From the NCBI GenBank assembly GCA_963674945.2, contig CAXXWQ010000003.1, forward strand, positions 864,001-928,000: DNA of 64,000 bases. The letters are read 5' to 3'. A program made the position numbers and the translations under genes. Below are positions 1-64,000 of this stretch, one piece after another (position 1 is the stretch's first letter; every line of letters starts with the position of its first letter). This DNA is from an uncultured Desulfosarcina sp. (GTDB lineage Bacteria > Desulfobacterota > Desulfobacteria > Desulfobacterales > Desulfosarcinaceae). The notes beneath the pieces were generated by a model. The model saw nothing but the letters and a program-made list of their open reading frames with translations. It searched no databases and was not told the origin of the DNA.

Positions 1-776
1 CCGGCGGCATCCAGCTTATCCTTGTTCTCGTTTCCCAGCTTAACCAACGTATTGCTATACTCAGTCAACTGTTGATCGGACATCTTTTTGTAATCTTTCA
101 TGAAACCGTCGAGATTGGAACTTTTGGAGTCTTTCTTTTCAACCGCATTTTTCAAACCAGCAAGAGCAGGAGCAGCATTCTTATCCTTTCCGTCTTTTTT
201 GTTCTCCGATCCCTTGATATCGGAAGGATCAACAGTATAGCTCCCGGAGCCAACTTTCACATTTACCTTGCCGGGAGCCACATATTCGACCACCCCTTCG
301 ATCGACTTATCTGACGCCAACGCATCATACTTTCGAGGGTTGGTTATTGTGACTCTATCCCCTGGTTTGAAGGAACCCTCCTTCGAATCCGCCACCTTTG
401 CGGTGCCCGCATCCTTCGAATCGTGGTGTTCCAAATGATCGGCATGGAAGTCGACAGCATGTTTCTCTCCCTCAATCTTCCCCCGAACGACATCGTATTT
501 ATCCGAATACCCGGACACCTCCATGGTCTTGCCATGGTGCTTGCTCTTCGGATTGTTGACCTTTACCTTATGGCCTTTATGAAAAGACACGGCGACCTCA
601 TCCTTATGTCGCGCATCATCGTAATCTTTGATAAATTCCCGGCGACCAGTCTTGGGATTCACTCGAAAATGGGCTTTAATATGAGCCTTTATGAGATCCC
701 CACCAAGCAACCGACCAAGATCTTTGCAGTCACCAGTATCTATGCTTTTCGCCAACGCTTCATCGTATGCGCCCAT
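1..776 (-). CDS. Putative capsid-packaged protein, N-terminal part (runs off window start; absent from the ORF track)
   Basis: Hand translation MGAYDEALAKSIDTG...LIKAHIKAHFRVNPKTGRREFIKDYD...FHKGHKVKVNNPKSKHHGKTMEVSGYSDKYDVVR, open to base 1, AGGAG RBS upstream; paralogous to the N-terminus of the ORF starting at 18738. Confidence 0.85.
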   Translation of the reverse strand, partial: MGAYDEALAKSIDTGDCKDLGRLLGGDLIKAHIKAHFRVNPKTGRREFIKDYDDARHKDEVAVSFHKGHKVKVNNPKSKHHGKTMEVSGYSDKYDVVRGKIEGEKHAVDFHADHLEHHDSKDAGTAKVADSKEGSFKPGDRVTITNPRKYDALASDKSIEGVVEYVAPGKVNVKVGSGSYTVDPSDIKGSENKKDGKDKNAAPALAGLKNAVEKKDSKSSNLDGFMKDYKKMSDQQLTEYSNTLVKLGNENKDKLDAA

Positions 777-801
777 GATTGTTTTCTCCTATTGATTGAT
801 C

Positions 802-1455
802 CTACATTAAATACTCCAACTTGCAGACTGCCTGAATAGGAAGACGATAATGTTCAGGCGCTGGTTTCCGAAATTTAATATGCGTATCCCTAACGATGTG
901 AATATGTGATAGAACTCCCCATGATGGATGCATCCGATAAGCAACCGAAAAATATGCACCGGCCACCGGGCTCGTCCCCCCGGTCACCCACTGAATCTTG
1001 CCATTGGAAATCACATAATCCGTAACAGGTGCGTAAACCACACCACCCGGGCCGACCACACGCAAGATGTCAAGCATCGCAAAACGTGCAGTATCTTGCG
1101 TACCGCTACCCCGCGTAAGCAATTCTGAATAGGCGATCACCGATTTATTATTGACAATCCGATCATGGTAACCCAGTTCCACCTCAGCCTTGACCGTCAA
1201 ATTCATTGTTCCGATCAACATCCCGCCGGTGTCCATGAATTGTTTTTCCGTCGTAATACTGGTCATGATGCCCTGGATCTCTTCAGCCCCATAGTACTGC
1301 CATCCCCTATCGCAATAGAGGCAGTTCGGATCAGGATGACCAGTTTGCGAATCCAGACAAGGACACTGTATGGCGTGATAATGGGTAAAAAAATACCCAT
1401 GCTTTTCGATCATCTCATCGAAAGAGCCAACTCTGAAATCAACCCGGCCGGCCAT
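802..1455 (-). CDS. Putative neck/head-closure protein
   Basis: 217 aa with CPC...CxxC; position downstream of capsid and adaptor as in Twort-like phages. Confidence 0.6.
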   Translation of the reverse strand: MAGRVDFRVGSFDEMIEKHGYFFTHYHAIQCPCLDSQTGHPDPNCLYCDRGWQYYGAEEIQGIMTSITTEKQFMDTGGMLIGTMNLTVKAEVELGYHDRIVNNKSVIAYSELLTRGSGTQDTARFAMLDILRVVGPGGVVYAPVTDYVISNGKIQWVTGGTSPVAGAYFSVAYRMHPSWGVLSHIHIVRDTHIKFRKPAPEHYRLPIQAVCKLEYLM

Positions 1456-2192
1456 TATGCCACCGCCAATCGAATACCCTTGTACCGATCTCGAAGATTC
1501 GGCAATTGGGTTTTGATCTGTCGCTCGTATTGACGGATACGGGCACTGTATGCCGAGTTCTCGGCAGACTGGGTTGTTCCAATGCTTTCACTCAACCCGT
1601 CAATGGAAATGCTCTGGGACGCGATACCGGCACCAAGCAGAATATCACCCATAATGTTCATGACACCGATACACGCCTTCATGGCGATGATGTCAACGAT
1701 ATCGCCGGGCACAGCTTCATCTGCAAATCCGGCTGTGTAGTCGACTTTGAACAAATGCGGCATCTGTGTCAGCCGACTGGTGATCAGTGGCAGCAAGACA
1801 CCATTCCCCTGTCCCAACAGCACTTGCGACAGGCTCCCGGTGGTCGGCACCAATTGAAGCTGTCCTGAATTTTTATAGACGTGGATCCAGTCCGCGGGAA
1901 AAGTCATGACCGGCTGGCCCGCATACTCGGCGATCAGACTTTCAACACTGACCACCGGGTAATTGTAAAGCTGGATGTAACAAAATTCTTGATATTCATC
2001 GAGATGATAGTCATGCGTTTCGCTAATGGATGTCGGAGCAATCTTGATATGAAGCTCGTTCTCCAACCAGCTTACGCTTTTGGCAATCCATTTATCGATA
2101 TTTCTCGTCGGATATTCATTTCCATCATCATCGACGAGAGGAATGCCAAAAAGATAGTCTTGTTTTATATCTGCGGCTGTTGGAAGTTTCAT
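1455..2192 (-). CDS. Putative head-tail adaptor/neck protein
   Basis: 245 aa; YLFGI start, VDYTAGF, SISIDGLSESIGTTQSAENSAYSARI C-terminus resembling Twort-like neck proteins. Confidence 0.7.
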   Translation of the reverse strand: MKLPTAADIKQDYLFGIPLVDDDGNEYPTRNIDKWIAKSVSWLENELHIKIAPTSISETHDYHLDEYQEFCYIQLYNYPVVSVESLIAEYAGQPVMTFPADWIHVYKNSGQLQLVPTTGSLSQVLLGQGNGVLLPLITSRLTQMPHLFKVDYTAGFADEAVPGDIVDIIAMKACIGVMNIMGDILLGAGIASQSISIDGLSESIGTTQSAENSAYSARIRQYERQIKTQLPNLRDRYKGIRLAVA

Positions 2193-2211
2193 TCAAAATT
2201 GCTCCTTTCCA

Positions 2212-2694
2212 TTAACCGATGATTTTCTTGAACAGTGTCATTAGAAGAGTAAATAACCCACCCCCGATCAAACCATAGAACATGAGAGTGGCAGCCTGTT
2301 TTGCCTGAGTAACGCTTTGCCCTTGAACCTTTTCCGAGACAATCTTCAAATCAACTGCGGCGGCTTTATCAGAAAGACCAGACCTTAATTCGTCATAATT
2401 ACTTTTTAAATCCTTCGATTCAGCCTTTTTAACCAATGCGGCGCGGCAAACTTCCACATCGTTTTTTACAGTAATCAAATCATCTTTTGAACTTTTGGCA
2501 TTCGACACTTTTTCACATCGATCACGACAAGCTTGTTGTTGCGATCGAATTGTTTCGATCACTTTCCATTGTTCAAGGTCTTCTTCGTGAAGATGCGTTA
2601 ACTTCTCCCGGATATAATCCAGGGCCGCAGAAACGGTGCCACGCCATTCAACAAAACGAGTCAGTTCATTGAAATTGGAATTTTTTTCGCTCAT
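2212..2694 (-). CDS. Coiled-coil protein with C-terminal transmembrane helix
   Basis: 160 aa; hydrophobic C-terminal LMFYGLIGGGLFTLLMTLF. Confidence 0.6.
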   Translation of the reverse strand: MSEKNSNFNELTRFVEWRGTVSAALDYIREKLTHLHEEDLEQWKVIETIRSQQQACRDRCEKVSNAKSSKDDLITVKNDVEVCRAALVKKAESKDLKSNYDELRSGLSDKAAAVDLKIVSEKVQGQSVTQAKQAATLMFYGLIGGGLFTLLMTLFKKIIG

Positions 2695-2697
2695 TTC

Positions 2698-3120
2698 CTA
2701 TTGCATTGCCGGATCTGCTGGAACTGTCACCAAAACAGCCGCGCACTCATCGGTAATTGGAAAAATCGTATGTGACATCATCGGATTGATCGTCATACGG
2801 CGGCCTTTTGTAAGAATCGTTTTTCCATCTTGAGTTTCAATTTCGATGACCCCTTTACTACAGACAATCCATTTCTTTTGAGTATGGGTGACCGCAGGAA
2901 AGGGGTTATTGTCATGACGAGACCGCACAATGAAACCAACTGAGAAACCATCCAAGCCATGTGCCCAGATGTGAAAATCCCAGTCACCAGCCTCATGGAT
3001 ACTTTTGCCCTTGGTGACAACCAATCCAAGGGCAAAAAGAGTATCCAAATAACGAAGTTCGGGTTCAATTTCATTGATACGTTCGATCGCTTTATCCAAC
3101 GGATTTTTGTCCTTATTCAT
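2698..3120 (-). CDS. Cupin-domain protein
   Basis: Likely start MNKDKN at 3120; HTQKKWIVCSKGVIEI...INPMMSHTI cupin-like pattern. Confidence 0.55.
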   Translation of the reverse strand: MNKDKNPLDKAIERINEIEPELRYLDTLFALGLVVTKGKSIHEAGDWDFHIWAHGLDGFSVGFIVRSRHDNNPFPAVTHTQKKWIVCSKGVIEIETQDGKTILTKGRRMTINPMMSHTIFPITDECAAVLVTVPADPAMQ

Positions 3121-3487
3121 CGTTCGACGCCTTTTTTGGACGACCTTTCCGCCTGGTGATTGCTTTACCATTCTCAGTAATTGGATTACGGGTTCCCTCG
3201 ACTTTCTCCGGAGTAATTTCCTCAGCTCCTTCAGGACCGATTCCCTCGACTTTCTCCGGAGTAGGGATAACCACCTCCAGCTCCGTTTGTTCAGGGGTGG
3301 GAATGGTTGCCTCCGGCTCTTTCTTTTCCTCAAAAAAATCAAGAACGGTAAAACCATTCAATTTGCGAACATTTTGTGCAACCTCAGTCGGAACTGTGGC
3401 TACCCCATTTTCATCGTAATCGACGATATAAGAGCCAATTACGGCACCCTTGATTCCCTTGAAGGCCTCATTTTGGATTCTTGCCAT
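3113..3487 (-). CDS. Hypothetical phage protein with TPEKVEG repeat
   Basis: 124 aa, RBS; 23-bp direct repeat at 3193-3215 and 3241-3263. Confidence 0.65.
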   Translation of the reverse strand: MARIQNEAFKGIKGAVIGSYIVDYDENGVATVPTEVAQNVRKLNGFTVLDFFEEKKEPEATIPTPEQTELEVVIPTPEKVEGIGPEGAEEITPEKVEGTRNPITENGKAITRRKGRPKKASNDE

Positions 3488-3536
3488 AACATTCCCCTTT
3501 TCAACTATTTTATTGAATCATTGCTTGCCCACCGGA

Positions 3537-4118
3537 TCAGGCAATGGCGGCCGCCTGTTTCTCAAACAAGGTATCCGCTTCATAGAAAACGATATTGTCG
3601 TCTGCCACCAGAGAAGTTGTTCCGGGGCTCACAACCGTGGCGGCTTTTCCAACGACAGCCCAACCAAGAATGGCATGATCGGCGTTCGGAGCAACGGCTT
3701 GAATCGCAGCAAGTGCATCGGCGGCAGTATCATACCCGGCGGCGGCATTGGTTACTTCTATGAGATCCACGGTGCCGTTGATTCCCACCTCGAAACGCCA
3801 ACCATTGTATTTGCCGGATACCGTTGCCGCCAAAGCATCCGGGGCGACACCGGCGGCATTTGCAGCTAACCTGTACCCGACACCATTGATAAGATAATGA
3901 ACAAGATTGTGAGCGATATCGGTATTCGTTGTCCCTGGAGCAAGACCGACCACATGCAGGATTTCATCTCCCCCTGCCAAGGCCAATGCTGTTTGAAATT
4001 GATTGTTACTGGCAATCAAAGCGTCGATCAGATCGGAAACGCCCGCCTCTTTAAGTACGGGATCGTATTCTTTCAACAGTCTTTTTTGTATTGCGGTTAA
4101 TGCAGATAAAGTAGCCAT
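3537..4118 (-). CDS. Putative head decoration/structural protein
   Basis: 193 aa, Ala-rich, AGGAGG RBS, directly after the major capsid gene. Confidence 0.55.
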   Translation of the reverse strand: MATLSALTAIQKRLLKEYDPVLKEAGVSDLIDALIASNNQFQTALALAGGDEILHVVGLAPGTTNTDIAHNLVHYLINGVGYRLAANAAGVAPDALAATVSGKYNGWRFEVGINGTVDLIEVTNAAAGYDTAADALAAIQAVAPNADHAILGWAVVGKAATVVSPGTTSLVADDNIVFYEADTLFEKQAAAIA

Positions 4119-4140
4119 GATTTTCCTCCTACTTTTAGAA

Positions 4141-4177
4141 GAGAAAAGCCCAGGAGCCTACGCGACCCCCGGGCTTT
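4141..4177 (-). terminator. Probable intrinsic terminator after the major capsid gene
   Basis: AAAGCCC...GGGCTTT stem followed by a U-rich run on the minus strand. Confidence 0.55.
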
Positions 4178-4210
4178 CGGGTTAAAACCGGTTATTCACT
4201 CCGGGGCATA

Positions 4211-5650
4211 TTAAATGAGATCGACTTTCTCACTGCCTCCGACATTGATGAACTGTACCCATTTCTTGGGCGCATAGATGATGAAGGTCAAATAACAGAG
4301 AATCATCCATCGATATGCGGGAGCCAAGACAGCCAGATCCATTTTCATCAATGGAGCAAGCTGTTTGACAGCAAGAACCTGAGAACTCAACTCGCCAACG
4401 AAAGCCTTGGTGGTGCCGGCCATATTCTTGCCGGTATCATCCCAGGTCGTGGTGCCACTGCCAGCCTGACTGGTTGCTCGAACACGGGCGACCAACATTT
4501 TGACCGAACCACCGACTTTGGTCTTGTAGATATTGAAATACTCGGGTTCAATGGTAACCGAACCCGCATTTGTGATGGTGAACGGAATGTGTTTTGCCAC
4601 ATCATCGGAACCAACGGTAACCGGGGAACCGATGGCCACGGCGGCCGATTCACCGTACCGGTTAACGGCGGAAACGGCGTAATTGTAAACACCGGCACCG
4701 CCATGGGTTGTCCAGACACCATCGGTACCCGTCATCGATCCGGCCGCAATGGAGGCCGGGGGCGTCGGTGCTTTACCACTGGTTGCCGAAGCCGGCGCGA
4801 TTTTCCCAGCGTTCAAGAACACATCGGGATTCAGATTCACCTTACCGAAAGGCGTATTCACGTCGGGAATATTGGCGCCGACGGTATAACCACCCTGTCC
4901 GGTCGGCAGGGGCACACGCTCTTTGGGCAACATGGTGTCACAGAAGGCCTGATGGGCCGCAAAACTCAAGAATACATCCGTGGGATTCCCGTAGTTACTG
5001 GCGACCATCTGGGCGGCCAAGGAGAACGCACCTTCGGACAAAGCGGCGCCCTTGAGGTCGATGACATTGCCGGAATCGATCTGTTTCTCGATGCCATTGA
5101 ATTCCACACCCTCACGATGGGTGGAATCGGTGGCCGCTCCCAGATAACACATGTCGGCGTCGCCGTTGAGCAGACCCCACTCCAGATTTTTGAGAATCCA
5201 GAGAATACCGTTGGTGTTTTCCTGGGCCGTCACATCCCCGATATTGGTTTTTACCAAAGTCATGGGATGGGAAATGCTCCTGGTCGTACCCAGAAATTTC
5301 ACCAGGGAGGTCTGTCGGTTATAGGTGGAATCCACGGTTTCGGGCAGGGTTCCTTCGGGAAGAAAGGCTCCGCTCTCATCACCGACCGCCGACAACTGGT
5401 TAAACTCTTCGACGGTGGAGTACGCAGGCAGCTTGGGCACTCTTTGCCAGAAGGCACAGTGTTTGGCCTGATGGGTCAGAACCTTCAAAGAGGCTTCCAG
5501 GGACTCGACACGCAATGCCCCACCACCGGAAACGGGCGGATTGTCATAGCCGGCGGTCAGAGCTTTGTTGAGATCCTCGACTTCCCGCATGCTGGTGAAT
5601 CCCATGGTATGGATATCTTCATACTGGGCAAGGGTGATAATATCGTTCAT
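4211..5650 (-). CDS. Major capsid protein (Twort/SPO1-like)
   Basis: 479 aa; LNKALTAGY...GGALRVESLE, STVEEF, QLAPLMKMDLA...APKKWV motifs; follows protease and scaffold. Confidence 0.9.
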   Translation of the reverse strand: MNDIITLAQYEDIHTMGFTSMREVEDLNKALTAGYDNPPVSGGGALRVESLEASLKVLTHQAKHCAFWQRVPKLPAYSTVEEFNQLSAVGDESGAFLPEGTLPETVDSTYNRQTSLVKFLGTTRSISHPMTLVKTNIGDVTAQENTNGILWILKNLEWGLLNGDADMCYLGAATDSTHREGVEFNGIEKQIDSGNVIDLKGAALSEGAFSLAAQMVASNYGNPTDVFLSFAAHQAFCDTMLPKERVPLPTGQGGYTVGANIPDVNTPFGKVNLNPDVFLNAGKIAPASATSGKAPTPPASIAAGSMTGTDGVWTTHGGAGVYNYAVSAVNRYGESAAVAIGSPVTVGSDDVAKHIPFTITNAGSVTIEPEYFNIYKTKVGGSVKMLVARVRATSQAGSGTTTWDDTGKNMAGTTKAFVGELSSQVLAVKQLAPLMKMDLAVLAPAYRWMILCYLTFIIYAPKKWVQFINVGGSEKVDLI

Positions 5651-5674
5651 TTTAAGATCCTCCTAATAATTGGT

Positions 5675-5686
5675 GTAATTAATTAC
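5675..5686. promoter_or_regulatory. Palindrome GTAATTAATTAC upstream of the major capsid gene
   Basis: Perfect 12-bp palindrome recurring across the window. Confidence 0.75.
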
Positions 5687-5707
5687 TTTGTTTTAAAGCG
5701 AAATTTT

Positions 5708-6505
5708 TTACTCGCTGGTGAGTTTTTTGATCAAATGCGGCGAAAGTGAACCACCGGACTCGAATCTGACGATATCCATGGATGTCACAGCCGGATCACC
5801 CCTCTCAAACATCGATGTCAGGGACTTGAGGATTTGATCTTTGCTCATCTCTTTTTTTTCACCCTCACCACCCTCGAAAGACTTCTGTAAAACTGTGGTT
5901 TTAGACTTCGGAGTCCGAAGAGGTTGCTTGGCCAATTCATTGTTCAAGGCTTCCACGGACTTGCGAAGGTCTTCGGTCTGACGATCCGTTCGATCCGCTA
6001 CGGACTGAAAAGACTTCTTCAATGTATCGACGATGGAAAGGGCAATATTCTGATTAGCCTCGGTGGCCTTGAACAGACTCTTCTCGATGGCGTCAAGCCT
6101 CTCAGTTTGCGCCTGACGGATTCCATCGATGGCCTCGCCGACTTTATCGACAAGGGCGGCCAAGAAATCACTCACTTCGACGGCTTTTTGGATATCCTCA
6201 TTGTCGTTAATGAGATCTTCCGTGAAAGGACTGTCTTCGGAACCGGCTTCGGCGCTTTGACTTTTCTCGACACCTTCATCGTCGTTTCCATCTTCATCTT
6301 CATCTTCATCGCCATCGCCGCTTTTTTCCAGGTCGCCGCCGCAGCCCTTGTCCAAATCCTCGATGCCACCATCGGTTTGACTCTTTTCCAAATCCTCGTT
6401 CTCTCCATCACCCGATGGAATCAGTCCTTTGGCGAGTTTTTCAAGCTCATCCAAAGCCGCGAAGAAAGAATTTTCGGGGATGGCTTTTTCTTTTTGTTCA
6501 AGCAT
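5708..6505 (-). CDS. Capsid scaffolding protein
   Basis: Acidic and helical, many LEKS/IEKS/LRKS/LQKS motifs; between protease and capsid; start MLEQKEK after AAGGAGG. Confidence 0.75.
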   Translation of the reverse strand: MLEQKEKAIPENSFFAALDELEKLAKGLIPSGDGENEDLEKSQTDGGIEDLDKGCGGDLEKSGDGDEDEDEDGNDDEGVEKSQSAEAGSEDSPFTEDLINDNEDIQKAVEVSDFLAALVDKVGEAIDGIRQAQTERLDAIEKSLFKATEANQNIALSIVDTLKKSFQSVADRTDRQTEDLRKSVEALNNELAKQPLRTPKSKTTVLQKSFEGGEGEKKEMSKDQILKSLTSMFERGDPAVTSMDIVRFESGGSLSPHLIKKLTSE

Positions 6506-6521
6506 GATTACCTCCTTGTAA

Positions 6522-7415
6522 TTATGATTTGACACTTGCCAAAAATTTCTGCATGACAGAATTGAAAACCATTTGTACCAACCGTCTGGCTTTTTCCTCG
6601 GAATAGCCTCTTTCTTTCATCAGACGTTCAATGGCTTCTTTTTCAGTGATTTCGCCGCCGGCTCCAGGCATATCCAAATTGGTAAGCCCTTCTTCGATAG
6701 ATTCTTTACGAAGCGCAGACCCTCCGCTTTGCGGTGGATTCTGATTTCCGGCTTCCATCATTTTGGCCAGATCTCCAGACATTTTTTCCGGACCACGAGA
6801 AAAAATCTTTCTGAAAGCCGATAATATGACGTTCTCCATCCGCTCCCAGTACCCCAAAGGTTCGGGCTCCTTGGGTGTCTCTTCCTCATCTTCAACGTAA
6901 CCGTTGACTTCAATGTCGTTGGAAATACTTTTGATCACATCAAGGAAAGTATCGGGGTGCATCGGCTCGGCGGTGATGGCGATATCTTTGATCCAGCTTC
7001 TCTTGACGATCTTGCCGTCTCTTTTGAGTGTTTTTCCTTCGACACTGAGACCAAGCCGACGATCACTGCCAGATTTTTGCAGAGCATCGGCAAGTTCAAC
7101 GATACCTTGGGCGCGAGGCGTGTCGAACAGATATCCTCTAACCCTCAAACCTTCAGGGGTAACCGCAGCTTCTGTAGGCACACCAACTTTCCCGTCGGTC
7201 GTCTTGGAATGGTTGTCGTTGAAATAACCCCGGGAGAGAAGATACGAAAGATCCATCCCAGCCAAAATCACCGTCTCACCAACAAGGTCAGGGGACTCGA
7301 CGGAAGCGACACCATCGATCCAGGTTTTTCCGTCCTTTCCCTTTTTCAGATCGAGCGGAACATGAAACCGGAACGATCCGTCATCGTGAATGCCTAATGG
7401 TATTTGTGATTCCAT
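6522..7415 (-). CDS. Prohead maturation protease
   Basis: GVAS..PDLVGE, FNDNH, GLSVEG, AITAEP motifs of HK97/Twort-type prohead proteases. Confidence 0.85.
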   Translation of the reverse strand: MESQIPLGIHDDGSFRFHVPLDLKKGKDGKTWIDGVASVESPDLVGETVILAGMDLSYLLSRGYFNDNHSKTTDGKVGVPTEAAVTPEGLRVRGYLFDTPRAQGIVELADALQKSGSDRRLGLSVEGKTLKRDGKIVKRSWIKDIAITAEPMHPDTFLDVIKSISNDIEVNGYVEDEEETPKEPEPLGYWERMENVILSAFRKIFSRGPEKMSGDLAKMMEAGNQNPPQSGGSALRKESIEEGLTNLDMPGAGGEITEKEAIERLMKERGYSEEKARRLVQMVFNSVMQKFLASVKS

Positions 7416-7430
7416 GGTTTTGGCCTTTCC

Positions 7431-7481
7431 AAATAAAAAAGGGAGTAAAAGAGATGCACGAATGCACCCGATTACTCCCTT
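7431..7481 (-). terminator. Terminator-like hairpin in the leader of the protease-scaffold-capsid genes
   Basis: AAGGGAGTAA (7439-7448) pairs with TTACTCCCTT (7472-7481); U-tract follows on the minus strand. Confidence 0.6.
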
Positions 7482-7597
7482 AAAAACGAAGCTTAACGCC
7501 GCCCGTCTGGCAGCACCAAATTTTATCCGAACCTATTATTCGCTGTTACATTTCGAAAAACCTCTTTTAAAATACAAAAGAAGAAACGCTTTTCAAT

Positions 7598-7609
7598 GTA
7601 ATTAATTAC
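7598..7609. promoter_or_regulatory. Palindrome GTAATTAATTAC
   Basis: Perfect copy upstream of the protease leader. Confidence 0.75.
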
Positions 7610-7620
7610 TTTAATTATAG

Positions 7621-7863
7621 TCAGGTTGTTTTCCGCCTGTCAACACCAAAAACGACATGAATCTGTTTTTTTCTTCCACCGGTTTTCCCAGAGGATTGCA
7701 AATGAATCGGCAAAGGTACGTCATCCCCGCATTTACAGCATTTCCCAATGCACTGGTCGCCCTCCCAGACCAAGATCTTAGCTCGCAGCTTTGTCTTGCC
7801 ATCCGGATACTTCTGGATCATCTCGGTACCGCATTGGGGACAACGTAATATACCGACTGTCAT
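7621..7863 (-). CDS. Small zinc-ribbon protein (possibly Com-like regulator)
   Basis: Start MTVGILRCPQCG; second pair CCKCG. Confidence 0.55.
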   Translation of the reverse strand: MTVGILRCPQCGTEMIQKYPDGKTKLRAKILVWEGDQCIGKCCKCGDDVPLPIHLQSSGKTGGRKKQIHVVFGVDRRKTT

Positions 7864-8240
7864 TTTACCCCCGTGGCCAAAAGATGCAAAATCAGCTCGA
7901 CAGATGAATCCCAATCGGTGAACCGTATTCCTCGGTCATCCAGATACACATCGGCAACAACCTTTCTCGAATTATCATCCGGAGATTGAATATCCGGATG
8001 GACATCTGCATTGATCGCATCGAATCCAATCCCGTATTTCTCCAGATATGCGCTCAAGACCGGTTCATTATTTCTGCATGTCCAGATGATCACCTTGATC
8101 CCGTGAGACCGGAGGATGTCGATCGCCTCCCTGGCCCCCGGCTTCGGCGGTAGAAAATGATCTTCCCCTTTCCATCCGTCGTATTCTGCAATTACCCCAT
8201 CAAAATCGATAGCCACGATAAACGGCACGCTGTTTTCCAT
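7860..8240 (-). CDS. HAD-superfamily phosphatase
   Basis: AIDFDGVI, IIWTCR, KVVADVYLDDR motifs. Confidence 0.85.
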   Translation of the reverse strand: MENSVPFIVAIDFDGVIAEYDGWKGEDHFLPPKPGAREAIDILRSHGIKVIIWTCRNNEPVLSAYLEKYGIGFDAINADVHPDIQSPDDNSRKVVADVYLDDRGIRFTDWDSSVELILHLLATGVK

Positions 8241-8242
8241 AA

Positions 8243-9082
8243 TTATTTACCCTTGGGCTTTTTGAAAACGATTCGACCATCGTTATCGAACTCATGAAGT
8301 TTTGGATTGAAATATGCCACTTCACAGAAACAGTGAGGATGAAGGGGTGGAAGCCCCGGTGCCCGCCGGATCTCCGCAGCCGTCCGGTCGACGTTGTTCC
8401 TGGCGGCTAAATCGGCAAGTTTGAATACTCGTGGTTTTCCCCTCAACAGAAAAGCCGATCGACAGAGATCACAACAATCCGGGTGCGGGCGGACAATCAC
8501 GCAGGACTCAGCCCCGAACTGTTTTGTAATGCCATGGGCGATGCCATTTGTCCGGGCGCCATGCAATTCAGTATTGACGATCCGGTGCCAATCCCTTTGG
8601 ACATCTTCGGTCGCCCGCCGTAGCAAAGCGATCATCTCTCCCCGGGCTTTCCTCTCCCGGGCCGCATTCGACATTGTTTCCTGAATAATCCCCCGCATGG
8701 CCGTTTCCTTGGCCGCATCCTGAACGATCCTCAACGTAGTCGATTCGATCCGGTTCCCCAGGCCCTGGCAATAAAGGGCAGCCGAATCATTCAACCATTT
8801 GATTGAAGCCTTTTCGATATCGCTCAATGGCAGCCGGCGAATGGTATCCTTGATCATGTCAAAAGACGCCCCGGCCAGCCTCGGGTCCAGTGAACTGAGC
8901 ACACCGAATAAATAGGCATCAGCGACGGCGCTATCCGGTACGGATGGATCGATAATACCTGCCGCCTGGAGTTTGCGAATATCGATTCCAGATGGAGGGC
9001 TGCCGGTAAATTGATAGATGGCGATCCCCACATGCTCCCGGATGATTCGGGCGATTTCTTCGATCTGTTCTTTATTCAGCAT
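8243..9082 (-). CDS. MuF-like minor head protein
   Basis: RIVNTE, HPDCCDLC and PPLHPHCFC motifs. Confidence 0.75.
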   Translation of the reverse strand: MLNKEQIEEIARIIREHVGIAIYQFTGSPPSGIDIRKLQAAGIIDPSVPDSAVADAYLFGVLSSLDPRLAGASFDMIKDTIRRLPLSDIEKASIKWLNDSAALYCQGLGNRIESTTLRIVQDAAKETAMRGIIQETMSNAARERKARGEMIALLRRATEDVQRDWHRIVNTELHGARTNGIAHGITKQFGAESCVIVRPHPDCCDLCRSAFLLRGKPRVFKLADLAARNNVDRTAAEIRRAPGLPPLHPHCFCEVAYFNPKLHEFDNDGRIVFKKPKGK

Positions 9083-9299
9083 GATTCATCTTTCCGTGGG
9101 CCAAACCTTTTTCGTACCAATGATATTGGATGCCATCGATATCCCCGCCACAGATCTTGCAACGGTATTTTTTCCGAAATCCGCCGATGGCTTCAATCAA
9201 TTCAAACTCATGAGGACCAGGACATCCATTCAACCGTCGAAGGTTTTTCTTCACTTCAGTCAGGATGCTCCGCATATCCGCTTTCGTCAGTTGTCCCAT
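9072..9299 (-). CDS. Small zinc-finger phage protein
   Basis: CPGPH...CKICGG; near-copy of the palindrome upstream (9312-9323). Confidence 0.6.
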   Translation of the reverse strand: MGQLTKADMRSILTEVKKNLRRLNGCPGPHEFELIEAIGGFRKKYRCKICGGDIDGIQYHWYEKGLAHGKMNHAE

Positions 9300-9345
9300 G
9301 GCAAAATAAACCTAATTAATTACAATGATTTTGGGGTATAAAAAA

Positions 9346-9561
9346 TCACTTGCGAATTACATCTTCGATTCGCCCCATCATTTTCTTGAGCTGGATATTG
9401 AACCCGACAGTAACACGGGAAACAAACGCCTCCATGGCCGGTTGCCTGAATTTACGCCCAGGGCGCTGGATCTTTGTTCGGACACTGCCCAAAGCCTTTT
9501 CGAGCGTTTCTTCCAATTCATAATCGGCAAGGTTATATTCGATCATCACTGGCTTTTGCAT
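9346..9561 (-). CDS. Small hypothetical protein with LEKA motif
   Basis: Likely start MQKPV just after the stop of the upstream gene. Confidence 0.45.
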   Translation of the reverse strand: MQKPVMIEYNLADYELEETLEKALGSVRTKIQRPGRKFRQPAMEAFVSRVTVGFNIQLKKMMGRIEDVIRK

Positions 9562-9562
9562 A

Positions 9563-10060
9563 TCAATCTTCGCTGTCCAAGTCATAATCGCCGAACAGAT
9601 AATCGCGGGCGGGGTTGAATGGTTTGAGATATTCCTCGGAAAATGGCTCGCCATGTTCTTTCTCATATTCTCGAACATTATGAATGGCGTTATTTGATAA
9701 AACATACTCCATGCGCCTACGCAGTTCGTCCAATTCAGAATAATGTATTGCCGTTTCAACCATATCTATCGGAATCAAGTCCATGATCAAATCATCTGGA
9801 TCACCAGGCCCATTATAGGTGCCATGTACCATTTCTTTAAGTATCTTTTCAGCCGCTTTTGTCCGACGATACATATCGGCAAACATATCCCCTTTCTCGT
9901 CATATTTATCCATATATCGGGTCGTGGATAGAATCGCCAATATCGCTTTTGCCCCATCACTGAGTGTTTCAGGAGATTCTTCGTATTTACGACGAAGCTG
10001 CTGATAGATATTGTCGCGCATTTCCTTAATTTCGTCATCGGTCAAATCATCTTCAGCCAT
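9563..10060 (-). CDS. Hypothetical protein
   Basis: 165 aa, acidic, G-rich RBS. Confidence 0.6.
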   Translation of the reverse strand: MAEDDLTDDEIKEMRDNIYQQLRRKYEESPETLSDGAKAILAILSTTRYMDKYDEKGDMFADMYRRTKAAEKILKEMVHGTYNGPGDPDDLIMDLIPIDMVETAIHYSELDELRRRMEYVLSNNAIHNVREYEKEHGEPFSEEYLKPFNPARDYLFGDYDLDSED

Positions 10061-10144
10061 GCTGCCCCCTGTATGTTGTAGTATGATACCATTTCAGACC
10101 ATTCCATATGGTATGTCTACGTGAAATTTAAACCGCCGTCAATA

Positions 10145-12226
10145 TTAAATATCCACCGTTTTCCTTTCCCGGGCAAGGTTTCTGGAAGCCGCTTGCCTCT
10201 GAGCCTCTTTTTCTCTTTCCTCATTGGCGATCGCCGCTTTGATCGGCTTTTCGACATCGAACCGCGAAGGCAGATTTAAAGCCGCAGCCCGCTTCCCGGA
10301 AAAGACCGATGCAGGCAACCTTTCTTTAAACCAAGCCGTCAACGCCTTCGATCCGGTTTCCCAAAGCCTTCGGGGAAGCATCGTATGATATTTGGACGGA
10401 ACCGCTGAACCGGCCAAAATCCGATCGCCGATTTGCATAATCGTCGGAGCGTCCTTGGGCGCTATTCCCAACCTTATCATTTGGGCCGCATATTCCGCCC
10501 GATGATCCGGTTTCTTCATTTCCGTTCGCACTTCCTTTATCACTCTCTCATCCTTCGGATGAACCGGTGCGAGCTTTCTTTTCCGCTCCATCGCGCTTCT
10601 CAGCGAAACATCCTTTTTCAATGTTGCTTTGAAATCGGGATAACTCGACGCCTCGGCCTTGAACGCTTCCTTGATTCGCTCCAATTCCTTCGGTAACAGC
10701 ACTGTTTCAATAGTGGAGGTCGCATACGGTTTCATGGTCTTCGGATTGTAAACATAACCGGCCAGCTCTTCGGCTGCCTGCCTTCGCGTAAGCGTTGCTT
10801 GAAATACGCCGATACCGGTCCATCGTTTCATAACATCGAGAATCTTTTGATCTTCATAAAGCCAACTCATCAAATCCGCTTCATCGGCAAGACCTTCCTC
10901 CAAGAGTATAGCCTCTTCCTTCGAAACAAATGGCGAAGCGATGATGTCATTCGAATCACCGGCTAAGAACTCATCGACCGCCGTCTTGTCAATAGACGAT
11001 AACGGACTCTTTTTATCCGTATCGTCCGGTAAAAAATCATCACGAACGGTAGACATCTCCCTTTCATGAATCTTTACCGCTTCACTCCGGGCGTACGAAC
11101 GTGCATATTGCCGCAACCGCTCTTCAATCCCGCTTCCCTCGCCCAACAAAGGTTCGTAGCTGGCCACAGCCTTAACCAAAGCATCAATGAAAGTCGCAGG
11201 TGTGACATCCCCTTCAGTAACGCTGGGATATTTCATAGTTGTCGCGGACACTGTTTTTTCGAGCATCGGCCAATGTTCAGCCAGAATCCGCCGGGCAATA
11301 TCTTCATCTTCCTTGGTTGCTTGTCGGTAACCGCCGGCGGCGTACTTGAAATGGCCTTTCCGATGCAATTCCCCAGTTTCCAGCTCGATACTTAACGGTT
11401 TACCAACAGCTTTAGGATTATGTAACCGTGGAACCCGCTCATATTTCTGATTTTTTAGTGTGGATTGAAGAAGACTGTCTCCGATGGTTTTCGTAATAGT
11501 TGTCTTTATCCCCGGAACATGAAAATCAACCTCATATTCCATTTTGGTGCCAACCTTTCGCGTAGATTTCACAACAAAAACCCTACCATCCGGGCGTCGA
11601 TATGTTCCTCCGACCGTTAGTTTAGTCTTTTCCTCTGCAACCCGCTCCTGGATGGTTTTCTTCCGCTCCTTGTCTTTGTAATACATTTCGTAATCGCCAC
11701 GATCGACCAGAGTGGTTTCACCCTTTGCATTGGTCACCTCGACAGTTTTACGTTCGACCACTTTCTTTGTAACATCATTGGCCCGATGAACCAGTTCGAT
11801 GTGGTTGACATTCATGGTCTTGGCTTCATGCTTCCCGGTCTTTGGATTGAGAAAAGCAACCGACACCCTCGGCGAAGGACCCGCAATAGACCCGCGGAAA
11901 ACCCCCTCACGCCCCTTTTCGCTGCCCCAGGTTATCTTCACTTTGTCGCCTTCAGAAAACCGCACCATATCCTTGCTATCAATTACATGATCCCGTTTAA
12001 TATCCTCGTGATGATCCTTTTCCTCTCCTTCACGATGATGGACTACCCGAGTCAATTTCGGCTTTTTCCCGGCATCCGGCTTCACCCAATAGATCCGTTC
12101 GACCCCATCCTTTCCAACGATCTTTTTCGGGACCAGATTAGTAAAATACCCGTGTTTGAACCCGGCCTTCTCCAAAAGCAGTTCATCCACTGACACGACT
12201 ACAAAATTCGACGCATCAAGGAACAT
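10145..12226 (-). CDS. Putative capsid-packaged protein with KOW/SH3-like and degenerate sigma70-like regions
   Basis: LLEKAG N-terminal motif; FSEGDKVKITWG KOW-like; region-2-like ARRILAEHWPML...ALVKAVASYEP; region-4-like TLTRRQAAEEL. Confidence 0.5.
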   Translation of the reverse strand: MFLDASNFVVVSVDELLLEKAGFKHGYFTNLVPKKIVGKDGVERIYWVKPDAGKKPKLTRVVHHREGEEKDHHEDIKRDHVIDSKDMVRFSEGDKVKITWGSEKGREGVFRGSIAGPSPRVSVAFLNPKTGKHEAKTMNVNHIELVHRANDVTKKVVERKTVEVTNAKGETTLVDRGDYEMYYKDKERKKTIQERVAEEKTKLTVGGTYRRPDGRVFVVKSTRKVGTKMEYEVDFHVPGIKTTITKTIGDSLLQSTLKNQKYERVPRLHNPKAVGKPLSIELETGELHRKGHFKYAAGGYRQATKEDEDIARRILAEHWPMLEKTVSATTMKYPSVTEGDVTPATFIDALVKAVASYEPLLGEGSGIEERLRQYARSYARSEAVKIHEREMSTVRDDFLPDDTDKKSPLSSIDKTAVDEFLAGDSNDIIASPFVSKEEAILLEEGLADEADLMSWLYEDQKILDVMKRWTGIGVFQATLTRRQAAEELAGYVYNPKTMKPYATSTIETVLLPKELERIKEAFKAEASSYPDFKATLKKDVSLRSAMERKRKLAPVHPKDERVIKEVRTEMKKPDHRAEYAAQMIRLGIAPKDAPTIMQIGDRILAGSAVPSKYHTMLPRRLWETGSKALTAWFKERLPASVFSGKRAAALNLPSRFDVEKPIKAAIANEEREKEAQRQAASRNLARERKTVDI

Positions 12227-12246
12227 ATCTCAACCTCCGCATAAAA

Positions 12247-12258
12247 GTAATTAATTAC
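12247..12258. promoter_or_regulatory. Palindrome GTAATTAATTAC
   Basis: Perfect copy about 20 bp upstream of the 693-aa gene. Confidence 0.75.
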
Positions 12259-13021
12259 TTGGATTTATAGGTAAAATTAACTGTTTTTCTTTCAATTCAC
12301 CAGTATCAGCACTGGGTGATCGTGACTTCAGATCGTCAATGGCATCAAGCACCTCTTTCGGGTCCCGGCCGGAAGCCTTCACATCCGCCTGGTGGAGAGC
12401 AAGCAATGGTTCGAAATGTTCATGTGCCATGAATTTTCGCGCATCTCTTTCGCCCGATCGGAGAAACTTGGTCCGCAGGTTCCCATGGTGGAGAACCAGG
12501 TGCCTGATCTCCTTTTTATCATCACGGGAGAAACCCAGGCGATCCAAAACCTTTCCCACCATTTTGTAGCCGGCGTACTCATGGCCATCGAAGACAATAC
12601 CGCGATCGGGATCTGCCTTTTGGGTTTCCGCCTTTCCGATGTCATGCAGCAAAGCCGCCCACCGCACGTTATCGCTGGCATCCGCCGGCAAATGTTTGAT
12701 GACCTGCATCGTATGATCAAACGCATCCCGGTAAGGGTGATGGGCGCCCTGCTCCACCCCGTACAAGGTGACCACCTCGGGCAGAGAATTCATGAAGCCG
12801 CCGGTCTTGATCTTCGTCTCCAGCTCTTTCAACCCATCCGGGCTTTGAAGCAGTTTCGTCACGGTTTCCCGGATCTTCACCATCCCCTTGTCAGGTGCAA
12901 CGAAATGACGAACCTTTTGTTTCGATGAATGAGAACCCCTTTTATCCCGCTTGTCATCGTGCTCTTTGACGACCTGGAGCTTTCCCTGCCGATATCGAGT
13001 GTATTGCTTAACGTGGGACAT
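12251..13021 (-). CDS. HD-domain phosphohydrolase (CCA-enzyme-type HD) with N-terminal SHVKQYTR motif
   Basis: EQGAHHP..DAFDHT, WAALLHDIGK, GHE, HH, AD metal-binding pattern. Confidence 0.8.
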   Translation of the reverse strand: MSHVKQYTRYRQGKLQVVKEHDDKRDKRGSHSSKQKVRHFVAPDKGMVKIRETVTKLLQSPDGLKELETKIKTGGFMNSLPEVVTLYGVEQGAHHPYRDAFDHTMQVIKHLPADASDNVRWAALLHDIGKAETQKADPDRGIVFDGHEYAGYKMVGKVLDRLGFSRDDKKEIRHLVLHHGNLRTKFLRSGERDARKFMAHEHFEPLLALHQADVKASGRDPKEVLDAIDDLKSRSPSADTGELKEKQLILPINPSN

Positions 13022-13030
13022 AAACCTCCG

Positions 13031-13324
13031 CTACTTCTTGACGATGAATTTCCTCGATCGGCGTTCGTCTTCCATGGGAATTGCCTTTCGGCGTTTTTCG
13101 ACAAATTCCCATGGACTCGAAATGGTAACCATGTCACCGTCTTTGACCGTCGAATCCTCGTACTGGCACTCAACGCCTTGATTTTGAATCGTACCGGCAA
13201 AAAGAGGACAGGCAGCACAGTAATTTTTCTGATGTGTTTCATCCAAAACGGCAACCTGCCTGAGATATTCACAATAGATTTGATTATTCAAATCGGGATA
13301 GTTCAAATGCAGAACGTTTTTCAT
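13031..13324 (-). CDS. Small Cys-rich hypothetical protein
   Basis: 97 aa, YCAACP, GGGGG RBS. Confidence 0.6.
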   Translation of the reverse strand: MKNVLHLNYPDLNNQIYCEYLRQVAVLDETHQKNYCAACPLFAGTIQNQGVECQYEDSTVKDGDMVTISSPWEFVEKRRKAIPMEDERRSRKFIVKK

Positions 13325-13852
13325 GCTTTCCCCCTTACGGCCGACTGGTGTTACCGAATCGATCCGTCAATTCCAGATCAACCCAATACATCGGAATGAC
13401 GCCATTCGGATCTTTGACAACATGTTCATCATTCACCACGGCGCTGCTGTATCCTGGGACCATTTTTCCTTTTGGAGCAAAAATCGAATCTGCCTTGGTG
13501 ATATCTGCTATTTCATGCCTTTTACTGTTCGACGCACCAGTGGATTTATCGTGCACCTTGCCCAAGGAAATTTTATTGATCAAAAAGACCCCGCGGGTCC
13601 CGGGTTGCCTGGTCACATGACAATCCCCTTTGAGATATTGCGCAGATTTGGAACTCATGTCTGTGACATACACACCCCCGCCAAGCATCCCACCGCTTGA
13701 AGCCCGGTACGCAGACTTCACGATACCGGCTGCAGCAGCAAAATTGGTGGAATGGTAACCGAACATGATATTGTCTCGATCTTTTTCAATTCTCTTGAAT
13801 TTATCGTACTGATCCATGCCTCCAATCTGATAAATGCCATGAACCTTAAAAT

Positions 13853-16308
13853 CAGGAAACTTGATTTCCTAATTGTTGCATATGGCAAGCAAAACATAAT
13901 GTAAGTGGTTGAAAAACAGAAAGATAGGAGTCTGAATCCAGCAGGCCGGTAAGGTATTGCAACCGGAAAATGAACATGGCACCTTTAACCTTATTATCTT
14001 GGCGGATAAATGAAAGGAAAAGGATGCCATGCCTCAACAGATACTACCACTTATTCCTCGGGGTGCAAGACAAATCAACGGGCTTGTCAGTGTATTTCGT
14101 GACGATACGACCTGGACCTATTTTCTATCGACCGTTCCGATTTATTCTCACAGACAAGGCGATCAACGAATGTTTCGGATGATAACAGCCCAACTGGTTG
14201 AATCCGGAGCTTGCCGCCAGATCGATATCCAAAACACATTCGGCGTATCCAAGAGCAATGTCATCCGATCCGTGAACAAACTCAGGTCCGGCGGCGCCGA
14301 GGCATTTTTCGTTCAGCGGCGGGGACGACGCGGCGGCAAGGTTTTCAAACCTGAGGTGCTTGAACAAGCCCAACGTTTACTGGATCAAGGGTGCTCGAAA
14401 AAAGATGCCGCCCTGGAACTTGGCATTAAATACGATACGTTTCGCAAAGCTATAGATGATGGTCGGTTAATCGAATCAAGGATTGGTGAACCGTGTCTAA
14501 CCAAATCAGATCGGGACATGGTCGACATGGCTGCTGCCGATGGTATGGGGACGGCTTGCAACCGAGTCGGGGAACGCATATTGGCATCATTGGGCAAAAT
14601 GGTTGGTGCGCCGGTTCGTTTTGACAGATGCCTGGACGTTCCCAAAGCAGGCGTTCTTTGTGCGATACCGTCATTGGTGGCAAACGGGTTGTTTACCGGC
14701 GCAAAACAGTTCCTCGGCCAAGTCAAAGGCTATTACACGATCTTTCATGTCTTGTTGCTGCTTTCGTTTATGGCCTTATGCAGGATCAAGACGACAGAAA
14801 AAATACGAGGCCATGCTCCGGGAGAATTTGGTAAGTTATTGGGCTTGGATCGTGCACCGGAGGTTCGCTGTTTGCGTTACAAGATGGATGCGTTGAGCGC
14901 AGACCACGGCGCGGAAAAGTGGGCCGCATACCTCGGTAAATACTGGATGGAACAGGCGCCCGAATCGGTTGGCGCGCTTTATGTTGACGGGCATGTACGT
15001 GTTTATCATGGAAAATTGACCCGACTACCGCGCCGCTACGTGTCCCGGGAACGATTGTGCATGAGGGGCATTACCGACTATTGGGTTAACGATGCGATTG
15101 GCCGACCTTTTTTTGTCGTCGAAAAGCAGATCGATCCTGGATTATTGGCGGTTTTAAGAGACGATATCGTTCCCCGGTTGTTGCAAGACGTTCCGAATCA
15201 ACCCGGTTTGCAGCAACTACAAGAGAACCCATGTTTATGCCGGTTCGTTCTTGTTTTCGACAGGGAAGGATATAGTCCCGCATTCTTCAAGGAAATGTGG
15301 GATCGCCATCGAATCGGCTGCATGACGTATCATAAGCATCCTGGTGAATCATGGCCGGAGCATTGGTTCACCGAGTATGAAGTTGCGATGCCAAACAAAG
15401 AGGTGGTGAAGATGCGGCTTTGCGAAATGGGTAGTTTGGTGGGATCTGGTAAGGGTGCAACATGGATGCGACAAGTGCGAAAACTGACCGATTCCGGACA
15501 CCAGACCAGCGTAATCAGCACCGCTTTCGATTTGCCGCATACTCAATTGGCAGCACGCATGTTCAGCCGGTGGTGTCAGGAAAACTTTTTCAACTATATG
15601 ATGCAACATTTTGATATCGATGTGCTTTTAGATTATGGTGTCGTTGAATTTCCTGATACCGAACGGGTAATCAACCCCGTTTGGCGGCAATTGAATCAAT
15701 CCCGTAATTCGTTGCAGAACAAGCTACGATATCGTCGTGCCTGTTTTGCCGAGATGACCATTCACCCTGAAAATGAAGACAAACCGGTAAAGTTTAAGAA
15801 GTGGATAGAGAAAAAGGCCGAGCTGTTAGAAGAAATCGAAAAGATGGAGTATCAACTCAGCGAGTTGAAAGAAAAACGAAAACAGACAAGTAAACACATC
15901 ACGTGGGGAGAACTTGAAGCAAAAGATAAATTTTTACGTTTACAACCGGGCAGAAAACGCCTGATGGACACGGTTCGTATGATTGCATATCGTGCAGAGA
16001 CGGCAATGGTTGGGTTGCTCACGGGTCCGACGGTAAACTCGTCGGATGCACGGAGTCTTCTCCAGACACTGTTCCAGACCGAAGGCGATGTACTGCCCGA
16101 TATTGAAAATCAGCAATTGAATATACGATTGCACGGCGCTTCGTTCCCAGCGGCCAATCGGGCTCTTTGCCAACTGTTTGCGCATCTGAACAGTGCGCAG
16201 GTAAAATACCCCGGTACCGAGCTGCAAATGATATTCGAACTAAATGGCTGCAGCACCTCAAATCATGCCGGAGGTGTCACATAGTTTTCCCGGAGATGCA
16301 GTGTTCTG
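13853..16308 (+). mobile_element. 2456-bp insertion sequence, copy 1 (family unassigned)
   Basis: Near-identical to 52978-55433; ends CAGGAAAC...GTGTTCTG; 5-bp target duplication AAAAT at 13848-13852 and 16309-16313. Confidence 0.95.
14029..16284 (+). CDS. Transposase (751 aa, DDE-like)
   Basis: Sole long ORF of the repeated element; YVDGH, VFDREG and RWCQENFF motifs. Confidence 0.9.
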   Translation: MPQQILPLIPRGARQINGLVSVFRDDTTWTYFLSTVPIYSHRQGDQRMFRMITAQLVESGACRQIDIQNTFGVSKSNVIRSVNKLRSGGAEAFFVQRRGRRGGKVFKPEVLEQAQRLLDQGCSKKDAALELGIKYDTFRKAIDDGRLIESRIGEPCLTKSDRDMVDMAAADGMGTACNRVGERILASLGKMVGAPVRFDRCLDVPKAGVLCAIPSLVANGLFTGAKQFLGQVKGYYTIFHVLLLLSFMALCRIKTTEKIRGHAPGEFGKLLGLDRAPEVRCLRYKMDALSADHGAEKWAAYLGKYWMEQAPESVGALYVDGHVRVYHGKLTRLPRRYVSRERLCMRGITDYWVNDAIGRPFFVVEKQIDPGLLAVLRDDIVPRLLQDVPNQPGLQQLQENPCLCRFVLVFDREGYSPAFFKEMWDRHRIGCMTYHKHPGESWPEHWFTEYEVAMPNKEVVKMRLCEMGSLVGSGKGATWMRQVRKLTDSGHQTSVISTAFDLPHTQLAARMFSRWCQENFFNYMMQHFDIDVLLDYGVVEFPDTERVINPVWRQLNQSRNSLQNKLRYRRACFAEMTIHPENEDKPVKFKKWIEKKAELLEEIEKMEYQLSELKEKRKQTSKHITWGELEAKDKFLRLQPGRKRLMDTVRMIAYRAETAMVGLLTGPTVNSSDARSLLQTLFQTEGDVLPDIENQQLNIRLHGASFPAANRALCQLFAHLNSAQVKYPGTELQMIFELNGCSTSNHAGGVT

Positions 16309-18756
16309 AAAATAGAATCCACCATGGGCCTTTTTATCCCACCGATTTTCAATCTTCTTCATGATGAAATCGTGAGTCTTTTGGTCAACCGATTTAAAAG
16401 TGCACCCCAGATTATTTGGCGGCGGCTCCCCTTGATTTTTGGCAGGAGCATTTACATCCACCCCTTTTGCCTTGAGCTTTTTCTGCTTCTCGACCTCTTT
16501 CCAATATCTCTTGGACATCTGATCGACGACGCCATCATAGGAGCCAGATTTTCTAGCGATCTTCATGCCGATAGCCCGGGGACCTTCCTTATCCATCAAC
16601 CCTTTGGGAAAAACTCGAGCCGTGAATTCACGGTCGTAATTTTTCGATATTCTCGTAGAGCCCTCTTTGGCAACATAATTTGCCGCAAACTGATCCCGCA
16701 TCATGTCATTGGCCTGAATCTTTTCATCGACCTTATCACTCATGGATTCAGTCACTTTTGTTGCCAGCGAAATATCAAAAATTTCAGTATGAGTTCTCCA
16801 ATGATTTGTCGGATCCGGTTTAGAACCATCTGCAAGCAGATATTGAACCAAATCATGATGTTCACTTATCCAATAGCTGCTACGATTGAACATGTTTCTT
16901 ATTATACTGTTTCTGTTATAATGAGACCCAAAATTACCCACCACTTCTTTGACAATACTGCTCTTTAACTCCAAATGATTCATGTACGAATCGGTATTGT
17001 AAATTTTTGCTCCTGGTTTTGTTTTTGTCGACGGATTATCGGCGATAAATTTTTCATAGCCGGTAAGAAAATCCCTTAATGTCATCTGGTCAGCCGGCTT
17101 GCCAAAGTCTGGGCCGGCCATGGCGTGCATCAAAGTTAAACATGAATCATGATCAAACCTGGGCGCATGATCCAGTAAAGAGTAATGCTTCAAAGTATTT
17201 GAGACATTACTGTCGAGATGAACATGATCCTCCATTTGTTCAGAGAAGCCTCCGGTGACCTTTTTGGAAATACGTTTATATGTATATTCAAGCACATGAT
17301 TGATCACATCAAAAGCCTTATGCTCTCGACCCTTTTCCGCCATACTCTTCAAATCAGTTTGGATATCTTCGATATGTGGCTTGACGTCTTTGTCATAATC
17401 GTATCCGGCCTTTTCCCAATCATCCTTGCTGTAGAACGCAAAACCAACCAGGTTACTTGAAACCTCCGGATCATTTATCGACCAATCATTAGGCGGCCGA
17501 TAAGCCAAAATTTTGAATGAACGCCGGCTGTACCTTGAATTCAAATCAGAATTCACCCATTGCGGAACCGTATAACCAGTTCGAGTTTTAATCCCATACC
17601 AGCTCCCATTGCTTTTGTTGTAACCTTGATAACTTGACCGCCCACTGCTGCCCCTTTTGGCCGTAATCAATTGAAGATTCTTTTCGATGTACTCGGCAGC
17701 AGCAGGATCCAGCGGAACCATGCCAGTGACCTTGGCTATAGATCGCTGTTTCTCGGTTGAATATTTCCAAGCCTCCCTTTTATCGTGAGGAAAATCCTGG
17801 GCCGTTTTGATAGGTTCAACCTTTTTCGGCTCCGGTTTCGCATCGGGTTTGATATCGACTGCAGGTGTATTGCCTGGGGTCAACGACGGCTGCCCGGACA
17901 AATTGACCAATGCCTTCGGACTTGCATCGGTATAAGTTCCATCATCCAGCTTCATTCGAACGACATCGTATTTGTCGGAATAGGAAGTGACCACTCCCTC
18001 TTTATCATGATGCTTGCTGCGAGGATTGCTGATGCGAACCTTGTCACCCGGATCGAAAGTGGTTTTGGGAGGTGCCGCCGGAGCCGGTTTACTATCCGGA
18101 GCTGCACTTTTGGCTTTTTTCGGTGTTTGGTTCTGGGCCCGCTTAATCAATTCGGCTTCGATCTTCTTGGCAACATCCCTTTTGTCTTGGCTGTTTGCCC
18201 ACTCCAGAAGTGCACGCATGAAATTGTAAAGCTTCTGGTCGCCCTTGATTTTCCCGATCCGGGCTTCCAATTGCTTGGCATCCATTCCCTCGACACGTTG
18301 CTTTTCATGCTTCATGTCATTATGAACGAAAGACACCCCAACCAGGCCAAGGGCCAGCTTTGCACCATCCAGATCCGTCACCCCGGGCGCCGGCGTAGCG
18401 GCGGGCGCCGTCGGCGCTGCCGCCGGTGTGGGAGCCGCACCCGTATGGGGTTCAAGTAAATGAGGCTCGAAATCGGCCGTATGACTCTTCCCGGGGATCT
18501 CCAGTCGGATGACATCGTATTTGTCAGAGTAATGCTTAACCTTCATCACCTGGTCATGGAATTTGCTCCGAGGATTATTCACTCGGACCATATGCCCCTG
18601 GTGAAACTCGGCATCCGCCTTGCCATGGATCTTCGAATCATAATCTTTGATATGAATCAGTTTTCCGGTTTTCGGATCTCTTCGGAAATGAGATTTCACA
18701 TGGGCTTTTTCAAGATCGATGGTGATGTAATGGCGCATACCCCCCCCTCCATCATT

Positions 18757-18768
18757 GTAATTAATTAC
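18757..18768. promoter_or_regulatory. Palindrome GTAATTAATTAC
   Basis: Perfect copy upstream of the PARP-like gene. Confidence 0.75.
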
Positions 18769-18792
18769 TTTTGCCAGATGATAAAAAAATAG

Positions 18793-19548
18793 TTACACGA
18801 ATAAGACACACAGTACGTCTCTTCGACAGTTGGACCTCTCCATCCCATCCAAATCGAGGGCTTTCTTTATTGACTCCTTGAGACGGTCATACTCAGCCTT
18901 GATCTTGTCGCGCTCCGGACCAGCCTTTGAATGGGCCAGAATTTCCTCCAGGTTCTCCAGATAATCAGCTTTCGAAATACGAAATTTACTGGCACATCGA
19001 CAAGGTTTTTCACTCCCACAGGCAGAGCAAATTGTATTGTATTTTTGAAGATAATCCGACTTGCTCAACCCGGTGAAAGACAATGACTTGATCATCCCCT
19101 TGGACTGAATGGCAAGGCGCTGCTTAAAGACTGACATGTCCATCTCGGTCATCCCACCGAACAACTTTTGGCCGATCTTGTCGTAATTCGCCATGAAGGC
19201 CGCTTTCGCATCTTCCTTGGAATCGAAACAAAGAAAAACCTTATCCTCGTCGAACTTCCCATTGTCAGCCCGGTTCATGTGGACCACGAAAACTCTCTCA
19301 GAACCCCGTGACGGCCCGATAAAGCAATCGATATGATCATCGTCGGCACCCTTTCGCCGAACCTCATCAGAAAGACGGATATACCCGTAAGCATGCTTCA
19401 TTTTGGTTCGCCACTCGTGGCCATCCTTATCGACACCTTTGCGGACAGATCCCTTGCGATTCTCGATCGAAATATTCAGTCCTTGAAAATCCGTCCGCCC
19501 TTGGAGCTTATAGGCTTTTTTTTCAAGATCGATGATCAATTTTGTCAT
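18793..19548 (-). CDS. Inorganic-pyrophosphatase-like (InPase) domain protein of the type seen in phage polyvalent proteins
   Basis: ISIENRKGSVRKG.D.DG..W...M...YGYI, GADDDHIDCFIG, FDEDKV motifs; start MTKLIIDLEKKA. Confidence 0.75.
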   Translation of the reverse strand: MTKLIIDLEKKAYKLQGRTDFQGLNISIENRKGSVRKGVDKDGHEWRTKMKHAYGYIRLSDEVRRKGADDDHIDCFIGPSRGSERVFVVHMNRADNGKFDEDKVFLCFDSKEDAKAAFMANYDKIGQKLFGGMTEMDMSVFKQRLAIQSKGMIKSLSFTGLSKSDYLQKYNTICSACGSEKPCRCASKFRISKADYLENLEEILAHSKAGPERDKIKAEYDRLKESIKKALDLDGMERSNCRRDVLCVLFV

Positions 19549-19576
19549 TGCGGGTCCCTCTCTATTTATACTCATT

Positions 19577-19588
19577 GTAATTAATTAC
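19577..19588. promoter_or_regulatory. Palindrome GTAATTAATTAC
   Basis: Perfect copy upstream of the InPase-like gene. Confidence 0.75.
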
Positions 19589-19649
19589 TTTAACATGAAA
19601 CAATGTTATTCCGCAATAATTTTTAAAATCTGAAGTCATATTTTGCCCC

Positions 19650-19677
19650 TTGACAATAGTACCAATATTGATACTAT
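19650..19677 (+). promoter_or_regulatory. Sigma70 promoter with overlapping operator for hicAB
   Basis: TTGACA-16-TACTAT; inverted repeat ATAGTA...TACTAT at 19656-19677; ATG 5 bp downstream with no SD (probably leaderless). Confidence 0.7.
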
Positions 19678-19682
19678 AAGCC

Positions 19683-19943
19683 ATGGTAAAAATCGATGAC
19701 CTACTATTGATATTGAAGCGAAATCCGAAGGATATCCGATTTTCAGATTTGTGCAAAGTATGTGACCATTTTTTTGGAGAGGCGCGACAGAAAAAAAGCA
19801 GTCATCGAATTTACAAGACACCTTGGCAAGGCGATCCAAGGGTAAATATCCAAAATGAAAAAGGAAAGGCCAAAGCATATCAAGTAAAGCAGGTGCTTTT
19901 GGCTATCGAGAAATTGGAGGTAAGCCATGGCCAAAAAAAATGA
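19683..19943 (+). CDS. hicA: HicA-like toxin
   Basis: NPKDIRFSDL, SSHRIYK, GKAKAYQVKQV; overlaps the antitoxin gene. Confidence 0.8.
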   Translation: MVKIDDLLLILKRNPKDIRFSDLCKVCDHFFGEARQKKSSHRIYKTPWQGDPRVNIQNEKGKAKAYQVKQVLLAIEKLEVSHGQKK

Positions 19944-20259
19944 TAAATATACATACAGGGTTACCTGGTCTGAAGATGATACAGAGTATGTGGGCCTATG
20001 TGCTGAGTTTCCCAGCTTGAGTTGGCTGGCCGATACACCTGAAAAAGCCTTAAAAGGCATCCGAAATCTTGTAGCAGAGGTGTTATTAGACATGACCCAA
20101 ACCAGCGAACCAATTCCCAAACCAATAGCAAGTAAACATTTTAGCGGGAAATTTATGGTCCGGATACCTCCAGAGGTGCATAGAAAATTAGCCATACAAG
20201 CTGCTGAATCCGGCATAAGTCTCAATCGTATTATCAGCTCCAAATTGAGCCAGATGTGA
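19927..20259 (+). CDS. hicB: HicB family antitoxin
   Basis: YTYRVTWSEDD.EYVGLCAEFP; C-terminal ribbon-helix-helix FSGKFMVRIPPEVH...SLN. Confidence 0.88.
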   Translation: MAKKNDKYTYRVTWSEDDTEYVGLCAEFPSLSWLADTPEKALKGIRNLVAEVLLDMTQTSEPIPKPIASKHFSGKFMVRIPPEVHRKLAIQAAESGISLNRIISSKLSQM

Positions 20260-20287
20260 TAATCCCGGTTTTCAAAACCAAGAAAAA

Positions 20288-21304
20288 TCACACCCGGCTG
20301 TACATAAATGACTCAACGACGAAATGTGGATATCTCTCCTTGTATGATTTATGGTCGCTATTCACCGTCGTACCTGCGTTATAATAGGGAATTCCCTCAT
20401 CCAAAAACTTTTTGAGATACCAAAGATCCGTCGCTCCCATTAACCGGTTGAACTTCGGGTCCCAAATATTGCCGAACATCGCCAGGCCGTAGCTTTTCCC
20501 TTTTTCAACCGACATGACATTGACGCCGACGATCTCCCCCTCGAATCGAAATGCCAATCCTTCATAGCGCACACCCGGCAACCCCTCTACCATCCCCTTG
20601 GCGGCCTTTTCCGCACAGCGGAGATATCTCCGCCGGGGGAACATGATCTGAAAGGTTCTCTCATCCTGCAGTTTATACTCAACCCACCTGTCATGCAGGA
20701 CCCGGCAATCACCCAAGTTATCCACCGACACCGGCTCGACGATGAACCCGTTATTCCGGATATACGTCAACGGATGCCGGATCTTGTTTTTCCTCTTTTT
20801 CGTATTCGGATAGGATGCCGGATCGAACACCGCCCCGATATTGTATGCAATCTCCTTGAACTTCGACTGTTTTGGTAACCCCGGGATCACACTGAGCGAA
20901 TAAACCACTCCCATTGTTTGAAGCATCTGGAGGGTGGCAAAATCCTCGTGAACATATTCATAGACAAAAGTTTTCCAGCCGCCGGTTCTCGAAGGCATGA
21001 CCAGTACCCTGCCCCGATACAGAAAGGCCCGACCATCTTTGACGTACTCGCCGAGATAGAAATAGGCGTCCAGACATCCAATGGAAAAATTATGAATTCC
21101 CCGGTTGTCGAGACCTTCCATCTCCCCGATATCCACAGCCTCTGATCGGAGAGACAGAACCTTGTCCACTTCCAGCTCTTTGGCCTGCTCTTGTTTTTTC
21201 CGTAAGCTGGCAAGAAACTGTTTGGCCATCTGAGGACATTTCTTTTTCAATCCCCCATAGTAAGCTGCCTGTTGATCGTTTAGAGCTATCCCGCTAACTT
21301 GCAT
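20288..21304 (-). CDS. GNAT/Fem-fold protein resembling DUF2156 (MprF C-terminal-like aminoacyl transferase)
   Basis: GLAFRFEGEIVG...GIPYYNAG...KSYKERYP C-terminal pattern. Confidence 0.45.
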   Translation of the reverse strand: MQVSGIALNDQQAAYYGGLKKKCPQMAKQFLASLRKKQEQAKELEVDKVLSLRSEAVDIGEMEGLDNRGIHNFSIGCLDAYFYLGEYVKDGRAFLYRGRVLVMPSRTGGWKTFVYEYVHEDFATLQMLQTMGVVYSLSVIPGLPKQSKFKEIAYNIGAVFDPASYPNTKKRKNKIRHPLTYIRNNGFIVEPVSVDNLGDCRVLHDRWVEYKLQDERTFQIMFPRRRYLRCAEKAAKGMVEGLPGVRYEGLAFRFEGEIVGVNVMSVEKGKSYGLAMFGNIWDPKFNRLMGATDLWYLKKFLDEGIPYYNAGTTVNSDHKSYKERYPHFVVESFMYSRV

Positions 21305-21318
21305 AATCTGCCTTTCGG

Positions 21319-21672
21319 TTATTCAGTTGGCTCAACAGGCGGTGTCTCGACGGTCACCGGAAAAGTTCCCCAAAAAATCCCATCCGGATGATCCCAGGAA
21401 AAAACATCCACCCTGGCGTCATAAAGCCCTGGATCTGGTGTCGGATCGTTTTTACCAAGAAGCATGATGACCTTTCCAGTCGGCCCGGATTCCAAGACAG
21501 ACCATTTAATCGGCCAATCGTTGTATGTCTCACCTTCAATCACGATATCCCCGATAGTGATCCGGATCTTGTTTACCGATTCCAATTCTTGAGCCACCAA
21601 ATCCCCGTCATCGTTTTCCGCTTTAAGGATCACATCGATGGTATTGTCTCGCCCAGGGTAGATATATTCCAT
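21319..21672 (-). CDS. Small beta-rich virion-type protein
   Basis: 117 aa; near-palindrome GTAATTTATTAC at 21688-21699 upstream. Confidence 0.55.
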   Translation of the reverse strand: MEYIYPGRDNTIDVILKAENDDGDLVAQELESVNKIRITIGDIVIEGETYNDWPIKWSVLESGPTGKVIMLLGKNDPTPDPGLYDARVDVFSWDHPDGIFWGTFPVTVETPPVEPTE

Positions 21673-21731
21673 GCCACACCTCTCAATGTAATTTATTACA
21701 TTGTCATCAACACAATTTTTTTTGATTGAGA

Positions 21732-22526
21732 TTATGTCAAAGTGATTGTCAACGCTTCCGCTTGAAAGCGAACTACATCTCCGGAACCCGCCGTTTCGTC
21801 AGCGATATTGTAATACATGATCATGTTCCCGGCCGTCAGCGCATCACAGATCGCCATATAGGCAAGCGTCCAGTCACCGGTTGGTGACGCAAACAGTATG
21901 ATATCGGCATTATTAACCACCCCGGCCGAGGCCAAATTCCATACCGGACTTGAACCGCCATTCGGATTGACCTGCACCCGGGCATAGTCATTGCTCGGCT
22001 CCCCGGCAATCTCTGTCGTTTCATCCGTCAGGGCGACCGAGCACAATGCGACGTATGTATCCGGCTTTCCGGTGCCGGTTGTAATATTCCTGAAAAACCG
22101 GCTAAGCAGATGATGAGCCCAGGTATTTGAAATGGCGCCAGCGGAGAATTGAATGATAATCTCCCCTGCAATGACCAACGGTACTCGACCGACTGCACAA
22201 TCTTTACCCGTAATGAAATCTCCCGTAGCCAGGCAATTACCGCCAGTCAGTGCATCAAAGATTGCCCAGTTGGTCATTGTACCCCACCCAGTCGTTGCCA
22301 CTGGACCGAATTGGACATCAGCGGCCTGAACAACCTGGCGGGAAGCAGCCGCATTGAATGTGATCGGCCGCCGGGCATAACCGTTACCGGAAGGTTCCCC
22401 CGATAATCCAGTGTCATCCACACTGGTTCCAAGGGCCAGATAGACCGTTGCCACTGGTGTTTTTTCCTCATTGCAAATATGATCCAGAAATAAATTTTCT
22501 GCATAATCAGAGATCGATCCAGGCAT
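21732..22526 (-). CDS. Tail-fibre/structural protein with two tandem repeats
   Basis: YLALGT...GEPSGNGYAR...AIFDALTGGN repeated as YVALCS...GEPSNDYAR...AICDALTAGN. Confidence 0.65.
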   Translation of the reverse strand: MPGSISDYAENLFLDHICNEEKTPVATVYLALGTSVDDTGLSGEPSGNGYARRPITFNAAASRQVVQAADVQFGPVATTGWGTMTNWAIFDALTGGNCLATGDFITGKDCAVGRVPLVIAGEIIIQFSAGAISNTWAHHLLSRFFRNITTGTGKPDTYVALCSVALTDETTEIAGEPSNDYARVQVNPNGGSSPVWNLASAGVVNNADIILFASPTGDWTLAYMAICDALTAGNMIMYYNIADETAGSGDVVRFQAEALTITLT

Positions 22527-22537
22527 TTTGCCACCTC

Positions 22538-24814
22538 CTAAATGTTACTTTGAACAACTCGTTTTGGCGTTACGGAAACGATCTTCAATTCCGGCGTCAC
22601 AGAAACGATCGCATATTCTTTTGTGACGCATTGAATCTTCGAATCGATAACATCCCCCAAAATCGTTAAGAGGAATAACGAATTATCAGTTGAAGTTTGA
22701 ATTACCGGAGATGCCTGAAGATTCCTTTCAACCATCAGAAAAACTTCAGGCGTCAACGTCCTCGGCGCCGGGTTAGCGACAATGTTTCGAATGATATTCA
22801 TCTCAGCCGACGGAGTATATGTCACAGGTTGAATATTGGCTAAGAGATCCCACAGAAATTTTAATTGAGCATCCAGCGTCCTGGTATTGATCGAAACATT
22901 CGATTCCAGGTTAATGGGAAACAAAAGCCTGGCATCCGGCGTTATTGTCTGAATCTGAATTGACCCACCCAAGTCATATGGAATAGAAAGATTACTATTT
23001 GGCGTAACCGTACCGATTTGAATCGGAGACGATAAATTCCAAAGAAACCGCAACGAAGAATCTGGAATAACCGTAACGAGATTGGGGGTGGCAATCAAAT
23101 CATAAGTAGTGCTACTACCTGGATCAGTCGCACTGTATGTAAGAAGAGAATCATTCAACACATGGAACATTGCCCGAATCCACGCGGGCGAACGAATAGA
23201 TTTCGACACACGCACAAGGCCAATTTTACCGTCAAAATTTGAGCCATTTGTAGATGCTCTCAAACGACCAATTGATATATCAGCAATTGAAGATGGCGAT
23301 TCGTCACCAATCCCACTTATCCAAGATCCAGAAACATAAGTACCATTTTTATAGATTTTGGTTGACGCTTCATCACCAAAATTATGACAAACAACAAAGT
23401 ATGAATATACACCAGTTTCAAGTAGATCAGAACCGGATTCAAAATTGCCAGCTTCTCCCGAATCATCCCGGTTATCGTATCCAAACCAAAATCTTTCGTT
23501 CCCATTCCATGGTTCGGAATCATATCCGGCACGTAAAATAAAACGGGCCTGATTAGTTTCATTCCGTTTTGAAATAAATGTATCGCTATCAGAAATGGTA
23601 TCTAACGATAAAAATAATTCTATCGTCAAATTTTCAGAATTAAAATCTGTATGGTGTGGAATTATAACAGCGTCATCATTTCCATCAAGATTGAGCGCCT
23701 TTCCAAAGCCGCCGGCAACCAAATCCTCACTTGTCATCGACCCAGTTGGCGTGCCGTGGTTTTCGTGGCTGGTCGAATCGAGAATACAATCGGTGCCGCC
23801 GCTGGGATCTTGTGCCATATTGTAAACTGCAACAAAGCTTTCATCATATACGCTTTGTGCCTCCACATCCCCGGTTAATCCGACATAACCAGCTCCAATA
23901 TAAGAGATGCCATCACAAGAATTAATTTGAAAATCATCGGCATAGACTTGCAATTTTGTATAAGGATCTTGCCACAGTAATTTTATGATAACGTCTTCAT
24001 TATTGCTATACGCAAGAGTAAGTCCATTGATATCTCCATTCCATTCCCAGCGGCCAACAGAGTCATAATAATAGCATTTCAGCACCCCACTTGTCCGAAC
24101 CATACGAATATGAGAATCATCTACCCCCCGTTTGCATGATGTACCTTCTTCATCGATTCCCCCCGCACTATAACGAGCGTCTTTGTAATAAGGAGCAATA
24201 TGCCCGATAGTAGCATCGTCGGAAGCTTGACTCACAAACATACGAGGGAAAAGATGTACTGAGGAAGAAGGAGACGAATACTGGAAAACATCAAAAAACA
24301 ATTGAACATCGAAATCACCAGATAAAATAAATTTCCCAGTCAGACGGACTTGACATAAATAATCGGTATTCAAACACCAAAAAGCAAGTTGGTTATCAGA
24401 AATAAAAAGATAATCCTCGCCGGATAAAACCTCTTTTTCCCATAGATCCGGATTCGGATCATCCCCATCAGTCCCAGAAAAATCATCGTAAATAGTAGGA
24501 GATGTAATTTCTACAGGATCGGAATAACCTATATCATTTCGTGTTTCAGTGATTTCTATCTTGATAACCGTATTAATCGATGCCAGAACAGTTGAAACTT
24601 TAACCCATAAAACAGCCTTTTCGTTTGCGATATCCCAGGTGACGACTTCGACATAACATTCAACATCATTGACCGTGGCATGCAAATATCGCCAATCATC
24701 AGTACCCAATCCAGACATAAAACCGGTTACCGCACTGATTTTGATACCAACCGCAAAATTTGATTGATCCTCATCGATCTTGTTGTGATCGATAGTGTAA
24801 TAGGCAACGGCCAT
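22538..24814 (-). CDS. Putative receptor-binding protein with DUF2341-like and LamG/ConA-like domains
   Basis: AVLWVKV, DSTSHENHGT, KALNLDGNDD, NFDGKIGLVRVS..RS..WI motifs; AT-richer core. Confidence 0.7.
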   Translation of the reverse strand: MAVAYYTIDHNKIDEDQSNFAVGIKISAVTGFMSGLGTDDWRYLHATVNDVECYVEVVTWDIANEKAVLWVKVSTVLASINTVIKIEITETRNDIGYSDPVEITSPTIYDDFSGTDGDDPNPDLWEKEVLSGEDYLFISDNQLAFWCLNTDYLCQVRLTGKFILSGDFDVQLFFDVFQYSSPSSSVHLFPRMFVSQASDDATIGHIAPYYKDARYSAGGIDEEGTSCKRGVDDSHIRMVRTSGVLKCYYYDSVGRWEWNGDINGLTLAYSNNEDVIIKLLWQDPYTKLQVYADDFQINSCDGISYIGAGYVGLTGDVEAQSVYDESFVAVYNMAQDPSGGTDCILDSTSHENHGTPTGSMTSEDLVAGGFGKALNLDGNDDAVIIPHHTDFNSENLTIELFLSLDTISDSDTFISKRNETNQARFILRAGYDSEPWNGNERFWFGYDNRDDSGEAGNFESGSDLLETGVYSYFVVCHNFGDEASTKIYKNGTYVSGSWISGIGDESPSSIADISIGRLRASTNGSNFDGKIGLVRVSKSIRSPAWIRAMFHVLNDSLLTYSATDPGSSTTYDLIATPNLVTVIPDSSLRFLWNLSSPIQIGTVTPNSNLSIPYDLGGSIQIQTITPDARLLFPINLESNVSINTRTLDAQLKFLWDLLANIQPVTYTPSAEMNIIRNIVANPAPRTLTPEVFLMVERNLQASPVIQTSTDNSLFLLTILGDVIDSKIQCVTKEYAIVSVTPELKIVSVTPKRVVQSNI

Positions 24815-24837
24815 TTTTCTTCCTCGACTTCGAAATC

Positions 24838-24878
24838 AAATAAAAAGAACCCCGGAGCCTATTGGTACGGCCCCGGGG
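24838..24878 (-). terminator. Intrinsic terminator after the lysis-region genes
   Basis: CCCCGGGGCC/GGCTCCGGGG stem then TTCTTTTTATTT on the minus strand. Confidence 0.65.
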
Positions 24879-24931
24879 CATTCCCAAGGTAGCGAAAAGG
24901 GACGAACACACAGCCCCGGCGGTGGGAACTA

Positions 24932-25477
24932 TCAAATAAATATCCGGATGAAATCTTGCGGTAAATAACTCAAGACCAAAAATGGCATCAATACCTTCCG
25001 TTGAGCGGCAAAATGTCGGGATATCATGCCGAAATCATAATCCGTCAATTTGACCAATTGAATCTCTGGAATATCAATCAACTTGAAATCCTCAAGAATA
25101 ACGAACAAGGCTTGCACCTCGGGAGGAAGCGCATTGTATTCTTTTGTAATGAAAATGACAAAATCCGCATAAGTGATCCCGCTGATTTGAACATCTTTAA
25201 GGATAATTTCCATTCGATCGATGAACGCCAACGCCTGCGATACCGTATACGTTTTTGAAGCAACACCTGCCAAATTTGCAATTTTCAACACACCGGATAC
25301 TGCCTCGGGCGTGACATTGACTTTCTCTGAAATCTGACAAATCACGGATGTTTGGCCATCCGGAATCTTGGCGCACACGGATTCGTTGCTTGCAAAGTTT
25401 GTGGCACAGGCACACACGAGTAAAAAAACAACCGACATGAAAAGCAAACCAACTCGTTTTGTATTAAACATGATCAT
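24932..25477 (-). CDS. Putative lipoprotein (possible spanin-like role)
   Basis: Start after AGGAGG; signal peptide ending LVCA-C lipobox; hydrophobic C-terminus. Confidence 0.55.
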   Translation of the reverse strand: MIMFNTKRVGLLFMSVVFLLVCACATNFASNESVCAKIPDGQTSVICQISEKVNVTPEAVSGVLKIANLAGVASKTYTVSQALAFIDRMEIILKDVQISGITYADFVIFITKEYNALPPEVQALFVILEDFKLIDIPEIQLVKLTDYDFGMISRHFAAQRKVLMPFLVLSYLPQDFIRIFI

Positions 25478-26420
25478 TCCTCCTGAATTCATTAATATAG
25501 TTTTCGAAATCCCATTTTTTGAAAAACTGAGCTGCCGCCATGGCGCCAGAGTCATACAGACGGTCCCGCGTGGCATTGTCCATCCCGAAATTGACAAAGG
25601 AATTACCCATAGTATCGATATGGATTGTCCGGACTCTCTCAGACGCTTCCATGGCCCGGGCGTCGTGAGCATCAAGCATCGTATTGACAAGAGCCATGCA
25701 CAGATCTATCGGACCACTGATTTTTGAATAATGATCAATTGGAAGCCCCTGACGAAAATCTTCCAACTTGAAACCGAACGTCGGCCACCTGGGAGGAAGA
25801 TTGTCCTTCCTATCGAATAACCAGACGGGATAATTGGAAAGCACACCACCATCGACGATATGACAAGGACCTTGAGAGTGATGCAAACAAACTGTCTCAA
25901 AAAAGACCGGTACCGACATGGACATTCTTACAGCCAATGCGATTTCAAACGCATCTGGATCAATACCGTATTCGGCTATGTCACCGGGAAATATCAGCAT
26001 CTTCCGGCGGGAAATATCCGTTGCGATCATCTGCAAGGGATAACCACCATCTTCACGCTTGATGAGATCCCCGAACGTCCGCGCCCTGCTCGGTGAACGT
26101 TCCAGGTGCCCCCGCATCCAATTAAGAAAGTAATCCCCTTCATAAAAACCATTCTCGAAAAGAATTGACAAAACGGGGCCAAGCACCGGAATCCTGTCGA
26201 TCGCCCCTTTGTCACAGAATTTCTGATAATTGGTATTGGAGACGATATCGGAAATTGTATTGGCATCATATCCGCCGGCGATCAGTGCGGCCACGATCGA
26301 TCCCGCCGATGTTCCTGCCACGCGATTGAACTCGTATCCCATGGCTTCAGTAACCGCGACAGCGCCACACAAACCGACACCGTTTACCCCACCCCCTTCG
26401 AACACAGCATCACATTTCAT
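25464..26420 (-). CDS. Patatin-like phospholipase
   Basis: EGGGVNG, GTSAG and DGG motifs. Confidence 0.92.
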   Translation of the reverse strand: MKCDAVFEGGGVNGVGLCGAVAVTEAMGYEFNRVAGTSAGSIVAALIAGGYDANTISDIVSNTNYQKFCDKGAIDRIPVLGPVLSILFENGFYEGDYFLNWMRGHLERSPSRARTFGDLIKREDGGYPLQMIATDISRRKMLIFPGDIAEYGIDPDAFEIALAVRMSMSVPVFFETVCLHHSQGPCHIVDGGVLSNYPVWLFDRKDNLPPRWPTFGFKLEDFRQGLPIDHYSKISGPIDLCMALVNTMLDAHDARAMEASERVRTIHIDTMGNSFVNFGMDNATRDRLYDSGAMAAAQFFKKWDFENYINEFRRNDHV

Positions 26421-26495
26421 CCATTACCCCCGTATTTTACTCATTTCCATCAGAGAAAAACGTATCGATGAAACAATGACCGAAGACTTTTTTAA

Positions 26496-26879
26496 CTACT
26501 CGACGGAACCCCTTATCTTCACGATCGACGGGTTCCCCACTTGGAAAGGGACGGTCCAGTTCCCCCCTGAGAACACGATGCCAAATTCCTCCCCGTCACT
26601 GAATTCCAAATCATAAATGGGCAGCTTGGCCCCGATACTCACGTAATAGATTCCATCCGGTAGGTCTGAAATTGTTGCAATCCGGGCGGTTGCATCGACG
26701 GTTACTGCCGGATCACCCAGTTCGGCGCCATCCGGCCTGGCATAGATGTAGAATTCACTCACCTTACCCTGATCAGCTACCGAAAATTCCCACTCGACAA
26801 TGATTGAATTGGCAGCCATGGCACCGGCAGCCATGACCATTGCGACAATTAAAACGACAAAAAAAATGAGTCTTTTCAT
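26496..26879 (-). CDS. Secreted fibronectin type III-like protein
   Basis: Signal peptide; VEW...FYIY...TISDL..G.YYVSIGA. Confidence 0.6.
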   Translation of the reverse strand: MKRLIFFVVLIVAMVMAAGAMAANSIIVEWEFSVADQGKVSEFYIYARPDGAELGDPAVTVDATARIATISDLPDGIYYVSIGAKLPIYDLEFSDGEEFGIVFSGGNWTVPFQVGNPSIVKIRGSVE

Positions 26880-26881
26880 GA

Positions 26882-27268
26882 TTAGTTTTCTCCTTTGATT
26901 CTTTTAATTCCTGGTACTGTGATTGAATATTCTTTATTTAATTCTGACGTTCCGATTAATGTCACTTCCTCTGAATCCGCGCTTTCCAGATCACCCTCGA
27001 AAGCACGAACGACAAAATAATAGGTTGTATCTTCCTCTACTGCCGGCAGAAATATTTCTGCCATGGTGCCGGCTCCGCTCCATGCCGGTTTCTGATAATC
27101 GAACTCTTGACCCTCAACTCGAACGAAAACCCGATATCCATCAGGCGCTGGCTCATTCGCATCCCAAGTTAATCTGACACCGATACCTGTAACTGTGATG
27201 GTTGTGGCGGAAACCATTGCCGGTAAAAGCAAAATGAAAATGAAGACAAAGAAGAAACGCTTCTTCAT
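26882..27268 (-). CDS. Secreted fibronectin type III protein
   Basis: Signal peptide; LTWDAN...GYRVF...YYFVVRAF...ESADSEEV. Confidence 0.75.
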   Translation of the reverse strand: MKKRFFFVFIFILLLPAMVSATTITVTGIGVRLTWDANEPAPDGYRVFVRVEGQEFDYQKPAWSGAGTMAEIFLPAVEEDTTYYFVVRAFEGDLESADSEEVTLIGTSELNKEYSITVPGIKRIKGEN

Positions 27269-27762
27269 TTCACGCCTTTCAGCGCCCGGTTAATCCATCC
27301 AAGCAAATACTTTTTCTGACTTGGTTTCCGGTTACAGATTGAGGCATAGTACTTAACCTTGGCCACAAAAAAAGCATTGAAGAAAAACTTCGGATTTTCG
27401 AACTCAAATTCGGTATTCAACACGCCAAGGGTTTTGACACCCATGATTCCATCCGGATAAGTGCCGGCTGCCTTTTGAGTCATCCGGATCGCCGTATAGA
27501 CACCCATGTTTACCGCCGTATCGAAAATCACCTCGGCGATATCCTGCCGCTCAACATCATCACCTCGAATCGGATCCCAGTAATTAGCTCGATAAATCTC
27601 CTTGGCTCGATCCTCAGTAAGATTCGCAATATCCTCTTTTGGGTGGGCGGCCTTGCTGATTCCGAATTTGGTTTCCCCGCCAGGATCCTCCGGATCATTG
27701 GTATAAGTGCTACCGCCTTCCCTTTCCAAAATTTTACTGACTGCTAATTCAAAATTCGCCAT
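27265..27762 (-). CDS. Endolysin, glycoside hydrolase family 108
   Basis: EGG...DPGGETKFGIS, FDTAVNMG and GWINR motifs. Confidence 0.92.
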   Translation of the reverse strand: MANFELAVSKILEREGGSTYTNDPEDPGGETKFGISKAAHPKEDIANLTEDRAKEIYRANYWDPIRGDDVERQDIAEVIFDTAVNMGVYTAIRMTQKAAGTYPDGIMGVKTLGVLNTEFEFENPKFFFNAFFVAKVKYYASICNRKPSQKKYLLGWINRALKGVK

Positions 27763-27763
27763 T

Positions 27764-27775
27764 GTAATTAATTAC
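27764..27775. promoter_or_regulatory. Palindrome GTAATTAATTAC 1 bp upstream of the endolysin ATG
   Basis: Perfect copy; no SD visible. Confidence 0.75.
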
Positions 27776-27806
27776 TTTTATTTGAAGATAATTTTTTTTG
27801 AACCGA

Positions 27807-29444
27807 TCAACTGGCGAGCATGATTTGGAGATACTTACTCTCAGCACCGACAAGCGCCTTTTCCATTTCCTCGCCATTCAGCTCATCCTCTGCCGAAATC
27901 TCCTGATTTTCCTGTCCTCCACCCCCTTCCTGACCCTGTTCCTGGCTATTCTCTTCTTCTGAACCTTCCTCCGATTCTCCACCTTCACCGCCGCCCCCCA
28001 TCATACCAGCCATGGCTTGCTGGTTTAACCACATGACATATTGAGGATTCAAGATAAGGCCGCCGCCCTTATCTTCCCCAAGCGGTTCGCGCCCAGCTTC
28101 AATCCGTGCCTCATCGACGGTAAGGTATGACCCCACTTCTTTTGTCCGAAGATCGATAACCTCTTTCTCATCTTTGGAGTCGATGCCGACCCAAACGAAT
28201 CGAAACTCATCCGTTAAGGGCTCGATGATGTAATGATTCACCCATCGGCCAACAGACGCAAGAAGAGGCCGAAGGCCTTTATCCTTCGACATCTTGAGCT
28301 TGGCTTCCTGATTGGATTCGAACAACGGTGCAGAACCACCGCTGCCGGCTGACATGAAGAACCCGATTTCTCCGGCGTCAATCGAATAAACAGCGCAAGC
28401 AATTTTTACAAGAAAATCAAGGTATTGTGTAAACTCCATTTCGCGGTTCGTCGAACCCATGTTGACGAATTCCACCCCATCCGTCTGAAGAATCGGCGTC
28501 GACCAGGCGTTTTTAGTTCCAGTAACCATCGCCCGCCACGCCCGCTTAAACGCTTCAAGCTGATCACCCATGACACCTGACTGGGCCTTGCCGGTTTTAA
28601 TATTGATCAATCCCTTCACGGCCGCTCCATTCTGGAAAAACTGACTGTTATGGGTCATGGCGTTGAAGATATTGGTCACGATCGACACGAGCTGCTCAAG
28701 CTCGCTCACCCCGTAACCATTATTCTTGATATTGGTCGTGGGATTCCGGATGCCGTACAAAATCTCATCCGGTTCGTATTCAGTGACTATTTGGCCATTG
28801 AGAACCTGGACGTACTTCTTGTCATCCAACCCTTCGTCATCTTTTTGAGCCAATGCCAAACGGATAGTCGCCGCATCAACAGCATAAAAAGAATGAAGAC
28901 CGCCTTTCCGGGTCGGAAGCAGCTCAGTCACAGCCGCATCGAATGTAAGTGAATCCCTCACCGTCTTTTTCAACCAGGTGTCGAAGTTATCTCTACCGGC
29001 ACGAGTCTGCTTGGGGTCGACATAACCACATCGACGAATGAAATTTTCTAAATCTTTGACATACTGCTCTTCGCTTTTGGACAACTTCTTATTCGGATCT
29101 TTGTGTGCGACACGGAAGCCAAGCTGATCATTGCCAGTGGTTTCCATCTCGCTGACGGGTGCCGAAAAAACTCCGACCTGCCGAATCCTCGTATTAACGA
29201 TCGAACTGATAATAGGATTCTTTTCGGCCATCACCCGAAGAGTATCCCAAGTTAAATTGCTCCGCCGTTCACGCCAGAGACCATATTGACTCGTAAAATC
29301 ATAAGGATTGACAAAAAAGGTTTGTGGAGTATCTCGACGTGCGGGGAGTTTTTCACCACTGACGCTTTCTTTTTTGGCTTTTGCCAATTCCTCCGCCGCG
29401 AACTCGTTCAACAGTTCAAAAAACTCTTGGTTTTCCATTGCCAT
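27807..29444 (-). CDS. Portal protein
   Basis: 545 aa; VRDSLTFD, VDAATI, GYGVSELE, REMEF..Y, SKDKGLRPLL motifs of Twort-like portals. Confidence 0.9.
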   Translation of the reverse strand: MAMENQEFFELLNEFAAEELAKAKKESVSGEKLPARRDTPQTFFVNPYDFTSQYGLWRERRSNLTWDTLRVMAEKNPIISSIVNTRIRQVGVFSAPVSEMETTGNDQLGFRVAHKDPNKKLSKSEEQYVKDLENFIRRCGYVDPKQTRAGRDNFDTWLKKTVRDSLTFDAAVTELLPTRKGGLHSFYAVDAATIRLALAQKDDEGLDDKKYVQVLNGQIVTEYEPDEILYGIRNPTTNIKNNGYGVSELEQLVSIVTNIFNAMTHNSQFFQNGAAVKGLINIKTGKAQSGVMGDQLEAFKRAWRAMVTGTKNAWSTPILQTDGVEFVNMGSTNREMEFTQYLDFLVKIACAVYSIDAGEIGFFMSAGSGGSAPLFESNQEAKLKMSKDKGLRPLLASVGRWVNHYIIEPLTDEFRFVWVGIDSKDEKEVIDLRTKEVGSYLTVDEARIEAGREPLGEDKGGGLILNPQYVMWLNQQAMAGMMGGGGEGGESEEGSEEENSQEQGQEGGGGQENQEISAEDELNGEEMEKALVGAESKYLQIMLAS

Positions 29445-29668
29445 TAGAAATCCTCTATTGGTTTATTGAAAAGAGTGCGCGCCGCATACGGCAATTCACC
29501 GGTTGACTGTTCATCCAAATCCGCCCGGACGAGGCTCACATCCAAACCAGGAATATGAACATGCTGCCGATGACGACACTTGTTACACTCGACAACAGAA
29601 CCCTCAAGATTTATAGGATTAGTTTCCCCACCACATTCATTACACGCCATCTCTCCATCCGCTTTCAT
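29444..29668 (-). CDS. Small zinc-ribbon protein
   Basis: CNEC...CNKC; true start may be MACNEC at 29650 (GGAG RBS). Confidence 0.55.
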   Translation of the reverse strand: MKADGEMACNECGGETNPINLEGSVVECNKCRHRQHVHIPGLDVSLVRADLDEQSTGELPYAARTLFNKPIEDF

Positions 29669-29669
29669 T

Positions 29670-29715
29670 GTAATTAATTACTTAAATTCTATAACATGGC
29701 GCAGGATGGTGTCAA
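29670..29715 (-). promoter_or_regulatory. Sigma70-like promoter followed by the GTAATTAATTAC palindrome
   Basis: TTGACA-18-TAGAAT on the minus strand; palindrome at 29670-29681 near the expected +1. Confidence 0.65.
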
Positions 29716-29882
29716 CTGGAAAGGTGAAATGCTATTATAAAATGTAGCGGCAAAAAGTTTGATACTACCTGTAGTTAAGGAATTTCCAAAAAACAGACGA
29801 CCGGTGCCTCCTGATCATGATTGCTTCAGGAGCCTTGTCCTGATACAGATGAAGGAAATAAGTGAACAAAGGAGGTCAGGAA

Positions 29883-30200
29883 TTGAAAGTGGCAATGATC
29901 ATCTGTCAGGACACGACCGAGGTTATTTGGAATGCCTTCAGGCTCGGCAACATGATGCTTGAGGGAATGGATGATGTCAGCATCTTTTTAAATGGTCCCT
30001 CTGTCAAATATGAGTCATTCGATTCTGACCAATTTCCCTTAAAGGAACTGGCAAAGATATTCACGCTTTCCGAAGGTCAGCTTCTTGCCTGAGGGAAATT
30101 ACTGGACCTTCACGGTGTGAAGGAAGGATACCATAAAAGGGGTACTCAGAAAGACCTTTATGATTTAATAAAAGAAAGTGATAAGGTGATTTCATTCTGA
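29883..30200 (+). CDS. DsrE-family selenoprotein (UGA read as Sec)
   Basis: WNAFRLG, SIFLNGPSV; in-frame TGA at 30090-30092 in LLA-U-G, the conserved Cys position; frame continues to IKESDKVISF; hairpin downstream. Confidence 0.8.
30107..30123 (+). promoter_or_regulatory. Putative bacterial SECIS hairpin
   Basis: CCTTCAC-GGT-GTGAAGG perfect 7-bp stem, G in the loop, 14 nt after the UGA. Confidence 0.65.
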
Positions 30201-30358
30201 TTCATTCGAAAAAACAGAGGAGCTAACATGGGATGTTGCCATTCAGCTCCTTCGCGCTAAAGCCCGCTGGGATTAATAAAAATATGAAACAGGACATTTT
30301 GATAAACCAAACTACGGCCAGAACCTGCCAGGCAAATCGGTAGATGAGGAGTGATAAA

Positions 30359-30751
30359 ATGAAGAAATTAAAAATCAGATGGCAAAGGCTTGTCAATGAA
30401 ACTGGTAACACTTGCCCACGTTGTAGCGACACGGGCGATAATGTTGAAAGAGTGTTTAATAAACTTGAACAATCTTTGTCCAGCCTCAATATAGAAGTTG
30501 AATTAAAAAAAGAGACTTTGGATCTTTCAATTTTTACGAAAGACCCTCTTCAGTCCAACCGTATTTGGATTAAGGGGAAACCTATGGAAGAATGGATTGG
30601 CGCTACGGTTGGCAAAAGTCAGTGTTGCGATGTCTGTGGAGATGCCGAGTGTCGAACAATATCAATTGGCTCAAATACTTTTGAGACAATCCCGGAAAAT
30701 TTAATTATCAGAGCATGCCTCTTGGCGGCAGCAGAACTGTTTATCGATTAA
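30359..30751 (+). CDS. DUF2703-like thioredoxin-fold protein
   Basis: TCPRCSDTG, SNRIWI.G, CCDVCGDAECRT. Confidence 0.75.
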   Translation: MKKLKIRWQRLVNETGNTCPRCSDTGDNVERVFNKLEQSLSSLNIEVELKKETLDLSIFTKDPLQSNRIWIKGKPMEEWIGATVGKSQCCDVCGDAECRTISIGSNTFETIPENLIIRACLLAAAELFID

Positions 30752-30856
30752 ATAAAAACATTTAACGATGTAAATTAACTCGGACTGCAAAAAATCGTGC
30801 CACTTAGCTCTCGGTTATTTGCACCGTTCTGGAGCACAAAAAAGGAGGAGATAAAC

Positions 30857-31390
30857 ATGCAAGCACGCGGTCCACTCATGATAGAGCATCGTCTGATTGA
30901 ACGAATGATTTCAGTTATTGAAAGAGTCCTATCCCAAATTGAATCGCAACACGAGGTAGATCCTGCTTTCGTTGATATATCCATTGATTTTATCCGGATT
31001 TACGCCGATCGCACTCATCACGGCAAGGAGGAAGATATTCTTTTTCGAGAATTGAATAAAAAACCAATGATCGAAAAAGACAGAAAAATCATGAAGGAGC
31101 TGATCGAGGAACACATATTTGGTCGCCAAATAACCAAATCGCTTTTTGAAGCCAATGCCCGCTACCGGAAAGGAGATGAGACTGCCTTGACCGAGATCGT
31201 CGCCAAGCTAAAAACCCTTATCGATTTTTATCCCAAACATATCGTGAAGGAAGACAAGGTGTTTTTCCCGGCCGCCAGAGCATATTTCACCGATGCGGAA
31301 GACCAAGCCATGCTATCAGAGTTTTGGGAATTTGATCGAAAAATGATTCATGAAAAATACAAATCGGTGGTTGAAGGATTGGAAACGTAA
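30857..31390 (+). CDS. Hemerythrin-domain protein
   Basis: EHRLI, HHGKEEDILF, EH, HIVKED.VFF. Confidence 0.85.
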   Translation: MQARGPLMIEHRLIERMISVIERVLSQIESQHEVDPAFVDISIDFIRIYADRTHHGKEEDILFRELNKKPMIEKDRKIMKELIEEHIFGRQITKSLFEANARYRKGDETALTEIVAKLKTLIDFYPKHIVKEDKVFFPAARAYFTDAEDQAMLSEFWEFDRKMIHEKYKSVVEGLET

Positions 31391-31532
31391 CATTGTCGGA
31401 ATTTAATCGGCAACCTTCTACATTCTCCGGATCAAAACAGTCTGCATTTATCCTTTTACAAAAAATTGTTGTTCCCGGTACCAATTTCATGTTTGTGGTA
31501 AAACAAATTTCTTGTTCGCTAATATTAACCAA
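31287..31532 (-). pseudogene. PilZ-like gene remnant
   Basis: VNISEQEICFTTNMKLVPGTTIF resembles LNFCCNGVCFLTDKQLDPGTTIL of 38310-38636; runs into the hemerythrin gene. Confidence 0.4.
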
Positions 31533-33186
31533 TCGGGCCTTAATTTTTTTTGGACACCCCTTGAAAACAAGAAGATCGATCCTTCAGTCAGGCAGCGGTT
31601 AGACAGACGTTTTTCCGATAATCGACATCAAGACCACTAAGAATTGAACCCTGTAGCATGTCGGAATTTTTTAACCGGATGTTAAAATTTTTGCCGCTCT
31701 CACCATCACCACAATTCGATAATTCGATTTTTTTCACAACGAATTCGATATCGAAGGAATTCTCTTGAACTTTTTCACTTTCTCAATTCTATTAGAGAAA
31801 TAAAACTTTTAGGCAAGGACTCGATTCCACCAATATAGGTCACATCACTGGCGATTAAATCCCAGAAAAATTTGGGGGTATTAAAAAGTAAATCAGAACT
31901 ATCGAAGCGGTGTAAATAATACTTCAAAAGTTTGAGCTAAAAAACGGTGTCGAAAAGAGCCTATGATGTTCAGAGATTTGCCATTGTTTGATTGATATTT
32001 ATAGGAAATCCAGCACAGAACCCCGGATATTTGGTGAATAGCCTATCATGGTTGTTTCAATTTACGATTGACAATCAAATACCTTGCTATTATTACAGAA
32101 ACGGGAACTTGGAGTATCTCGGAAGAAATGTATGTACACACTTCATTTACCTACCCCTTCCTTTTCCATCCGGGTCCCCATTTTTGGGCAAGGCCTCTGG
32201 AGGAGAAGGCCTTGCCCATACTTTTTGCAGAAACCCAAACACCCCTCATCGGCAAAAATCTCTTTTAAATAGGACATTGTGTTACATTGTGGTACTGGGA
32301 GACCTCTATTCATTATTCACCGATTCTCTAGTGACTCTTTCCAGTGGGCAAGAGAATCGATTGATTGAATATTAAGCTTACCTCATCCATTGGCGGGAAC
32401 TGCCTCATTTAATGAAAGTTCTCGCCCATACTTCATTTAAAAAGTAACAGCATCCACAAAATTTCTTAAAGACCACCTCAAGTTTTCCCCGATCCAGCCG
32501 ATAACTTTATCAACTGCAACCTATTCCAGTATAAGATCCTCGGACAAGGCCCCATCATTGAGGGCCTTGTCCATTTTAGAGGATCGGAAACTTGAAAATT
32601 AACATGGATCGCTATCGCAATATTTAAAGTAGGATTTATACGAAGCACATAGCTCATCCACAGCTTGGACAACATTACTCATTTCTTTTTCGTCATTTTT
32701 TAATAGCTGCTTCAATCTATCACCGGCAGCATCACACTTGGCAAGCAATTTTTTTCTCATTTTCTCGAAATCAACTTCATCATCTATTACGCTAAAGTTC
32801 ATCAGTAGCCTCTTCCACTATCTCGGTAGTTCCAAAATAATCTCAGCCTGTTCAATATCGATGTAAGCACATGGTTAGACCAGATCAATGAAGATCTGTC
32901 AATAAACTATCGAAAAATCCACAGTCAGTGACATAGAAATGTCCAATTTTTAGAAAGCGCTTAAAGACTACCAACTGCTGTAACAATCCCGGTGATGCAA
33001 AACGCAACAACTATGCAAACAGAGCTGTTTATATGCAATCATCCATAGAAACAATGGGTTATAATGATGGGGAAAAAGCCTATCGGTTGTGTAAAATAGA
33101 CCAATAATTGAAGGGATTTAAACTAAATTTTTCACTCGTTGGCTCAAATTTGGCCCGGATTTTTTATTCCGATCCGTCAGGAATAT

Positions 33187-33639
33187 CTATCTATTATCAG
33201 AAGACATTAGTTTTTTATATACAAATTTCTTTAATACTTCAAATTCATGATCGTCATTGGCAAGCCAAGATAACGCACCTTCAAGGTCAGTGAATATTTT
33301 TACGGATTTTCTTCTTGTTTCCGAAAAAGTTTTATAAACCCTTGTTATAAAATGCAAATCATATGTGTCTTCGATAAGTACTGCGAGCAGACTATCTTTT
33401 CTATCTGCTAATGATAAGGCGCTCTCCATTAAACCCTGACCTGTCAGATTGTTCGAAGCCACCAACTTTCTGCAATCGGCAAGCTCCCTTAGATTTGATA
33501 TGCTTTCAGTCTCAATATTAAATTCCTTCACATACTGGACGATTTTATCGTCATCTATTCTGCCGATAATCTCTGTCAGTACAAATCCAAGATCTTTGAG
33601 AATGTAACGATTAATAATCATATACTCATGCTCTTTCAA
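33187..33639 (-). CDS. Hypothetical protein (SpoIIAA/STAS-like)
   Basis: ELADCR and IFTDLEGALSWL pattern. Confidence 0.5.
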   Translation of the reverse strand: MKEHEYMIINRYILKDLGFVLTEIIGRIDDDKIVQYVKEFNIETESISNLRELADCRKLVASNNLTGQGLMESALSLADRKDSLLAVLIEDTYDLHFITRVYKTFSETRRKSVKIFTDLEGALSWLANDDHEFEVLKKFVYKKLMSSDNR

Positions 33640-34157
33640 TTTGTAGTATCCAAAACGGCCTGACCATATTGAAATCTATCTATCGATAGCACCCTTTCTG
33701 CCCTGAATAGGGTAGTTCACAATGCTGGTAAGCAAGGCCCCCTGCATTGATTATATTATCAGCACTTTTGGCTTGGACTTAATCAGTATCAACCGAACCG
33801 CCTTAGTATGAAATCCGAGTGTCGAATGATATGACATTTGGGACCGCATGCATCCCTATCAATCAATCCGAGGTGCTCTAAAGGTATTATTGATACATCG
33901 TTCTAATCACATACCCCAACGTCTTGTATTTCGCATTCAATTTGATGTATTCTATAATCAATATGTAAGCGACTATTGTTTATGAGGTCCCCTCTGAGTG
34001 GTGCTATTTGTGATTTGTGAATCAATATTGATTCTCGAATACCAGCTATATTGCAAAAATATGCCGCCTACTTGCGGGCGATACAAGATTAATTTAGTTG
34101 TATAAATAGAAACGCTGGAAATAGGCCAGATGCGTTTCCTTGACTTAAGGAGTCTTT

Positions 34158-36137
34158 ATGTCTGAAAAACCGACCTATGAAGAATTGGCGCAACGGGTAA
34201 AAGAGCTCGAACTGGTTGTATCAGCCTGCAAAAATGAAGTTGAACTCTTATCTTCTTTCATAAAGCACTCCCCTATACCCGCTTTTGTTAAAGAAATATC
34301 GGACCAGGAAAGTAAGATTCTCTTTGCTAGTGATAATTATTTTGATTTAATCGGTATTCCTTCTTCACAGATGTTAGGAAAAACCATGCACGAAATCTTT
34401 CCACATGAATTGGCTGAAAAACTCACCCGTGAAGATATTGATTTTATCCAAAAAGGAAAGAGGCTAAAACTTGATAAAGAGATAAACGGCATGCACTATA
34501 TTATAAATAAATTCTCTTTTATGCAAGGTGGGAACAAATATCTTGCCGGGTATACGGTTGATATCACCGATCAAAAACGAACAGAGGAGGAATTAAGAGA
34601 AAGAGAAGTACTCTTTCGGGAATTATATAACAACGTGGCAATCGGAATTGCGATTTATGAAACTCCAGATGACGGGAAAAGTTTCGTTTTCAAAGAGTTA
34701 AATCGTCACGGACTCGAATCCGGACAGATAAAGAAAGAGGATGTTATCGGCCGGGAGATCAGAGATATTTTTCCTGGGGTCGTAGCCTTTGGCTTGCTTG
34801 ATGTCCTTCAAAGCGTTTGGAAAACCGGTAAGCCCCGGCGTCTTCCCAATAAGATCTACCAAGATGACAAAATATCGTTGTGGGTGGAAAACTATGTCTT
34901 CAAATTACCGTCGGGCCTGTTGGTGGCTATGTACGAAGACACCACGGCTAAACGGCAAGCCGAAGCTGCCAAGGATGTACTGGAAAAACAATTGGTTCAA
35001 GCCCAGAAAATGGAATCCATCGGCCGGTTGGCTGGTGGCGTAGCCCACGATTTCAACAACATGCTAAGTGTGATCATCGGTCACGCTGAAATGGCTCTTG
35101 AGGACATGGATCCATCCCTACCATCTTACGAAAAATTGAACGAAATCAAAAAGGCAGGCGAACGTTCAGCCGACCTAACCCGACAGCTCCTGGCGTTCGC
35201 CCGCAAACAAACCATCTCACCCAAGGTGGTCGATCTTAACAAGACCGTAGAGAGCATGATCCAAATGCTGAAACGCCTCATTGGAGAGGATATTGATCTT
35301 GCGTGGCTTCCGGGCAAGAACTTGTGGCCGGTGAAGATAGACCCCAGCCAGATCGACCAGATTCTGGCAAACCTTTGTGTCAACGCCCGGGATGCGATAG
35401 CGGGTGTAGGCAAAGTCACCATCGAAACGGGCAACATAGAATTAGACGAATCTTACTGTGCCGATCACCTGGGATTTTTTCCTGGTGAATTTGCGCTTTT
35501 AGCCGTAAGCGACAATGGCTGCGGAATGGACGCCGAAATTGTCGACAACATCTTTGAGCCGTTTTTTACGACTAAAAAAACAAGCACAGGGACAGGTCTT
35601 GGCTTGGCTATGGTTTACGGAGTGGTCAAGCAAAACGAAGGCTTTATCAACGTGTACAGTGAACCAGGACAGGGTACGACCTTCAGAATTTACCTTCCGC
35701 GATACGGTTCCAAGACAAAAGCCTTACCGACGTTTGTGAAAGACATTCCGATCAAACGCGGCCAAGAGACAATCTTGTTGGTGGAGGATGAACCAACGAT
35801 ACTGAAAATGACGACGATGATGCTTGAAAAGATGGGCTACCATTTATTGGCGGCCGGAACTCCAAATGAAGCCATTCGTCTTGCACAAAATTATACAGGA
35901 AGAATCTACCTGCTTTTGACCGACGTGATTATGCCAGAAATGAACGGCCGGGATCTATCCAAAAGAATCCAATCCATTCATCCAAATCTTAAATCCTTGT
36001 TCATGTCCGGTTACACCGCCAACGTCATCGCTCATCATGGTGTTTTGGATAAAGGCATAAACTTTATCCAGAAGCCTTTTTCGATGGAGACGCTTAGCTC
36101 TAAAGTGCGAGAGGTGTTGGATGGAAGTGAAGCATAA
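34158..36137 (+). CDS. Hybrid sensor histidine kinase (PAS-HisKA-HATPase-REC)
   Basis: [49 protein letters not shown]. Confidence 0.95.
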
Positions 36138-36316
36138 ATCTATTGCGCCCATTGCAGTGATTATCAGCCCAACTAATTTGGGATAGGACAAATTTTCATT
36201 GGGTCTGGTGAAGCCATAGTATTTTTGCCAGGGAATAACCTGGACTAAGAAAGCTATATTTACAAGGGATCATTAAAAATATTCGAATTTAATAACGTAG
36301 GCAACCGATCTATCCT

Positions 36317-36646
36317 TTAATTACGATCGCTTTCATGTACTATCTTCGGGAAATGGCCGTCCTTACACACCAATCCTTCAATTGGCTTAAAAAAGGTCAC
36401 CGCAAAACCATCTGGAGCTCTACGAACCACCTTGCCTACAGATTCAATAATTTGGTCAAAATCAAATAGTGGGAAATTAACTGTAATTGGTTGACCAACT
36501 GACACTTTTCGATCGGTTTTAATGAACAACCCACCTGCGCTAATATTCTTTATGATGTCTCGAAATGTCCCTTCCAGGACGGTATATTCAGCAATGATGT
36601 AGGATGTTCGGCGAGGATATTGGCGTTTCTCCGGTATTTGCCTCAC
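36317..36646 (-). CDS. PilZ-domain protein
   Basis: EKRQYPR and NISAGGLFI motifs; GTG start overlaps the IHF stop. Confidence 0.85.
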   Translation of the reverse strand: MRQIPEKRQYPRRTSYIIAEYTVLEGTFRDIIKNISAGGLFIKTDRKVSVGQPITVNFPLFDFDQIIESVGKVVRRAPDGFAVTFFKPIEGLVCKDGHFPKIVHESDRN

Positions 36647-36927
36647 TCTCCGTTCACCTTTTCTCGCAACTTTCCGGAACATTTGAAGGTCACTACCCGT
36701 CGAGCTGGCAAAATTGCATCTTCGCCAGTAGCAGGATTTCGGCCTTTCCGTTCAGCCTTCTCTTTTACACAGAATTTACCGAAACCGGAAACCAAGACAT
36801 CATCACCGGATTCCATCGTGGACTTCATGATTTCCATTAGGACTTCTGTGATTTCATTGGACTGCTCTTTGGTCAAGTCAAGCTGGTTTTTAATCTTTGT
36901 GACGATATCAGTTTTCGTTAGCGCCAT
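36643..36927 (-). CDS. ihfA: Integration host factor alpha-like protein
   Basis: MALTK.DI, SGFGKF, GRNPATGE, RRVVTFK. Confidence 0.9.
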   Translation of the reverse strand: MALTKTDIVTKIKNQLDLTKEQSNEITEVLMEIMKSTMESGDDVLVSGFGKFCVKEKAERKGRNPATGEDAILPARRVVTFKCSGKLREKVNGE

Positions 36928-37357
36928 AGGAATCTCCGAATACAATATAATGAAAATGGAAAGTAGGACTGATTCAAATTCGCAAAGATTTCATTTAGTG
37001 TCAAGGTATTACAGATTTAAAACAGACTGTAGCTACATTGCTAAATCGGATGATGAGCCGGATTGTGGCGCATTTTTATAGATGGGATAATAGCGTAACT
37101 TGACTCTCAAGATAAAGGATATGATCCAACCAATGAGATGGTTTCGGGCAACATCGTTATAAAAGGGATCCCGCCACATTGACTCAGCCGAGGCACAGGC
37201 CTTTTTTCGATCATATTTTCAATTTTAGATGCCGCTTCTTCATACCAAATCGGTCGGAATCTGGATTGATGGGGGATTTGAATCCGTCTGCAATAGTCTG
37301 TGAAATCCACATAATACCGGAGATTTGATAACCGCAGGGTATGCCGGAGGATCGGTT

Positions 37358-37618
37358 TTATCCTTCATCGTTGGCTAATCCATCATAAATCACCTCGCCG
37401 TCTTCCTTGGAAATAACGATTGCACGAGAGCTTTGCAGACCGACTCCTTTACCTGGAGCCTGGATATACCAACATTCCCCGCTAACCGCCGGCGCAACAT
37501 AGATATTCCAATTTTCCGGCTTTAATTCATAAATCTCGAACGATTCTATCGGTGTGGAGCAGCGCTTTTGAGCAATTTGTAGAGCTTCGTATTTATCGAT
37601 GGGAGTCTTTTCCATCAC
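37358..37618 (-). CDS. Hypothetical protein
   Basis: 86 aa, GGAGG RBS. Confidence 0.55.
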   Translation of the reverse strand: MMEKTPIDKYEALQIAQKRCSTPIESFEIYELKPENWNIYVAPAVSGECWYIQAPGKGVGLQSSRAIVISKEDGEVIYDGLANDEG

Positions 37619-38309
37619 TTTTTCCTCCGTATGTGTTTAGTTCATCGTACATGTCATGCTCCTGGCGTCAAAAAAAACCGACCAAGGTCACCCAAAAATC
37701 TCAAGTTATTTCCCAATCCAGCCGATAATAAAATTAACTGCAACCTATCGAATGCTGTACTCTGAACAAGGCCCTCCAATGATGGGGGCCTTGTTCATTT
37801 TTATCCCATCAACGAAACACCATCCTGATTCTGATTGGCTGGGCTGGATGTTACCACCTGAATTACGAACAATGAAATGGCTAAATCTAATATGGCAACA
37901 GGTTAAATCTAATATTGTAATTTGTGACATACAATCTAACCAGTTTTTACGATCGGAGTATTTTTTGAATTAATTTGCATTGTTGCCAATCAATGACAAA
38001 GTTGAGCTCAATCACAAGTCTTCCCATATTCATTGCGCTCATGATAGTTCGGTATTGACATATCAATTCCGAAAGATAGAATATGTTTAAAAGCAGCGAT
38101 TCGATCTTTTTTGCCAGTAAAAAGTCATTCCCAATGTTCCCGCTGAATATATCGCCCGTGTTTACCTACTCTAATTACCGGATTAACTCGTTGATGCTCT
38201 GAATTGCCTGTGGCAAATAATATCAGACATCACTGTATATCATATGTTTAAATCGCCTTGAACTATTTTTGGGCAGTCGATACTTAATTACTGCATTAAG
38301 GATGAACCC

Positions 38310-38636
38310 ATGTCTAAACATTCTGAAAAACGTCAATCCACCCGTTTTAAAACTGGGGGTACAATCTATCTTAAAGACACCATCCTGTCACCTATGGTTA
38401 AGAAGGCACATTTGCTCAATTTCTGCTGTAATGGAGTTTGTTTTTTAACAGACAAGCAACTGGACCCAGGCACGACTATTCTTTTCAAGTCTTCAAACAG
38501 CAACCATTTGTTCGCTGAAAACAAGGCTGATTGCCAGATAAGGTCCATCAGCTTTGTGACAGTCAAATGGTGTTGTAAAAGTGCAAAGAAGGATCCCATC
38601 TATTCAATTGGAGCGACCTATCTATCACACTATTAA
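38310..38636 (+). CDS. PilZ-domain protein
   Basis: EKRQSTR and NFCCNGVCF motifs. Confidence 0.7.
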   Translation: MSKHSEKRQSTRFKTGGTIYLKDTILSPMVKKAHLLNFCCNGVCFLTDKQLDPGTTILFKSSNSNHLFAENKADCQIRSISFVTVKWCCKSAKKDPIYSIGATYLSHY

Positions 38637-38643
38637 TGGACTT

Positions 38644-39115
38644 CTATAATTCCCTTTTCACATAAACACCCCTTGAGAGGGACTCGATTTTTCCACTCTG
38701 TTTCAACTTGTACAGGGCATTATTTATTTGACGCGGTGCAAAGCCTGTCTTTTCCTTTAATTCTGAAACCGTTGTACCTTCACTGCTTATTAATCCGTAA
38801 ACGCTGTCAAGTATGTTTCCAGATTCGCTTAGTTGCTCACCTGTCTCCGCTGTCGATTCAGTTTCTTTTACCTCCGCTGCCATTTCAGATTCCTTGGGAG
38901 CCTCTTTCTTCTTTATGGCAACCTTCTTTTTTGGAGTGGCCTTCTTTTTAACTGTTTTAGGACCAGGCTTTTTCTTTGCGACTGTTTTTTTAGAGGACTT
39001 TGCCTGCGCAGATTCTTTTTCAAAAACTTCGGCTATTTTTTCTACCTTTGCAGCAAGTGCTGACAATGCTTCGGAAATCGAAAATCGAAATCAAGTTCTT
39101 TGTAAATTTTTTCAT
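38644..39115 (-). pseudogene. Lys-rich histone-like protein with C-terminal winged helix, frameshifted
   Basis: ATG at 39115 after AGGAG; 7-bp tandem duplication AAATCGA (39075-39088); removing one copy restores a 154-aa frame. Confidence 0.7.
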
Positions 39116-39299
39116 CAGAAATAATCTCCTTTGAACAGGTAAATATGAGGAGCCCAACACTAGAAAATTTTCAAGACATATTATTTTATACAGACTACCA
39201 TATCAAGGTATTATAGAAAATGATAGGCATCGATTACCGAAGAAATATTGCATGCGAAAGGATGGCTTTTATTACCTCTTTCCTTACTTTGATTTCAAA

Positions 39300-40907
39300 T
39301 CAAAGAAAATCAAAAGAGAAATCTCCGCCACCCTTCAGCTCCCGATATTCAAACCCCATGAATGAGTATCCAGTGGCATGCGCAAAATGGTCATCCCCCG
39401 TTTCCTCGACCTTCTCCTTGATTGTCCCGTCATCATCTTCCTCCAGCATCGTGACCAGTGATTTCATATGGGCCCAGTAAGTATCCATAAGTGGTTGATG
39501 CTCGATATCCGGTATCGCCACCCTCATCTCCCGGAACTCATGCGACATTCCCTTCAACCAGGCAGTCCGATCCACGGAAACGGTCGACGCTTCATCTGAA
39601 AAACGGGGCTTGACCATCCTGGACTCATCCGCGTATGTGCACCCATATGTTCGCCCCGGGAATTTTTTGACCAAATAAGTCACGCGATCTTTCCCGTATC
39701 CCCAGTCAGCGACGATGATATCAGGCTTGAACGACCGTATAAAATCCTCGATCTTCTTGGTGCTTTCCAATGGCTCTTTCGAATCCTCAGTGATCAACAA
39801 ACCGATCAATTCTTTGATCCCATCCGCCCGCATTCCATACACGACCGCCCAGTTATAACTCCCCCAGTCGATCCCTACCGAGATATACACGTACCTGGAT
39901 GTACGAACGATTTGTGCCTGTAAATCTGTATCAGTGCAGACATTAAGAATATGATCCGTCAGCAGAATGTTATCCGACGCGTAAGTCTCGCCCAGAACAT
40001 AATTCCAGAACAATTGGGGAAACCGGTAGTCTTTCTTTTTCTGCATGATCTCATCGGCGGAGATCCAAACACACATCAGCTGATTAATTTGAAAGCACAC
40101 GTAATCCGTTCGAGACGGATAGGCTGCAACCCAGAAGCCATCCCACCGGTTTATCCGGGTGCTCTTACACTTCGAACAGCAAAACTCATAGGAACCTTTC
40201 GGAATGATCTTTTCATGGGGAGGAACTCTTTTGATTTCGAGAATATTGTCAGGATACTTCAGGATCTGTTCCTGGCCGCACGCCTCACACTTGACAAACC
40301 AGTGCATCTGATTGGACTTCTGCCACAGCTCATCGATGCCGCGACCTGGTAATGTCGGCGTCGACAACTCACGCTGCCACCCAAATTTCGAAGCAGAAAG
40401 CGATTCCTTGAACGCAATGCCGACGCCGCGCTTCATGCGGTCGATCTCATCAAAAACCACCAAATCTGCGTCTACACCTTCACCCAACTTCGGGTTGGTT
40501 GAAGACCGGAGATACATGGCGCCTTTGCCGAGCTTCCGCAAAGTGACATTCTGGGGATCTCCCATCATCCGGGCAAGACATCCATCCTGCGATCCCGTGA
40601 GCGCATCCTTGACACGGATATTGGAAAAATCCTCAACCTGCTTCGGGCTCGGAAAAGTATAAACCACATTGACTGGAAATTTATCCAACGCCCAAAGAGA
40701 TTCGGTGACACTATTTTCCGATACACCTGCCTGCCGGCTTTTCTTGTATCCCTTCACACGGGGTTGAATCATCAGCGGCATCATCAAAAACGGACGATGA
40801 TGGTGGGGAACTTTATAATCGATGAAACCGTAAGGCTCCCCCCGGATCATCCGATTATTGACACCCCAGGCGGCCGCAGACTTCTTGAAAAAATCATTCG
40901 TCATCAA
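39300..40907 (-). CDS. terL: Terminase large subunit
   Basis: KSRQAGVSE Walker A, VFDEID, STPT, GIDWG, DDHFAHA. Confidence 0.92.
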   Translation of the reverse strand: MMTNDFFKKSAAAWGVNNRMIRGEPYGFIDYKVPHHHRPFLMMPLMIQPRVKGYKKSRQAGVSENSVTESLWALDKFPVNVVYTFPSPKQVEDFSNIRVKDALTGSQDGCLARMMGDPQNVTLRKLGKGAMYLRSSTNPKLGEGVDADLVVFDEIDRMKRGVGIAFKESLSASKFGWQRELSTPTLPGRGIDELWQKSNQMHWFVKCEACGQEQILKYPDNILEIKRVPPHEKIIPKGSYEFCCSKCKSTRINRWDGFWVAAYPSRTDYVCFQINQLMCVWISADEIMQKKKDYRFPQLFWNYVLGETYASDNILLTDHILNVCTDTDLQAQIVRTSRYVYISVGIDWGSYNWAVVYGMRADGIKELIGLLITEDSKEPLESTKKIEDFIRSFKPDIIVADWGYGKDRVTYLVKKFPGRTYGCTYADESRMVKPRFSDEASTVSVDRTAWLKGMSHEFREMRVAIPDIEHQPLMDTYWAHMKSLVTMLEEDDDGTIKEKVEETGDDHFAHATGYSFMGFEYRELKGGGDFSFDFL

Positions 40908-41118
40908 GGAACCTTTCCACCACTCCAGCTAAGAACTCTTCGATCGACATATCTTTCTCTTCACATTTGGAATAGATCTCAAGAAGACGAACTTTTTGAA
41001 TTGGAATGGATATGGTGATTTCGACAAACTCACTATGACAGGTTTGTGTTTTTTCCCCGGATTCAAAAAACCCTTTGCCATTTTTCTCCATGAAAGTAAC
41101 CGTATCCATTTTGTCCAT
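40894..41118 (-). CDS. Small hypothetical protein
   Basis: 74 aa, packed between the terminase subunits. Confidence 0.5.
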   Translation of the reverse strand: MDKMDTVTFMEKNGKGFFESGEKTQTCHSEFVEITISIPIQKVRLLEIYSKCEEKDMSIEEFLAGVVERFLDDE

Positions 41119-41122
41119 GAAA

Positions 41123-41755
41123 TCACCCTCGTTTGTGCATGACCTTTTGATAATTTTTCATCAACTCGGCCAGATCTGCCTGGGCAGCCGCATCCCCGCT
41201 TTGCATGATTTCTTCAACCCGTTGGTCGAAAACATCATCACGACAACTCGTAGTCGCCACCTCACCGGTCACCCTGTTATTCTCAGTGGACTGACCAACA
41301 TGCAGGCGGACCATCTTCTGGTAAGCTTCCATAGAACCAAATAGTGAACGGATTGATGCCGCACTCAAATTCGGGTTGATTTTAGGCTGGCCATCTGGAC
41401 CCAACACCGGTCGACCCTTTTCATCTTCGACAAGAATCTTTTTTCGGGTGGCAAGCGATAGCAACTTCAGGTTGGTAAAAATTTCATTGAAGATATCATC
41501 AGCATGCTTGGCGATTTTATCGGCAGCGGCATCTGTCAGCTTTTTGTCGACAGACTGCTGGGTCTGTGCCACAAGTGCATCCCAATTGCCTTCGGTTTTC
41601 CACTTTTTGATCGTATTCCTGTGCACACCGACTTTCTTTGCCAGTCTTATGTCAGGAATATTCCCCAGTTGTTCCAGGTACGTCTTTTGAGCCAACTGTT
41701 TTCTCTCATCCGTTATTGGCCCGGGTTTCGTGTGTTTTTTAATCTTTTTTGTCAT
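41123..41755 (-). CDS. Putative terminase small subunit
   Basis: N-terminal HTH LAKKVGVHRNTIKKWK...W; upstream of terL. Confidence 0.75.
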   Translation of the reverse strand: MTKKIKKHTKPGPITDERKQLAQKTYLEQLGNIPDIRLAKKVGVHRNTIKKWKTEGNWDALVAQTQQSVDKKLTDAAADKIAKHADDIFNEIFTNLKLLSLATRKKILVEDEKGRPVLGPDGQPKINPNLSAASIRSLFGSMEAYQKMVRLHVGQSTENNRVTGEVATTSCRDDVFDQRVEEIMQSGDAAAQADLAELMKNYQKVMHKRG

Positions 41756-41824
41756 AGTACCTACCAGGTGCTATCCATGTGTGTGCATGCTGCCTTCGAT
41801 GCCTATTTGAAAACAGCACAATGC

Positions 41825-42484
41825 CTACTTGACGTTAGCAACTGCCTCCTTCAATAAATGTGTGAATAGTTTCCCCAACTGGACCGCCTCTTTCTTATCC
41901 GACACCCCTACAGTCGTCGCCATTGCCTCGGCGGCCGCATCCAATTCCCCTGCCTCATCTTTTGGGACCCTGCAAACGATTGTCCCGAATTCAGTCACCA
42001 TGTCATCCTCGAAAGGATCCTTGAGGGACCCATACTCGGTGAAATCGAAATCCAATGCTCCGACCATGGTGTCTATCTCTTCAACCTTATACGGGAGGAA
42101 AGACGCAATCTCTTCATGGGTGTATGCCTTCACTCCGGCGAACAGCTCCGCAGACTTGATGAAATCCTTTTGGCCTTTGATCTCATCCAGAACCACAGTC
42201 AGCATCTTTGCCTCTTCCTCGGAGATTGGGCCCAGATCCCTTATCTGGATCATGGTCTCGCCGGCATTTTTCAAAATCTTGTACCGGTGCTCCCCATCGA
42301 TGATTATGTATCGTTTTGGTTCAGGAGATCTTACGAGAACCGACCGAATCACACCGAACCGGCGAAACGCCTCTTCCTCTTTCTCCATCATCTCCGGCGG
42401 CATCTCATTGTGATTGTAATCGTTCGGATACACTTCAGAGATTGGAACCGTTTTTAATTCACCCCTGATCTTTGGCTTTGCCAT
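41825..42484 (-). CDS. ParB/Srx-like N-terminal domain protein
   Basis: PNDYNHN and IIDGEHR. Confidence 0.85.
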   Translation of the reverse strand: MAKPKIRGELKTVPISEVYPNDYNHNEMPPEMMEKEEEAFRRFGVIRSVLVRSPEPKRYIIIDGEHRYKILKNAGETMIQIRDLGPISEEEAKMLTVVLDEIKGQKDFIKSAELFAGVKAYTHEEIASFLPYKVEEIDTMVGALDFDFTEYGSLKDPFEDDMVTEFGTIVCRVPKDEAGELDAAAEAMATTVGVSDKKEAVQLGKLFTHLLKEAVANVK

Positions 42485-42701
42485 CTTCCCCCCTTAGAAC
42501 CCCGATATCCACGCTGTCTGTTATGAACATTATCTCGTTATTGATGCCGGCCTTTTTAAAATTTTCTTTCACAGCATTTATCAACCCCATCAAAGCCTCA
42601 TAGTTAGTCAACGTGAACTCGTCTTTAACCTTGATAACCACCAGATCACCCGGTTTGATCTCCAGCTTACCGATTGATTCGAGATATTCGATCTCTTTCA
42701 T
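42459..42701 (-). CDS. Small hypothetical protein
   Basis: 80 aa, overlaps both neighbouring genes. Confidence 0.55.
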   Translation of the reverse strand: MKEIEYLESIGKLEIKPGDLVVIKVKDEFTLTNYEALMGLINAVKENFKKAGINNEIMFITDSVDIGVLRGEDGKAKDQG

Positions 42702-43318
42702 GCCACCCCCTTTTCCAGATCTTCCCCGGGGAACTCTTGAGGCAGATCACATGTATCCTGCCGAAGCATCCCGATATCAGCTCTCGACGAGATATAATCC
42801 GCCGTATAGATAACCAATTCGATCAGCTCATATTCTTTGATTGGTTTCTTGAACGACGATTCTGTCCACAATCCCATATGAAGCCGGATCCCCTTGACGA
42901 TCATCGCCAAAGATTCAACCCCTATAGCACTGTATTTTTCTGCTTTCTTACTGATGATATCGAGAACATACTGACCGGCCCGGGAGGCGTGCTTCTTGAA
43001 ATCGTTTTTCCAGATGTCATGAAGGAGTAATGCGGCTACGACCACATCTTTCTCCTTTTGGGAAAATCCGTATGCGACACTCAGATGAACACCTACACCA
43101 ACTGCTCTTTTCACATGCCGCAAAAGGCCGCTTTTGACATTACAACAACTCGGATGCCATTTATTTGAACTGGAGGCAGGCGCCTTGTAGAAATATCCAT
43201 TGGCCGTTTCCAGGGCCTGGAGTACCTCGGCGACCAACTCCCGGATCAAATCATCTTGAATCAATTCCAATTCGGGGGCAAAAATCTCATGAGGACGCAT
43301 CTTCACCCCCTTTCCCAT
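42698..43318 (-). CDS. HD-domain hydrolase
   Basis: PASSS.KWHP, GLLRHV, ALLLHD, HMG, ADY. Confidence 0.85.
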   Translation of the reverse strand: MGKGVKMRPHEIFAPELELIQDDLIRELVAEVLQALETANGYFYKAPASSSNKWHPSCCNVKSGLLRHVKRAVGVGVHLSVAYGFSQKEKDVVVAALLLHDIWKNDFKKHASRAGQYVLDIISKKAEKYSAIGVESLAMIVKGIRLHMGLWTESSFKKPIKEYELIELVIYTADYISSRADIGMLRQDTCDLPQEFPGEDLEKGVA

Positions 43319-43964
43319 GTTTAAGCAGCACCTTGAGTAACTTTCCGTTTTCCAATGCCTCGTCGGGTTCAGAACTGATTCCCAGCTTTGTTTTGGCTTC
43401 GGCCATCATCCCTTTGACCTCGGGGATGGCATCCTGATGAACCGAAATTTTGATATCCACCCAGGACGTCGGCTTCCTCTCTCCGTCGCCATCACCATCA
43501 CCTTTGGGTTTTGGATCCTTGGGCAGATCGTCAGCGATAGCCAAGATGTTCTCCAATTCAATCATGGTGAAAGGCAGAACTTCCGTCATATCCCTCCAGT
43601 CCGCCGAATCTTTTAACGAATTCAGCAGCCGGCTTAATTTGGACGGATTCCTGTTTCCTCGAAGTTCATTCATCACCGCAGTGAGCAGCCGGGCGTCATC
43701 GTCTGAAACTTCACCCAGGTTATTGACCAGGATTTTTTCTTCCTTTTGGATGACAAGCTCTTTCCACCGGTGCTCCCCGTCGATGATCTCCAGATTTCCG
43801 TCTGGTTTCTCCCGGACGATCACCTCCGCGACCTGGCCGTACATCTCCAGGGAGTTGCCAAGCTTTTCCTGCATGAACTCGGTCTGTTCGTTATGGTTCC
43901 ACGGATTTGGTACCAAACGATCGATATCGACAATCTCTTCGTTGATCCTCATTTCATATGACAT
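43287..43964 (-). CDS. ParB/Srx-like N-terminal domain protein
   Basis: PNPWNHN and IIDGEHRW; paralogue of 41825-42484. Confidence 0.85.
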   Translation of the reverse strand: MSYEMRINEEIVDIDRLVPNPWNHNEQTEFMQEKLGNSLEMYGQVAEVIVREKPDGNLEIIDGEHRWKELVIQKEEKILVNNLGEVSDDDARLLTAVMNELRGNRNPSKLSRLLNSLKDSADWRDMTEVLPFTMIELENILAIADDLPKDPKPKGDGDGDGERKPTSWVDIKISVHQDAIPEVKGMMAEAKTKLGISSEPDEALENGKLLKVLLKHGKGGEDASS

Positions 43965-44009
43965 GGTATGATTCCATTCTATACCGATCGGTATTATTAA
44001 ATTGAAAAA

Positions 44010-44822
44010 TTATGATTCATCCTCATCCCAAACGACACCCCGTTTTGCCCACAGCTGGGTGTAACCCCGCTGCAACCGGCGCAGTTCTCGAATATTCGCA
44101 TGGATCACATAATCCACATGAGACTTGCTTCGAGACGACAAACCCAATTCACCGAACTCTGGAGTGAAAACGGCTTTCCCGTATATCGTCGGCGCCATCC
44201 AGCTTGTACTGTCCACCGAATACCAAGGAAAGGCCTGCATCAGCTTCCGGGCCGTGACCGCAAACCCATGGGTCATATTCTTGGCCTGGATGATTGCGAA
44301 AACCCTATTCATCCAATTGAATTTAGATTTGATCGACGCGTCGTTGTTTGGTGAGATTCCGATGTAACGATGGCGGGCGGCGATTCGTTCAAGCCACTTG
44401 AAATCCTCGCCCTGGTGAAAAATATGAAGAGGTGTAAGACCAGCCTTTTCGAATTGGATCATGTTATCCCATCCCTGTTTGGCTGCTTCCTCCACCTCTT
44501 TTTTGGTCGGTTTGATTCCCTGCTCCCCGGGGATCACATCGAGATTGACGATATAGATGTGATCAATCATCTCTCGATGTTGGGAGATGAAATCCTTGGC
44601 GTAGGCAATGTATTCCTTCAGATCGATATGGCGCCCGCTATTCCACGCACTGAACGCACCCGAATCCAATAGAAACGCATTGCCGGGCCGGCACCGGCCG
44701 GCGATCCCCGCAGCCAGGTCGGTGCCTTTTTGGTTCTCAAAGGAGGACAGATAATTTTTCACCCCCAGCTCGACAAACGCTTCCTCATATTGTTTTCCTA
44801 CACCGGCGAAAAAGATACGCAT
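44010..44822 (-). CDS. dpdA: Phage DpdA, 7-deazaguanine DNA transglycosylase (TGT-like)
   Basis: LLDSGAFS, LDVIPG, FHQGE, HGFA, WYSVDSTSW; adjacent to que genes. Confidence 0.8.
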   Translation of the reverse strand: MRIFFAGVGKQYEEAFVELGVKNYLSSFENQKGTDLAAGIAGRCRPGNAFLLDSGAFSAWNSGRHIDLKEYIAYAKDFISQHREMIDHIYIVNLDVIPGEQGIKPTKKEVEEAAKQGWDNMIQFEKAGLTPLHIFHQGEDFKWLERIAARHRYIGISPNNDASIKSKFNWMNRVFAIIQAKNMTHGFAVTARKLMQAFPWYSVDSTSWMAPTIYGKAVFTPEFGELGLSSRSKSHVDYVIHANIRELRRLQRGYTQLWAKRGVVWDEDES

Positions 44823-45349
44823 TAGTCGATCCCTAACAGTGATTGAACTTTCATCATCAATCGGATGACCTCCATATCAGCAGTCCCGATACCGTCCTCA
44901 CTCTCGACAACAACCGTATCGAGCATTGGTGAGAAATATTGCACCTCTACCAGAGTATGGATCCCGCCACGAGCAGCAAAATCCATTTCAAGGACCATAC
45001 CCAACGGCTGACAAACCTCGACGAAATGTTTCAACATCTGGTTAGTGATCGATTCCATAAATTGTCCTTCATTCCGATAACTGAAGAGATAGAGTTTAAG
45101 ACTTTTCGACTCGATACACTTTTCACCCGGAACATATTTCAACCGGAAACTGGCGAAATCCGGTTGCCCTGTTTTCGGACATAGAGATGTGAATTCATCC
45201 GTCGTAAACTCAACCTTGTATGGTTCCCCGCCGGCATCCCGATTATCGAACGTCTCCAGAATACCAACCGAAGGAGTTCTGGAGTAATCCGTCTTCTTGG
45301 CGCCTAATTGAATCAACGTCCCAGCCTGATCTTTATATTGGTCATCCAT
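44822..45349 (-). CDS. queF: PreQ1 synthase (preQ0 reductase)
   Basis: EFTSLCPKTGQPD and the QueF motif ESKSLKLYL; RGGI. Confidence 0.9.
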   Translation of the reverse strand: MDDQYKDQAGTLIQLGAKKTDYSRTPSVGILETFDNRDAGGEPYKVEFTTDEFTSLCPKTGQPDFASFRLKYVPGEKCIESKSLKLYLFSYRNEGQFMESITNQMLKHFVEVCQPLGMVLEMDFAARGGIHTLVEVQYFSPMLDTVVVESEDGIGTADMEVIRLMMKVQSLLGID

Positions 45350-45362
45350 TGTGTTTTTCCTT

Positions 45363-45971
45363 TCACTTTGTTGCCGCCAACGCATTCACAGCCCAATAGG
45401 CGCCGGCTGCATCGGCAATATGTTCAAACATCCCACCCGGAATCTGTTTTCCGAGAAAACTGTATGTCAAACGTCGATCGACCTTACCTGCACGCTTCCC
45501 TTTCGTAATTGAGATCTCCTTGACGTCTTTTTCACCTCCGAACTTTTCAATCGTCCAGTCCATGATTTGTTCTTTGGATGCTTTAAGATCGCCAATCGTT
45601 TCCCGTTTCACATCATTCGGTGAACACCACTGGTAATCAATTACACGGACCAAGCACACACTCATGACTACAGCCAAGGCCATATTCATTTTCACAGCTG
45701 CATCCGCACTTTTTGCCCCTCCATGTGGTGCCTCACCGACGATAGATACCGGGTGAAAATTATCGAGAAGACAATTAAAACCATCGATAAGTTGCCGCAG
45801 CAAAATGGTATTTTCCTCACGCTTCGACAATTTATTTTTGCCTTTACGGCTTCTCATTTCCTTCGGAATCAAAGGTTGAACCACGCCACAGGCCCAGGGC
45901 AACCCATCTTCAAAAACAACCCACCCCAGGTTATTCAAAGCAATATCAACTGACAAAATTGGTTTTTTCAT
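45363..45971 (-). CDS. RuvC-like Holliday junction resolvase
   Basis: ILSVDI...GW, VGE, PNDVK...ASKEQI, HIADA. Confidence 0.75.
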   Translation of the reverse strand: MKKPILSVDIALNNLGWVVFEDGLPWACGVVQPLIPKEMRSRKGKNKLSKREENTILLRQLIDGFNCLLDNFHPVSIVGEAPHGGAKSADAAVKMNMALAVVMSVCLVRVIDYQWCSPNDVKRETIGDLKASKEQIMDWTIEKFGGEKDVKEISITKGKRAGKVDRRLTYSFLGKQIPGGMFEHIADAAGAYWAVNALAATK

Positions 45972-45978
45972 AATCTTT

Positions 45979-45990
45979 GTAATTAATTAC
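45979..45990. promoter_or_regulatory. Palindrome GTAATTAATTAC
   Basis: Perfect copy 7 bp upstream of the RuvC-like ATG. Confidence 0.75.
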
Positions 45991-46009
45991 TGTGATATTT
46001 GATTAAAAA

Positions 46010-46708
46010 TTAGCCAAGACTCATGCCATCATTTTCCATCCGGCTGCGGGTGATAAGCGGATCCTCCAGACCAGCCTGGTGGAAACCCTTGGCCCGCAAC
46101 ACACATGCCGGACATGTTCCACAAGGCGGATATTGCCCCTCGTAACAGGTATGACTGTACCCCAACGCATTGATGCAATCCGGGCCCAGGTCATATGCCA
46201 TTAACACCTCATCCGCTTTGGTGATGTTCATCATCGGGGTGACTATATAAATTGGATATTCCATAGCCAAAGCCAAAGTGACCTCCAACGAATCGATGAA
46301 CTGCCGGCGGCAATCCGGATATCCGGAATAATCCGTCTGGCAAACTCCAGTCACCAGAACATTGATCCCCAACTGCTTTGCGTACACGGCAGCCATCGAC
46401 AGAAAAAACAGATTTCGGCCATCGACAAATGTCGTCGGCAATTGTCCAGCCGGACATGCCACATCGATACTGTCTCGGGTCAACGCACTGGGCGCCAAAG
46501 CATTGATGAACTTCGCATCGATGATCTCATGCTCAACCCCGGCCATTTCGGCGATCTTTTTCGCACACTCCAGTTCGATCCGATGACGCTGGCCATAATC
46601 GAAAGATACCGCTACCACTTTCTCATAACGTTTTTTTGCCCAGTAAAGAGCAGTAGTAGAATCCTGACCACCCGATAACACGACAAGAGCACTATTCCCT
46701 TTGTTCAT
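46010..46708 (-). CDS. queC: 7-cyano-7-deazaguanine synthase
   Basis: SGGQDSTT, YGQRH, YPDCR, CGTCPACVLR. Confidence 0.95.
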   Translation of the reverse strand: MNKGNSALVVLSGGQDSTTALYWAKKRYEKVVAVSFDYGQRHRIELECAKKIAEMAGVEHEIIDAKFINALAPSALTRDSIDVACPAGQLPTTFVDGRNLFFLSMAAVYAKQLGINVLVTGVCQTDYSGYPDCRRQFIDSLEVTLALAMEYPIYIVTPMMNITKADEVLMAYDLGPDCINALGYSHTCYEGQYPPCGTCPACVLRAKGFHQAGLEDPLITRSRMENDGMSLG

Positions 46709-46724
46709 TGGTTCAATTCCTTTC

Positions 46725-47333
46725 TCAATAAGTTGATGACATTGAAACTAAAGTTAGAAATTCATCCTTTGATCCGCCTTCGTTATTTTTGAAAACGCCT
46801 TCCATCGCCGAAGTTATCATTGACGATCCGATCTTCTTGATACCCCGGGCCTGCATGCACAGATGTTGCCCCTCGACAACCACGGCTGCACCTTTCGGTT
46901 TGAGATATCTCATGATGTCATCGGCGATACACTTCGTCATTCGCTCCTGGATCTGCATCCGCCTGGCATGACAATCAACGAGCCGGGCCAACTTGCTTAT
47001 GCCAACCACTTTGTTTTCGAGCAGATAACCGACATGCGCCACTCCGATGAAACTCAAATTATGATGCTCGCACATCGAAAAGAAACCGATGTTCTTGAGT
47101 ATGACCATCTGATCGTAGCCATCAATTTCATCAAAACATTTGGATAGAATTTCCTCCGGCGACTGTTTATAGCCGGAATAAAGCTCACCCCATGATTTGA
47201 TAATCCGATCCGGCGTCTCCAGCAACCCGTCTCGTGACGGATCCTCGCCGATAAACAAGAGGATCGATTCCAAGGCTTCCCGTATATCATCGATTGTCGG
47301 CATTGGCTTTTTCATTACGTCTTTGGCATCCAT
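46725..47333 (-). CDS. folE: GTP cyclohydrolase I
   Basis: ETPDR, SMCEHH, GISKLAR, QERMT, HLCM.ARG. Confidence 0.95.
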   Translation of the reverse strand: MDAKDVMKKPMPTIDDIREALESILLFIGEDPSRDGLLETPDRIIKSWGELYSGYKQSPEEILSKCFDEIDGYDQMVILKNIGFFSMCEHHNLSFIGVAHVGYLLENKVVGISKLARLVDCHARRMQIQERMTKCIADDIMRYLKPKGAAVVVEGQHLCMQARGIKKIGSSMITSAMEGVFKNNEGGSKDEFLTLVSMSSTY

Positions 47334-47337
47334 AACG

Positions 47338-47979
47338 TCACCTCAATCCCAGGTATTTATGGGCCTGAAAACTCATCCGGATATTTGGATATTTTGACAT
47401 CCAATGCAGACACCGCTTCAGAGCTTCCCCATTGTTGAACTCGGGTTGAACGAAAACTCGACTATGTTGCCAATCGATCAAATCTTCATGATCCGGGACA
47501 ATGTATTTCACTTCACTGGCATACTTTCTCAAAAGAAAACCGGTAACAGGCGCTTTGGGAGAAACCGTCAACCAATCAATCCGATGCAACACCTCCGGCT
47601 GACTCTTGGCAATCATATGGATCCGGCTGCCGTTACTTTCCATGGCCACGAAAAAACCCTTCACGATCGTCGGTCGACCCAACTCCTTCAATAATGGCAT
47701 CAGATCGTGCACCATCGGTTCACCGCCGGTGATCACCACTTGCCAGCCAGTCGGTACTTTTTCCTCACGGGTGCGCAGCTCTTTACCGATCTCTGCCGGT
47801 GTCATCATCGTATATGGTTCCATAGGGGTGTCGCAGAAGCTGCAAAAATGTGAGCAGCCACCCAAACGAAGGAAATGTGTCAAGGTACCGCAACGAGCGC
47901 CTTCGGATTGAATTGATGTAAAAATCTCAAGGACAGGATATCGTTCCCCATCAAAACGAATATCACGAGGATCACCCAT
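47338..47979 (-). CDS. queE: 7-carboxy-7-deazaguanine synthase (radical SAM)
   Basis: EIFTSIQSEG, CxxxCxxCDT, TGGEP, VSPK, QAHK. Confidence 0.92.
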   Translation of the reverse strand: MGDPRDIRFDGERYPVLEIFTSIQSEGARCGTLTHFLRLGGCSHFCSFCDTPMEPYTMMTPAEIGKELRTREEKVPTGWQVVITGGEPMVHDLMPLLKELGRPTIVKGFFVAMESNGSRIHMIAKSQPEVLHRIDWLTVSPKAPVTGFLLRKYASEVKYIVPDHEDLIDWQHSRVFVQPEFNNGEALKRCLHWMSKYPNIRMSFQAHKYLGLR

Positions 47980-48358
47980 CTTGACCCCCTTTCACCATGG
48001 CACAGGCCTCTGGAGATTCCCATACTTTGATATGTTCCAACCGTAAAACCCTCGGCCCCTCAATTGAATTCAATGCTCTTTCAATCCGATCGAATAGAAA
48101 AAGAGCCAAATTTTCAGCCGTCGGATTGACTTTGGTGAATTGATGGATGTCATTAAGGTTTTTATGATCCGGAAGGAGAAGTTTCATCATCTCCTTTAAC
48201 TTTTTGAAATCAATTAAGATTCCAACGCTGTTTAACCGAGTCCCCGAAATCTGAATCTCAACTTCCCACCGGTGCCCGTGGAGGTTTGCACAAGGACCAT
48301 CATATCCCCTCAAGAAATGAGCGGCGTCGAAGTGATCCTTGTATTCCAAATAAATTTT

Positions 48359-49406
48359 CTGGGGTATGCACTTAAATCCAGCACATACTATATGTTGTGG
48401 CCCAGGTCATCGTCAATTGGATCGAGATTTAAATTTGCTGCCCCTTCCAAAAACGGTAACGATGCACCTTTAAGAGTACTAGCTGGGGCAGGGTCCACCA
48501 TCACGGCCTGTTGGACCAGCCTGTAAAATAGTTTTCCGCGAGACACTGATGTTCTACGGTTGAACCTGAATGTGAATTCATCCAAATAGTACATCAAATG
48601 AGACGGTCTGACCGCCCCTTGATAAGTACCAAGTAACCATCGTTTCATGAGCGACGCTACCAAATGTACAATCTTCAAGTCATGCGATGGAATCGCAATA
48701 TGCTTAAATCCTTTATCGCCAAGGCTGCTATAGCCGGGCCAATCATCCGTCCTGATGGTGCTGCCTGGCTGGGCGATTTCTTGTACAAATTGAGTCAGAC
48801 TATCTCCCGATGCGTCTTCGAGGTGCCAGAGTCTAATTCGCCCAATTCCTTTTCGGCCTTTATCCTCCACGGCAATACCGACCAAAGCTTTACCTTCAGC
48901 ACCCCGACCGCGTTTTCCAGACTTTTTCCCACCGACATAGGTTTCATCAACTTCAACAATCCCGGACAATCGGTCACGTCCTGGACGAACCATTGCTCTT
49001 CGAAGTTTATGGAGCCATTGCCAGGCGGTATTATAACTCCCAAGGTTAAGTACTCTCTGAAGCCCAAGTGCATTAGCTCCGTACTTCTGACCTGTAATGT
49101 GCCACATAGCCCGAAACCAAAGAGACAAGGGCTTTCTGGTGCCGTGAAAAATTGTACCGGAAGTTATCGTAGATTGATTTCCACAATCAGTACAATGAAA
49201 CTGGGATCGTTTAGTTCTCCACGAGGATGCAGAACCGCAATGAGGGCAACGGAAGCCTTCGGGCCATCTAAGAGCCATCAAATAGTCAGTGCATCCAGCT
49301 TCAGAGCTAAATCGTTTTTCAAATTCTATCAACGTTCTGGGGTAATCTTCCTCCATAGACTGGTACACTATATGTTGTGGCCACTGGAGTCAAGTGCATA
49401 CCCCAG
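48359..49406 (-). mobile_element. IS1595-family insertion sequence (1048 bp)
   Basis: 23-bp terminal inverted repeats CTGGGGTATGCACTT(A/G)A(A/C)TCCAG; 8-bp duplication TAAATTTT at 48351-48358 and 49407-49414. Confidence 0.93.
48388..49368 (-). CDS. IS1595-family transposase
   Basis: CPHC...CTDC zinc ribbon, VEVDETY, RTD, YLDEFTFRFNRR. Confidence 0.93.
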   Translation of the reverse strand: MYQSMEEDYPRTLIEFEKRFSSEAGCTDYLMALRWPEGFRCPHCGSASSWRTKRSQFHCTDCGNQSTITSGTIFHGTRKPLSLWFRAMWHITGQKYGANALGLQRVLNLGSYNTAWQWLHKLRRAMVRPGRDRLSGIVEVDETYVGGKKSGKRGRGAEGKALVGIAVEDKGRKGIGRIRLWHLEDASGDSLTQFVQEIAQPGSTIRTDDWPGYSSLGDKGFKHIAIPSHDLKIVHLVASLMKRWLLGTYQGAVRPSHLMYYLDEFTFRFNRRTSVSRGKLFYRLVQQAVMVDPAPASTLKGASLPFLEGAANLNLDPIDDDLGHNI

Positions 49407-49466
49407 TAAATTTTTTTCATTTGCCTTGACTCCTTTTTGGCATGTATGTAATTATTTTGGTTGATG

Positions 49467-49478
49467 GTAATTAATTAC
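49467..49478. promoter_or_regulatory. Palindrome GTAATTAATTAC in the divergent promoter region
   Basis: Perfect copy between queD (minus) and the helicase (plus), flanked by TTGAC hexamers on both strands. Confidence 0.75.
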
Positions 49479-49586
49479 ACCATTTCTTGTCAAGAACAAT
49501 TGCCCCCAATTTACAGAAAATTGAGATTTATCCGCTCCCATAACTCTGACCACTAACCCTACCCAACTGAAAAGAAAGGAAGGCCG

Positions 49587-51068
49587 ATGACCTATTTTCA
49601 AATCGAAAATAACCGCACTGCCCGGCTCGTTACGGATGATTTCCGAGTTCGAAATTTAGTAGCCAAGGGATTAACCTTTCAACTGCCAAACTTCAAATTC
49701 ACCAAAGCACATAAAGAGGGCGGCTGGGACGGCAACATCTGTTTTTTCAAACGCCACAGCAACACCCTTGAAGTCGGGCTGATCGATCTGGCCCAGGAAA
49801 AAGCCCGCGAAATTGGAATGATCATTCCGGTTGTCGACAAGAGACCGGATACACCCATCAAGCTCGACCCGTCATACGACATCGCTCATGTCCTCGACGG
49901 AAAAACCCTGCGGGATTATCAAGAAGACGCAATCCGGACCATCTTCACCCGAACCCGGGGCATCATCCAATCCCCGACCGGATCGGGAAAGACAGTTATC
50001 GCCGCCGGCGCCATCAAGATCGCCAACCTGTAAGGCAAACGAGTTTTATTCCTCACCCACCAAAAAGAGCTTTTACATCAAACCCAAAGATCGTTCGTCA
50101 CCTCCGGCATCGATGCCGGTATCTGTGGCGACGGAACCAAGGATCTCACCCAGATGACGATCGTTGCGACCGTCCAGACCCTGTATGCCGGGATGGAGAA
50201 AAAGGACAAGAAAGGCAACGTCATCCGGAAAGCCAATCCCGAGATCATGGCTTTGATGAAAAGCATTGATTTCCTGATCATCGACGAAGCCCATCGCATA
50301 GACTCTTTTTCCTTTTCAACCATCTGCAACCAGTGCTCGAACGCCTATTACCGAATCGGGTTAACCGCTACCCCTCTTATGAAAGGTCTTTTCGAAGATA
50401 TCTCTCTCATAGCTCAGACCGGCAACATCATTTCCCGGATCACCATTGCCGATCTGATCGCCCGCGGGCTGCTCGCGCAACCATATATCCAATTCGTGAA
50501 GATCAACTCTCCGCTGCTCAGTCAAAAACTCAAATATCCAGCAGCCTACAAACAAGGGATCATCGAAAACGATTTTCGAAACCAGGATATCGTCAACAAA
50601 GGCGTCGAATTCGCCCAAAACAACCTGACCACCCTGATTCTGGTCAGCAAGATCAATCATGGCAAGGACCTGCTCAGTCGATTCAAACGATACCCAGGGT
50701 TAAAAATTCAATTCATCCACGGATCGAAAGACACAGAAACCAGAGAAACGGCGCTCAAGGCTCTTGCGAACAAAAAGCTGGACATCCTCATTTCTTCCAC
50801 AATTTCCGATGAGGGTGTGGATATTCCGGCAGTCTCCGCCGTAATCCTCGCAGGCGGCATGAGATCCCCGATCCGCCTATACCAGCGCGTAGGAAGAGGC
50901 ATGCGCCCCAAAGCGGATGAAAACTGGGTTCTGATCGTCGATTACATCGACCTGACCAATAAGCACCTCGCCAAGCACTCGATGGAAAGATTCACCGTGA
51001 TTCGGGATGAACCAGGGTTCGAGATCGTTCCCAATTTTAATTTTTTACTGAAGAAAGCGGCCGCTTAG
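49587..51068 (+). pseudogene. SF2 (UvsW-like) helicase with an in-frame stop
   Basis: PTGSGKT, DEAH, TAT and QRVGR lie in one frame; single TAA at 50031-50033 (ANL*GKRVLFL). Confidence 0.88.
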
Positions 51069-51090
51069 TCGGCAGAAAGGCAGGCTGGAG

Positions 51091-51891
51091 ATGACGGAAA
51101 AGAACTTGGAAAACCGGATTTTGAATGCAGCTAAACGATATATGGATGAAAGGTTATCCACCCTTGATTATGCAGAAATTCTTAAAGAACCAATCAAAAA
51201 AATCGAAACTGCCGTCGCAAAACTTGTTGAGGAACATTTATTTGTCGAAAGCAGAGTATACACCCCTCACAAGTGGGGAGAATCTTCTTTTTATGTCTAT
51301 TCTCGAATAATAGACTTCGCAAAAGATTATCTTGAAGACGATGAAAAAAAACTGCTCGAAAGGATATCATGCGAAGAGGCGGAGGAAAATTTTTTAGACG
51401 AAGCCGAGGATATCATTGTTGAAAAAGCGTACCCAAAACTCAATCCGGAGCTGCTTATTGTATCTGATGTTTTTTTTATCACGAAGCATTGGCAAATAAT
51501 ATTAAATCGATTCAAACGCGGCGACTTTTTCCCACTTTGGCCATCGGCTCTTGCACTTGCCAACGAATCATTTTCTTTTGAGGAATTAAAAGCCAGGATA
51601 GAACGCACCCGCCAAGAACCCATGTCGTTAGAGGACTATATTTTTTCTAATATGGCATCGGAGAGGTGTCTTGAGAAGCGAACATTCTATGCGAAACAAT
51701 ATGAAAATCTATATGATGAAAAACCCGAAGAAGTAAAAAAAGCCCTCGACTCGCTCATCGCGGATGGTTTTGTAATCTCAAAAATAGATACAGATATCAG
51801 CAAAGAACCTCCCGTACTCCTTTATCAGTTATCACCACTCGGGATAGCAACTGTTTACAACGGCTTTATAAAACCCCAAATCTTCATTTAA
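51091..51891 (+). CDS. Hypothetical protein, possibly winged-helix
   Basis: 266 aa, GGAG RBS. Confidence 0.6.
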   Translation: MTEKNLENRILNAAKRYMDERLSTLDYAEILKEPIKKIETAVAKLVEEHLFVESRVYTPHKWGESSFYVYSRIIDFAKDYLEDDEKKLLERISCEEAEENFLDEAEDIIVEKAYPKLNPELLIVSDVFFITKHWQIILNRFKRGDFFPLWPSALALANESFSFEELKARIERTRQEPMSLEDYIFSNMASERCLEKRTFYAKQYENLYDEKPEEVKKALDSLIADGFVISKIDTDISKEPPVLLYQLSPLGIATVYNGFIKPQIFI

Positions 51892-52105
51892 TCGGAGGAG
51901 CCATATGACAATCAAGGAACGAATTATGAAAAAATTGAAAAAAAACCCAACAGAAGAATACACCGCTAAAGAATTGGGGAAAATTTTATCTGTTAAGCGA
52001 ACAAAATCAATTTGGACAAGTTTGAATAAACTCATCGAAGAGGGTTTGATTCAAAAAAGACCAGACCCGCTTTTTGAAAAACAAATGAAATTTTCGTTGA
52101 AAACC

Positions 52106-52165
52106 CCACCGCTTGAACTATCAATTGAACCACCGCTTGAACCACCGCTTGAACCATCGGTTGAA
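52106..52165 (+). repeat. Five tandem 12-mers (consensus CCACCGCTTGAA) followed by an AT-rich tract
   Basis: Three exact and two variant copies; AT-rich 52180-52235. Confidence 0.75.
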
Positions 52166-52977
52166 AACAATTCGAGCCTAATATATAACATACAACATAT
52201 AATATATAATAATATACTAGAAAATAAGAAAAGAATTAGGCGCGAAATCTCAGAATCAGATTTCAAAAAATTTGAAAAAGATTTCCAAAAAATTCTTTTT
52301 AAATATTTTTCCCTTTCCGACAAGACAGCGCCCCGCGCTGAAATCCCTTTAGTGAAAAATCCTTTCGACGAGGTAACGGAGGTTACACCTGACGTTACTT
52401 GGATTAATTCTATTCCCTTCGATGGTACAACAGGAGGAGACCCCATTTTTGAGCAAATGATCGAAAGTGAGCCGAAGGCTCACGTCGAGCATGCTTCGAG
52501 CGTAATTTCCTCCATCAGTACAGTGGAAAGGATGCCCCCGACAGAGGAGACCAGAACTCCGATCTCCCGAATGGATTCAGAGAGCCCAGCCCTACTCCGA
52601 ACCCCATACGAGGGGCCCAGCCCTGCTCACGCGGTCAGCGATCAGGCTCCATCCATCGATACCCCAATGGAGGAGAAACCCACCTCCCATGGGTTTTGCA
52701 TCGAAAAAGGTTCTCACAGTCTTATGCTCATAGAGAAACGGCAAACTGAATTCGCCAAAGATATGCAAAAGGAAAGGGCGGCCAAAAAAGGCAAAAAACG
52801 TAAAAAACCAGGTAGAGAATCTTATGATGTAAAAAAGATGAAGGAGGATGATGAACTTGTCGATAAAGGCGCCTATACCCCTCATATTCGTTATTATGGA
52901 TTGAATAACCTCGACCGTGATTATGAATTTGGCCTGGCTTTCAAAAAAATCATGGGAATTTTTTTTAAAACCAAGTT

Positions 52978-55433
52978 CAGAACACTGCATCTCCGGGAAA
53001 ACTATGTGACACCTCCGGCATGATTTGAGGTGCTGCAGCCATTTAGTTCGAATATCATTTGCAGCTCGGTACCGGGGTATTTTACCTGCGCACTGTTCAG
53101 ATGCGCAAACAGTTGGCAAAGAGCCCGATTGGCCGCTGGGAACGAAGCGCCGTGCAATCGTATATTCAATTGCTGATTTTCAATATCGGGCAGTACATCG
53201 CCTTCGGTCTGGAACAGTGTCTGGAGAAGACTCCGTGCATCCGACGAGTTTACCGTCGGACCCGTGAGCAACCCAACCATTGCCGTCTCTGCACGATATG
53301 CAATCATACGAACCGTGTCCATCAGGCGTTTTCTGCCCGGTTGTAAACGTAAAAATTTATCTTTTGCTTCAAGTTCTCCCCACGTGATGTGTTTACTTGT
53401 CTGTTTTCGTTTTTCTTTCAACTCGCTGAGTTGATACTCCATCTTTTCGATTTCTTCTAACAGCTCGGCCTTTTTCTCTATCCACTTCTTAAACTTTACC
53501 GGTTTGTCTTCATTTTCAGGGTGAATGGTCATCTCGGCAAAACAGGCACGACGATATCGTAGCTTGTTCTGCAACGAATTACGGGATTGATTCAATTGCC
53601 GCCAAACGGGGTTGATTACCCGTTCGGTATCAGGAAATTCAACGACACCATAATCTAAAAGCACATCGATATCAAAATGTTGCATCATATAGTTGAAAAA
53701 GTTTTCCTGACACCACCGGCTGAACATGCGTGCTGCCAATTGAGTATGCGGCAAATCGAAAGCGGTGCTGATTACGCTGGTCTGGTGTCCGGAATCGGTC
53801 AGTTTTCGCACTTGTCGCATCCATGTTGCACCCTTACCAGATCCCACCAAACTACCCATTTCGCAAAGCCGCATCTTCACCACCTCTTTGTTTGGCATCG
53901 CAACTTCATACTCGGTGAACCAATGCTCCGGCCATGATTCACCAGGATGCTTATGATACGTCATGCAGCCGATTCGATGGCGATCCCACATTTCCTTGAA
54001 GAATGCGGGACTATATCCTTCCCTGTCGAAAACAAGAACGAACCGGCATAAACATGGGTTCTCTTGTAGTTGCTGCAAACCGGGTTGATTCGGAACGTCT
54101 TGCAACAACCGGGGAACGATATCGTCTCTTAAAACCGCCAATAATCCAGGATCGATCTGCTTTTCGACGACAAAAAAAGGTCGGCCAATCGCATCGTTAA
54201 CCCAATAGTCGGTAATGCCCCTCATGCACAATCGTTCCCGGGACACGTAGCGGCGCGGTAGTCGGGTCAATTTTCCATGATAAACACGTACATGCCCGTC
54301 AACATAAAGCGCGCCAACCGATTCGGGCGCCTGTTCCATCCAGTATTTACCGAGGTATGCGGCCCACTTTTCCGCGCCGTGGTCTGCGCTCAACGCATCC
54401 ATCTTGTAACGCAAACAGCGAACCTCCGGTGCACGATCCAAGCCCAATAACTTACCAAATTCTCCCGGAGCATGGCCTCGTATTTTTTCTGTCGTCTTGA
54501 TCCTGCATAAGGCCATAAACGAAAGCAGCAACAAGACATGAAAGATCGTGTAATAGCCTTTGACTTGGCCGAGGAACTGTTTTGCGCCGGTAAACAACCC
54601 GTTTGCCACCAATGACGGTATCGCACAAAGAACGCCTGCTTTGGGAACGTCCAGGCATCTGTCAAAACGAACCGGCGCACCAACCATTTTGCCCAATGAT
54701 GCCAATATGCGTTCCCCGACTCGGTTGCAAGCCGTCCCCATACCATCGGCAGCAGCCATGTCGACCATGTCCCGATCTGATTTGGTTAGACACGGTTCAC
54801 CAATCCTTGATTCGATTAACCGACCATCATCTATAGCTTTGCGAAACGTATCGTATTTAATGCCAAGTTCCAGGGCGGCATCTTTTTTCGAGCACCCTTG
54901 ATCCAGTAAACGTTGGGCTTGTTCAAGCACCTCAGGTTTGAAAACCTTGCCGCCGCGTCGTCCCCGCCGCTGAACGAAAAATGCCTCGGCGCCGCCGGAC
55001 CTGAGTTTGTTCACGGATCGGATGACATTGCTCTTGGATACGCCGAATGTGTTTTGGATATCGATCTGGCGGCAAGCTCCGGATTCAACCAGTTGGGCTG
55101 TTATCATCCGAAACATTCGTTGATCGCCTTGTCTGTGAGAATAAATCGGAACGGTCGATAGAAAATAGGTCCAGGTCGTATCGTCACGAAATACACTGAC
55201 AAGCCCGTTGATTTGTCTTGCACCGCGAGGAATAAGTGGTAGTATCTGTTGAGGCATGGCATCCTTTTCCTTTCATTTATCCGCCAAGATAATAAGGTTA
55301 AAGGTGCCATGTTCATTTTCCGGTTGCAATACCTTACCGGCCTGCTGGATTCAGACTCCTATCTTTCTGTTTTTCAACCACTTACATTATGTTTTGCTTG
55401 CCATATGCAACAATTAGGAAATCAAGTTTCCTG
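52978..55433 (-). mobile_element. 2456-bp insertion sequence, copy 2
   Basis: Inverted copy of 13853-16308; 5-bp duplication AAGTT at 52973-52977 and 55434-55438. Confidence 0.95.
53002..55257 (-). CDS. Transposase (751 aa, DDE-like)
   Basis: Same protein sequence as 14029-16284. Confidence 0.9.
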   Translation of the reverse strand: MPQQILPLIPRGARQINGLVSVFRDDTTWTYFLSTVPIYSHRQGDQRMFRMITAQLVESGACRQIDIQNTFGVSKSNVIRSVNKLRSGGAEAFFVQRRGRRGGKVFKPEVLEQAQRLLDQGCSKKDAALELGIKYDTFRKAIDDGRLIESRIGEPCLTKSDRDMVDMAAADGMGTACNRVGERILASLGKMVGAPVRFDRCLDVPKAGVLCAIPSLVANGLFTGAKQFLGQVKGYYTIFHVLLLLSFMALCRIKTTEKIRGHAPGEFGKLLGLDRAPEVRCLRYKMDALSADHGAEKWAAYLGKYWMEQAPESVGALYVDGHVRVYHGKLTRLPRRYVSRERLCMRGITDYWVNDAIGRPFFVVEKQIDPGLLAVLRDDIVPRLLQDVPNQPGLQQLQENPCLCRFVLVFDREGYSPAFFKEMWDRHRIGCMTYHKHPGESWPEHWFTEYEVAMPNKEVVKMRLCEMGSLVGSGKGATWMRQVRKLTDSGHQTSVISTAFDLPHTQLAARMFSRWCQENFFNYMMQHFDIDVLLDYGVVEFPDTERVINPVWRQLNQSRNSLQNKLRYRRACFAEMTIHPENEDKPVKFKKWIEKKAELLEEIEKMEYQLSELKEKRKQTSKHITWGELEAKDKFLRLQPGRKRLMDTVRMIAYRAETAMVGLLTGPTVNSSDARSLLQTLFQTEGDVLPDIENQQLNIRLHGASFPAANRALCQLFAHLNSAQVKYPGTELQMIFELNGCSTSNHAGGVT

Positions 55434-56003
55434 AAGTTCAAATTCAATAATGGTATTTTGGAGGCATTATCGTCTCCAAAGGCGTTGCAGAATTTTTGGC
55501 GCCTTCATGAAAGCATACGAAAAACAAGAATTATAGTCGATAAATTAGGTTGTCGCTATGAAGACTATCTTGTCGGCATTGTTGAATACACCCTTGATCG
55601 AAATAGGAAACAAGTAATCCAGGTTACGCCGAATATCCATGATTTTGCAGGAGAGGACCATAGAGAAGCGGCAACGAATTATCTTCGAAACAATTTAGCA
55701 TCGTCAGTCTGTATTACTCTTGATGATATTCATTATAGTCGCAATGCCGATTTCATTTTGAATTATTCCGACACCACCCCGGAACAACGCGAGAAGGCTA
55801 ATAACTTTTATCACGACATTCTCATCCCTGCAATCGAACGAGCCGCCGCTAATTCTGGTGAAAGACCATTTGACATAATTTCCACAGCAATTGACCTGAA
55901 ATTATTACCTGAATTTTGCACGCAATTAGCTTTAATTGGCCACGGTGGCCAATTTTTTCAAAATGACGAAGAGTTCGTTTTCTACTCTAACACATGATCG
56001 TTG

Positions 56004-57658
56004 CCTTTAGTGTGAAGTATACGGTTTGCACGTGTTTCGTTTAACTGCCCATATACAAAGGAAATTGTCGTGAAAAAAAATTCTTGCATGATATTTTCCC
56101 GAGTTACGCAGACGTTCAACATGCCACTTGTCTCCACGGCTTCGGTTTCAATCGCGCTTGATCCAGGAAGTCGAGAAAATGGATCATCGCGGGCGTTCTC
56201 GCATCGTGTACGGAGAACTTGACCTTGTCACGGTTTTGATCTTTGACAACTTTTGCGGCAATGAAAAGCAGCTTCAACCTGGCGATCCGGATTGTATTGG
56301 ATGCCACCGTTTTTAAATGCGGCATCTTTTTTCTGTCCTGGCTCATGGCGGCAAGCATCTTGATGTAACGCCAAATGTTATACGACAGCACTACAAGTTG
56401 AAAGAACGCATAATTGTTTTTGAACTTTGCTGATGGGATGGCCTCAAGCCCTTCACGTTTGGCCTCACCCACCAGGTTTTCAACGTCAGCGCGTTTATCA
56501 TACTTGCTGACCACCTCATGGGCCGGCCCTGAAAGGTTCGTGCAGAATATCCGGTATGTATAGTTGTCGTCTTCAAAGAGTAGGCATTGCACTTGCTGGT
56601 TTGAAGTTGATTTGGCTTTCGGTATACGCATGGCCACAAACCGGCACGGGGTATCCCAACCAAGGGGCTGATAGACGCAGCTGTTATACTCAACATCCTT
56701 GCGTTTCCAGGGCCGATACCAACCTCTCGGATCAAAGGGCGGGTCGCATCTCTTGTTGGCGATGATGAAGTCATAGCCGCAGTGTCTTGCAGTCTGGACA
56801 CTTTCCCAGCTCAGGAACTCTCCATCGGCCCGCAGCAGGACTTGGCGAACACAACCGGGTAAATGGGATTTTGTCTGGAGGATAAAGGCAGCGGTCTGTT
56901 TGCCACTGAGTGTTTCACCTTTTCGAAGCTTTCCGATAAGACACTCCCGGGTCTGCTCAATGAAGCACAGCACCGGACGGTAACCTTTCTTTCCCCGGTT
57001 TTTGGTGTTATGGCCTTTCCTGCCTCCTTGCTGATTGCCGTACAGCGTCTCGACGGTGGTGTCGATATCGATGCATATCCGGTAATAATTGAAACCCAGT
57101 TGTTGCCACACCCGTTCTCGCAGAATGCTCATGAGCTTCTGAAGGGACTGGGCTTGGTTAATTCCCAAGCTGTCAAGGTATCGCCAGAAGGTGCTCGACA
57201 CCGGCAACTTTGTCAGTCGGAAAAATCCACACAGCATGGCATCGAGTCGGATGTAGGTAAAATGCCAGATTCTGTTAAAGCCTATAAACAGTAGCATCAG
57301 AAGTCCTGCCACCATCGAATAGTGGCCCAGCTTTGGCTGCCGGACAGGCGCATGATAGGTGGAGTTAAATATTTGTTTGAAATCGATCAAATCGAAAAAT
57401 TTGATCATCGCTAAAAGCCCGCCAAATGGACTTAGTTGCTCGCTGCATGTCTCATGCGGCGTAGAAGCGTTGATTTTTCTGGCCTTGGCAGCGTTTTTCT
57501 TAAACCCTTTGTTCTTGCGGTTTTTACGGCTTTTTGATTTACTTGATTTTACCATCTGGGTACCTCCTGTTTTTATTGTGGAAGCATGTCACCTCCCTTT
57601 ATAACAGGATTCCCAGATGGTTTCTTCCTTATTTATGATTCGTCGTGCAAAATTTAGG
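56004..57658 (-). mobile_element. IS1380-family insertion sequence (ends approximate)
   Basis: End CCTAAATTTTGCACG read on the minus strand from 57658; partial TTTGCACG match near 56025; target duplication not clear. Confidence 0.65.
56116..57555 (-). CDS. IS1380-family transposase
   Basis: IDIDTT, GYRP, LRADGEF, Y.KRADVENLVGEAK. Confidence 0.88.
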   Translation of the reverse strand: MVKSSKSKSRKNRKNKGFKKNAAKARKINASTPHETCSEQLSPFGGLLAMIKFFDLIDFKQIFNSTYHAPVRQPKLGHYSMVAGLLMLLFIGFNRIWHFTYIRLDAMLCGFFRLTKLPVSSTFWRYLDSLGINQAQSLQKLMSILRERVWQQLGFNYYRICIDIDTTVETLYGNQQGGRKGHNTKNRGKKGYRPVLCFIEQTRECLIGKLRKGETLSGKQTAAFILQTKSHLPGCVRQVLLRADGEFLSWESVQTARHCGYDFIIANKRCDPPFDPRGWYRPWKRKDVEYNSCVYQPLGWDTPCRFVAMRIPKAKSTSNQQVQCLLFEDDNYTYRIFCTNLSGPAHEVVSKYDKRADVENLVGEAKREGLEAIPSAKFKNNYAFFQLVVLSYNIWRYIKMLAAMSQDRKKMPHLKTVASNTIRIARLKLLFIAAKVVKDQNRDKVKFSVHDARTPAMIHFLDFLDQARLKPKPWRQVAC

Positions 57659-57791
57659 TATTACCTCAACAATGGGCTGAAGGATATGGCTCATACCATC
57701 GTCTGAAAATCTTATCAGGCTATCGATATGATGCTGAACATGCCATTTCAAGGTCAATTTTCCGAAATGTCCATTAACAGAGAGGAACTTC

Positions 57792-59180
57792 ATGGCAACA
57801 CCATATACACCCGCAAAAACCATCAAAGATGAATTCAGCCCGGATTTTCAGAAGGATATCCTCGCCTTGCTTTATCTGGATCCAAACTTTTTGAGGCTAT
57901 CATCTGAAACCATAAAACCCGAACACTTCGACGACAAAGTTGATGCCACGTATGCGGAAATATTCATCTCTTTTGTAAAGAAATTTCCAAAAGATTCAAT
58001 CACCAAGGAGGTTGTTTTTCATGAGATTTCGAAGCGCATCAAGACGAAAAGGATTGTTGAAGATGAACGTACCGAGTATGTCAAAACATTTGTCAGGATT
58101 GCCACCACTCCAAAAGCCCTTGAATATGTTAAAACAGAAATTCGTCGATTTGTGCTCGCCAAATCCCTTGAAGTCGAACTCGTCGGATCTGTCGATCTCC
58201 TGCGAAAAGGTCAATACAAAGAAATAATCGACAGGATGACAGCCGCCTACACCAAAGTCGAATCGACAGAGAAAAGGGTTGATATCAAAGTTGTTGGTTC
58301 GGTTGGTGACCGGGTGGCCCTACTTAAAGATCCGGAAGCCTCCCTTACCCGGGCCGGCATTTCCACCGGCCTGCCCGAGCTGGATGCCAAACTTTATCGC
58401 AAAGGAATCGGCAAAGGTGAAATGTTGGTTATTTGTGGTTCCCCTGGCCGTGGCAAATCTATTTGGCTCGCAAACCTCACCATGGCTGCCGTTCTTCAAG
58501 GAAACAATGTTCTATATTACACTTTGGAGATGGCCAGCGATATCGTTATGAATCGCTTCGATGCCATGGTTACCGGCATCCCTTTTGTCGATCTTATCAA
58601 ACACGCCGATCTGGTCGCCGAAAGATGGGGTATCATCCAGCGAAGTTTCAAATTCGGCGAAATTTTTCTGCATGACCTTCCGCCGAGATATCTCACTCCG
58701 AATATGATCCGACGTCATATTCGATCATATGAAGAAGAAGGAATCCGGATTGATGCCCTGGTCGTCGATTATGCGGACATCATGGCATCCGACAGGCGAA
58801 TAGATGAACGTCGCCTCGAACACGGCGATGTCTATGAACAGCTTCGAGCAATCGGTAAAGAATGCTCCGTCGATGTCATGACAGCCTCCCAGGCCAACCG
58901 CGACAGCCTCAGAAAAAAAGATATCGATATCGATTCAATGGCTGAAGACTTTTCCAAAGCGATGACTGCTGACTATGTTATCGGTTTATCCCAAACCAAA
59001 TCAGAGGAAGCTTATTGCTCCGATGGTTGTACAGGCATCATGCGTGCATTCCTCGCCAAAAACAGGAACGGGCCCAAAAACATCAACGTCGAATTTTACA
59101 CCGACTTTACCCGAATGAGAATATCCAAACCTATGATGGATGAATTCGACCGGACCCATTTCGGCCGCCTTATAACATGA
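57792..59180 (+). CDS. dnaB: Replicative DnaB-like helicase
   Basis: GSPGRGKS, TLEM, VVDYAD, ASQANR, KNRNG. Confidence 0.9.
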   Translation: MATPYTPAKTIKDEFSPDFQKDILALLYLDPNFLRLSSETIKPEHFDDKVDATYAEIFISFVKKFPKDSITKEVVFHEISKRIKTKRIVEDERTEYVKTFVRIATTPKALEYVKTEIRRFVLAKSLEVELVGSVDLLRKGQYKEIIDRMTAAYTKVESTEKRVDIKVVGSVGDRVALLKDPEASLTRAGISTGLPELDAKLYRKGIGKGEMLVICGSPGRGKSIWLANLTMAAVLQGNNVLYYTLEMASDIVMNRFDAMVTGIPFVDLIKHADLVAERWGIIQRSFKFGEIFLHDLPPRYLTPNMIRRHIRSYEEEGIRIDALVVDYADIMASDRRIDERRLEHGDVYEQLRAIGKECSVDVMTASQANRDSLRKKDIDIDSMAEDFSKAMTADYVIGLSQTKSEEAYCSDGCTGIMRAFLAKNRNGPKNINVEFYTDFTRMRISKPMMDEFDRTHFGRLIT

Positions 59181-59307
59181 TACCTCGTTTAAGATCCCTT
59201 AGAGGCTCAAATTTCAATCCGGGGCATTCTGATACCACCCAAAGTGAGATAACCCGAAATTCACGGCGAGAATTCGTTTTACAGTCTATTGCAACAGGAG
59301 GTAGATC

Positions 59308-60351
59308 ATGACTTTCAATTTCCAAGAATATATCGAAGATCAATTTGACCCCAAACCCCAGCAGATAAACCCGGATCAGGTATCCATCAACTGCATCAAC
59401 CCGGATTGTGATGACAACTGGCGTCGCCGCCGGAAGATGACAGTCAACCTTGCTGATAAAAAAGCCTTTTGTTTTATCTGTGGCGAAAAATACAATGAAA
59501 TTGAGTTTGTTGCCACAGCCGAAGGTATTTCTAAATTCCAGGCGATGAAGATCGTCCGTACTTCCGCACCCAAGAGAACATTTGGCGCTGATCGCCTTGA
59601 AACAGCAATTAAAACATTATTCGAATCACCTGAAGATACCGAATCCTCAATTGAAACAGAGTCAAAGCCATGTCTTTTCCCTCCATGGCGCCGAATCGAA
59701 CCAGGAACCCCGGAATGGAGTTATCTCGAAGGTAGACGGATATCCAAAGATGTCATCGAACATTTTGGATTGGTTTTCTGCCCATCCGGGCCACCTACCG
59801 GTACCCTTTGCCCCGAATGTTCAATTCGAAAAGCAGGAAAACGATGCTGTCCATATTCCGGTCGGATCATCATTCCCATTTATCGAGATGGAAAAGCCGT
59901 CGCATTCCAGGGACGAACCATTTACGACGCAATCCCGAAATACCTCTTTCCAATCGATCAGCCATTTGAAAGTGAATTGTATAATTGGGATCATGCCCGA
60001 TTTTTTGGAACCCTCATCATCACGGAAGGTGTCACCAGCGCCTGGCGCGTATGGGAGCGCAACTATCACAACGTCACGGCCACCTTCGGCAAATCCTTGA
60101 AAGTCAATCAGGAGAAAATGATCAAAGAAGAATCCAGAATTAATACCGTGATCATGCTCTGGGATGGCGGGACGCTACCGGAAGCCTATGCCGCCGGGTT
60201 GCGCCTCAAATCCCACAAAAAAGTATTGATTGCACAGCTTCCCGGAGATCTTGACCCGGATGAATGCCCCGACACTCCCGATTACATCGAAGCTGCCAAA
60301 TCGATCGAATCATTTGATCCCTTGACCGTCGCCATGAGCAAACTCGCCTAA
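59308..60351 (+). CDS. DNA primase (zinc-binding plus TOPRIM)
   Basis: C...CFIC, YL..R.I, RIIIPI, FQGR, ITEG, LWDG, DPD. Confidence 0.85.
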   Translation: MTFNFQEYIEDQFDPKPQQINPDQVSINCINPDCDDNWRRRRKMTVNLADKKAFCFICGEKYNEIEFVATAEGISKFQAMKIVRTSAPKRTFGADRLETAIKTLFESPEDTESSIETESKPCLFPPWRRIEPGTPEWSYLEGRRISKDVIEHFGLVFCPSGPPTGTLCPECSIRKAGKRCCPYSGRIIIPIYRDGKAVAFQGRTIYDAIPKYLFPIDQPFESELYNWDHARFFGTLIITEGVTSAWRVWERNYHNVTATFGKSLKVNQEKMIKEESRINTVIMLWDGGTLPEAYAAGLRLKSHKKVLIAQLPGDLDPDECPDTPDYIEAAKSIESFDPLTVAMSKLA

Positions 60352-60379
60352 TAGATAATATTTTATATTATCTATTAGG
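60347..60379. terminator. Perfect 14-bp AT-rich hairpin at the end of the primase gene
   Basis: CCTAATAGATAATA-TTTTA-TATTATCTATTAGG. Confidence 0.55.
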
Positions 60380-60487
60380 TTTATCGTTGCAACCACAATT
60401 AAAGAAATTTATGTAAAGTTATTGACAAAAAAATTGATATATAGGCACATGAAAAAGTAAATAAAAACAGACAAGGAATAAAATAAA

Positions 60488-61636
60488 ATGGATGGTCATA
60501 AACACATATCATTTAAAAAACGATGGGAAATTAAATGGTTGTGCATGTATCAACTTGGAGAATGTGATGCACTGGTGGAAATGATATCAAATATTCCTTT
60601 AAAACCGAAAACAAGAGACAGACTATTACAAGTGTCTTTGATTAAAGGTGCCCAAGCCACAACCGCCATCGAAGGCAACACATTGAGCCAAGAAGAAATA
60701 GCGAGGATACAAGAAGGCTGGAAATTACCTCCAAGTAAAGAGTATCTTGAGGTTGAAGTAAAAAATATTTTAAATGCTTTTAACACTTTGCTTAATGAAA
60801 TAGTAAATGATGGCAAGGTTCGAATCATCACACCGGAACTTATCATGGATTTTCATCGCATGATAAGCAAGGATTTAGGAGAACATATTGACGCAATTCC
60901 GGGGCGTTTCAGGAATGACAATCGTATCGTAGGGCCATACAGAGCACCAGAATATAAATATGTCCCGGAACTTGTTAAGAAGTTGTGTGAATGGCTTCCT
61001 ATAGAATTTCATTTTAACGACGGTCCACAACCATTTTCTACGGCCATAATCCAAGCTATTGCAACCCACGTGTACATCGAGTGGATACATCCATTTGGTG
61101 ATGGTAACGGACGGACAGGGCGATTGCTTGAATTTTATATTTTATTACGAGCCGGGTTGCCAAGTATCGTTTCCCATATTCTATCGAATTTTTATAATGA
61201 GACCCGTCCAGAATATTATCGGCAGCTTGATAAGGCTAAAAATCAAAATGATCTGACTGGATTTATTGAATATGCCATCCAAGGTTTTCGTGATGGGCTT
61301 AAAGAAAACATAAAAATTATACAAGAGAATCAATTTCGAATTTTTTGGCATAATTATGTGTATGAAATCTTTGCGGATTTGAAATATACCAAGAAAGAAG
61401 CCTTTAAAAGAAAACGGGAAGTCGTTTTAAGGATGCCAAATGAAAGATCATTAACTATTGATGAAATTACCACCCTATCAACCGAGCTTACCAAACAATA
61501 TGCCAGATTAAAAAGAACAACAGCATCAAGAGATTTAAAAGAATTGCAAAATCTTGGACTGATAGTGAAAGAAGGCGTAAGATATCGTGCCAATACGGGG
61601 TTATTAAAAGCAATGATGCCAAGCAGAAAATCGTGA
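60488..61636 (+). CDS. Fic-domain protein (AMPylase)
   Basis: HPFGDGNGRTGR; N-terminal TTAIEGN inhibitory motif; C-terminal HTH. Confidence 0.92.
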   Translation: MDGHKHISFKKRWEIKWLCMYQLGECDALVEMISNIPLKPKTRDRLLQVSLIKGAQATTAIEGNTLSQEEIARIQEGWKLPPSKEYLEVEVKNILNAFNTLLNEIVNDGKVRIITPELIMDFHRMISKDLGEHIDAIPGRFRNDNRIVGPYRAPEYKYVPELVKKLCEWLPIEFHFNDGPQPFSTAIIQAIATHVYIEWIHPFGDGNGRTGRLLEFYILLRAGLPSIVSHILSNFYNETRPEYYRQLDKAKNQNDLTGFIEYAIQGFRDGLKENIKIIQENQFRIFWHNYVYEIFADLKYTKKEAFKRKREVVLRMPNERSLTIDEITTLSTELTKQYARLKRTTASRDLKELQNLGLIVKEGVRYRANTGLLKAMMPSRKS

Positions 61637-61804
61637 CTTGTCAAAAATAAGAGTCTTTCACTCCCCCGACCATAATTTTTTTTAATTTTTAGCTATTTTC
61701 ATCATCTTTTTACAGGATTTTGAGATTTATAATATCACTGATTAATTACAAAGTAACTATTTACATTCAAATCGATCAGTGATATCGATAAGGAGAGAAA
61801 ACCG

Positions 61805-61975
61805 ATGAGCGCTCATTTAAACGATTCCCAATTATTCTGTTACAGGTACCACTGCACAATCATGAAACCGAAATTCGCCTACATCGATGAACTTTTTATG
61901 ATTTCCCATTACCGACTGATAGAAACCTCGAATGTCATCATTCCATATTTACTTTCAAGCACAGACCAAACTTAA
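61805..61975 (+). CDS. Small hypothetical protein (56 aa)
   Basis: AAGGAG RBS; partial palindrome at 61741-61749. Confidence 0.35.
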   Translation: MSAHLNDSQLFCYRYHCTIMKPKFAYIDELFMISHYRLIETSNVIIPYLLSSTDQT

Positions 61976-62023
61976 CAGGAAATTGCAATCAAACTATTTG
62001 ATTTTTATTGACGTTTTTTATTT

Positions 62024-62035
62024 GTAATTAATTAC
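62024..62035. promoter_or_regulatory. Palindrome GTAATTAATTAC
   Basis: Perfect copy downstream of TTGACG and upstream of the ligase operon. Confidence 0.75.
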
Positions 62036-62054
62036 ACCCGAAAGGAGAAACATA

Positions 62055-62303
62055 ATGTCACCCGCCGTTATGACCATTTCCATCGCACTGGATGTCGACC
62101 TCGGAAGTATCCTGCCAAAAATCGAAAAGAAACAAGAATTCATCGGCTGTTGCGAAAAATTCGTCGAACAGAATGAAGACATCAAGGCGCTTCGATTCTG
62201 CGCATTCCTTCGAAACAATGGATTCCCGGTCGTCGCAAAAACCATTTGCCAATATCTCATGCAAACGAATCCCGGACTTCTCTCCAGAACATTGGCCGCA
62301 TAA
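62055..62303 (+). CDS. Small hypothetical protein
   Basis: 82 aa, AAGGAG RBS. Confidence 0.55.
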   Translation: MSPAVMTISIALDVDLGSILPKIEKKQEFIGCCEKFVEQNEDIKALRFCAFLRNNGFPVVAKTICQYLMQTNPGLLSRTLAA

Positions 62304-62316
62304 AGAAAGACACAAA

Positions 62317-64000
<1,684 letters not shown>

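Follow-up and report, generated by a model that had tools for sequence, protein, structure and literature searches.

This analysis bears on the splitting of large virion-borne polyvalent proteins into working units, and on how the internal proteins of phage heads are held and released. In phage T4 unrelated head proteins (IPI–III and Alt), with an ADP-ribosyltransferase among the cargo, share an N-terminal sequence (CTS) that serves as a packaging tag; its conserved 10 residues are removed by gp21, which cuts after Glu and also processes the scaffold and the capsid protein (PMC9026906). In SPN3US and phiKZ one prohead protease likewise recognises a three-residue motif in many internal head proteins, cutting after Glu and removing propeptides; the parts of these sources available to us describe no shared retained header (PMC10052503; PMC9026906). 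Polyvalent proteins (Iyer et al., 2017; PMC5512222) draw on a stock of InPase, ART-PolyVal, ddrB-ParB, SNF2, PBECR, LPD1 and DarA-C domains, lie among head genes and are predicted to be injected. The same paper draws the polyprotein analogy and assigns processing mainly to embedded zincin metallopeptidases, present in about 36% of members. MuF polymorphic toxins have a MuF domain at the front of the effector and an immunity gene next to it. They also carry variable enzyme domains in the head (PMC9503650; PMC12226406).

We analysed a 64,000-nucleotide stretch (the window) from an uncultured Desulfosarcina sp. (contig CAXXWQ010000003.1, positions 864,001–928,000). Its head cluster encodes proteins with a shared N-terminus, as in T4, behind a site that matches, as a sequence pattern, both the scaffold motif and the site near the start of the capsid protein. 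Unlike the T4 tag, the conserved 24 residues would be kept rather than lost with a propeptide, the leader is variable or missing, the predicted cut follows Lys, and the unit repeats inside polyproteins. InPase, ART, ParB, SNF2 and LPD domains occur here in a head-gene context, as in polyvalent proteins; several disparate enzyme domains per polypeptide are found in relatives, such as an InPase–helicase fusion in G085, whereas the window units are mostly separate genes with one enzyme domain each (Pfam). Compared with MuF toxins, most cargo is unfused, that of the window included, and in the fusions at related loci a cut site with hairpin separates the cargo from its carrier. On balance, and with modest confidence, we favour a model in which the prohead protease processes phage polyvalent proteins as polyproteins and every product retains a basic hairpin, with which it probably binds to the packaged DNA.

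The prophage head cluster

The cluster belongs to a prophage of ∼ 140 kb with a head of the SPO1 type; a search for its attachment site found none and its ends are approximate. Herelleviridae are lytic phages of Bacillota with SPO1-like head and tail genes, whereas the window element is integrated and shares the head type alone. All genes described here lie on the minus strand, except for one insertion. At the upstream end of the cluster is the portal protein (27807–29444), 36–40% identical to those of SPO1-like phages and with LAK|A at residues 20–23. The major capsid protein (4211–5650) is of the SPO1/Herelleviridae type (phrog_752, E 1.5e-106; 44–49% identity to SPO1/SP-10-like phages) and has a predicted maturation cut, LNK|A, at residues 27–30 (5561–5572). 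The capsid protein of Listeria phage A511 is reportedly cleaved after Lys-23. LNK|A aligns with VVK|S of PDB 5LII, and PDB chain 9ROW, which is the 5LII sequence minus 24 residues, begins after the aligned VVK. This agrees with the first-pass annotation, which had placed the motif ahead of the likely mature capsid N-terminus. The accessible part of PMC12886913 contains no statement on capsid cleavage.

The scaffold protein (5708–6535, phrog_15087) was said to be filled with the same motif, and indeed has 10 [LIVMF]xK[SA] sites against 1.0 expected (p ≤ 0.0005, 2000 shuffles). The C-terminal part of the prohead protease (6522–7415; phrog_1028, E 7.7e-43) resembles the capsid N-terminus (internal match, E 7e-6). 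We take the product of 8243–9082 to be a putative MuF-like minor head protein from its position and Cys/His C-terminus; family searches gave no match, and hhalign to a PHROG-241 protein gave only 15%. Co-folding of this protein with the module scored 0.00, which gives no answer either way. A small Cys-rich protein (13031–13324), in which we looked for a function and found none, always lies between PARP and HD.

A basic hairpin at the start of presumed cargo proteins

Three unrelated proteins of the head cluster share a basic hairpin of ∼ 24 residues at the N-terminus, and a profile of the module matched the 7.08-Mb genome at exactly three places: ORF776, PARP and HD. ORF776 (3–776) is the 5′ part of a 560-aa gene that follows the neck genes and continues beyond the window. 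Its leader contains LAK|S and LIK|A sites; the hairpin (618–686, residues 31–53, located by sequence) begins immediately after LIK and is succeeded by several KOW-like units. An enzyme domain was looked for in ORF776 and none was found. The PARP protein begins with LEK|A and the hairpin (18637–18705), ahead of a helical middle. As first noted, the two proteins have a common N-terminus (92 aligned residues, 53% identity, pair E 6e-31) and a KOW-like unit is repeated inside PARP (47% over 51 residues; about 18445–18606 and 17905–18057). Modelling of an intact relative gives an SH3/KOW barrel for each of the two copies, and the barrel superposes on a NusG KOW domain with Z 9.6 and an rmsd of 1.5 Å over 54 residues. 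The barrel had been counted as part of the signal, but it is an addition of the local clade and lies outside the general element, which has a mean net charge of +4 and is modelled at a pLDDT of about 50.

The HD phosphohydrolase (12251–13021) is of the CCA-enzyme-associated type (PF01966; TIGR02692, partial, E 1.9e-19). It lacks a leader, and its hairpin (12947–13018) forms the protein start. As had been pointed out, it starts (M-SHVKQY) at the post-cut position of the others, likewise in the orthologues of two related phages, and would reach the same N-terminus through Met removal.

The PARP-like ADP-ribosyltransferase gene is split into a 5′ part (16311–18738) and a 3′ part (13335–13851; PF00644) by an insertion sequence on the plus strand (13852–16310), which encodes a 751-aa transposase, is flanked by a 5-bp target duplication and has 27 further copies elsewhere in the genome. 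The earlier annotation did not mention this disruption. Intact relatives have 965–970 residues; the catalytic H, Y and E of PARP-like ADP-ribosyltransferases are recognisable in the sequence, and the fold of the intact relative P0003 matches PARP1 (Foldseek E 3e-11, Z 17).

Two further proteins had been credited with the LEK motif, and each does have a site, whereas the hairpin is absent from both. InPase, of the polyvalent-protein type (18793–19548; PF18823, E 2.9e-41), reads LEKK|A near its start (19513–19527) and has more K|[SA] sites near its C-terminus; the protein as a whole has 4 sites against 1.1 expected (p 0.02, shuffle test). The sigma-like protein (10145–12226) has LEK|A at 12164–12175, kept in seven of the eight homologues that reach the N-terminus; its single LEK site is not significant by itself (3 sites against 2.6). 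It has a different N-terminal hairpin, two SH3/KOW-like barrels and sigma region-2-like helices. There was no Pfam match and the whole model had no significant Foldseek match; part 274–393 of the model has a region-2-like fold in comparison with many sigma factors (Z 6–7), and the protein atlas gave a lead at 0.87–0.88. Sigma70-family factors have domains for regions 2 and 4, and the likeness seen here is to region 2. Because these two units do without it, the hairpin is not required for all presumed cargo.

The predicted cut site in other phages

We collected 231 copies of the hairpin unit in 131 related proteins (21 of 152 having been removed by hand as repeat-protein false positives). There are up to five per protein, between InPase, ART, PARP, SAM lyase, zeta kinase, ParB, TopoIB and SNF2 units, and 112 of 113 lie outside Pfam domains (59 annotated proteins). 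Lys precedes 113 of 119 internal copies (background K 11%) and 220 of all 231, a figure biased upward because the collecting profile contained the upstream K. A pattern for the hairpin only, with no upstream information, found 22 distinct viral copies, every one after hydrophobic-x-K|[SA], with a head gene in the fetched locus for 20. The scaffolds of nine other K-type phages are enriched in sites (p ≤ 0.0005 in eight, 0.018 in the ninth); that of SPO1 has 11 against 1.1 expected. No Pfam match to a zincin metallopeptidase was seen in 132 hit and 24 locus proteins, a search that divergent copies could escape, and the accessible part of PMC5512222 names neither the hairpin nor K|[SA] sites. Comparative sequence evidence supports well two proposals of the first-pass annotation: that the prohead protease cleaves after hydrophobic-x-K, and that there is a modular, head-associated enzyme set. 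The window proteins are likely capsid-borne enzymes of the prophage. It had also proposed that enzymes are swapped onto the module. Within this clade the order of the InPase–PARP–HD–sigma set is conserved, and swapping is seen at the level of the wider family.

The residue before the hairpin is not always Lys. In phage G001, whose portal and capsid are unrelated to those of the window prophage, all seven copies, on six head or neck genes, follow hydrophobic-x-E (six then A, one then K), and its protease-scaffold has 7 E-sites against 2.4 expected (p 0.0085) and 2 K-sites against 1.9. E also precedes all three copies in protein P0101; the E-type comparison thus consists of one phage record and one orphan protein. 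Searches for the loci of P0101 and of P0090 (a possible Leu-type) found neither. Since the G001 copies follow hydrophobic-x-E and its protease-scaffold is rich in E-sites, the upstream residue likely tracks protease specificity.

This shift of the residue together with the scaffold motif is hard to reconcile with proteins that are never packaged, namely late cytoplasmic nucleic-acid-binding enzymes in which K|[SA] belongs to the motif or survives as an inherited relic. We consider that very improbable. The breadth of the hairpin family would suit it, as would the sites inside cargo domains, which are not depleted (30 against 32.9 expected), and the KOW barrels common to ORF776 and PARP could reflect simple duplication. 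However, K|[SA] is absent before tail-completion and signal-peptide copies of the hairpin, and PMC5512222 predicts virion delivery for these same enzyme domains.

Proposed role of the hairpin

The first-pass annotation had read the shared N-terminus as a packaging signal matured by the prohead protease. The conserved element follows the predicted cut, so it would be kept, unlike a packaging leader of the T4 type, and it recurs inside polyproteins and after a MuF-like domain, heading each predicted cleavage product and not the gene alone. At five other loci MuF-like homologues are fused to cut site, hairpin and cargo (a PBECR3 nuclease in two); that site and hairpin still precede the cargo here suggests an element acting after the cut.

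The hairpin, with or without a leader, could instead be a packaging address, in line with the first-pass annotation, that binds a prohead protein such as scaffold, portal or MuF, as the tag of T4 does its work from the N-terminus (PMC9026906). Many different genes within a single head cluster carry it at the front, HD and about six genes of locus L045/L119 have it without a leader, and its long-loop form is seldom seen outside head clusters. Yet the T4 tag is the part removed, and a second address inside a polyprotein or after a MuF-like domain would be superfluous. We regard an address as possible and do not favour it, because the hairpin crosses unrelated head types (G001) and occurs in tail-completion and signal-peptide proteins.

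Of 53 copies of a similar hairpin, about 20 are insertions in tail-completion-like proteins, with the family confirmed for one. Members of the tail-completion family touch the DNA end in phage 80alpha (10.1101/2024.12.10.627806), and in SPP1 the tail completion protein is required to route DNA into the cell (PMC11099176). The SPP1 result would also fit a role in ejection, with a free and weakly folded N-terminal end guiding each unit through the portal and the tail or making contact with a host factor on entry. Whether a cut or the loss of Met exposes it, the hairpin is always N-terminal in the predicted product, and the low model confidence suggests flexibility. Its internal position in tail-completion proteins and its absence from InPase and the sigma-like cargo make such an ejection leader doubtful, in our estimate somewhat more so than an address. 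We prefer a hairpin that probably ties the cargo enzymes to packaged DNA, a link to which the contact seen in 80alpha also points.

The short-loop form lies mostly outside a head-cargo context: K|[SAG] precedes 12 of the 46 distinct copies, and many others come after apparent signal peptides or terminate membrane proteins. A role in DNA binding is not obvious for these signal-peptide and membrane copies. Cultured E. coli phage ECML-606-1 has a short-loop version, with predicted K|A cut sites in its NUDIX protein (WCD43996), its large ART-like protein (WCD43998), its scaffold and its capsid protein. In phage fHe-Yen8-01 a NUDIX homologue with an LK|A-hairpin is annotated 'particle associated', which is weak evidence because the label also covers a terminase and methyltransferases. 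Such cultured examples were found solely via portal homologues: tblastn of the module or of a 37-aa hairpin had no match in 50,697 cultured phage records, and the local long-loop profile found nothing in four cultured-phage loci, the SPO1 head region included. With 11 test pieces and a threshold of E ≤ 10, no Pfam family matched the hairpin; the protein atlas gave no usable match, and a five-residue-loop pattern zero matches. A scan of 185,579 genomes gave seven matches, five of them judged chance by frame and context; the other two lie in large phage-like genes, one without the K. We found no description of a cut site plus hairpin header in the literature outside subscription journals and supplements.

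Discussion

The genes sit in the head cluster and have site and hairpin in common. We propose that their precursors enter the prohead together with the scaffold. There the protease responsible for scaffold breakdown and capsid protein trimming would act on the cargo as well, taking off short leaders and dividing multi-enzyme polyproteins into units. In the weakest step, the exposed hairpin would grip DNA, so that the units would remain when scaffold fragments leave the head, and would travel with the genome. Judging by their domain families, the delivered enzymes may ADP-ribosylate targets, hydrolyse nucleotides or pyrophosphate, cleave SAM or redirect transcription. More tentatively, we speculate that the portable 24-residue hairpin is a general handle for retention and co-ejection, set behind each phage family's own protease site (Lys, Glu, perhaps Leu), and that polyvalent proteins are protease-programmed polyproteins.

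If the model holds, a short sequence rule would tell, for many uncultured phages, where the proteins are processed and which enzymes are injected. ADP-ribosyltransferases, SAM lyases, nucleotide hydrolases and a sigma-like factor would be among them, and the set would be a source of candidates for anti-defence functions. The switch from K to E yields a pointed prediction, and a version of the tag is present in a cultured E. coli phage. Were the hairpin indeed a general handle, injected products would be readable from sequence and the tag could bring chosen proteins into bacteria.

Shared N-terminal segment of the cargo candidates

The window (C3:864001–928000) lies within a prophage of roughly 140 kb (∼C3:822,000–963,600, bounds taken from gene content) in a genome of 7.08 Mb; a search for its attachment site found none. 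On the minus strand, genes for terminase, portal, protease, scaffold, capsid, neck and contractile tail form one cluster, and the nearest cultured records for capsid and portal are SPO1-like phages. Several insertion sequences interrupt the prophage, one of which (window 13852–16310) splits the PARP gene. The order InPase, PARP, small Cys-rich gene, HD, sigma-like is kept in intact relatives (L005, G085). The head cluster also contains a HicB antitoxin, with a small gene upstream of it, as well as a phospholipase of patatin-like type (window 19683–20259 and 25464–26420).

The first-pass annotation proposed that these cargo candidates share an N-terminal packaging signal matured by the prohead protease. 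ORF776 and PARP indeed have a common N-terminus of 92 residues (53% identity). This stretch opens with a basic segment of 24 residues, a β-hairpin in a low-confidence model; its second half, a KOW/SH3 barrel, occurs again within PARP. In the HD protein the hairpin directly follows Met. InPase and the sigma-like protein, assigned to the same set, carry the predicted cut site (hydrophobic-x-K/[SA], slash marking the cut) but lack this type of hairpin. A profile of the module matches only ORF776, PARP and HD within this genome and, across 201 genomes, has matches in three: this genome, one syntenic prophage and a weak match on a non-phage contig. The sigma-like protein (window 10145–12226) has a different hairpin-like header, LVPKKIxGKDGVERIxWV (residues 32–48), after a K/[SA] site; headers behind such sites also occur on P0105, where the type is GARGGKYW, and on other proteins, and several header classes may exist.

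Upstream of the terminase, window 44010–48349 encodes QueC, a QueE-like radical SAM protein, QueD/PTPS, FolE and a QueF-like protein, accompanied by ParB-like and HD genes. Because these belong to the 7-deazaguanine pathway, they suggest modified phage DNA. Immediately left of the prophage (G000:C3:808000–822000) is a CRISPR-Cas locus with a 28-bp repeat, 103 counted spacers and cas-like genes, which by appearance we take to be type I-F. A single spacer has matches of 30/32 bases at two further sites of the genome; none matches the prophage.

Predicted cut sites in scaffold and capsid

As the first-pass annotation had noticed, the same motif fills the scaffold (10 sites versus 1.0 expected). 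Among 27 window proteins only the scaffold, and weakly InPase, are enriched; within the first 40 residues the motif occurs in 9/27 head-region ORFs versus 10/111 elsewhere in the prophage. Scaffolds of nine other K-type phages, most identified by position, are likewise enriched (eight at p ≤ 0.0005), and the same holds for the scaffolds of SPO1 and of three cultured Gram-negative phages. Capsid LNK/A aligns to VVK/S of PDB chain 5LII (463 aa). Chain 9ROW (439 aa) is the same sequence offset by exactly 24, which, judged from deposited sequences rather than a cleavage assay, fits a mature capsid beginning after Lys. The C-terminal part of the protease (window 6522–7415) includes a copy of the capsid (4211–5650) N-terminal arm (LAK-MMEAG..SGGSALR versus LNK-ALTAG..SGGGALR, E 7e-6), also in relatives.

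The site-plus-hairpin family

Searching 1.84 billion representatives with a profile gave 202 matches, of which 150 were listed; 152 proteins were collected and 21 repeat-protein false positives removed. In the 131 proteins of this set that remained, a hairpin-only profile located 231 copies (at most five per protein), with K preceding 220/231 copies and 113/119 internal ones, a set biased because the query included the upstream K. An unbiased check with a DNA pattern for the hairpin alone gave 33 matches on 27 IMG/VR stretches. All 22 distinct copies sit after hydrophobic-x-K/[SA], and a head gene was found in the fetched DNA for 20 (tblastn) and one more (blastp).

The unit recurs with varied enzyme domains. 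In 59 proteins with relevant Pfam domains, 112/113 hairpins lie outside domains, separating InPase, ART-PolyVal, PARP, SAM lyase, zeta kinase, ParB, TopoIB and SNF2 helicase units, types that the available text of PMC5512222 lists for polyvalent proteins. Further K/[SA] sites are enriched in linkers (169 versus 120 expected); depletion inside cargo domains was not seen (30 versus 33). In five loci a MuF-like protein runs on into site, hairpin and cargo.

The K-to-E switch

With a looser pattern, 75 stretches were found, carrying 53 distinct copies: 21 of K-type, 19 to 20 located as insertions within tail-completion-like proteins (family assignment confirmed for one protein), one E-type, and the rest mixed, several of these at the very start of genes. 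The E-type copy belongs to phage G001, whose portal and capsid are unrelated. All seven hairpins on six G001 genes follow hydrophobic-x-E, and its protease-scaffold holds 7 E-sites versus 2.4 expected (p 0.0085), with no excess of K-sites. Three hairpins of protein P0101 likewise follow hydrophobic-x-E; in P0090, Leu precedes all three. On the G001 record and P0101, the upstream residue thus tracks the scaffold motif of the phage and is no component of the hairpin. This coupling, read from sequence, is our best argument for cleavage. In L045/L119 (G002) about six head-cluster genes, one ParB-like, open with the hairpin without a leader; K/[SA] sites are few in the scaffold of this phage (3 versus 0.6).

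Breadth of the hairpin

A short-loop form occurs on 105 stretches (80 fetched, 46 distinct copies). K/[SAG] precedes 12 of the 46, whereas many of the rest come after apparent signal peptides or form the end of other proteins; the hairpin as a motif is therefore broad, and a tie to heads is seen for the site-plus-hairpin unit only. This in part refutes the head association of the first-pass annotation for the hairpin, but not for the unit. In many small proteins (loci L133, L135, L136, L154, L165, L168 and others) the short-loop hairpin, VxGYxRKDGTYVxPHxR, comes directly after what look like signal peptides.

Proposed role

Beyond the observed gene context, common unit, scaffold coupling and domain identities, we propose that cargo would be loaded into the prohead, cut at the predicted sites and ejected; that it is both cut and packaged seems to us probable. 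We favour the hairpin as a putative DNA tether because of its basic character (mean net charge +4.1), because it would be retained and each product would have one copy, and because it occurs irrespective of head type and as an insertion in a tail-completion family that touches the DNA end (available text of 10.1101/2024.12.10.627806). A packaging address, as first supposed for the shared segment, is less likely, and a leader for ejection less likely still. Some InPase C-termini (L005, P0005, P0008) carry a K/S site and then an HV-rich hydrophobic tail like N-terminal leaders; such tails are candidates for the actual loading signal.

Neither head cargo matured by a protease nor polyvalent proteins are new in themselves. 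According to the available texts, T4 removes its conserved tag (PMC9026906), whereas here the conserved hairpin would be retained; in SPN3US the cuts fall behind Glu and propeptides are removed (PMC10052503); and packaged ARTs are predicted in myoviruses (PMC9503650). We found no description of a retained header in the literature or Pfam, nor in the literature of prohead-protease processing of polyvalent polyproteins, although supplements and subscription journals may hold one.

Cultured phages ECML-606-1, fHe-Yen8-01 and Jeremy carry the short-loop unit on a NUDIX protein, adjoined by a large ADP-ribosyltransferase-like gene with a K/A site at its start. In the fHe-Yen8-01 record both genes are marked particle-associated, a label given there freely, and no paper on it was found in the literature. 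The site-plus-hairpin unit is a real observation, to which the present analysis adds the K-to-E switch, the insertion in tail-completion-like proteins, and cultured phages in which the proposal can be tested.

Follow-up and report, generated by a model that had tools for sequence, protein, structure and literature searches.

A split prophage gene with a PARP1-like H-Y-E domain and a four-cysteine partner gene that accompanies its intact relatives

Introduction

Phage proteins with a poly(ADP-ribose) polymerase (PARP) domain have already been reported (excerpts of PMC1266365, PMC4245714 and PMC7824862), and section 3.7.1 of PMC9503650 counts PART/PARP among the commonest viral ADP-ribosyltransferase (ART) families and places ~44% of phage ARTs in packaging-type contexts. 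The extra region of the protein from Aeromonas phage Aeh1 was described as distantly resembling coat proteins, and the excerpts of these four papers make no mention of a partner gene for the earlier phage PARPs. Besides, two prokaryotic enzymes of the DNA-activated WGR-PARP_reg-PARP architecture were active in vitro (PMC8120803, PMC5966428).

Here we describe a PARP gene in the window, by which we mean the whole 64,000-nucleotide stretch of DNA analysed. The novelty attributed to it in an initial annotation was overstated: in addition to the published cases, a homologue in Bacillus phage YungSlug (QKE56383.1) is annotated 'PARP polymerase'. YungSlug belongs to the Spounavirinae (Herelleviridae), as do LysYB1/2 and Nachito, whose orthologues are unnamed. 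The main text of the YungSlug genomics paper contains 0 occurrences of 'PARP' or 'ADP-ribos' (PMC12474458). Head-module ARTs are likewise in print, and the four-cysteine partner is the least-known part of the locus. Our analysis adds to the initial annotation the large size of the family, an L-x-K-[AS] motif on the window protein and this dedicated partner.

An insertion sequence divides the gene

13853–16308, plus strand: insertion sequence (IS), 2456 bp (transposase Pfam match, ends, duplication)
13848–13852, no strand: target-site duplication, left copy (right copy 16309–16313; sequence identity)
16309–18738, minus strand: upstream 810 codons, with leader, two KOW/SH3 repeats, helical middle and first 34 aa of the PARP domain
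13335–13847, minus strand: downstream 170 codons, main part of the PARP catalytic domain (Pfam PARP)

The IS, with ends CAG...CTG and the 5-bp duplication on both sides, divides a 980-codon gene. Its transposase (14029–16284) matches Pfam Transposase_29 (E 4.6e-170), a second copy, at 52978–55433 of the window and flanked by a 5-bp duplication of its own, differs by 1 base, and the genome holds 28 full-length copies, 23 of them with such a duplication. Removal of the IS and one duplication had been said to join the two ORFs in frame into 980 aa, with which the frame arithmetic agrees (810 stop-free codons, 18738–16309, plus 170 codons, 13847–13338). The upstream piece now reads as an 826-aa ORF (16258–18738) whose last 16 codons come from the IS, and the downstream piece is listed as a 160-aa ORF starting at an internal Met (13817). 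Four intact homologues (965–974 aa) cross the junction without a gap or added residue; residues 1–810 are 48% identical to intact P0002, and the downstream piece is 61–76% identical to P0001–P0004. The window copy is an IS-inactivated pseudogene in a decaying prophage, and cannot act because it is broken. The IS was also thought to hide the protein from annotation, which holds for the full-length fusion but not for the domain, as the downstream piece alone passes the Pfam cut-off.

The PARP catalytic domain

16309–16410, minus strand: first 34 aa of the PARP domain, severed by the IS (profile positions 7–42 align with PARP1)
13749–13754, minus strand: triad His (13752–13754), then Ser (13749–13751) where Gly is usual
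13635–13688, minus strand: PARP signature with Met (13686–13688), triad Tyr (13668–13670), Lys (13647–13649) and second Tyr (13635–13637) (PARP1 alignment, conservation)
13425–13427, minus strand: triad Glu, putatively catalytic (conserved in 153/154; strand E942–945 of the P0002 model)

The C-terminal domain measures ~204 aa, split by the IS into 34 and 170, rather than the ~220 aa first proposed, while its PARP1-like fold was borne out by Pfam, Foldseek and VIA, and the upstream segment proved PARP-like as suggested. The 160-aa ORF alone scores 39 bits against Pfam PARP (PF00644; E 7.7e-10, cut-off 26.7), intact P0002 scores 38 bits, and 54 of 56 family members exceed the gathering cut-off. 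PARP1 chains took the top rank in a PDB sequence search and came first in a fold search with an AlphaFold2 model of intact P0002 (Foldseek 5e-11; VIA Z 17.2, with 192 residues superposed on 5DS3 at rmsd 3.2). The similarity to PARP is beyond chance, and the modelled domain is of the PARP-class ART fold with an H-Y-E triad.

All three triad codons, as initially assigned, are in phase with the downstream ORF; His and Tyr were placed by PARP1 alignments, Glu by conservation and the model strand without such an alignment. Among 154 family proteins, His is kept in 151, Tyr in 152, and Lys, the second Tyr and Glu in 153 each, counts that are biased upward, as the hits were ranked by a profile containing these same residues; the signature Met is kept in 121. 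At the nicotinamide site (G863/S904/Y907 in PARP1), the Ser and Tyr positions are kept, and Gly becomes Ser in the window-locus clade only. The residue after the triad His is Gly in 142 of the 154, Ser in 6 and Ala in 4, with Ser limited to this clade (support 0.97) and the outlier P0128, which also lost the His. The initial annotation did not flag this serine. Within the clade, no other part of the protein is as well conserved as the domain (61–76% versus 35–49% upstream). Intact copies are very probably active transferases. The signature Lys and Met have a role in poly(ADP-ribose) elongation; that intact copies make poly(ADP-ribose) is somewhat less likely than not.

Distribution of the family

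The window locus is a member of a large phage family ending in a PARP1-like H-Y-E domain, whose host phages are SPO1/SP10-like myoviruses that carry the gene in the head module. The PARP family comprises 1002 clusters at E<=0.001. Eight of the top hits look like Gig2 proteins, known from aquatic vertebrates, and one bears the name 'GCRV-induced gene 2o'. These eight share the short loop and the signature, and in a midpoint-rooted tree they branch outside the phage proteins as a clade of their own (support 1.0). The domain is C-terminal in 145 of the 146 non-Gig2-like proteins examined, and 122 have >250 aa ahead of it. PARP proteins diverge fast: across three cultured phages they are 33–34% identical, versus 64–70% for portals and 66–77% for capsids.

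A domain scan found neither WGR nor PARP_reg in the window pieces or 56 family members, while the same scan on three other viral PARPs found PARP_reg on 3 and WGR on 2; these three genes lie outside head modules without a partner, one with a macrodomain gene nearby. No MuF domain was found in the upstream piece (Pfam, PHROGs, NCBIfam) or in 56 homologues (Pfam). Polyvalent proteins join two or more disparate catalytic domains in one chain (Iyer 2017); here only one enzymatic domain was recognised, with Glu and not Asp, residues ~300–750 lying outside the separate fold search. For no family member did our literature search turn up virion proteomics, an activity assay or a target.

Head-module surroundings and the leader

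27807–29444, minus strand: portal protein gene
18793–19575, minus strand: upstream neighbour, InPase-domain gene of polyvalent-protein type, predicted virion cargo (Pfam InPase 2.9e-41; excerpts of PMC5512222)
12251–13021, minus strand: downstream neighbour, HD-domain gene whose own leader is a comparable basic hairpin
10145–12226, minus strand: 693-aa protein with L-E-K-A leader and no family match; synteny kept in close relatives
8243–9082, minus strand: minor head protein gene (Nachito homologue annotated 'minor capsid protein')
6522–7415, minus strand: head protease (PHROGs; SPO1/SP10-like)
5708–6535, minus strand: scaffold (PHROGs; SPO1/SP10-like)
4211–5650, minus strand: major capsid protein (PHROGs; SPO1/SP10-like; 48% identical to Nachito and SP10)

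The PARP gene lies between portal and head protease in the window and in L009, L014/L015 and L016/L025, and the intact homologues with the fusion that the initial annotation had called for were found in this slot (965–1033 aa). In YungSlug, LysYB2 and Nachito the gene directly precedes the portal, and 12 of 15 viral contigs with the window-locus PARP type carry it near head genes.

18703–18714, minus strand: L-E-K-A motif, residues 9–12, putative prohead-protease site
18637–18702, minus strand: basic beta-hairpin leader, residues 13–34, putative packaging signal (P0002 model strands E15–20 and E27–29)
18451–18609, minus strand: KOW/SH3-like repeat 1, ~residues 44–96 (Pfam KOW in P0013 and P0015; VIA Z 8.6, model 44–109)
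17893–18057, minus strand: KOW/SH3-like repeat 2, ~residues 228–282 (VIA Z 9.1; direct repeat D1)

Repeat 2 superimposes on a NusG KOW domain with rmsd 1.1 over 53 residues (VIA), and the basic hairpin leader recurs on a 560-aa gene of the window prophage (ending at window position 776). Portal and major capsid protein, and scaffold with 6 copies in all, carry an L-E-K-A-type motif close to their N-terminus, both in the window prophage and in three cultured Spounavirinae. L-x-K-[AS] or L-x-K-K-[AS] occurs in the first 45 aa of 7/30 structural-region ORFs (portal, InPase, PARP protein, 693-aa protein, scaffold, capsid and 560-aa protein) versus 2/33 early/replication ORFs, and [LIVM]-x-K-[AS] in those of 48/122 family members versus 264/2083 other windows (shuffle mean 14.8). 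The other 74 family members lack the motif, and so do the three cultured homologues examined, going by their annotated N-termini; N-terminal regions in the family are long, with several leader types. We infer that L-x-K-[AS] marks a prohead-protease cleavage site, for which our literature search found no direct source. The motif common to PARP protein, portal, scaffold and capsid suggests packaging, and with a head-module position, a motif of protease-processed head proteins and cargo-type neighbours as indirect support, the intact protein is likely head-packaged.

The four-cysteine partner gene

Ten bases downstream of the PARP gene begins a gene that the initial annotation missed:

13031–13324, minus strand: 97-aa four-cysteine partner gene, intact (conserved pattern in 25/25 aligned members)

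H-x-N, C, C-x-x-C, G-V-E-C and D are invariant in 25/25 members, with H6, N8, E52 and D57 among the invariant residues besides the four cysteines. The partner matched no family in Pfam, PHROG, NCBIfam or PADLOC, and its fold resembled no solved chain (best Z 2.7).

Searched alone, the partner pattern picked out 8 contigs. On 7 of them a PARP domain lies within ~0.6 kb; on the last, the neighbouring gene is cut off and starts like family member P0044. The PARP pattern found 18 contigs, 15 of the window-locus PARP type and 3 of the WGR/PARP_reg type; the partner is on 14 of the former, the remaining one being cut off, and on 0/3 of the latter, although these counts overstate independence, since 5 contigs were found by both patterns, two pairs look identical and the contigs are kin. 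In 50,697 phage records, both searches matched the identical 4 records. SP10 and Goe26 have neither gene, and their minor head gene lies 12 bp from the portal, versus 2.9 kb in carriers. Gene order is reversed between Bacillus-type and window-type phages with PARP–partner adjacency preserved; one contig carries two tandem pairs, and two contigs have two PARP genes with a single partner gene, an arrangement at odds with strict one-to-one immunity. PARP and partner form a two-gene accessory cassette.

Across 11 loci, similarity of the partner tracks that of PARP (Spearman 0.59) no better than the minor head gene does (0.80); among cultured phages, partners are 42–49% identical versus 33–34% for the PARP proteins. 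The leader motif occurs in 1/24 partner proteins, and the median net charge is −4 for the partner and +7 for the PARP domain. Functional coupling of the partner to the PARP protein appears highly probable, and the nearly constant adjacency of the two genes in other phages suggests that an ADP-ribosylating enzyme is packaged and has a regulator to itself.

Discussion

On balance, we favour a reading in which the intact protein is packaged, active and under some form of control by the partner. In intact phages the gene would be expressed late, the N-terminal leader would bring a few PARP copies into the prohead, and the prohead protease would trim the leader at L-x-K-[AS]. The protein might then enter the next host together with the DNA and, ahead of phage gene expression, ADP-ribosylate host proteins of transcription, translation or defence, as a PARP-class counterpart of T4 Alt; the NAD depletion also considered initially found no support here. 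The acidic partner, having no leader, would stay behind and hold the basic catalytic domain inactive in the producing cell, but inhibitor rather than cofactor or chaperone is close to an even guess that we make tentatively. It is unlikely that a widespread myovirus clade packages and injects a true poly(ADP-ribose) polymerase with a zinc-binding, new-fold partner as inhibitor or HPF1-like cofactor; if so, this would be a polymerase free of the PARP1 DNA-sensing domains that poly-ADP-ribosylates host targets upon infection.

The partner could instead be an activating or specificity cofactor, as HPF1 is for PARP1, or a folding or packaging adaptor, the enzyme working only with it, be it inside the cell that makes the phage or once both have been delivered together. 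H6, N8, E52 and D57 are surface-type residues that could complete an active site as the HPF1 Glu does (excerpts of PMC10789625), one partner can go with two PARP genes, and the partner is the better conserved protein; nevertheless, co-packaging would need piggy-backing given the rare leader motif, the partner has no fold likeness to any solved chain, and it was duplicated along with PARP on one contig. We deem this role rather improbable. Section 3.7.1 of PMC9503650 names yet another alternative for packaging-module ARTs, namely that the protein is undelivered and acts late on a portal- or terminase-sensing host defence or on phage proteins in assembly. The gene position shows late expression and nothing more, and the cultured homologues lack the leader motif. 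Against this, portal, scaffold and capsid of the window-locus clade carry the motif too, N-terminal regions in the family are long, with several leader types, and the InPase neighbour is predicted cargo; we consider non-delivery quite unlikely.

An ORF of <150 aa adjoining a C-terminal ART in the packaging module is also the MuF pattern (excerpts of PMC5576092), so that particles might poison or stall non-immune cells while lysogens making the small protein are protected. Such a phage-delivered toxin–immunity pair would fit the survival of an intact partner in this integrated prophage and the two tandem pairs of one contig, whereas the 56 scanned family members have no MuF domain. MuF toxins were reported from temperate phages only, while carriers here include cultured Spounavirinae, which are generally virulent, and the partner is conserved, unlike usual immunity proteins, which diversify along with their toxins; we regard this pair as very unlikely. 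Highly improbable, too, is a weak or dead enzyme in the window-locus clade, that is, a NAD/ADP-ribose binder or slow NADase resulting from Gly-to-Ser exchange in the nicotinamide pocket. G863, where the clade has Ser, is listed as a PARP1 nicotinamide-site residue (PMC5966428), and the exchange is confined to one clade and a His-less outlier. However, all remaining NAD-site and catalytic residues are kept in a domain that is the clade's best-conserved part. The Gly contact runs through the backbone, and Ala takes this position in 4 other members.

Compared with PARP1/2/3 (PF00644; 4DQY, 5DS3, 6BHV), the packaged-enzyme candidate shares the fold, H-Y-E triad, S904/Y907-position residues and signature Met and Lys. 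It lacks WGR, PARP_reg, zinc-finger and BRCT domains, has a loop ~6 residues shorter before the signature and Ser for G863 in the window-locus clade, and adds a leader, KOW repeats and a helical region. The WGR-PARP_reg-PARP enzymes (Herpetosiphon, C. difficile CD160) likewise carry a prokaryotic H-Y-E PARP domain. Aeh1, Cellulophaga phage phi4:1 and the jumbo-phage protein BBA65562.1 also bear a PARP-class domain on a large phage protein (from excerpts), but these T4-like and jumbo-phage PARPs are not among the 4 phage records matched at E<=0.001, and appeared as fold matches only (phiAS5, pf16). The YungSlug, LysYB and Nachito homologues (~870 aa, 31–36% domain identity) share the head module and adjacent four-cysteine gene, and differ in another leader type, Gly after the His, an upstream partner and an intact gene. 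MuF toxins (PMC5576092) and polyvalent proteins (PMC5512222) have in common with our locus, as far as excerpts go, the packaging-module site, C-terminal ART, adjoining small ORF (here the 97-aa partner) and InPase neighbour, whereas the phage PARP has no MuF domain and polyvalent-protein ARTs are H-Y-D (Tox-ART-HYD2) instead of H-Y-E. T4 Alt, a late head cargo injected with the DNA that modifies host proteins, resembles the proposed working, and no four-cysteine partner is known for it in excerpts of PMC9503650 and PMC5512222; as the initial annotation correctly held, T4 Alt/ModA/ModB are of the R-S-E class (excerpts of PMC9503650), in contrast to the H-Y-E triad read in the sequence here.

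A prophage gene split by an insertion sequence

The gene for the PARP protein, a prophage head-module product with a C-terminal PARP1-like H-Y-E domain, is interrupted by an insertion sequence (IS). The features concerned are:

4211-7415, head protease, scaffold and capsid genes
13031-13324 (-), partner gene, 97 aa, starting ten bases past the PARP stop codon
13853-16308, IS of 2456 bp, starting CAG and ending CTG, flanked by the same five bases at 13848-13852 and 16309-16313
27807-29444 (-), portal gene, on the side of the PARP slot opposite the protease

By frame arithmetic, 810 codons without a stop run from 18738 to the IS, and the 170 codons downstream of it end at the stop at 13335, giving 980 aa in a single frame. 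Alignment revealed four intact proteins of 965-974 aa that match both pieces and cross the junction without an indel. The 980-aa reconstruction of the initial annotation is therefore correct, the search for intact homologues having returned proteins fused across the junction, and the three codons named there encode His, Tyr and Glu, all in frame. The claim that the IS hides this protein holds for the full-length fusion, but not for the domain, since Pfam PARP recognises the 160-aa ORF alone (39 bits; cut-off 26.7), and the domain is thus visible to routine annotation. Separate expression of this ORF was considered and rejected, as its start is an internal Met kept in the intact homologues and the domain's initial 44 aa are missing; no sigma-70-type promoter was found in the surrounding region (12900-14100). 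The PARP copy in the window is a dead fossil.

The genome holds 28 full-length IS copies of 99.8-100% identity, 23 of them with a 5-bp duplication, indicating that the element was active recently. One copy (52978-55433), with a single base difference and a duplication of its own, breaks a further prophage gene, which belongs to no known family (51905-52977 and 55439-55997, +). The IS at 13853-16308 matches Pfam Transposase_29 and no NCBIfam family, its terminal repeats are short and imperfect, and A/T-rich 5-bp sites, mostly A-a-n-t-T, are favoured as targets; with 28 copies, this apparently unnamed IS group can be described cleanly. Read depth in X1 (21-24 over the flanks, 564 over the IS), which is not copy number, roughly fits a prophage present once for every 28 copies of the IS. 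The empty-site joint (13847 to 16309) was not seen among contigs of four runs (three samples, one study), which says nothing on the absence of an empty allele, as contigs lose rare variants.

Prophage setting

The PARP gene lies on the minus strand, flanked by the portal and by the head protease/scaffold/capsid block. Our reading of the gene list adds sheath-like and baseplate-like genes, and the capsid shares 48% identity with its counterparts in Nachito and SP10, two Bacillus phages. The gene order InPase, PARP, 97-aa gene, HD, 693-aa gene, minor head gene, protease is kept with the intact homologues at loci L009/L010 and L014/L015, and, within the reach of the contigs, at L016/L025 and L018. 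Nine repeated IS-like intervals within 143 kb around the window, the gene split by the second IS copy and a helicase in two pieces indicate that the prophage is decaying; this Superfamily 2 helicase (49587-51068, +), whose two ORFs match successive parts of one PHROG, is probably broken.

Several neighbours were recorded besides. A HicB-type antitoxin gene (19683-20259, +), with a likely HicA recognised by eye in the 86-aa ORF upstream, sits on the opposite strand inside the head module, and the same slot in L014 lacks it. The approximately 9.5 kb at 29700-39200, separating the portal from the terminase (39300-40907), hold host-like genes odd for a packaging module, namely a hybrid histidine kinase and, by eye, hemerythrin/RIC-like and IHF-like ORFs, which may represent cargo or a rearrangement. 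A 7-deazaguanine DNA-modification cluster (44010-48349, -) comprises a queuine tRNA-ribosyltransferase-like gene (putatively DpdA-type), QueF, QueC, FolE, QueE and QueD, with two ParB-like genes downstream and an adjoining IS1595-family transposase (48388-49368). About 50 kb ahead of the window lies a CRISPR array of 104 repeats (genome G000, contig C3, about 809100-815300) with cas genes of type I-F by eye; in the genome outside the array, none of its 103 spacers matched the prophage, and one matched two chromosomal sites over 30/30 bases (C3:1996453-1996482 and C1:418079-418108).

PARP domain and family

A profile of five relatives matched PARP1 over positions 7-143 of 209 (E 7e-9), and this places the IS within the PARP domain, 34 residues past the domain start. 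For the AlphaFold2 model of the intact homologue P0002 (mean pLDDT 76, 16 sequences), PARP1 was the top match both in Foldseek (5e-11) and in VIA (Z 17.2, followed by PARP2, tankyrase and PARP4), and the predicted ART fold was thereby recovered by profile and structure alike. Two KOW/SH3 repeats (Z about 9) are the sole other folds recognised in this model, residues about 300-750 not being covered by a search of their own. A PARP1-type regulatory domain was rejected for the helical region preceding the PARP domain, which Foldseek spans only at rmsd 12-14 and which Pfam PARP_reg does not match.

A profile run against 1.84 billion representatives yielded 1002 clusters at E<=0.001, of which 176 reached 1e-10; family statistics rest on the best 150 of the 1002 clusters plus four other proteins (n=154). 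His is conserved in 151 of these, Tyr in 152, and Lys, the second Tyr and Glu in 153 each, counts that are biased upward by profile ranking. Eight of the proteins examined resemble vertebrate Gig2 (P0031, P0035, P0083, P0091, P0116, P0125, P0126 and P0144), the four looked up being all vertebrate and one named Gig2. They are the only eukaryotic proteins recognised among the top 150 matches, with no PARP1 among them, and the phage family may, by sequence, be one of Gig2's nearer prokaryotic relatives. In the other proteins examined, the domain is C-terminal in 145/146 and preceded by >250 aa in 122/146; WGR, PARP_reg and MuF domains were absent from 56 members scanned, and PADLOC gave no match for the PARP protein. 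Among 61 relatives, the full-length protein matched in genomes G000 and G052 (intact), while the match in G009 was KOW-only. Loci L048, L049 and L051 carry two divergent PARP-family genes each, a few kb apart, and L048 additionally several short ORFs of mostly leader-like sequence.

The residue after His is Gly in 142 of the 154 proteins, Ser in six, Ala in four and a gap in two. It is Ser in the window copy, at the position of PARP1 G863, which belongs to the nicotinamide site (PMC5966428). The window piece and P0001-P0004 plus P0008 form a Ser clade (support 0.97) in a tree of 150 rows, with five dropped as short or duplicate. As a rival reading, the enzyme of this clade might be weakened.

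The partner gene and its pairing with PARP

The partner gene was overlooked in the initial annotation. H6, N8, C18, C36, C39, G50, E52, C53 and D57 are invariant in 25/25 aligned members, and the four cysteines suggest a zinc-binding protein. No family in Pfam, PHROGs, NCBIfam or PADLOC exceeded the cut-off. The model is confident (pLDDT 91.6), and against 48,161 solved chains it gave 12 matches at Z of at least 2 (best Z 2.7), a missing match being no proof of a new fold. In the viral library it matched one entry at E<=0.001, 94 aa long and 37% identical, which is probably a family member, and its matches in the Atlas are unnamed clusters. In 401 genomes of the phylum, the partner profile matched G000 solely.

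Searching with the partner pattern alone retrieved eight viral contigs. On seven of them a PARP domain lies no more than about 0.6 kb away; the eighth ends within a neighbour whose start resembles the family member P0044. A second partner DNA pattern gave 0 matches. Conversely, the PARP signature alone found 20 loci on 18 contigs. The partner accompanies PARP on 14 of the 15 contigs with the PARP type seen in the window, the remaining one stopping where the partner would lie, versus none of the three of WGR/PARP_reg type. The independent cases are fewer, as five contigs were retrieved with each pattern and two pairs are seemingly identical.

Among 50,697 phage records, PARP and partner matched the identical four, LysYB1, LysYB2, YungSlug (as 'PARP polymerase') and Nachito. 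In the records examined for three of these cultured phages, PARP immediately precedes the portal; pairwise identities are 33-34% for PARP, 64-70% for the portal and 66-77% for the capsid. SP10 and Goe26 have a minor head gene at 60-61% identity, only 12 bp from the portal versus 2.9 kb in the carriers, where the interval is exactly PARP plus partner. Thus the pair is gained or lost together and is dispensable for growth. The partner lies upstream of PARP in Bacillus-type phages and downstream in the window-type phage; one contig carries two tandem pairs, and two contigs carry two PARPs with one partner. Across 11 loci, PARP similarity tracks the partner (0.59) less well than the minor head gene (0.80), giving no sign of special co-evolution.

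Putative packaging signal and cargo slot

L-x-K-[AS] or L-x-K-K-[AS] occurs within the first 45 residues of 7/30 structural-region ORFs (portal, InPase, PARP protein, 693-aa protein, scaffold, capsid and 560-aa protein) versus 2/33 early ORFs, and the scaffold carries six copies along its length. Prohead-protease sites are typically numerous in the scaffold with one near the capsid N-terminus, as established for T4-type heads. By analogy, we infer that the motif is a prohead-protease site in the SPO1/SP10-like group; a looser motif is also present in three cultured relatives, on their portal, protease, scaffold and capsid proteins. A source for L-x-K-[AS] cleavage was not found in the literature searched, and PMC3601020 yielded nothing on cleavage.

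The 560-aa gene (L012:18095-19777, window 776 back past position 1) adjoins tail genes. Its product shares the leader hairpin, a basic N-terminal element, and a KOW repeat with the PARP protein, differs in its unassigned C-terminal part and is, by sequence, a likely second cargo protein. Upstream of PARP, L010:4256-7645 encodes a 1129-aa InPase fusion with a leader/KOW module, and a helicase-like ORF occupies this position at L018:155-1924; the slot resembles a cargo array of variable content.

Proposed role and relation to known systems

Beyond the observed split gene, fold, residues, context and cassette behaviour, we propose that the PARP protein would be synthesised late in infection, loaded into the prohead and then trimmed, and finally ejected to ADP-ribosylate host proteins at infection onset. 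The leader motif falls within the N-terminal 45 aa of 48/122 family members; for other windows the share is 12.7%, and shuffling gave 14.8 on average and 24 at most. Its lack at the annotated starts of the three cultured homologues counts against a packaging signal, and the protein might instead act within the producing cell. Median net charges are -4 for the partner and +7 for the PARP domain, and 1/24 partner proteins carry the leader motif. The acidic partner, mostly without this motif, may restrain the PARP domain in the producing cell, or alternatively serve as an activating cofactor or adaptor. A MuF-like toxin with its immunity protein is a further reading, MuF toxins being accompanied by small downstream ORFs (PMC5576092); NCBIfam did not identify the minor head gene as MuF; only a distant relative gave a match, weak at 0.013. 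Nothing was found to support the NAD depletion initially envisaged, which would presumably hurt a phage dependent on host metabolism.

The split gene and PARP domain of the initial annotation are real and its interpretation is supported in part; its general idea was already known. PARP genes were reported in phages Aeh1 (PMC1266365) and phi4:1 (PMC4245714), and for twenty years such PARP-like genes of phages have carried the label 'unknown function' (PMC10789625); no report of their activity was found in the literature searched. PMC9503650 counts PART with the most frequent ART families of viruses and assigns about 44% of phage ARTs to packaging-type contexts; its supplements may list head-module PARP proteins and their neighbourhoods. 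Polyvalent proteins and InPase are treated in PMC5512222 and bacterial PARPs in PMC8120803; the main text on YungSlug (PMC12474458) contains neither 'PARP' nor 'ADP-ribos'. No prior description of the head-module PARP family, leader or partner was found in mostly open literature without supplements, the partner not being sought by name. The new element is a large head-module PARP family with an apparently dedicated partner of unrecognised fold, which, on its confident model, is a candidate protein regulator of the PARP domain. The intact cassette is available in cultured carriers (YungSlug, Nachito, LysYB1/2), and SP10 and Goe26 are close phages that naturally lack it. PARPs are known from a few jumbo phages, where polymer transfer was suggested (PMC7824862). 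If packaged and active, the present protein could be a first example of a virus using poly-ADP-ribosylation in bacteria, and would extend the strategy of T4 Alt to the PARP class.
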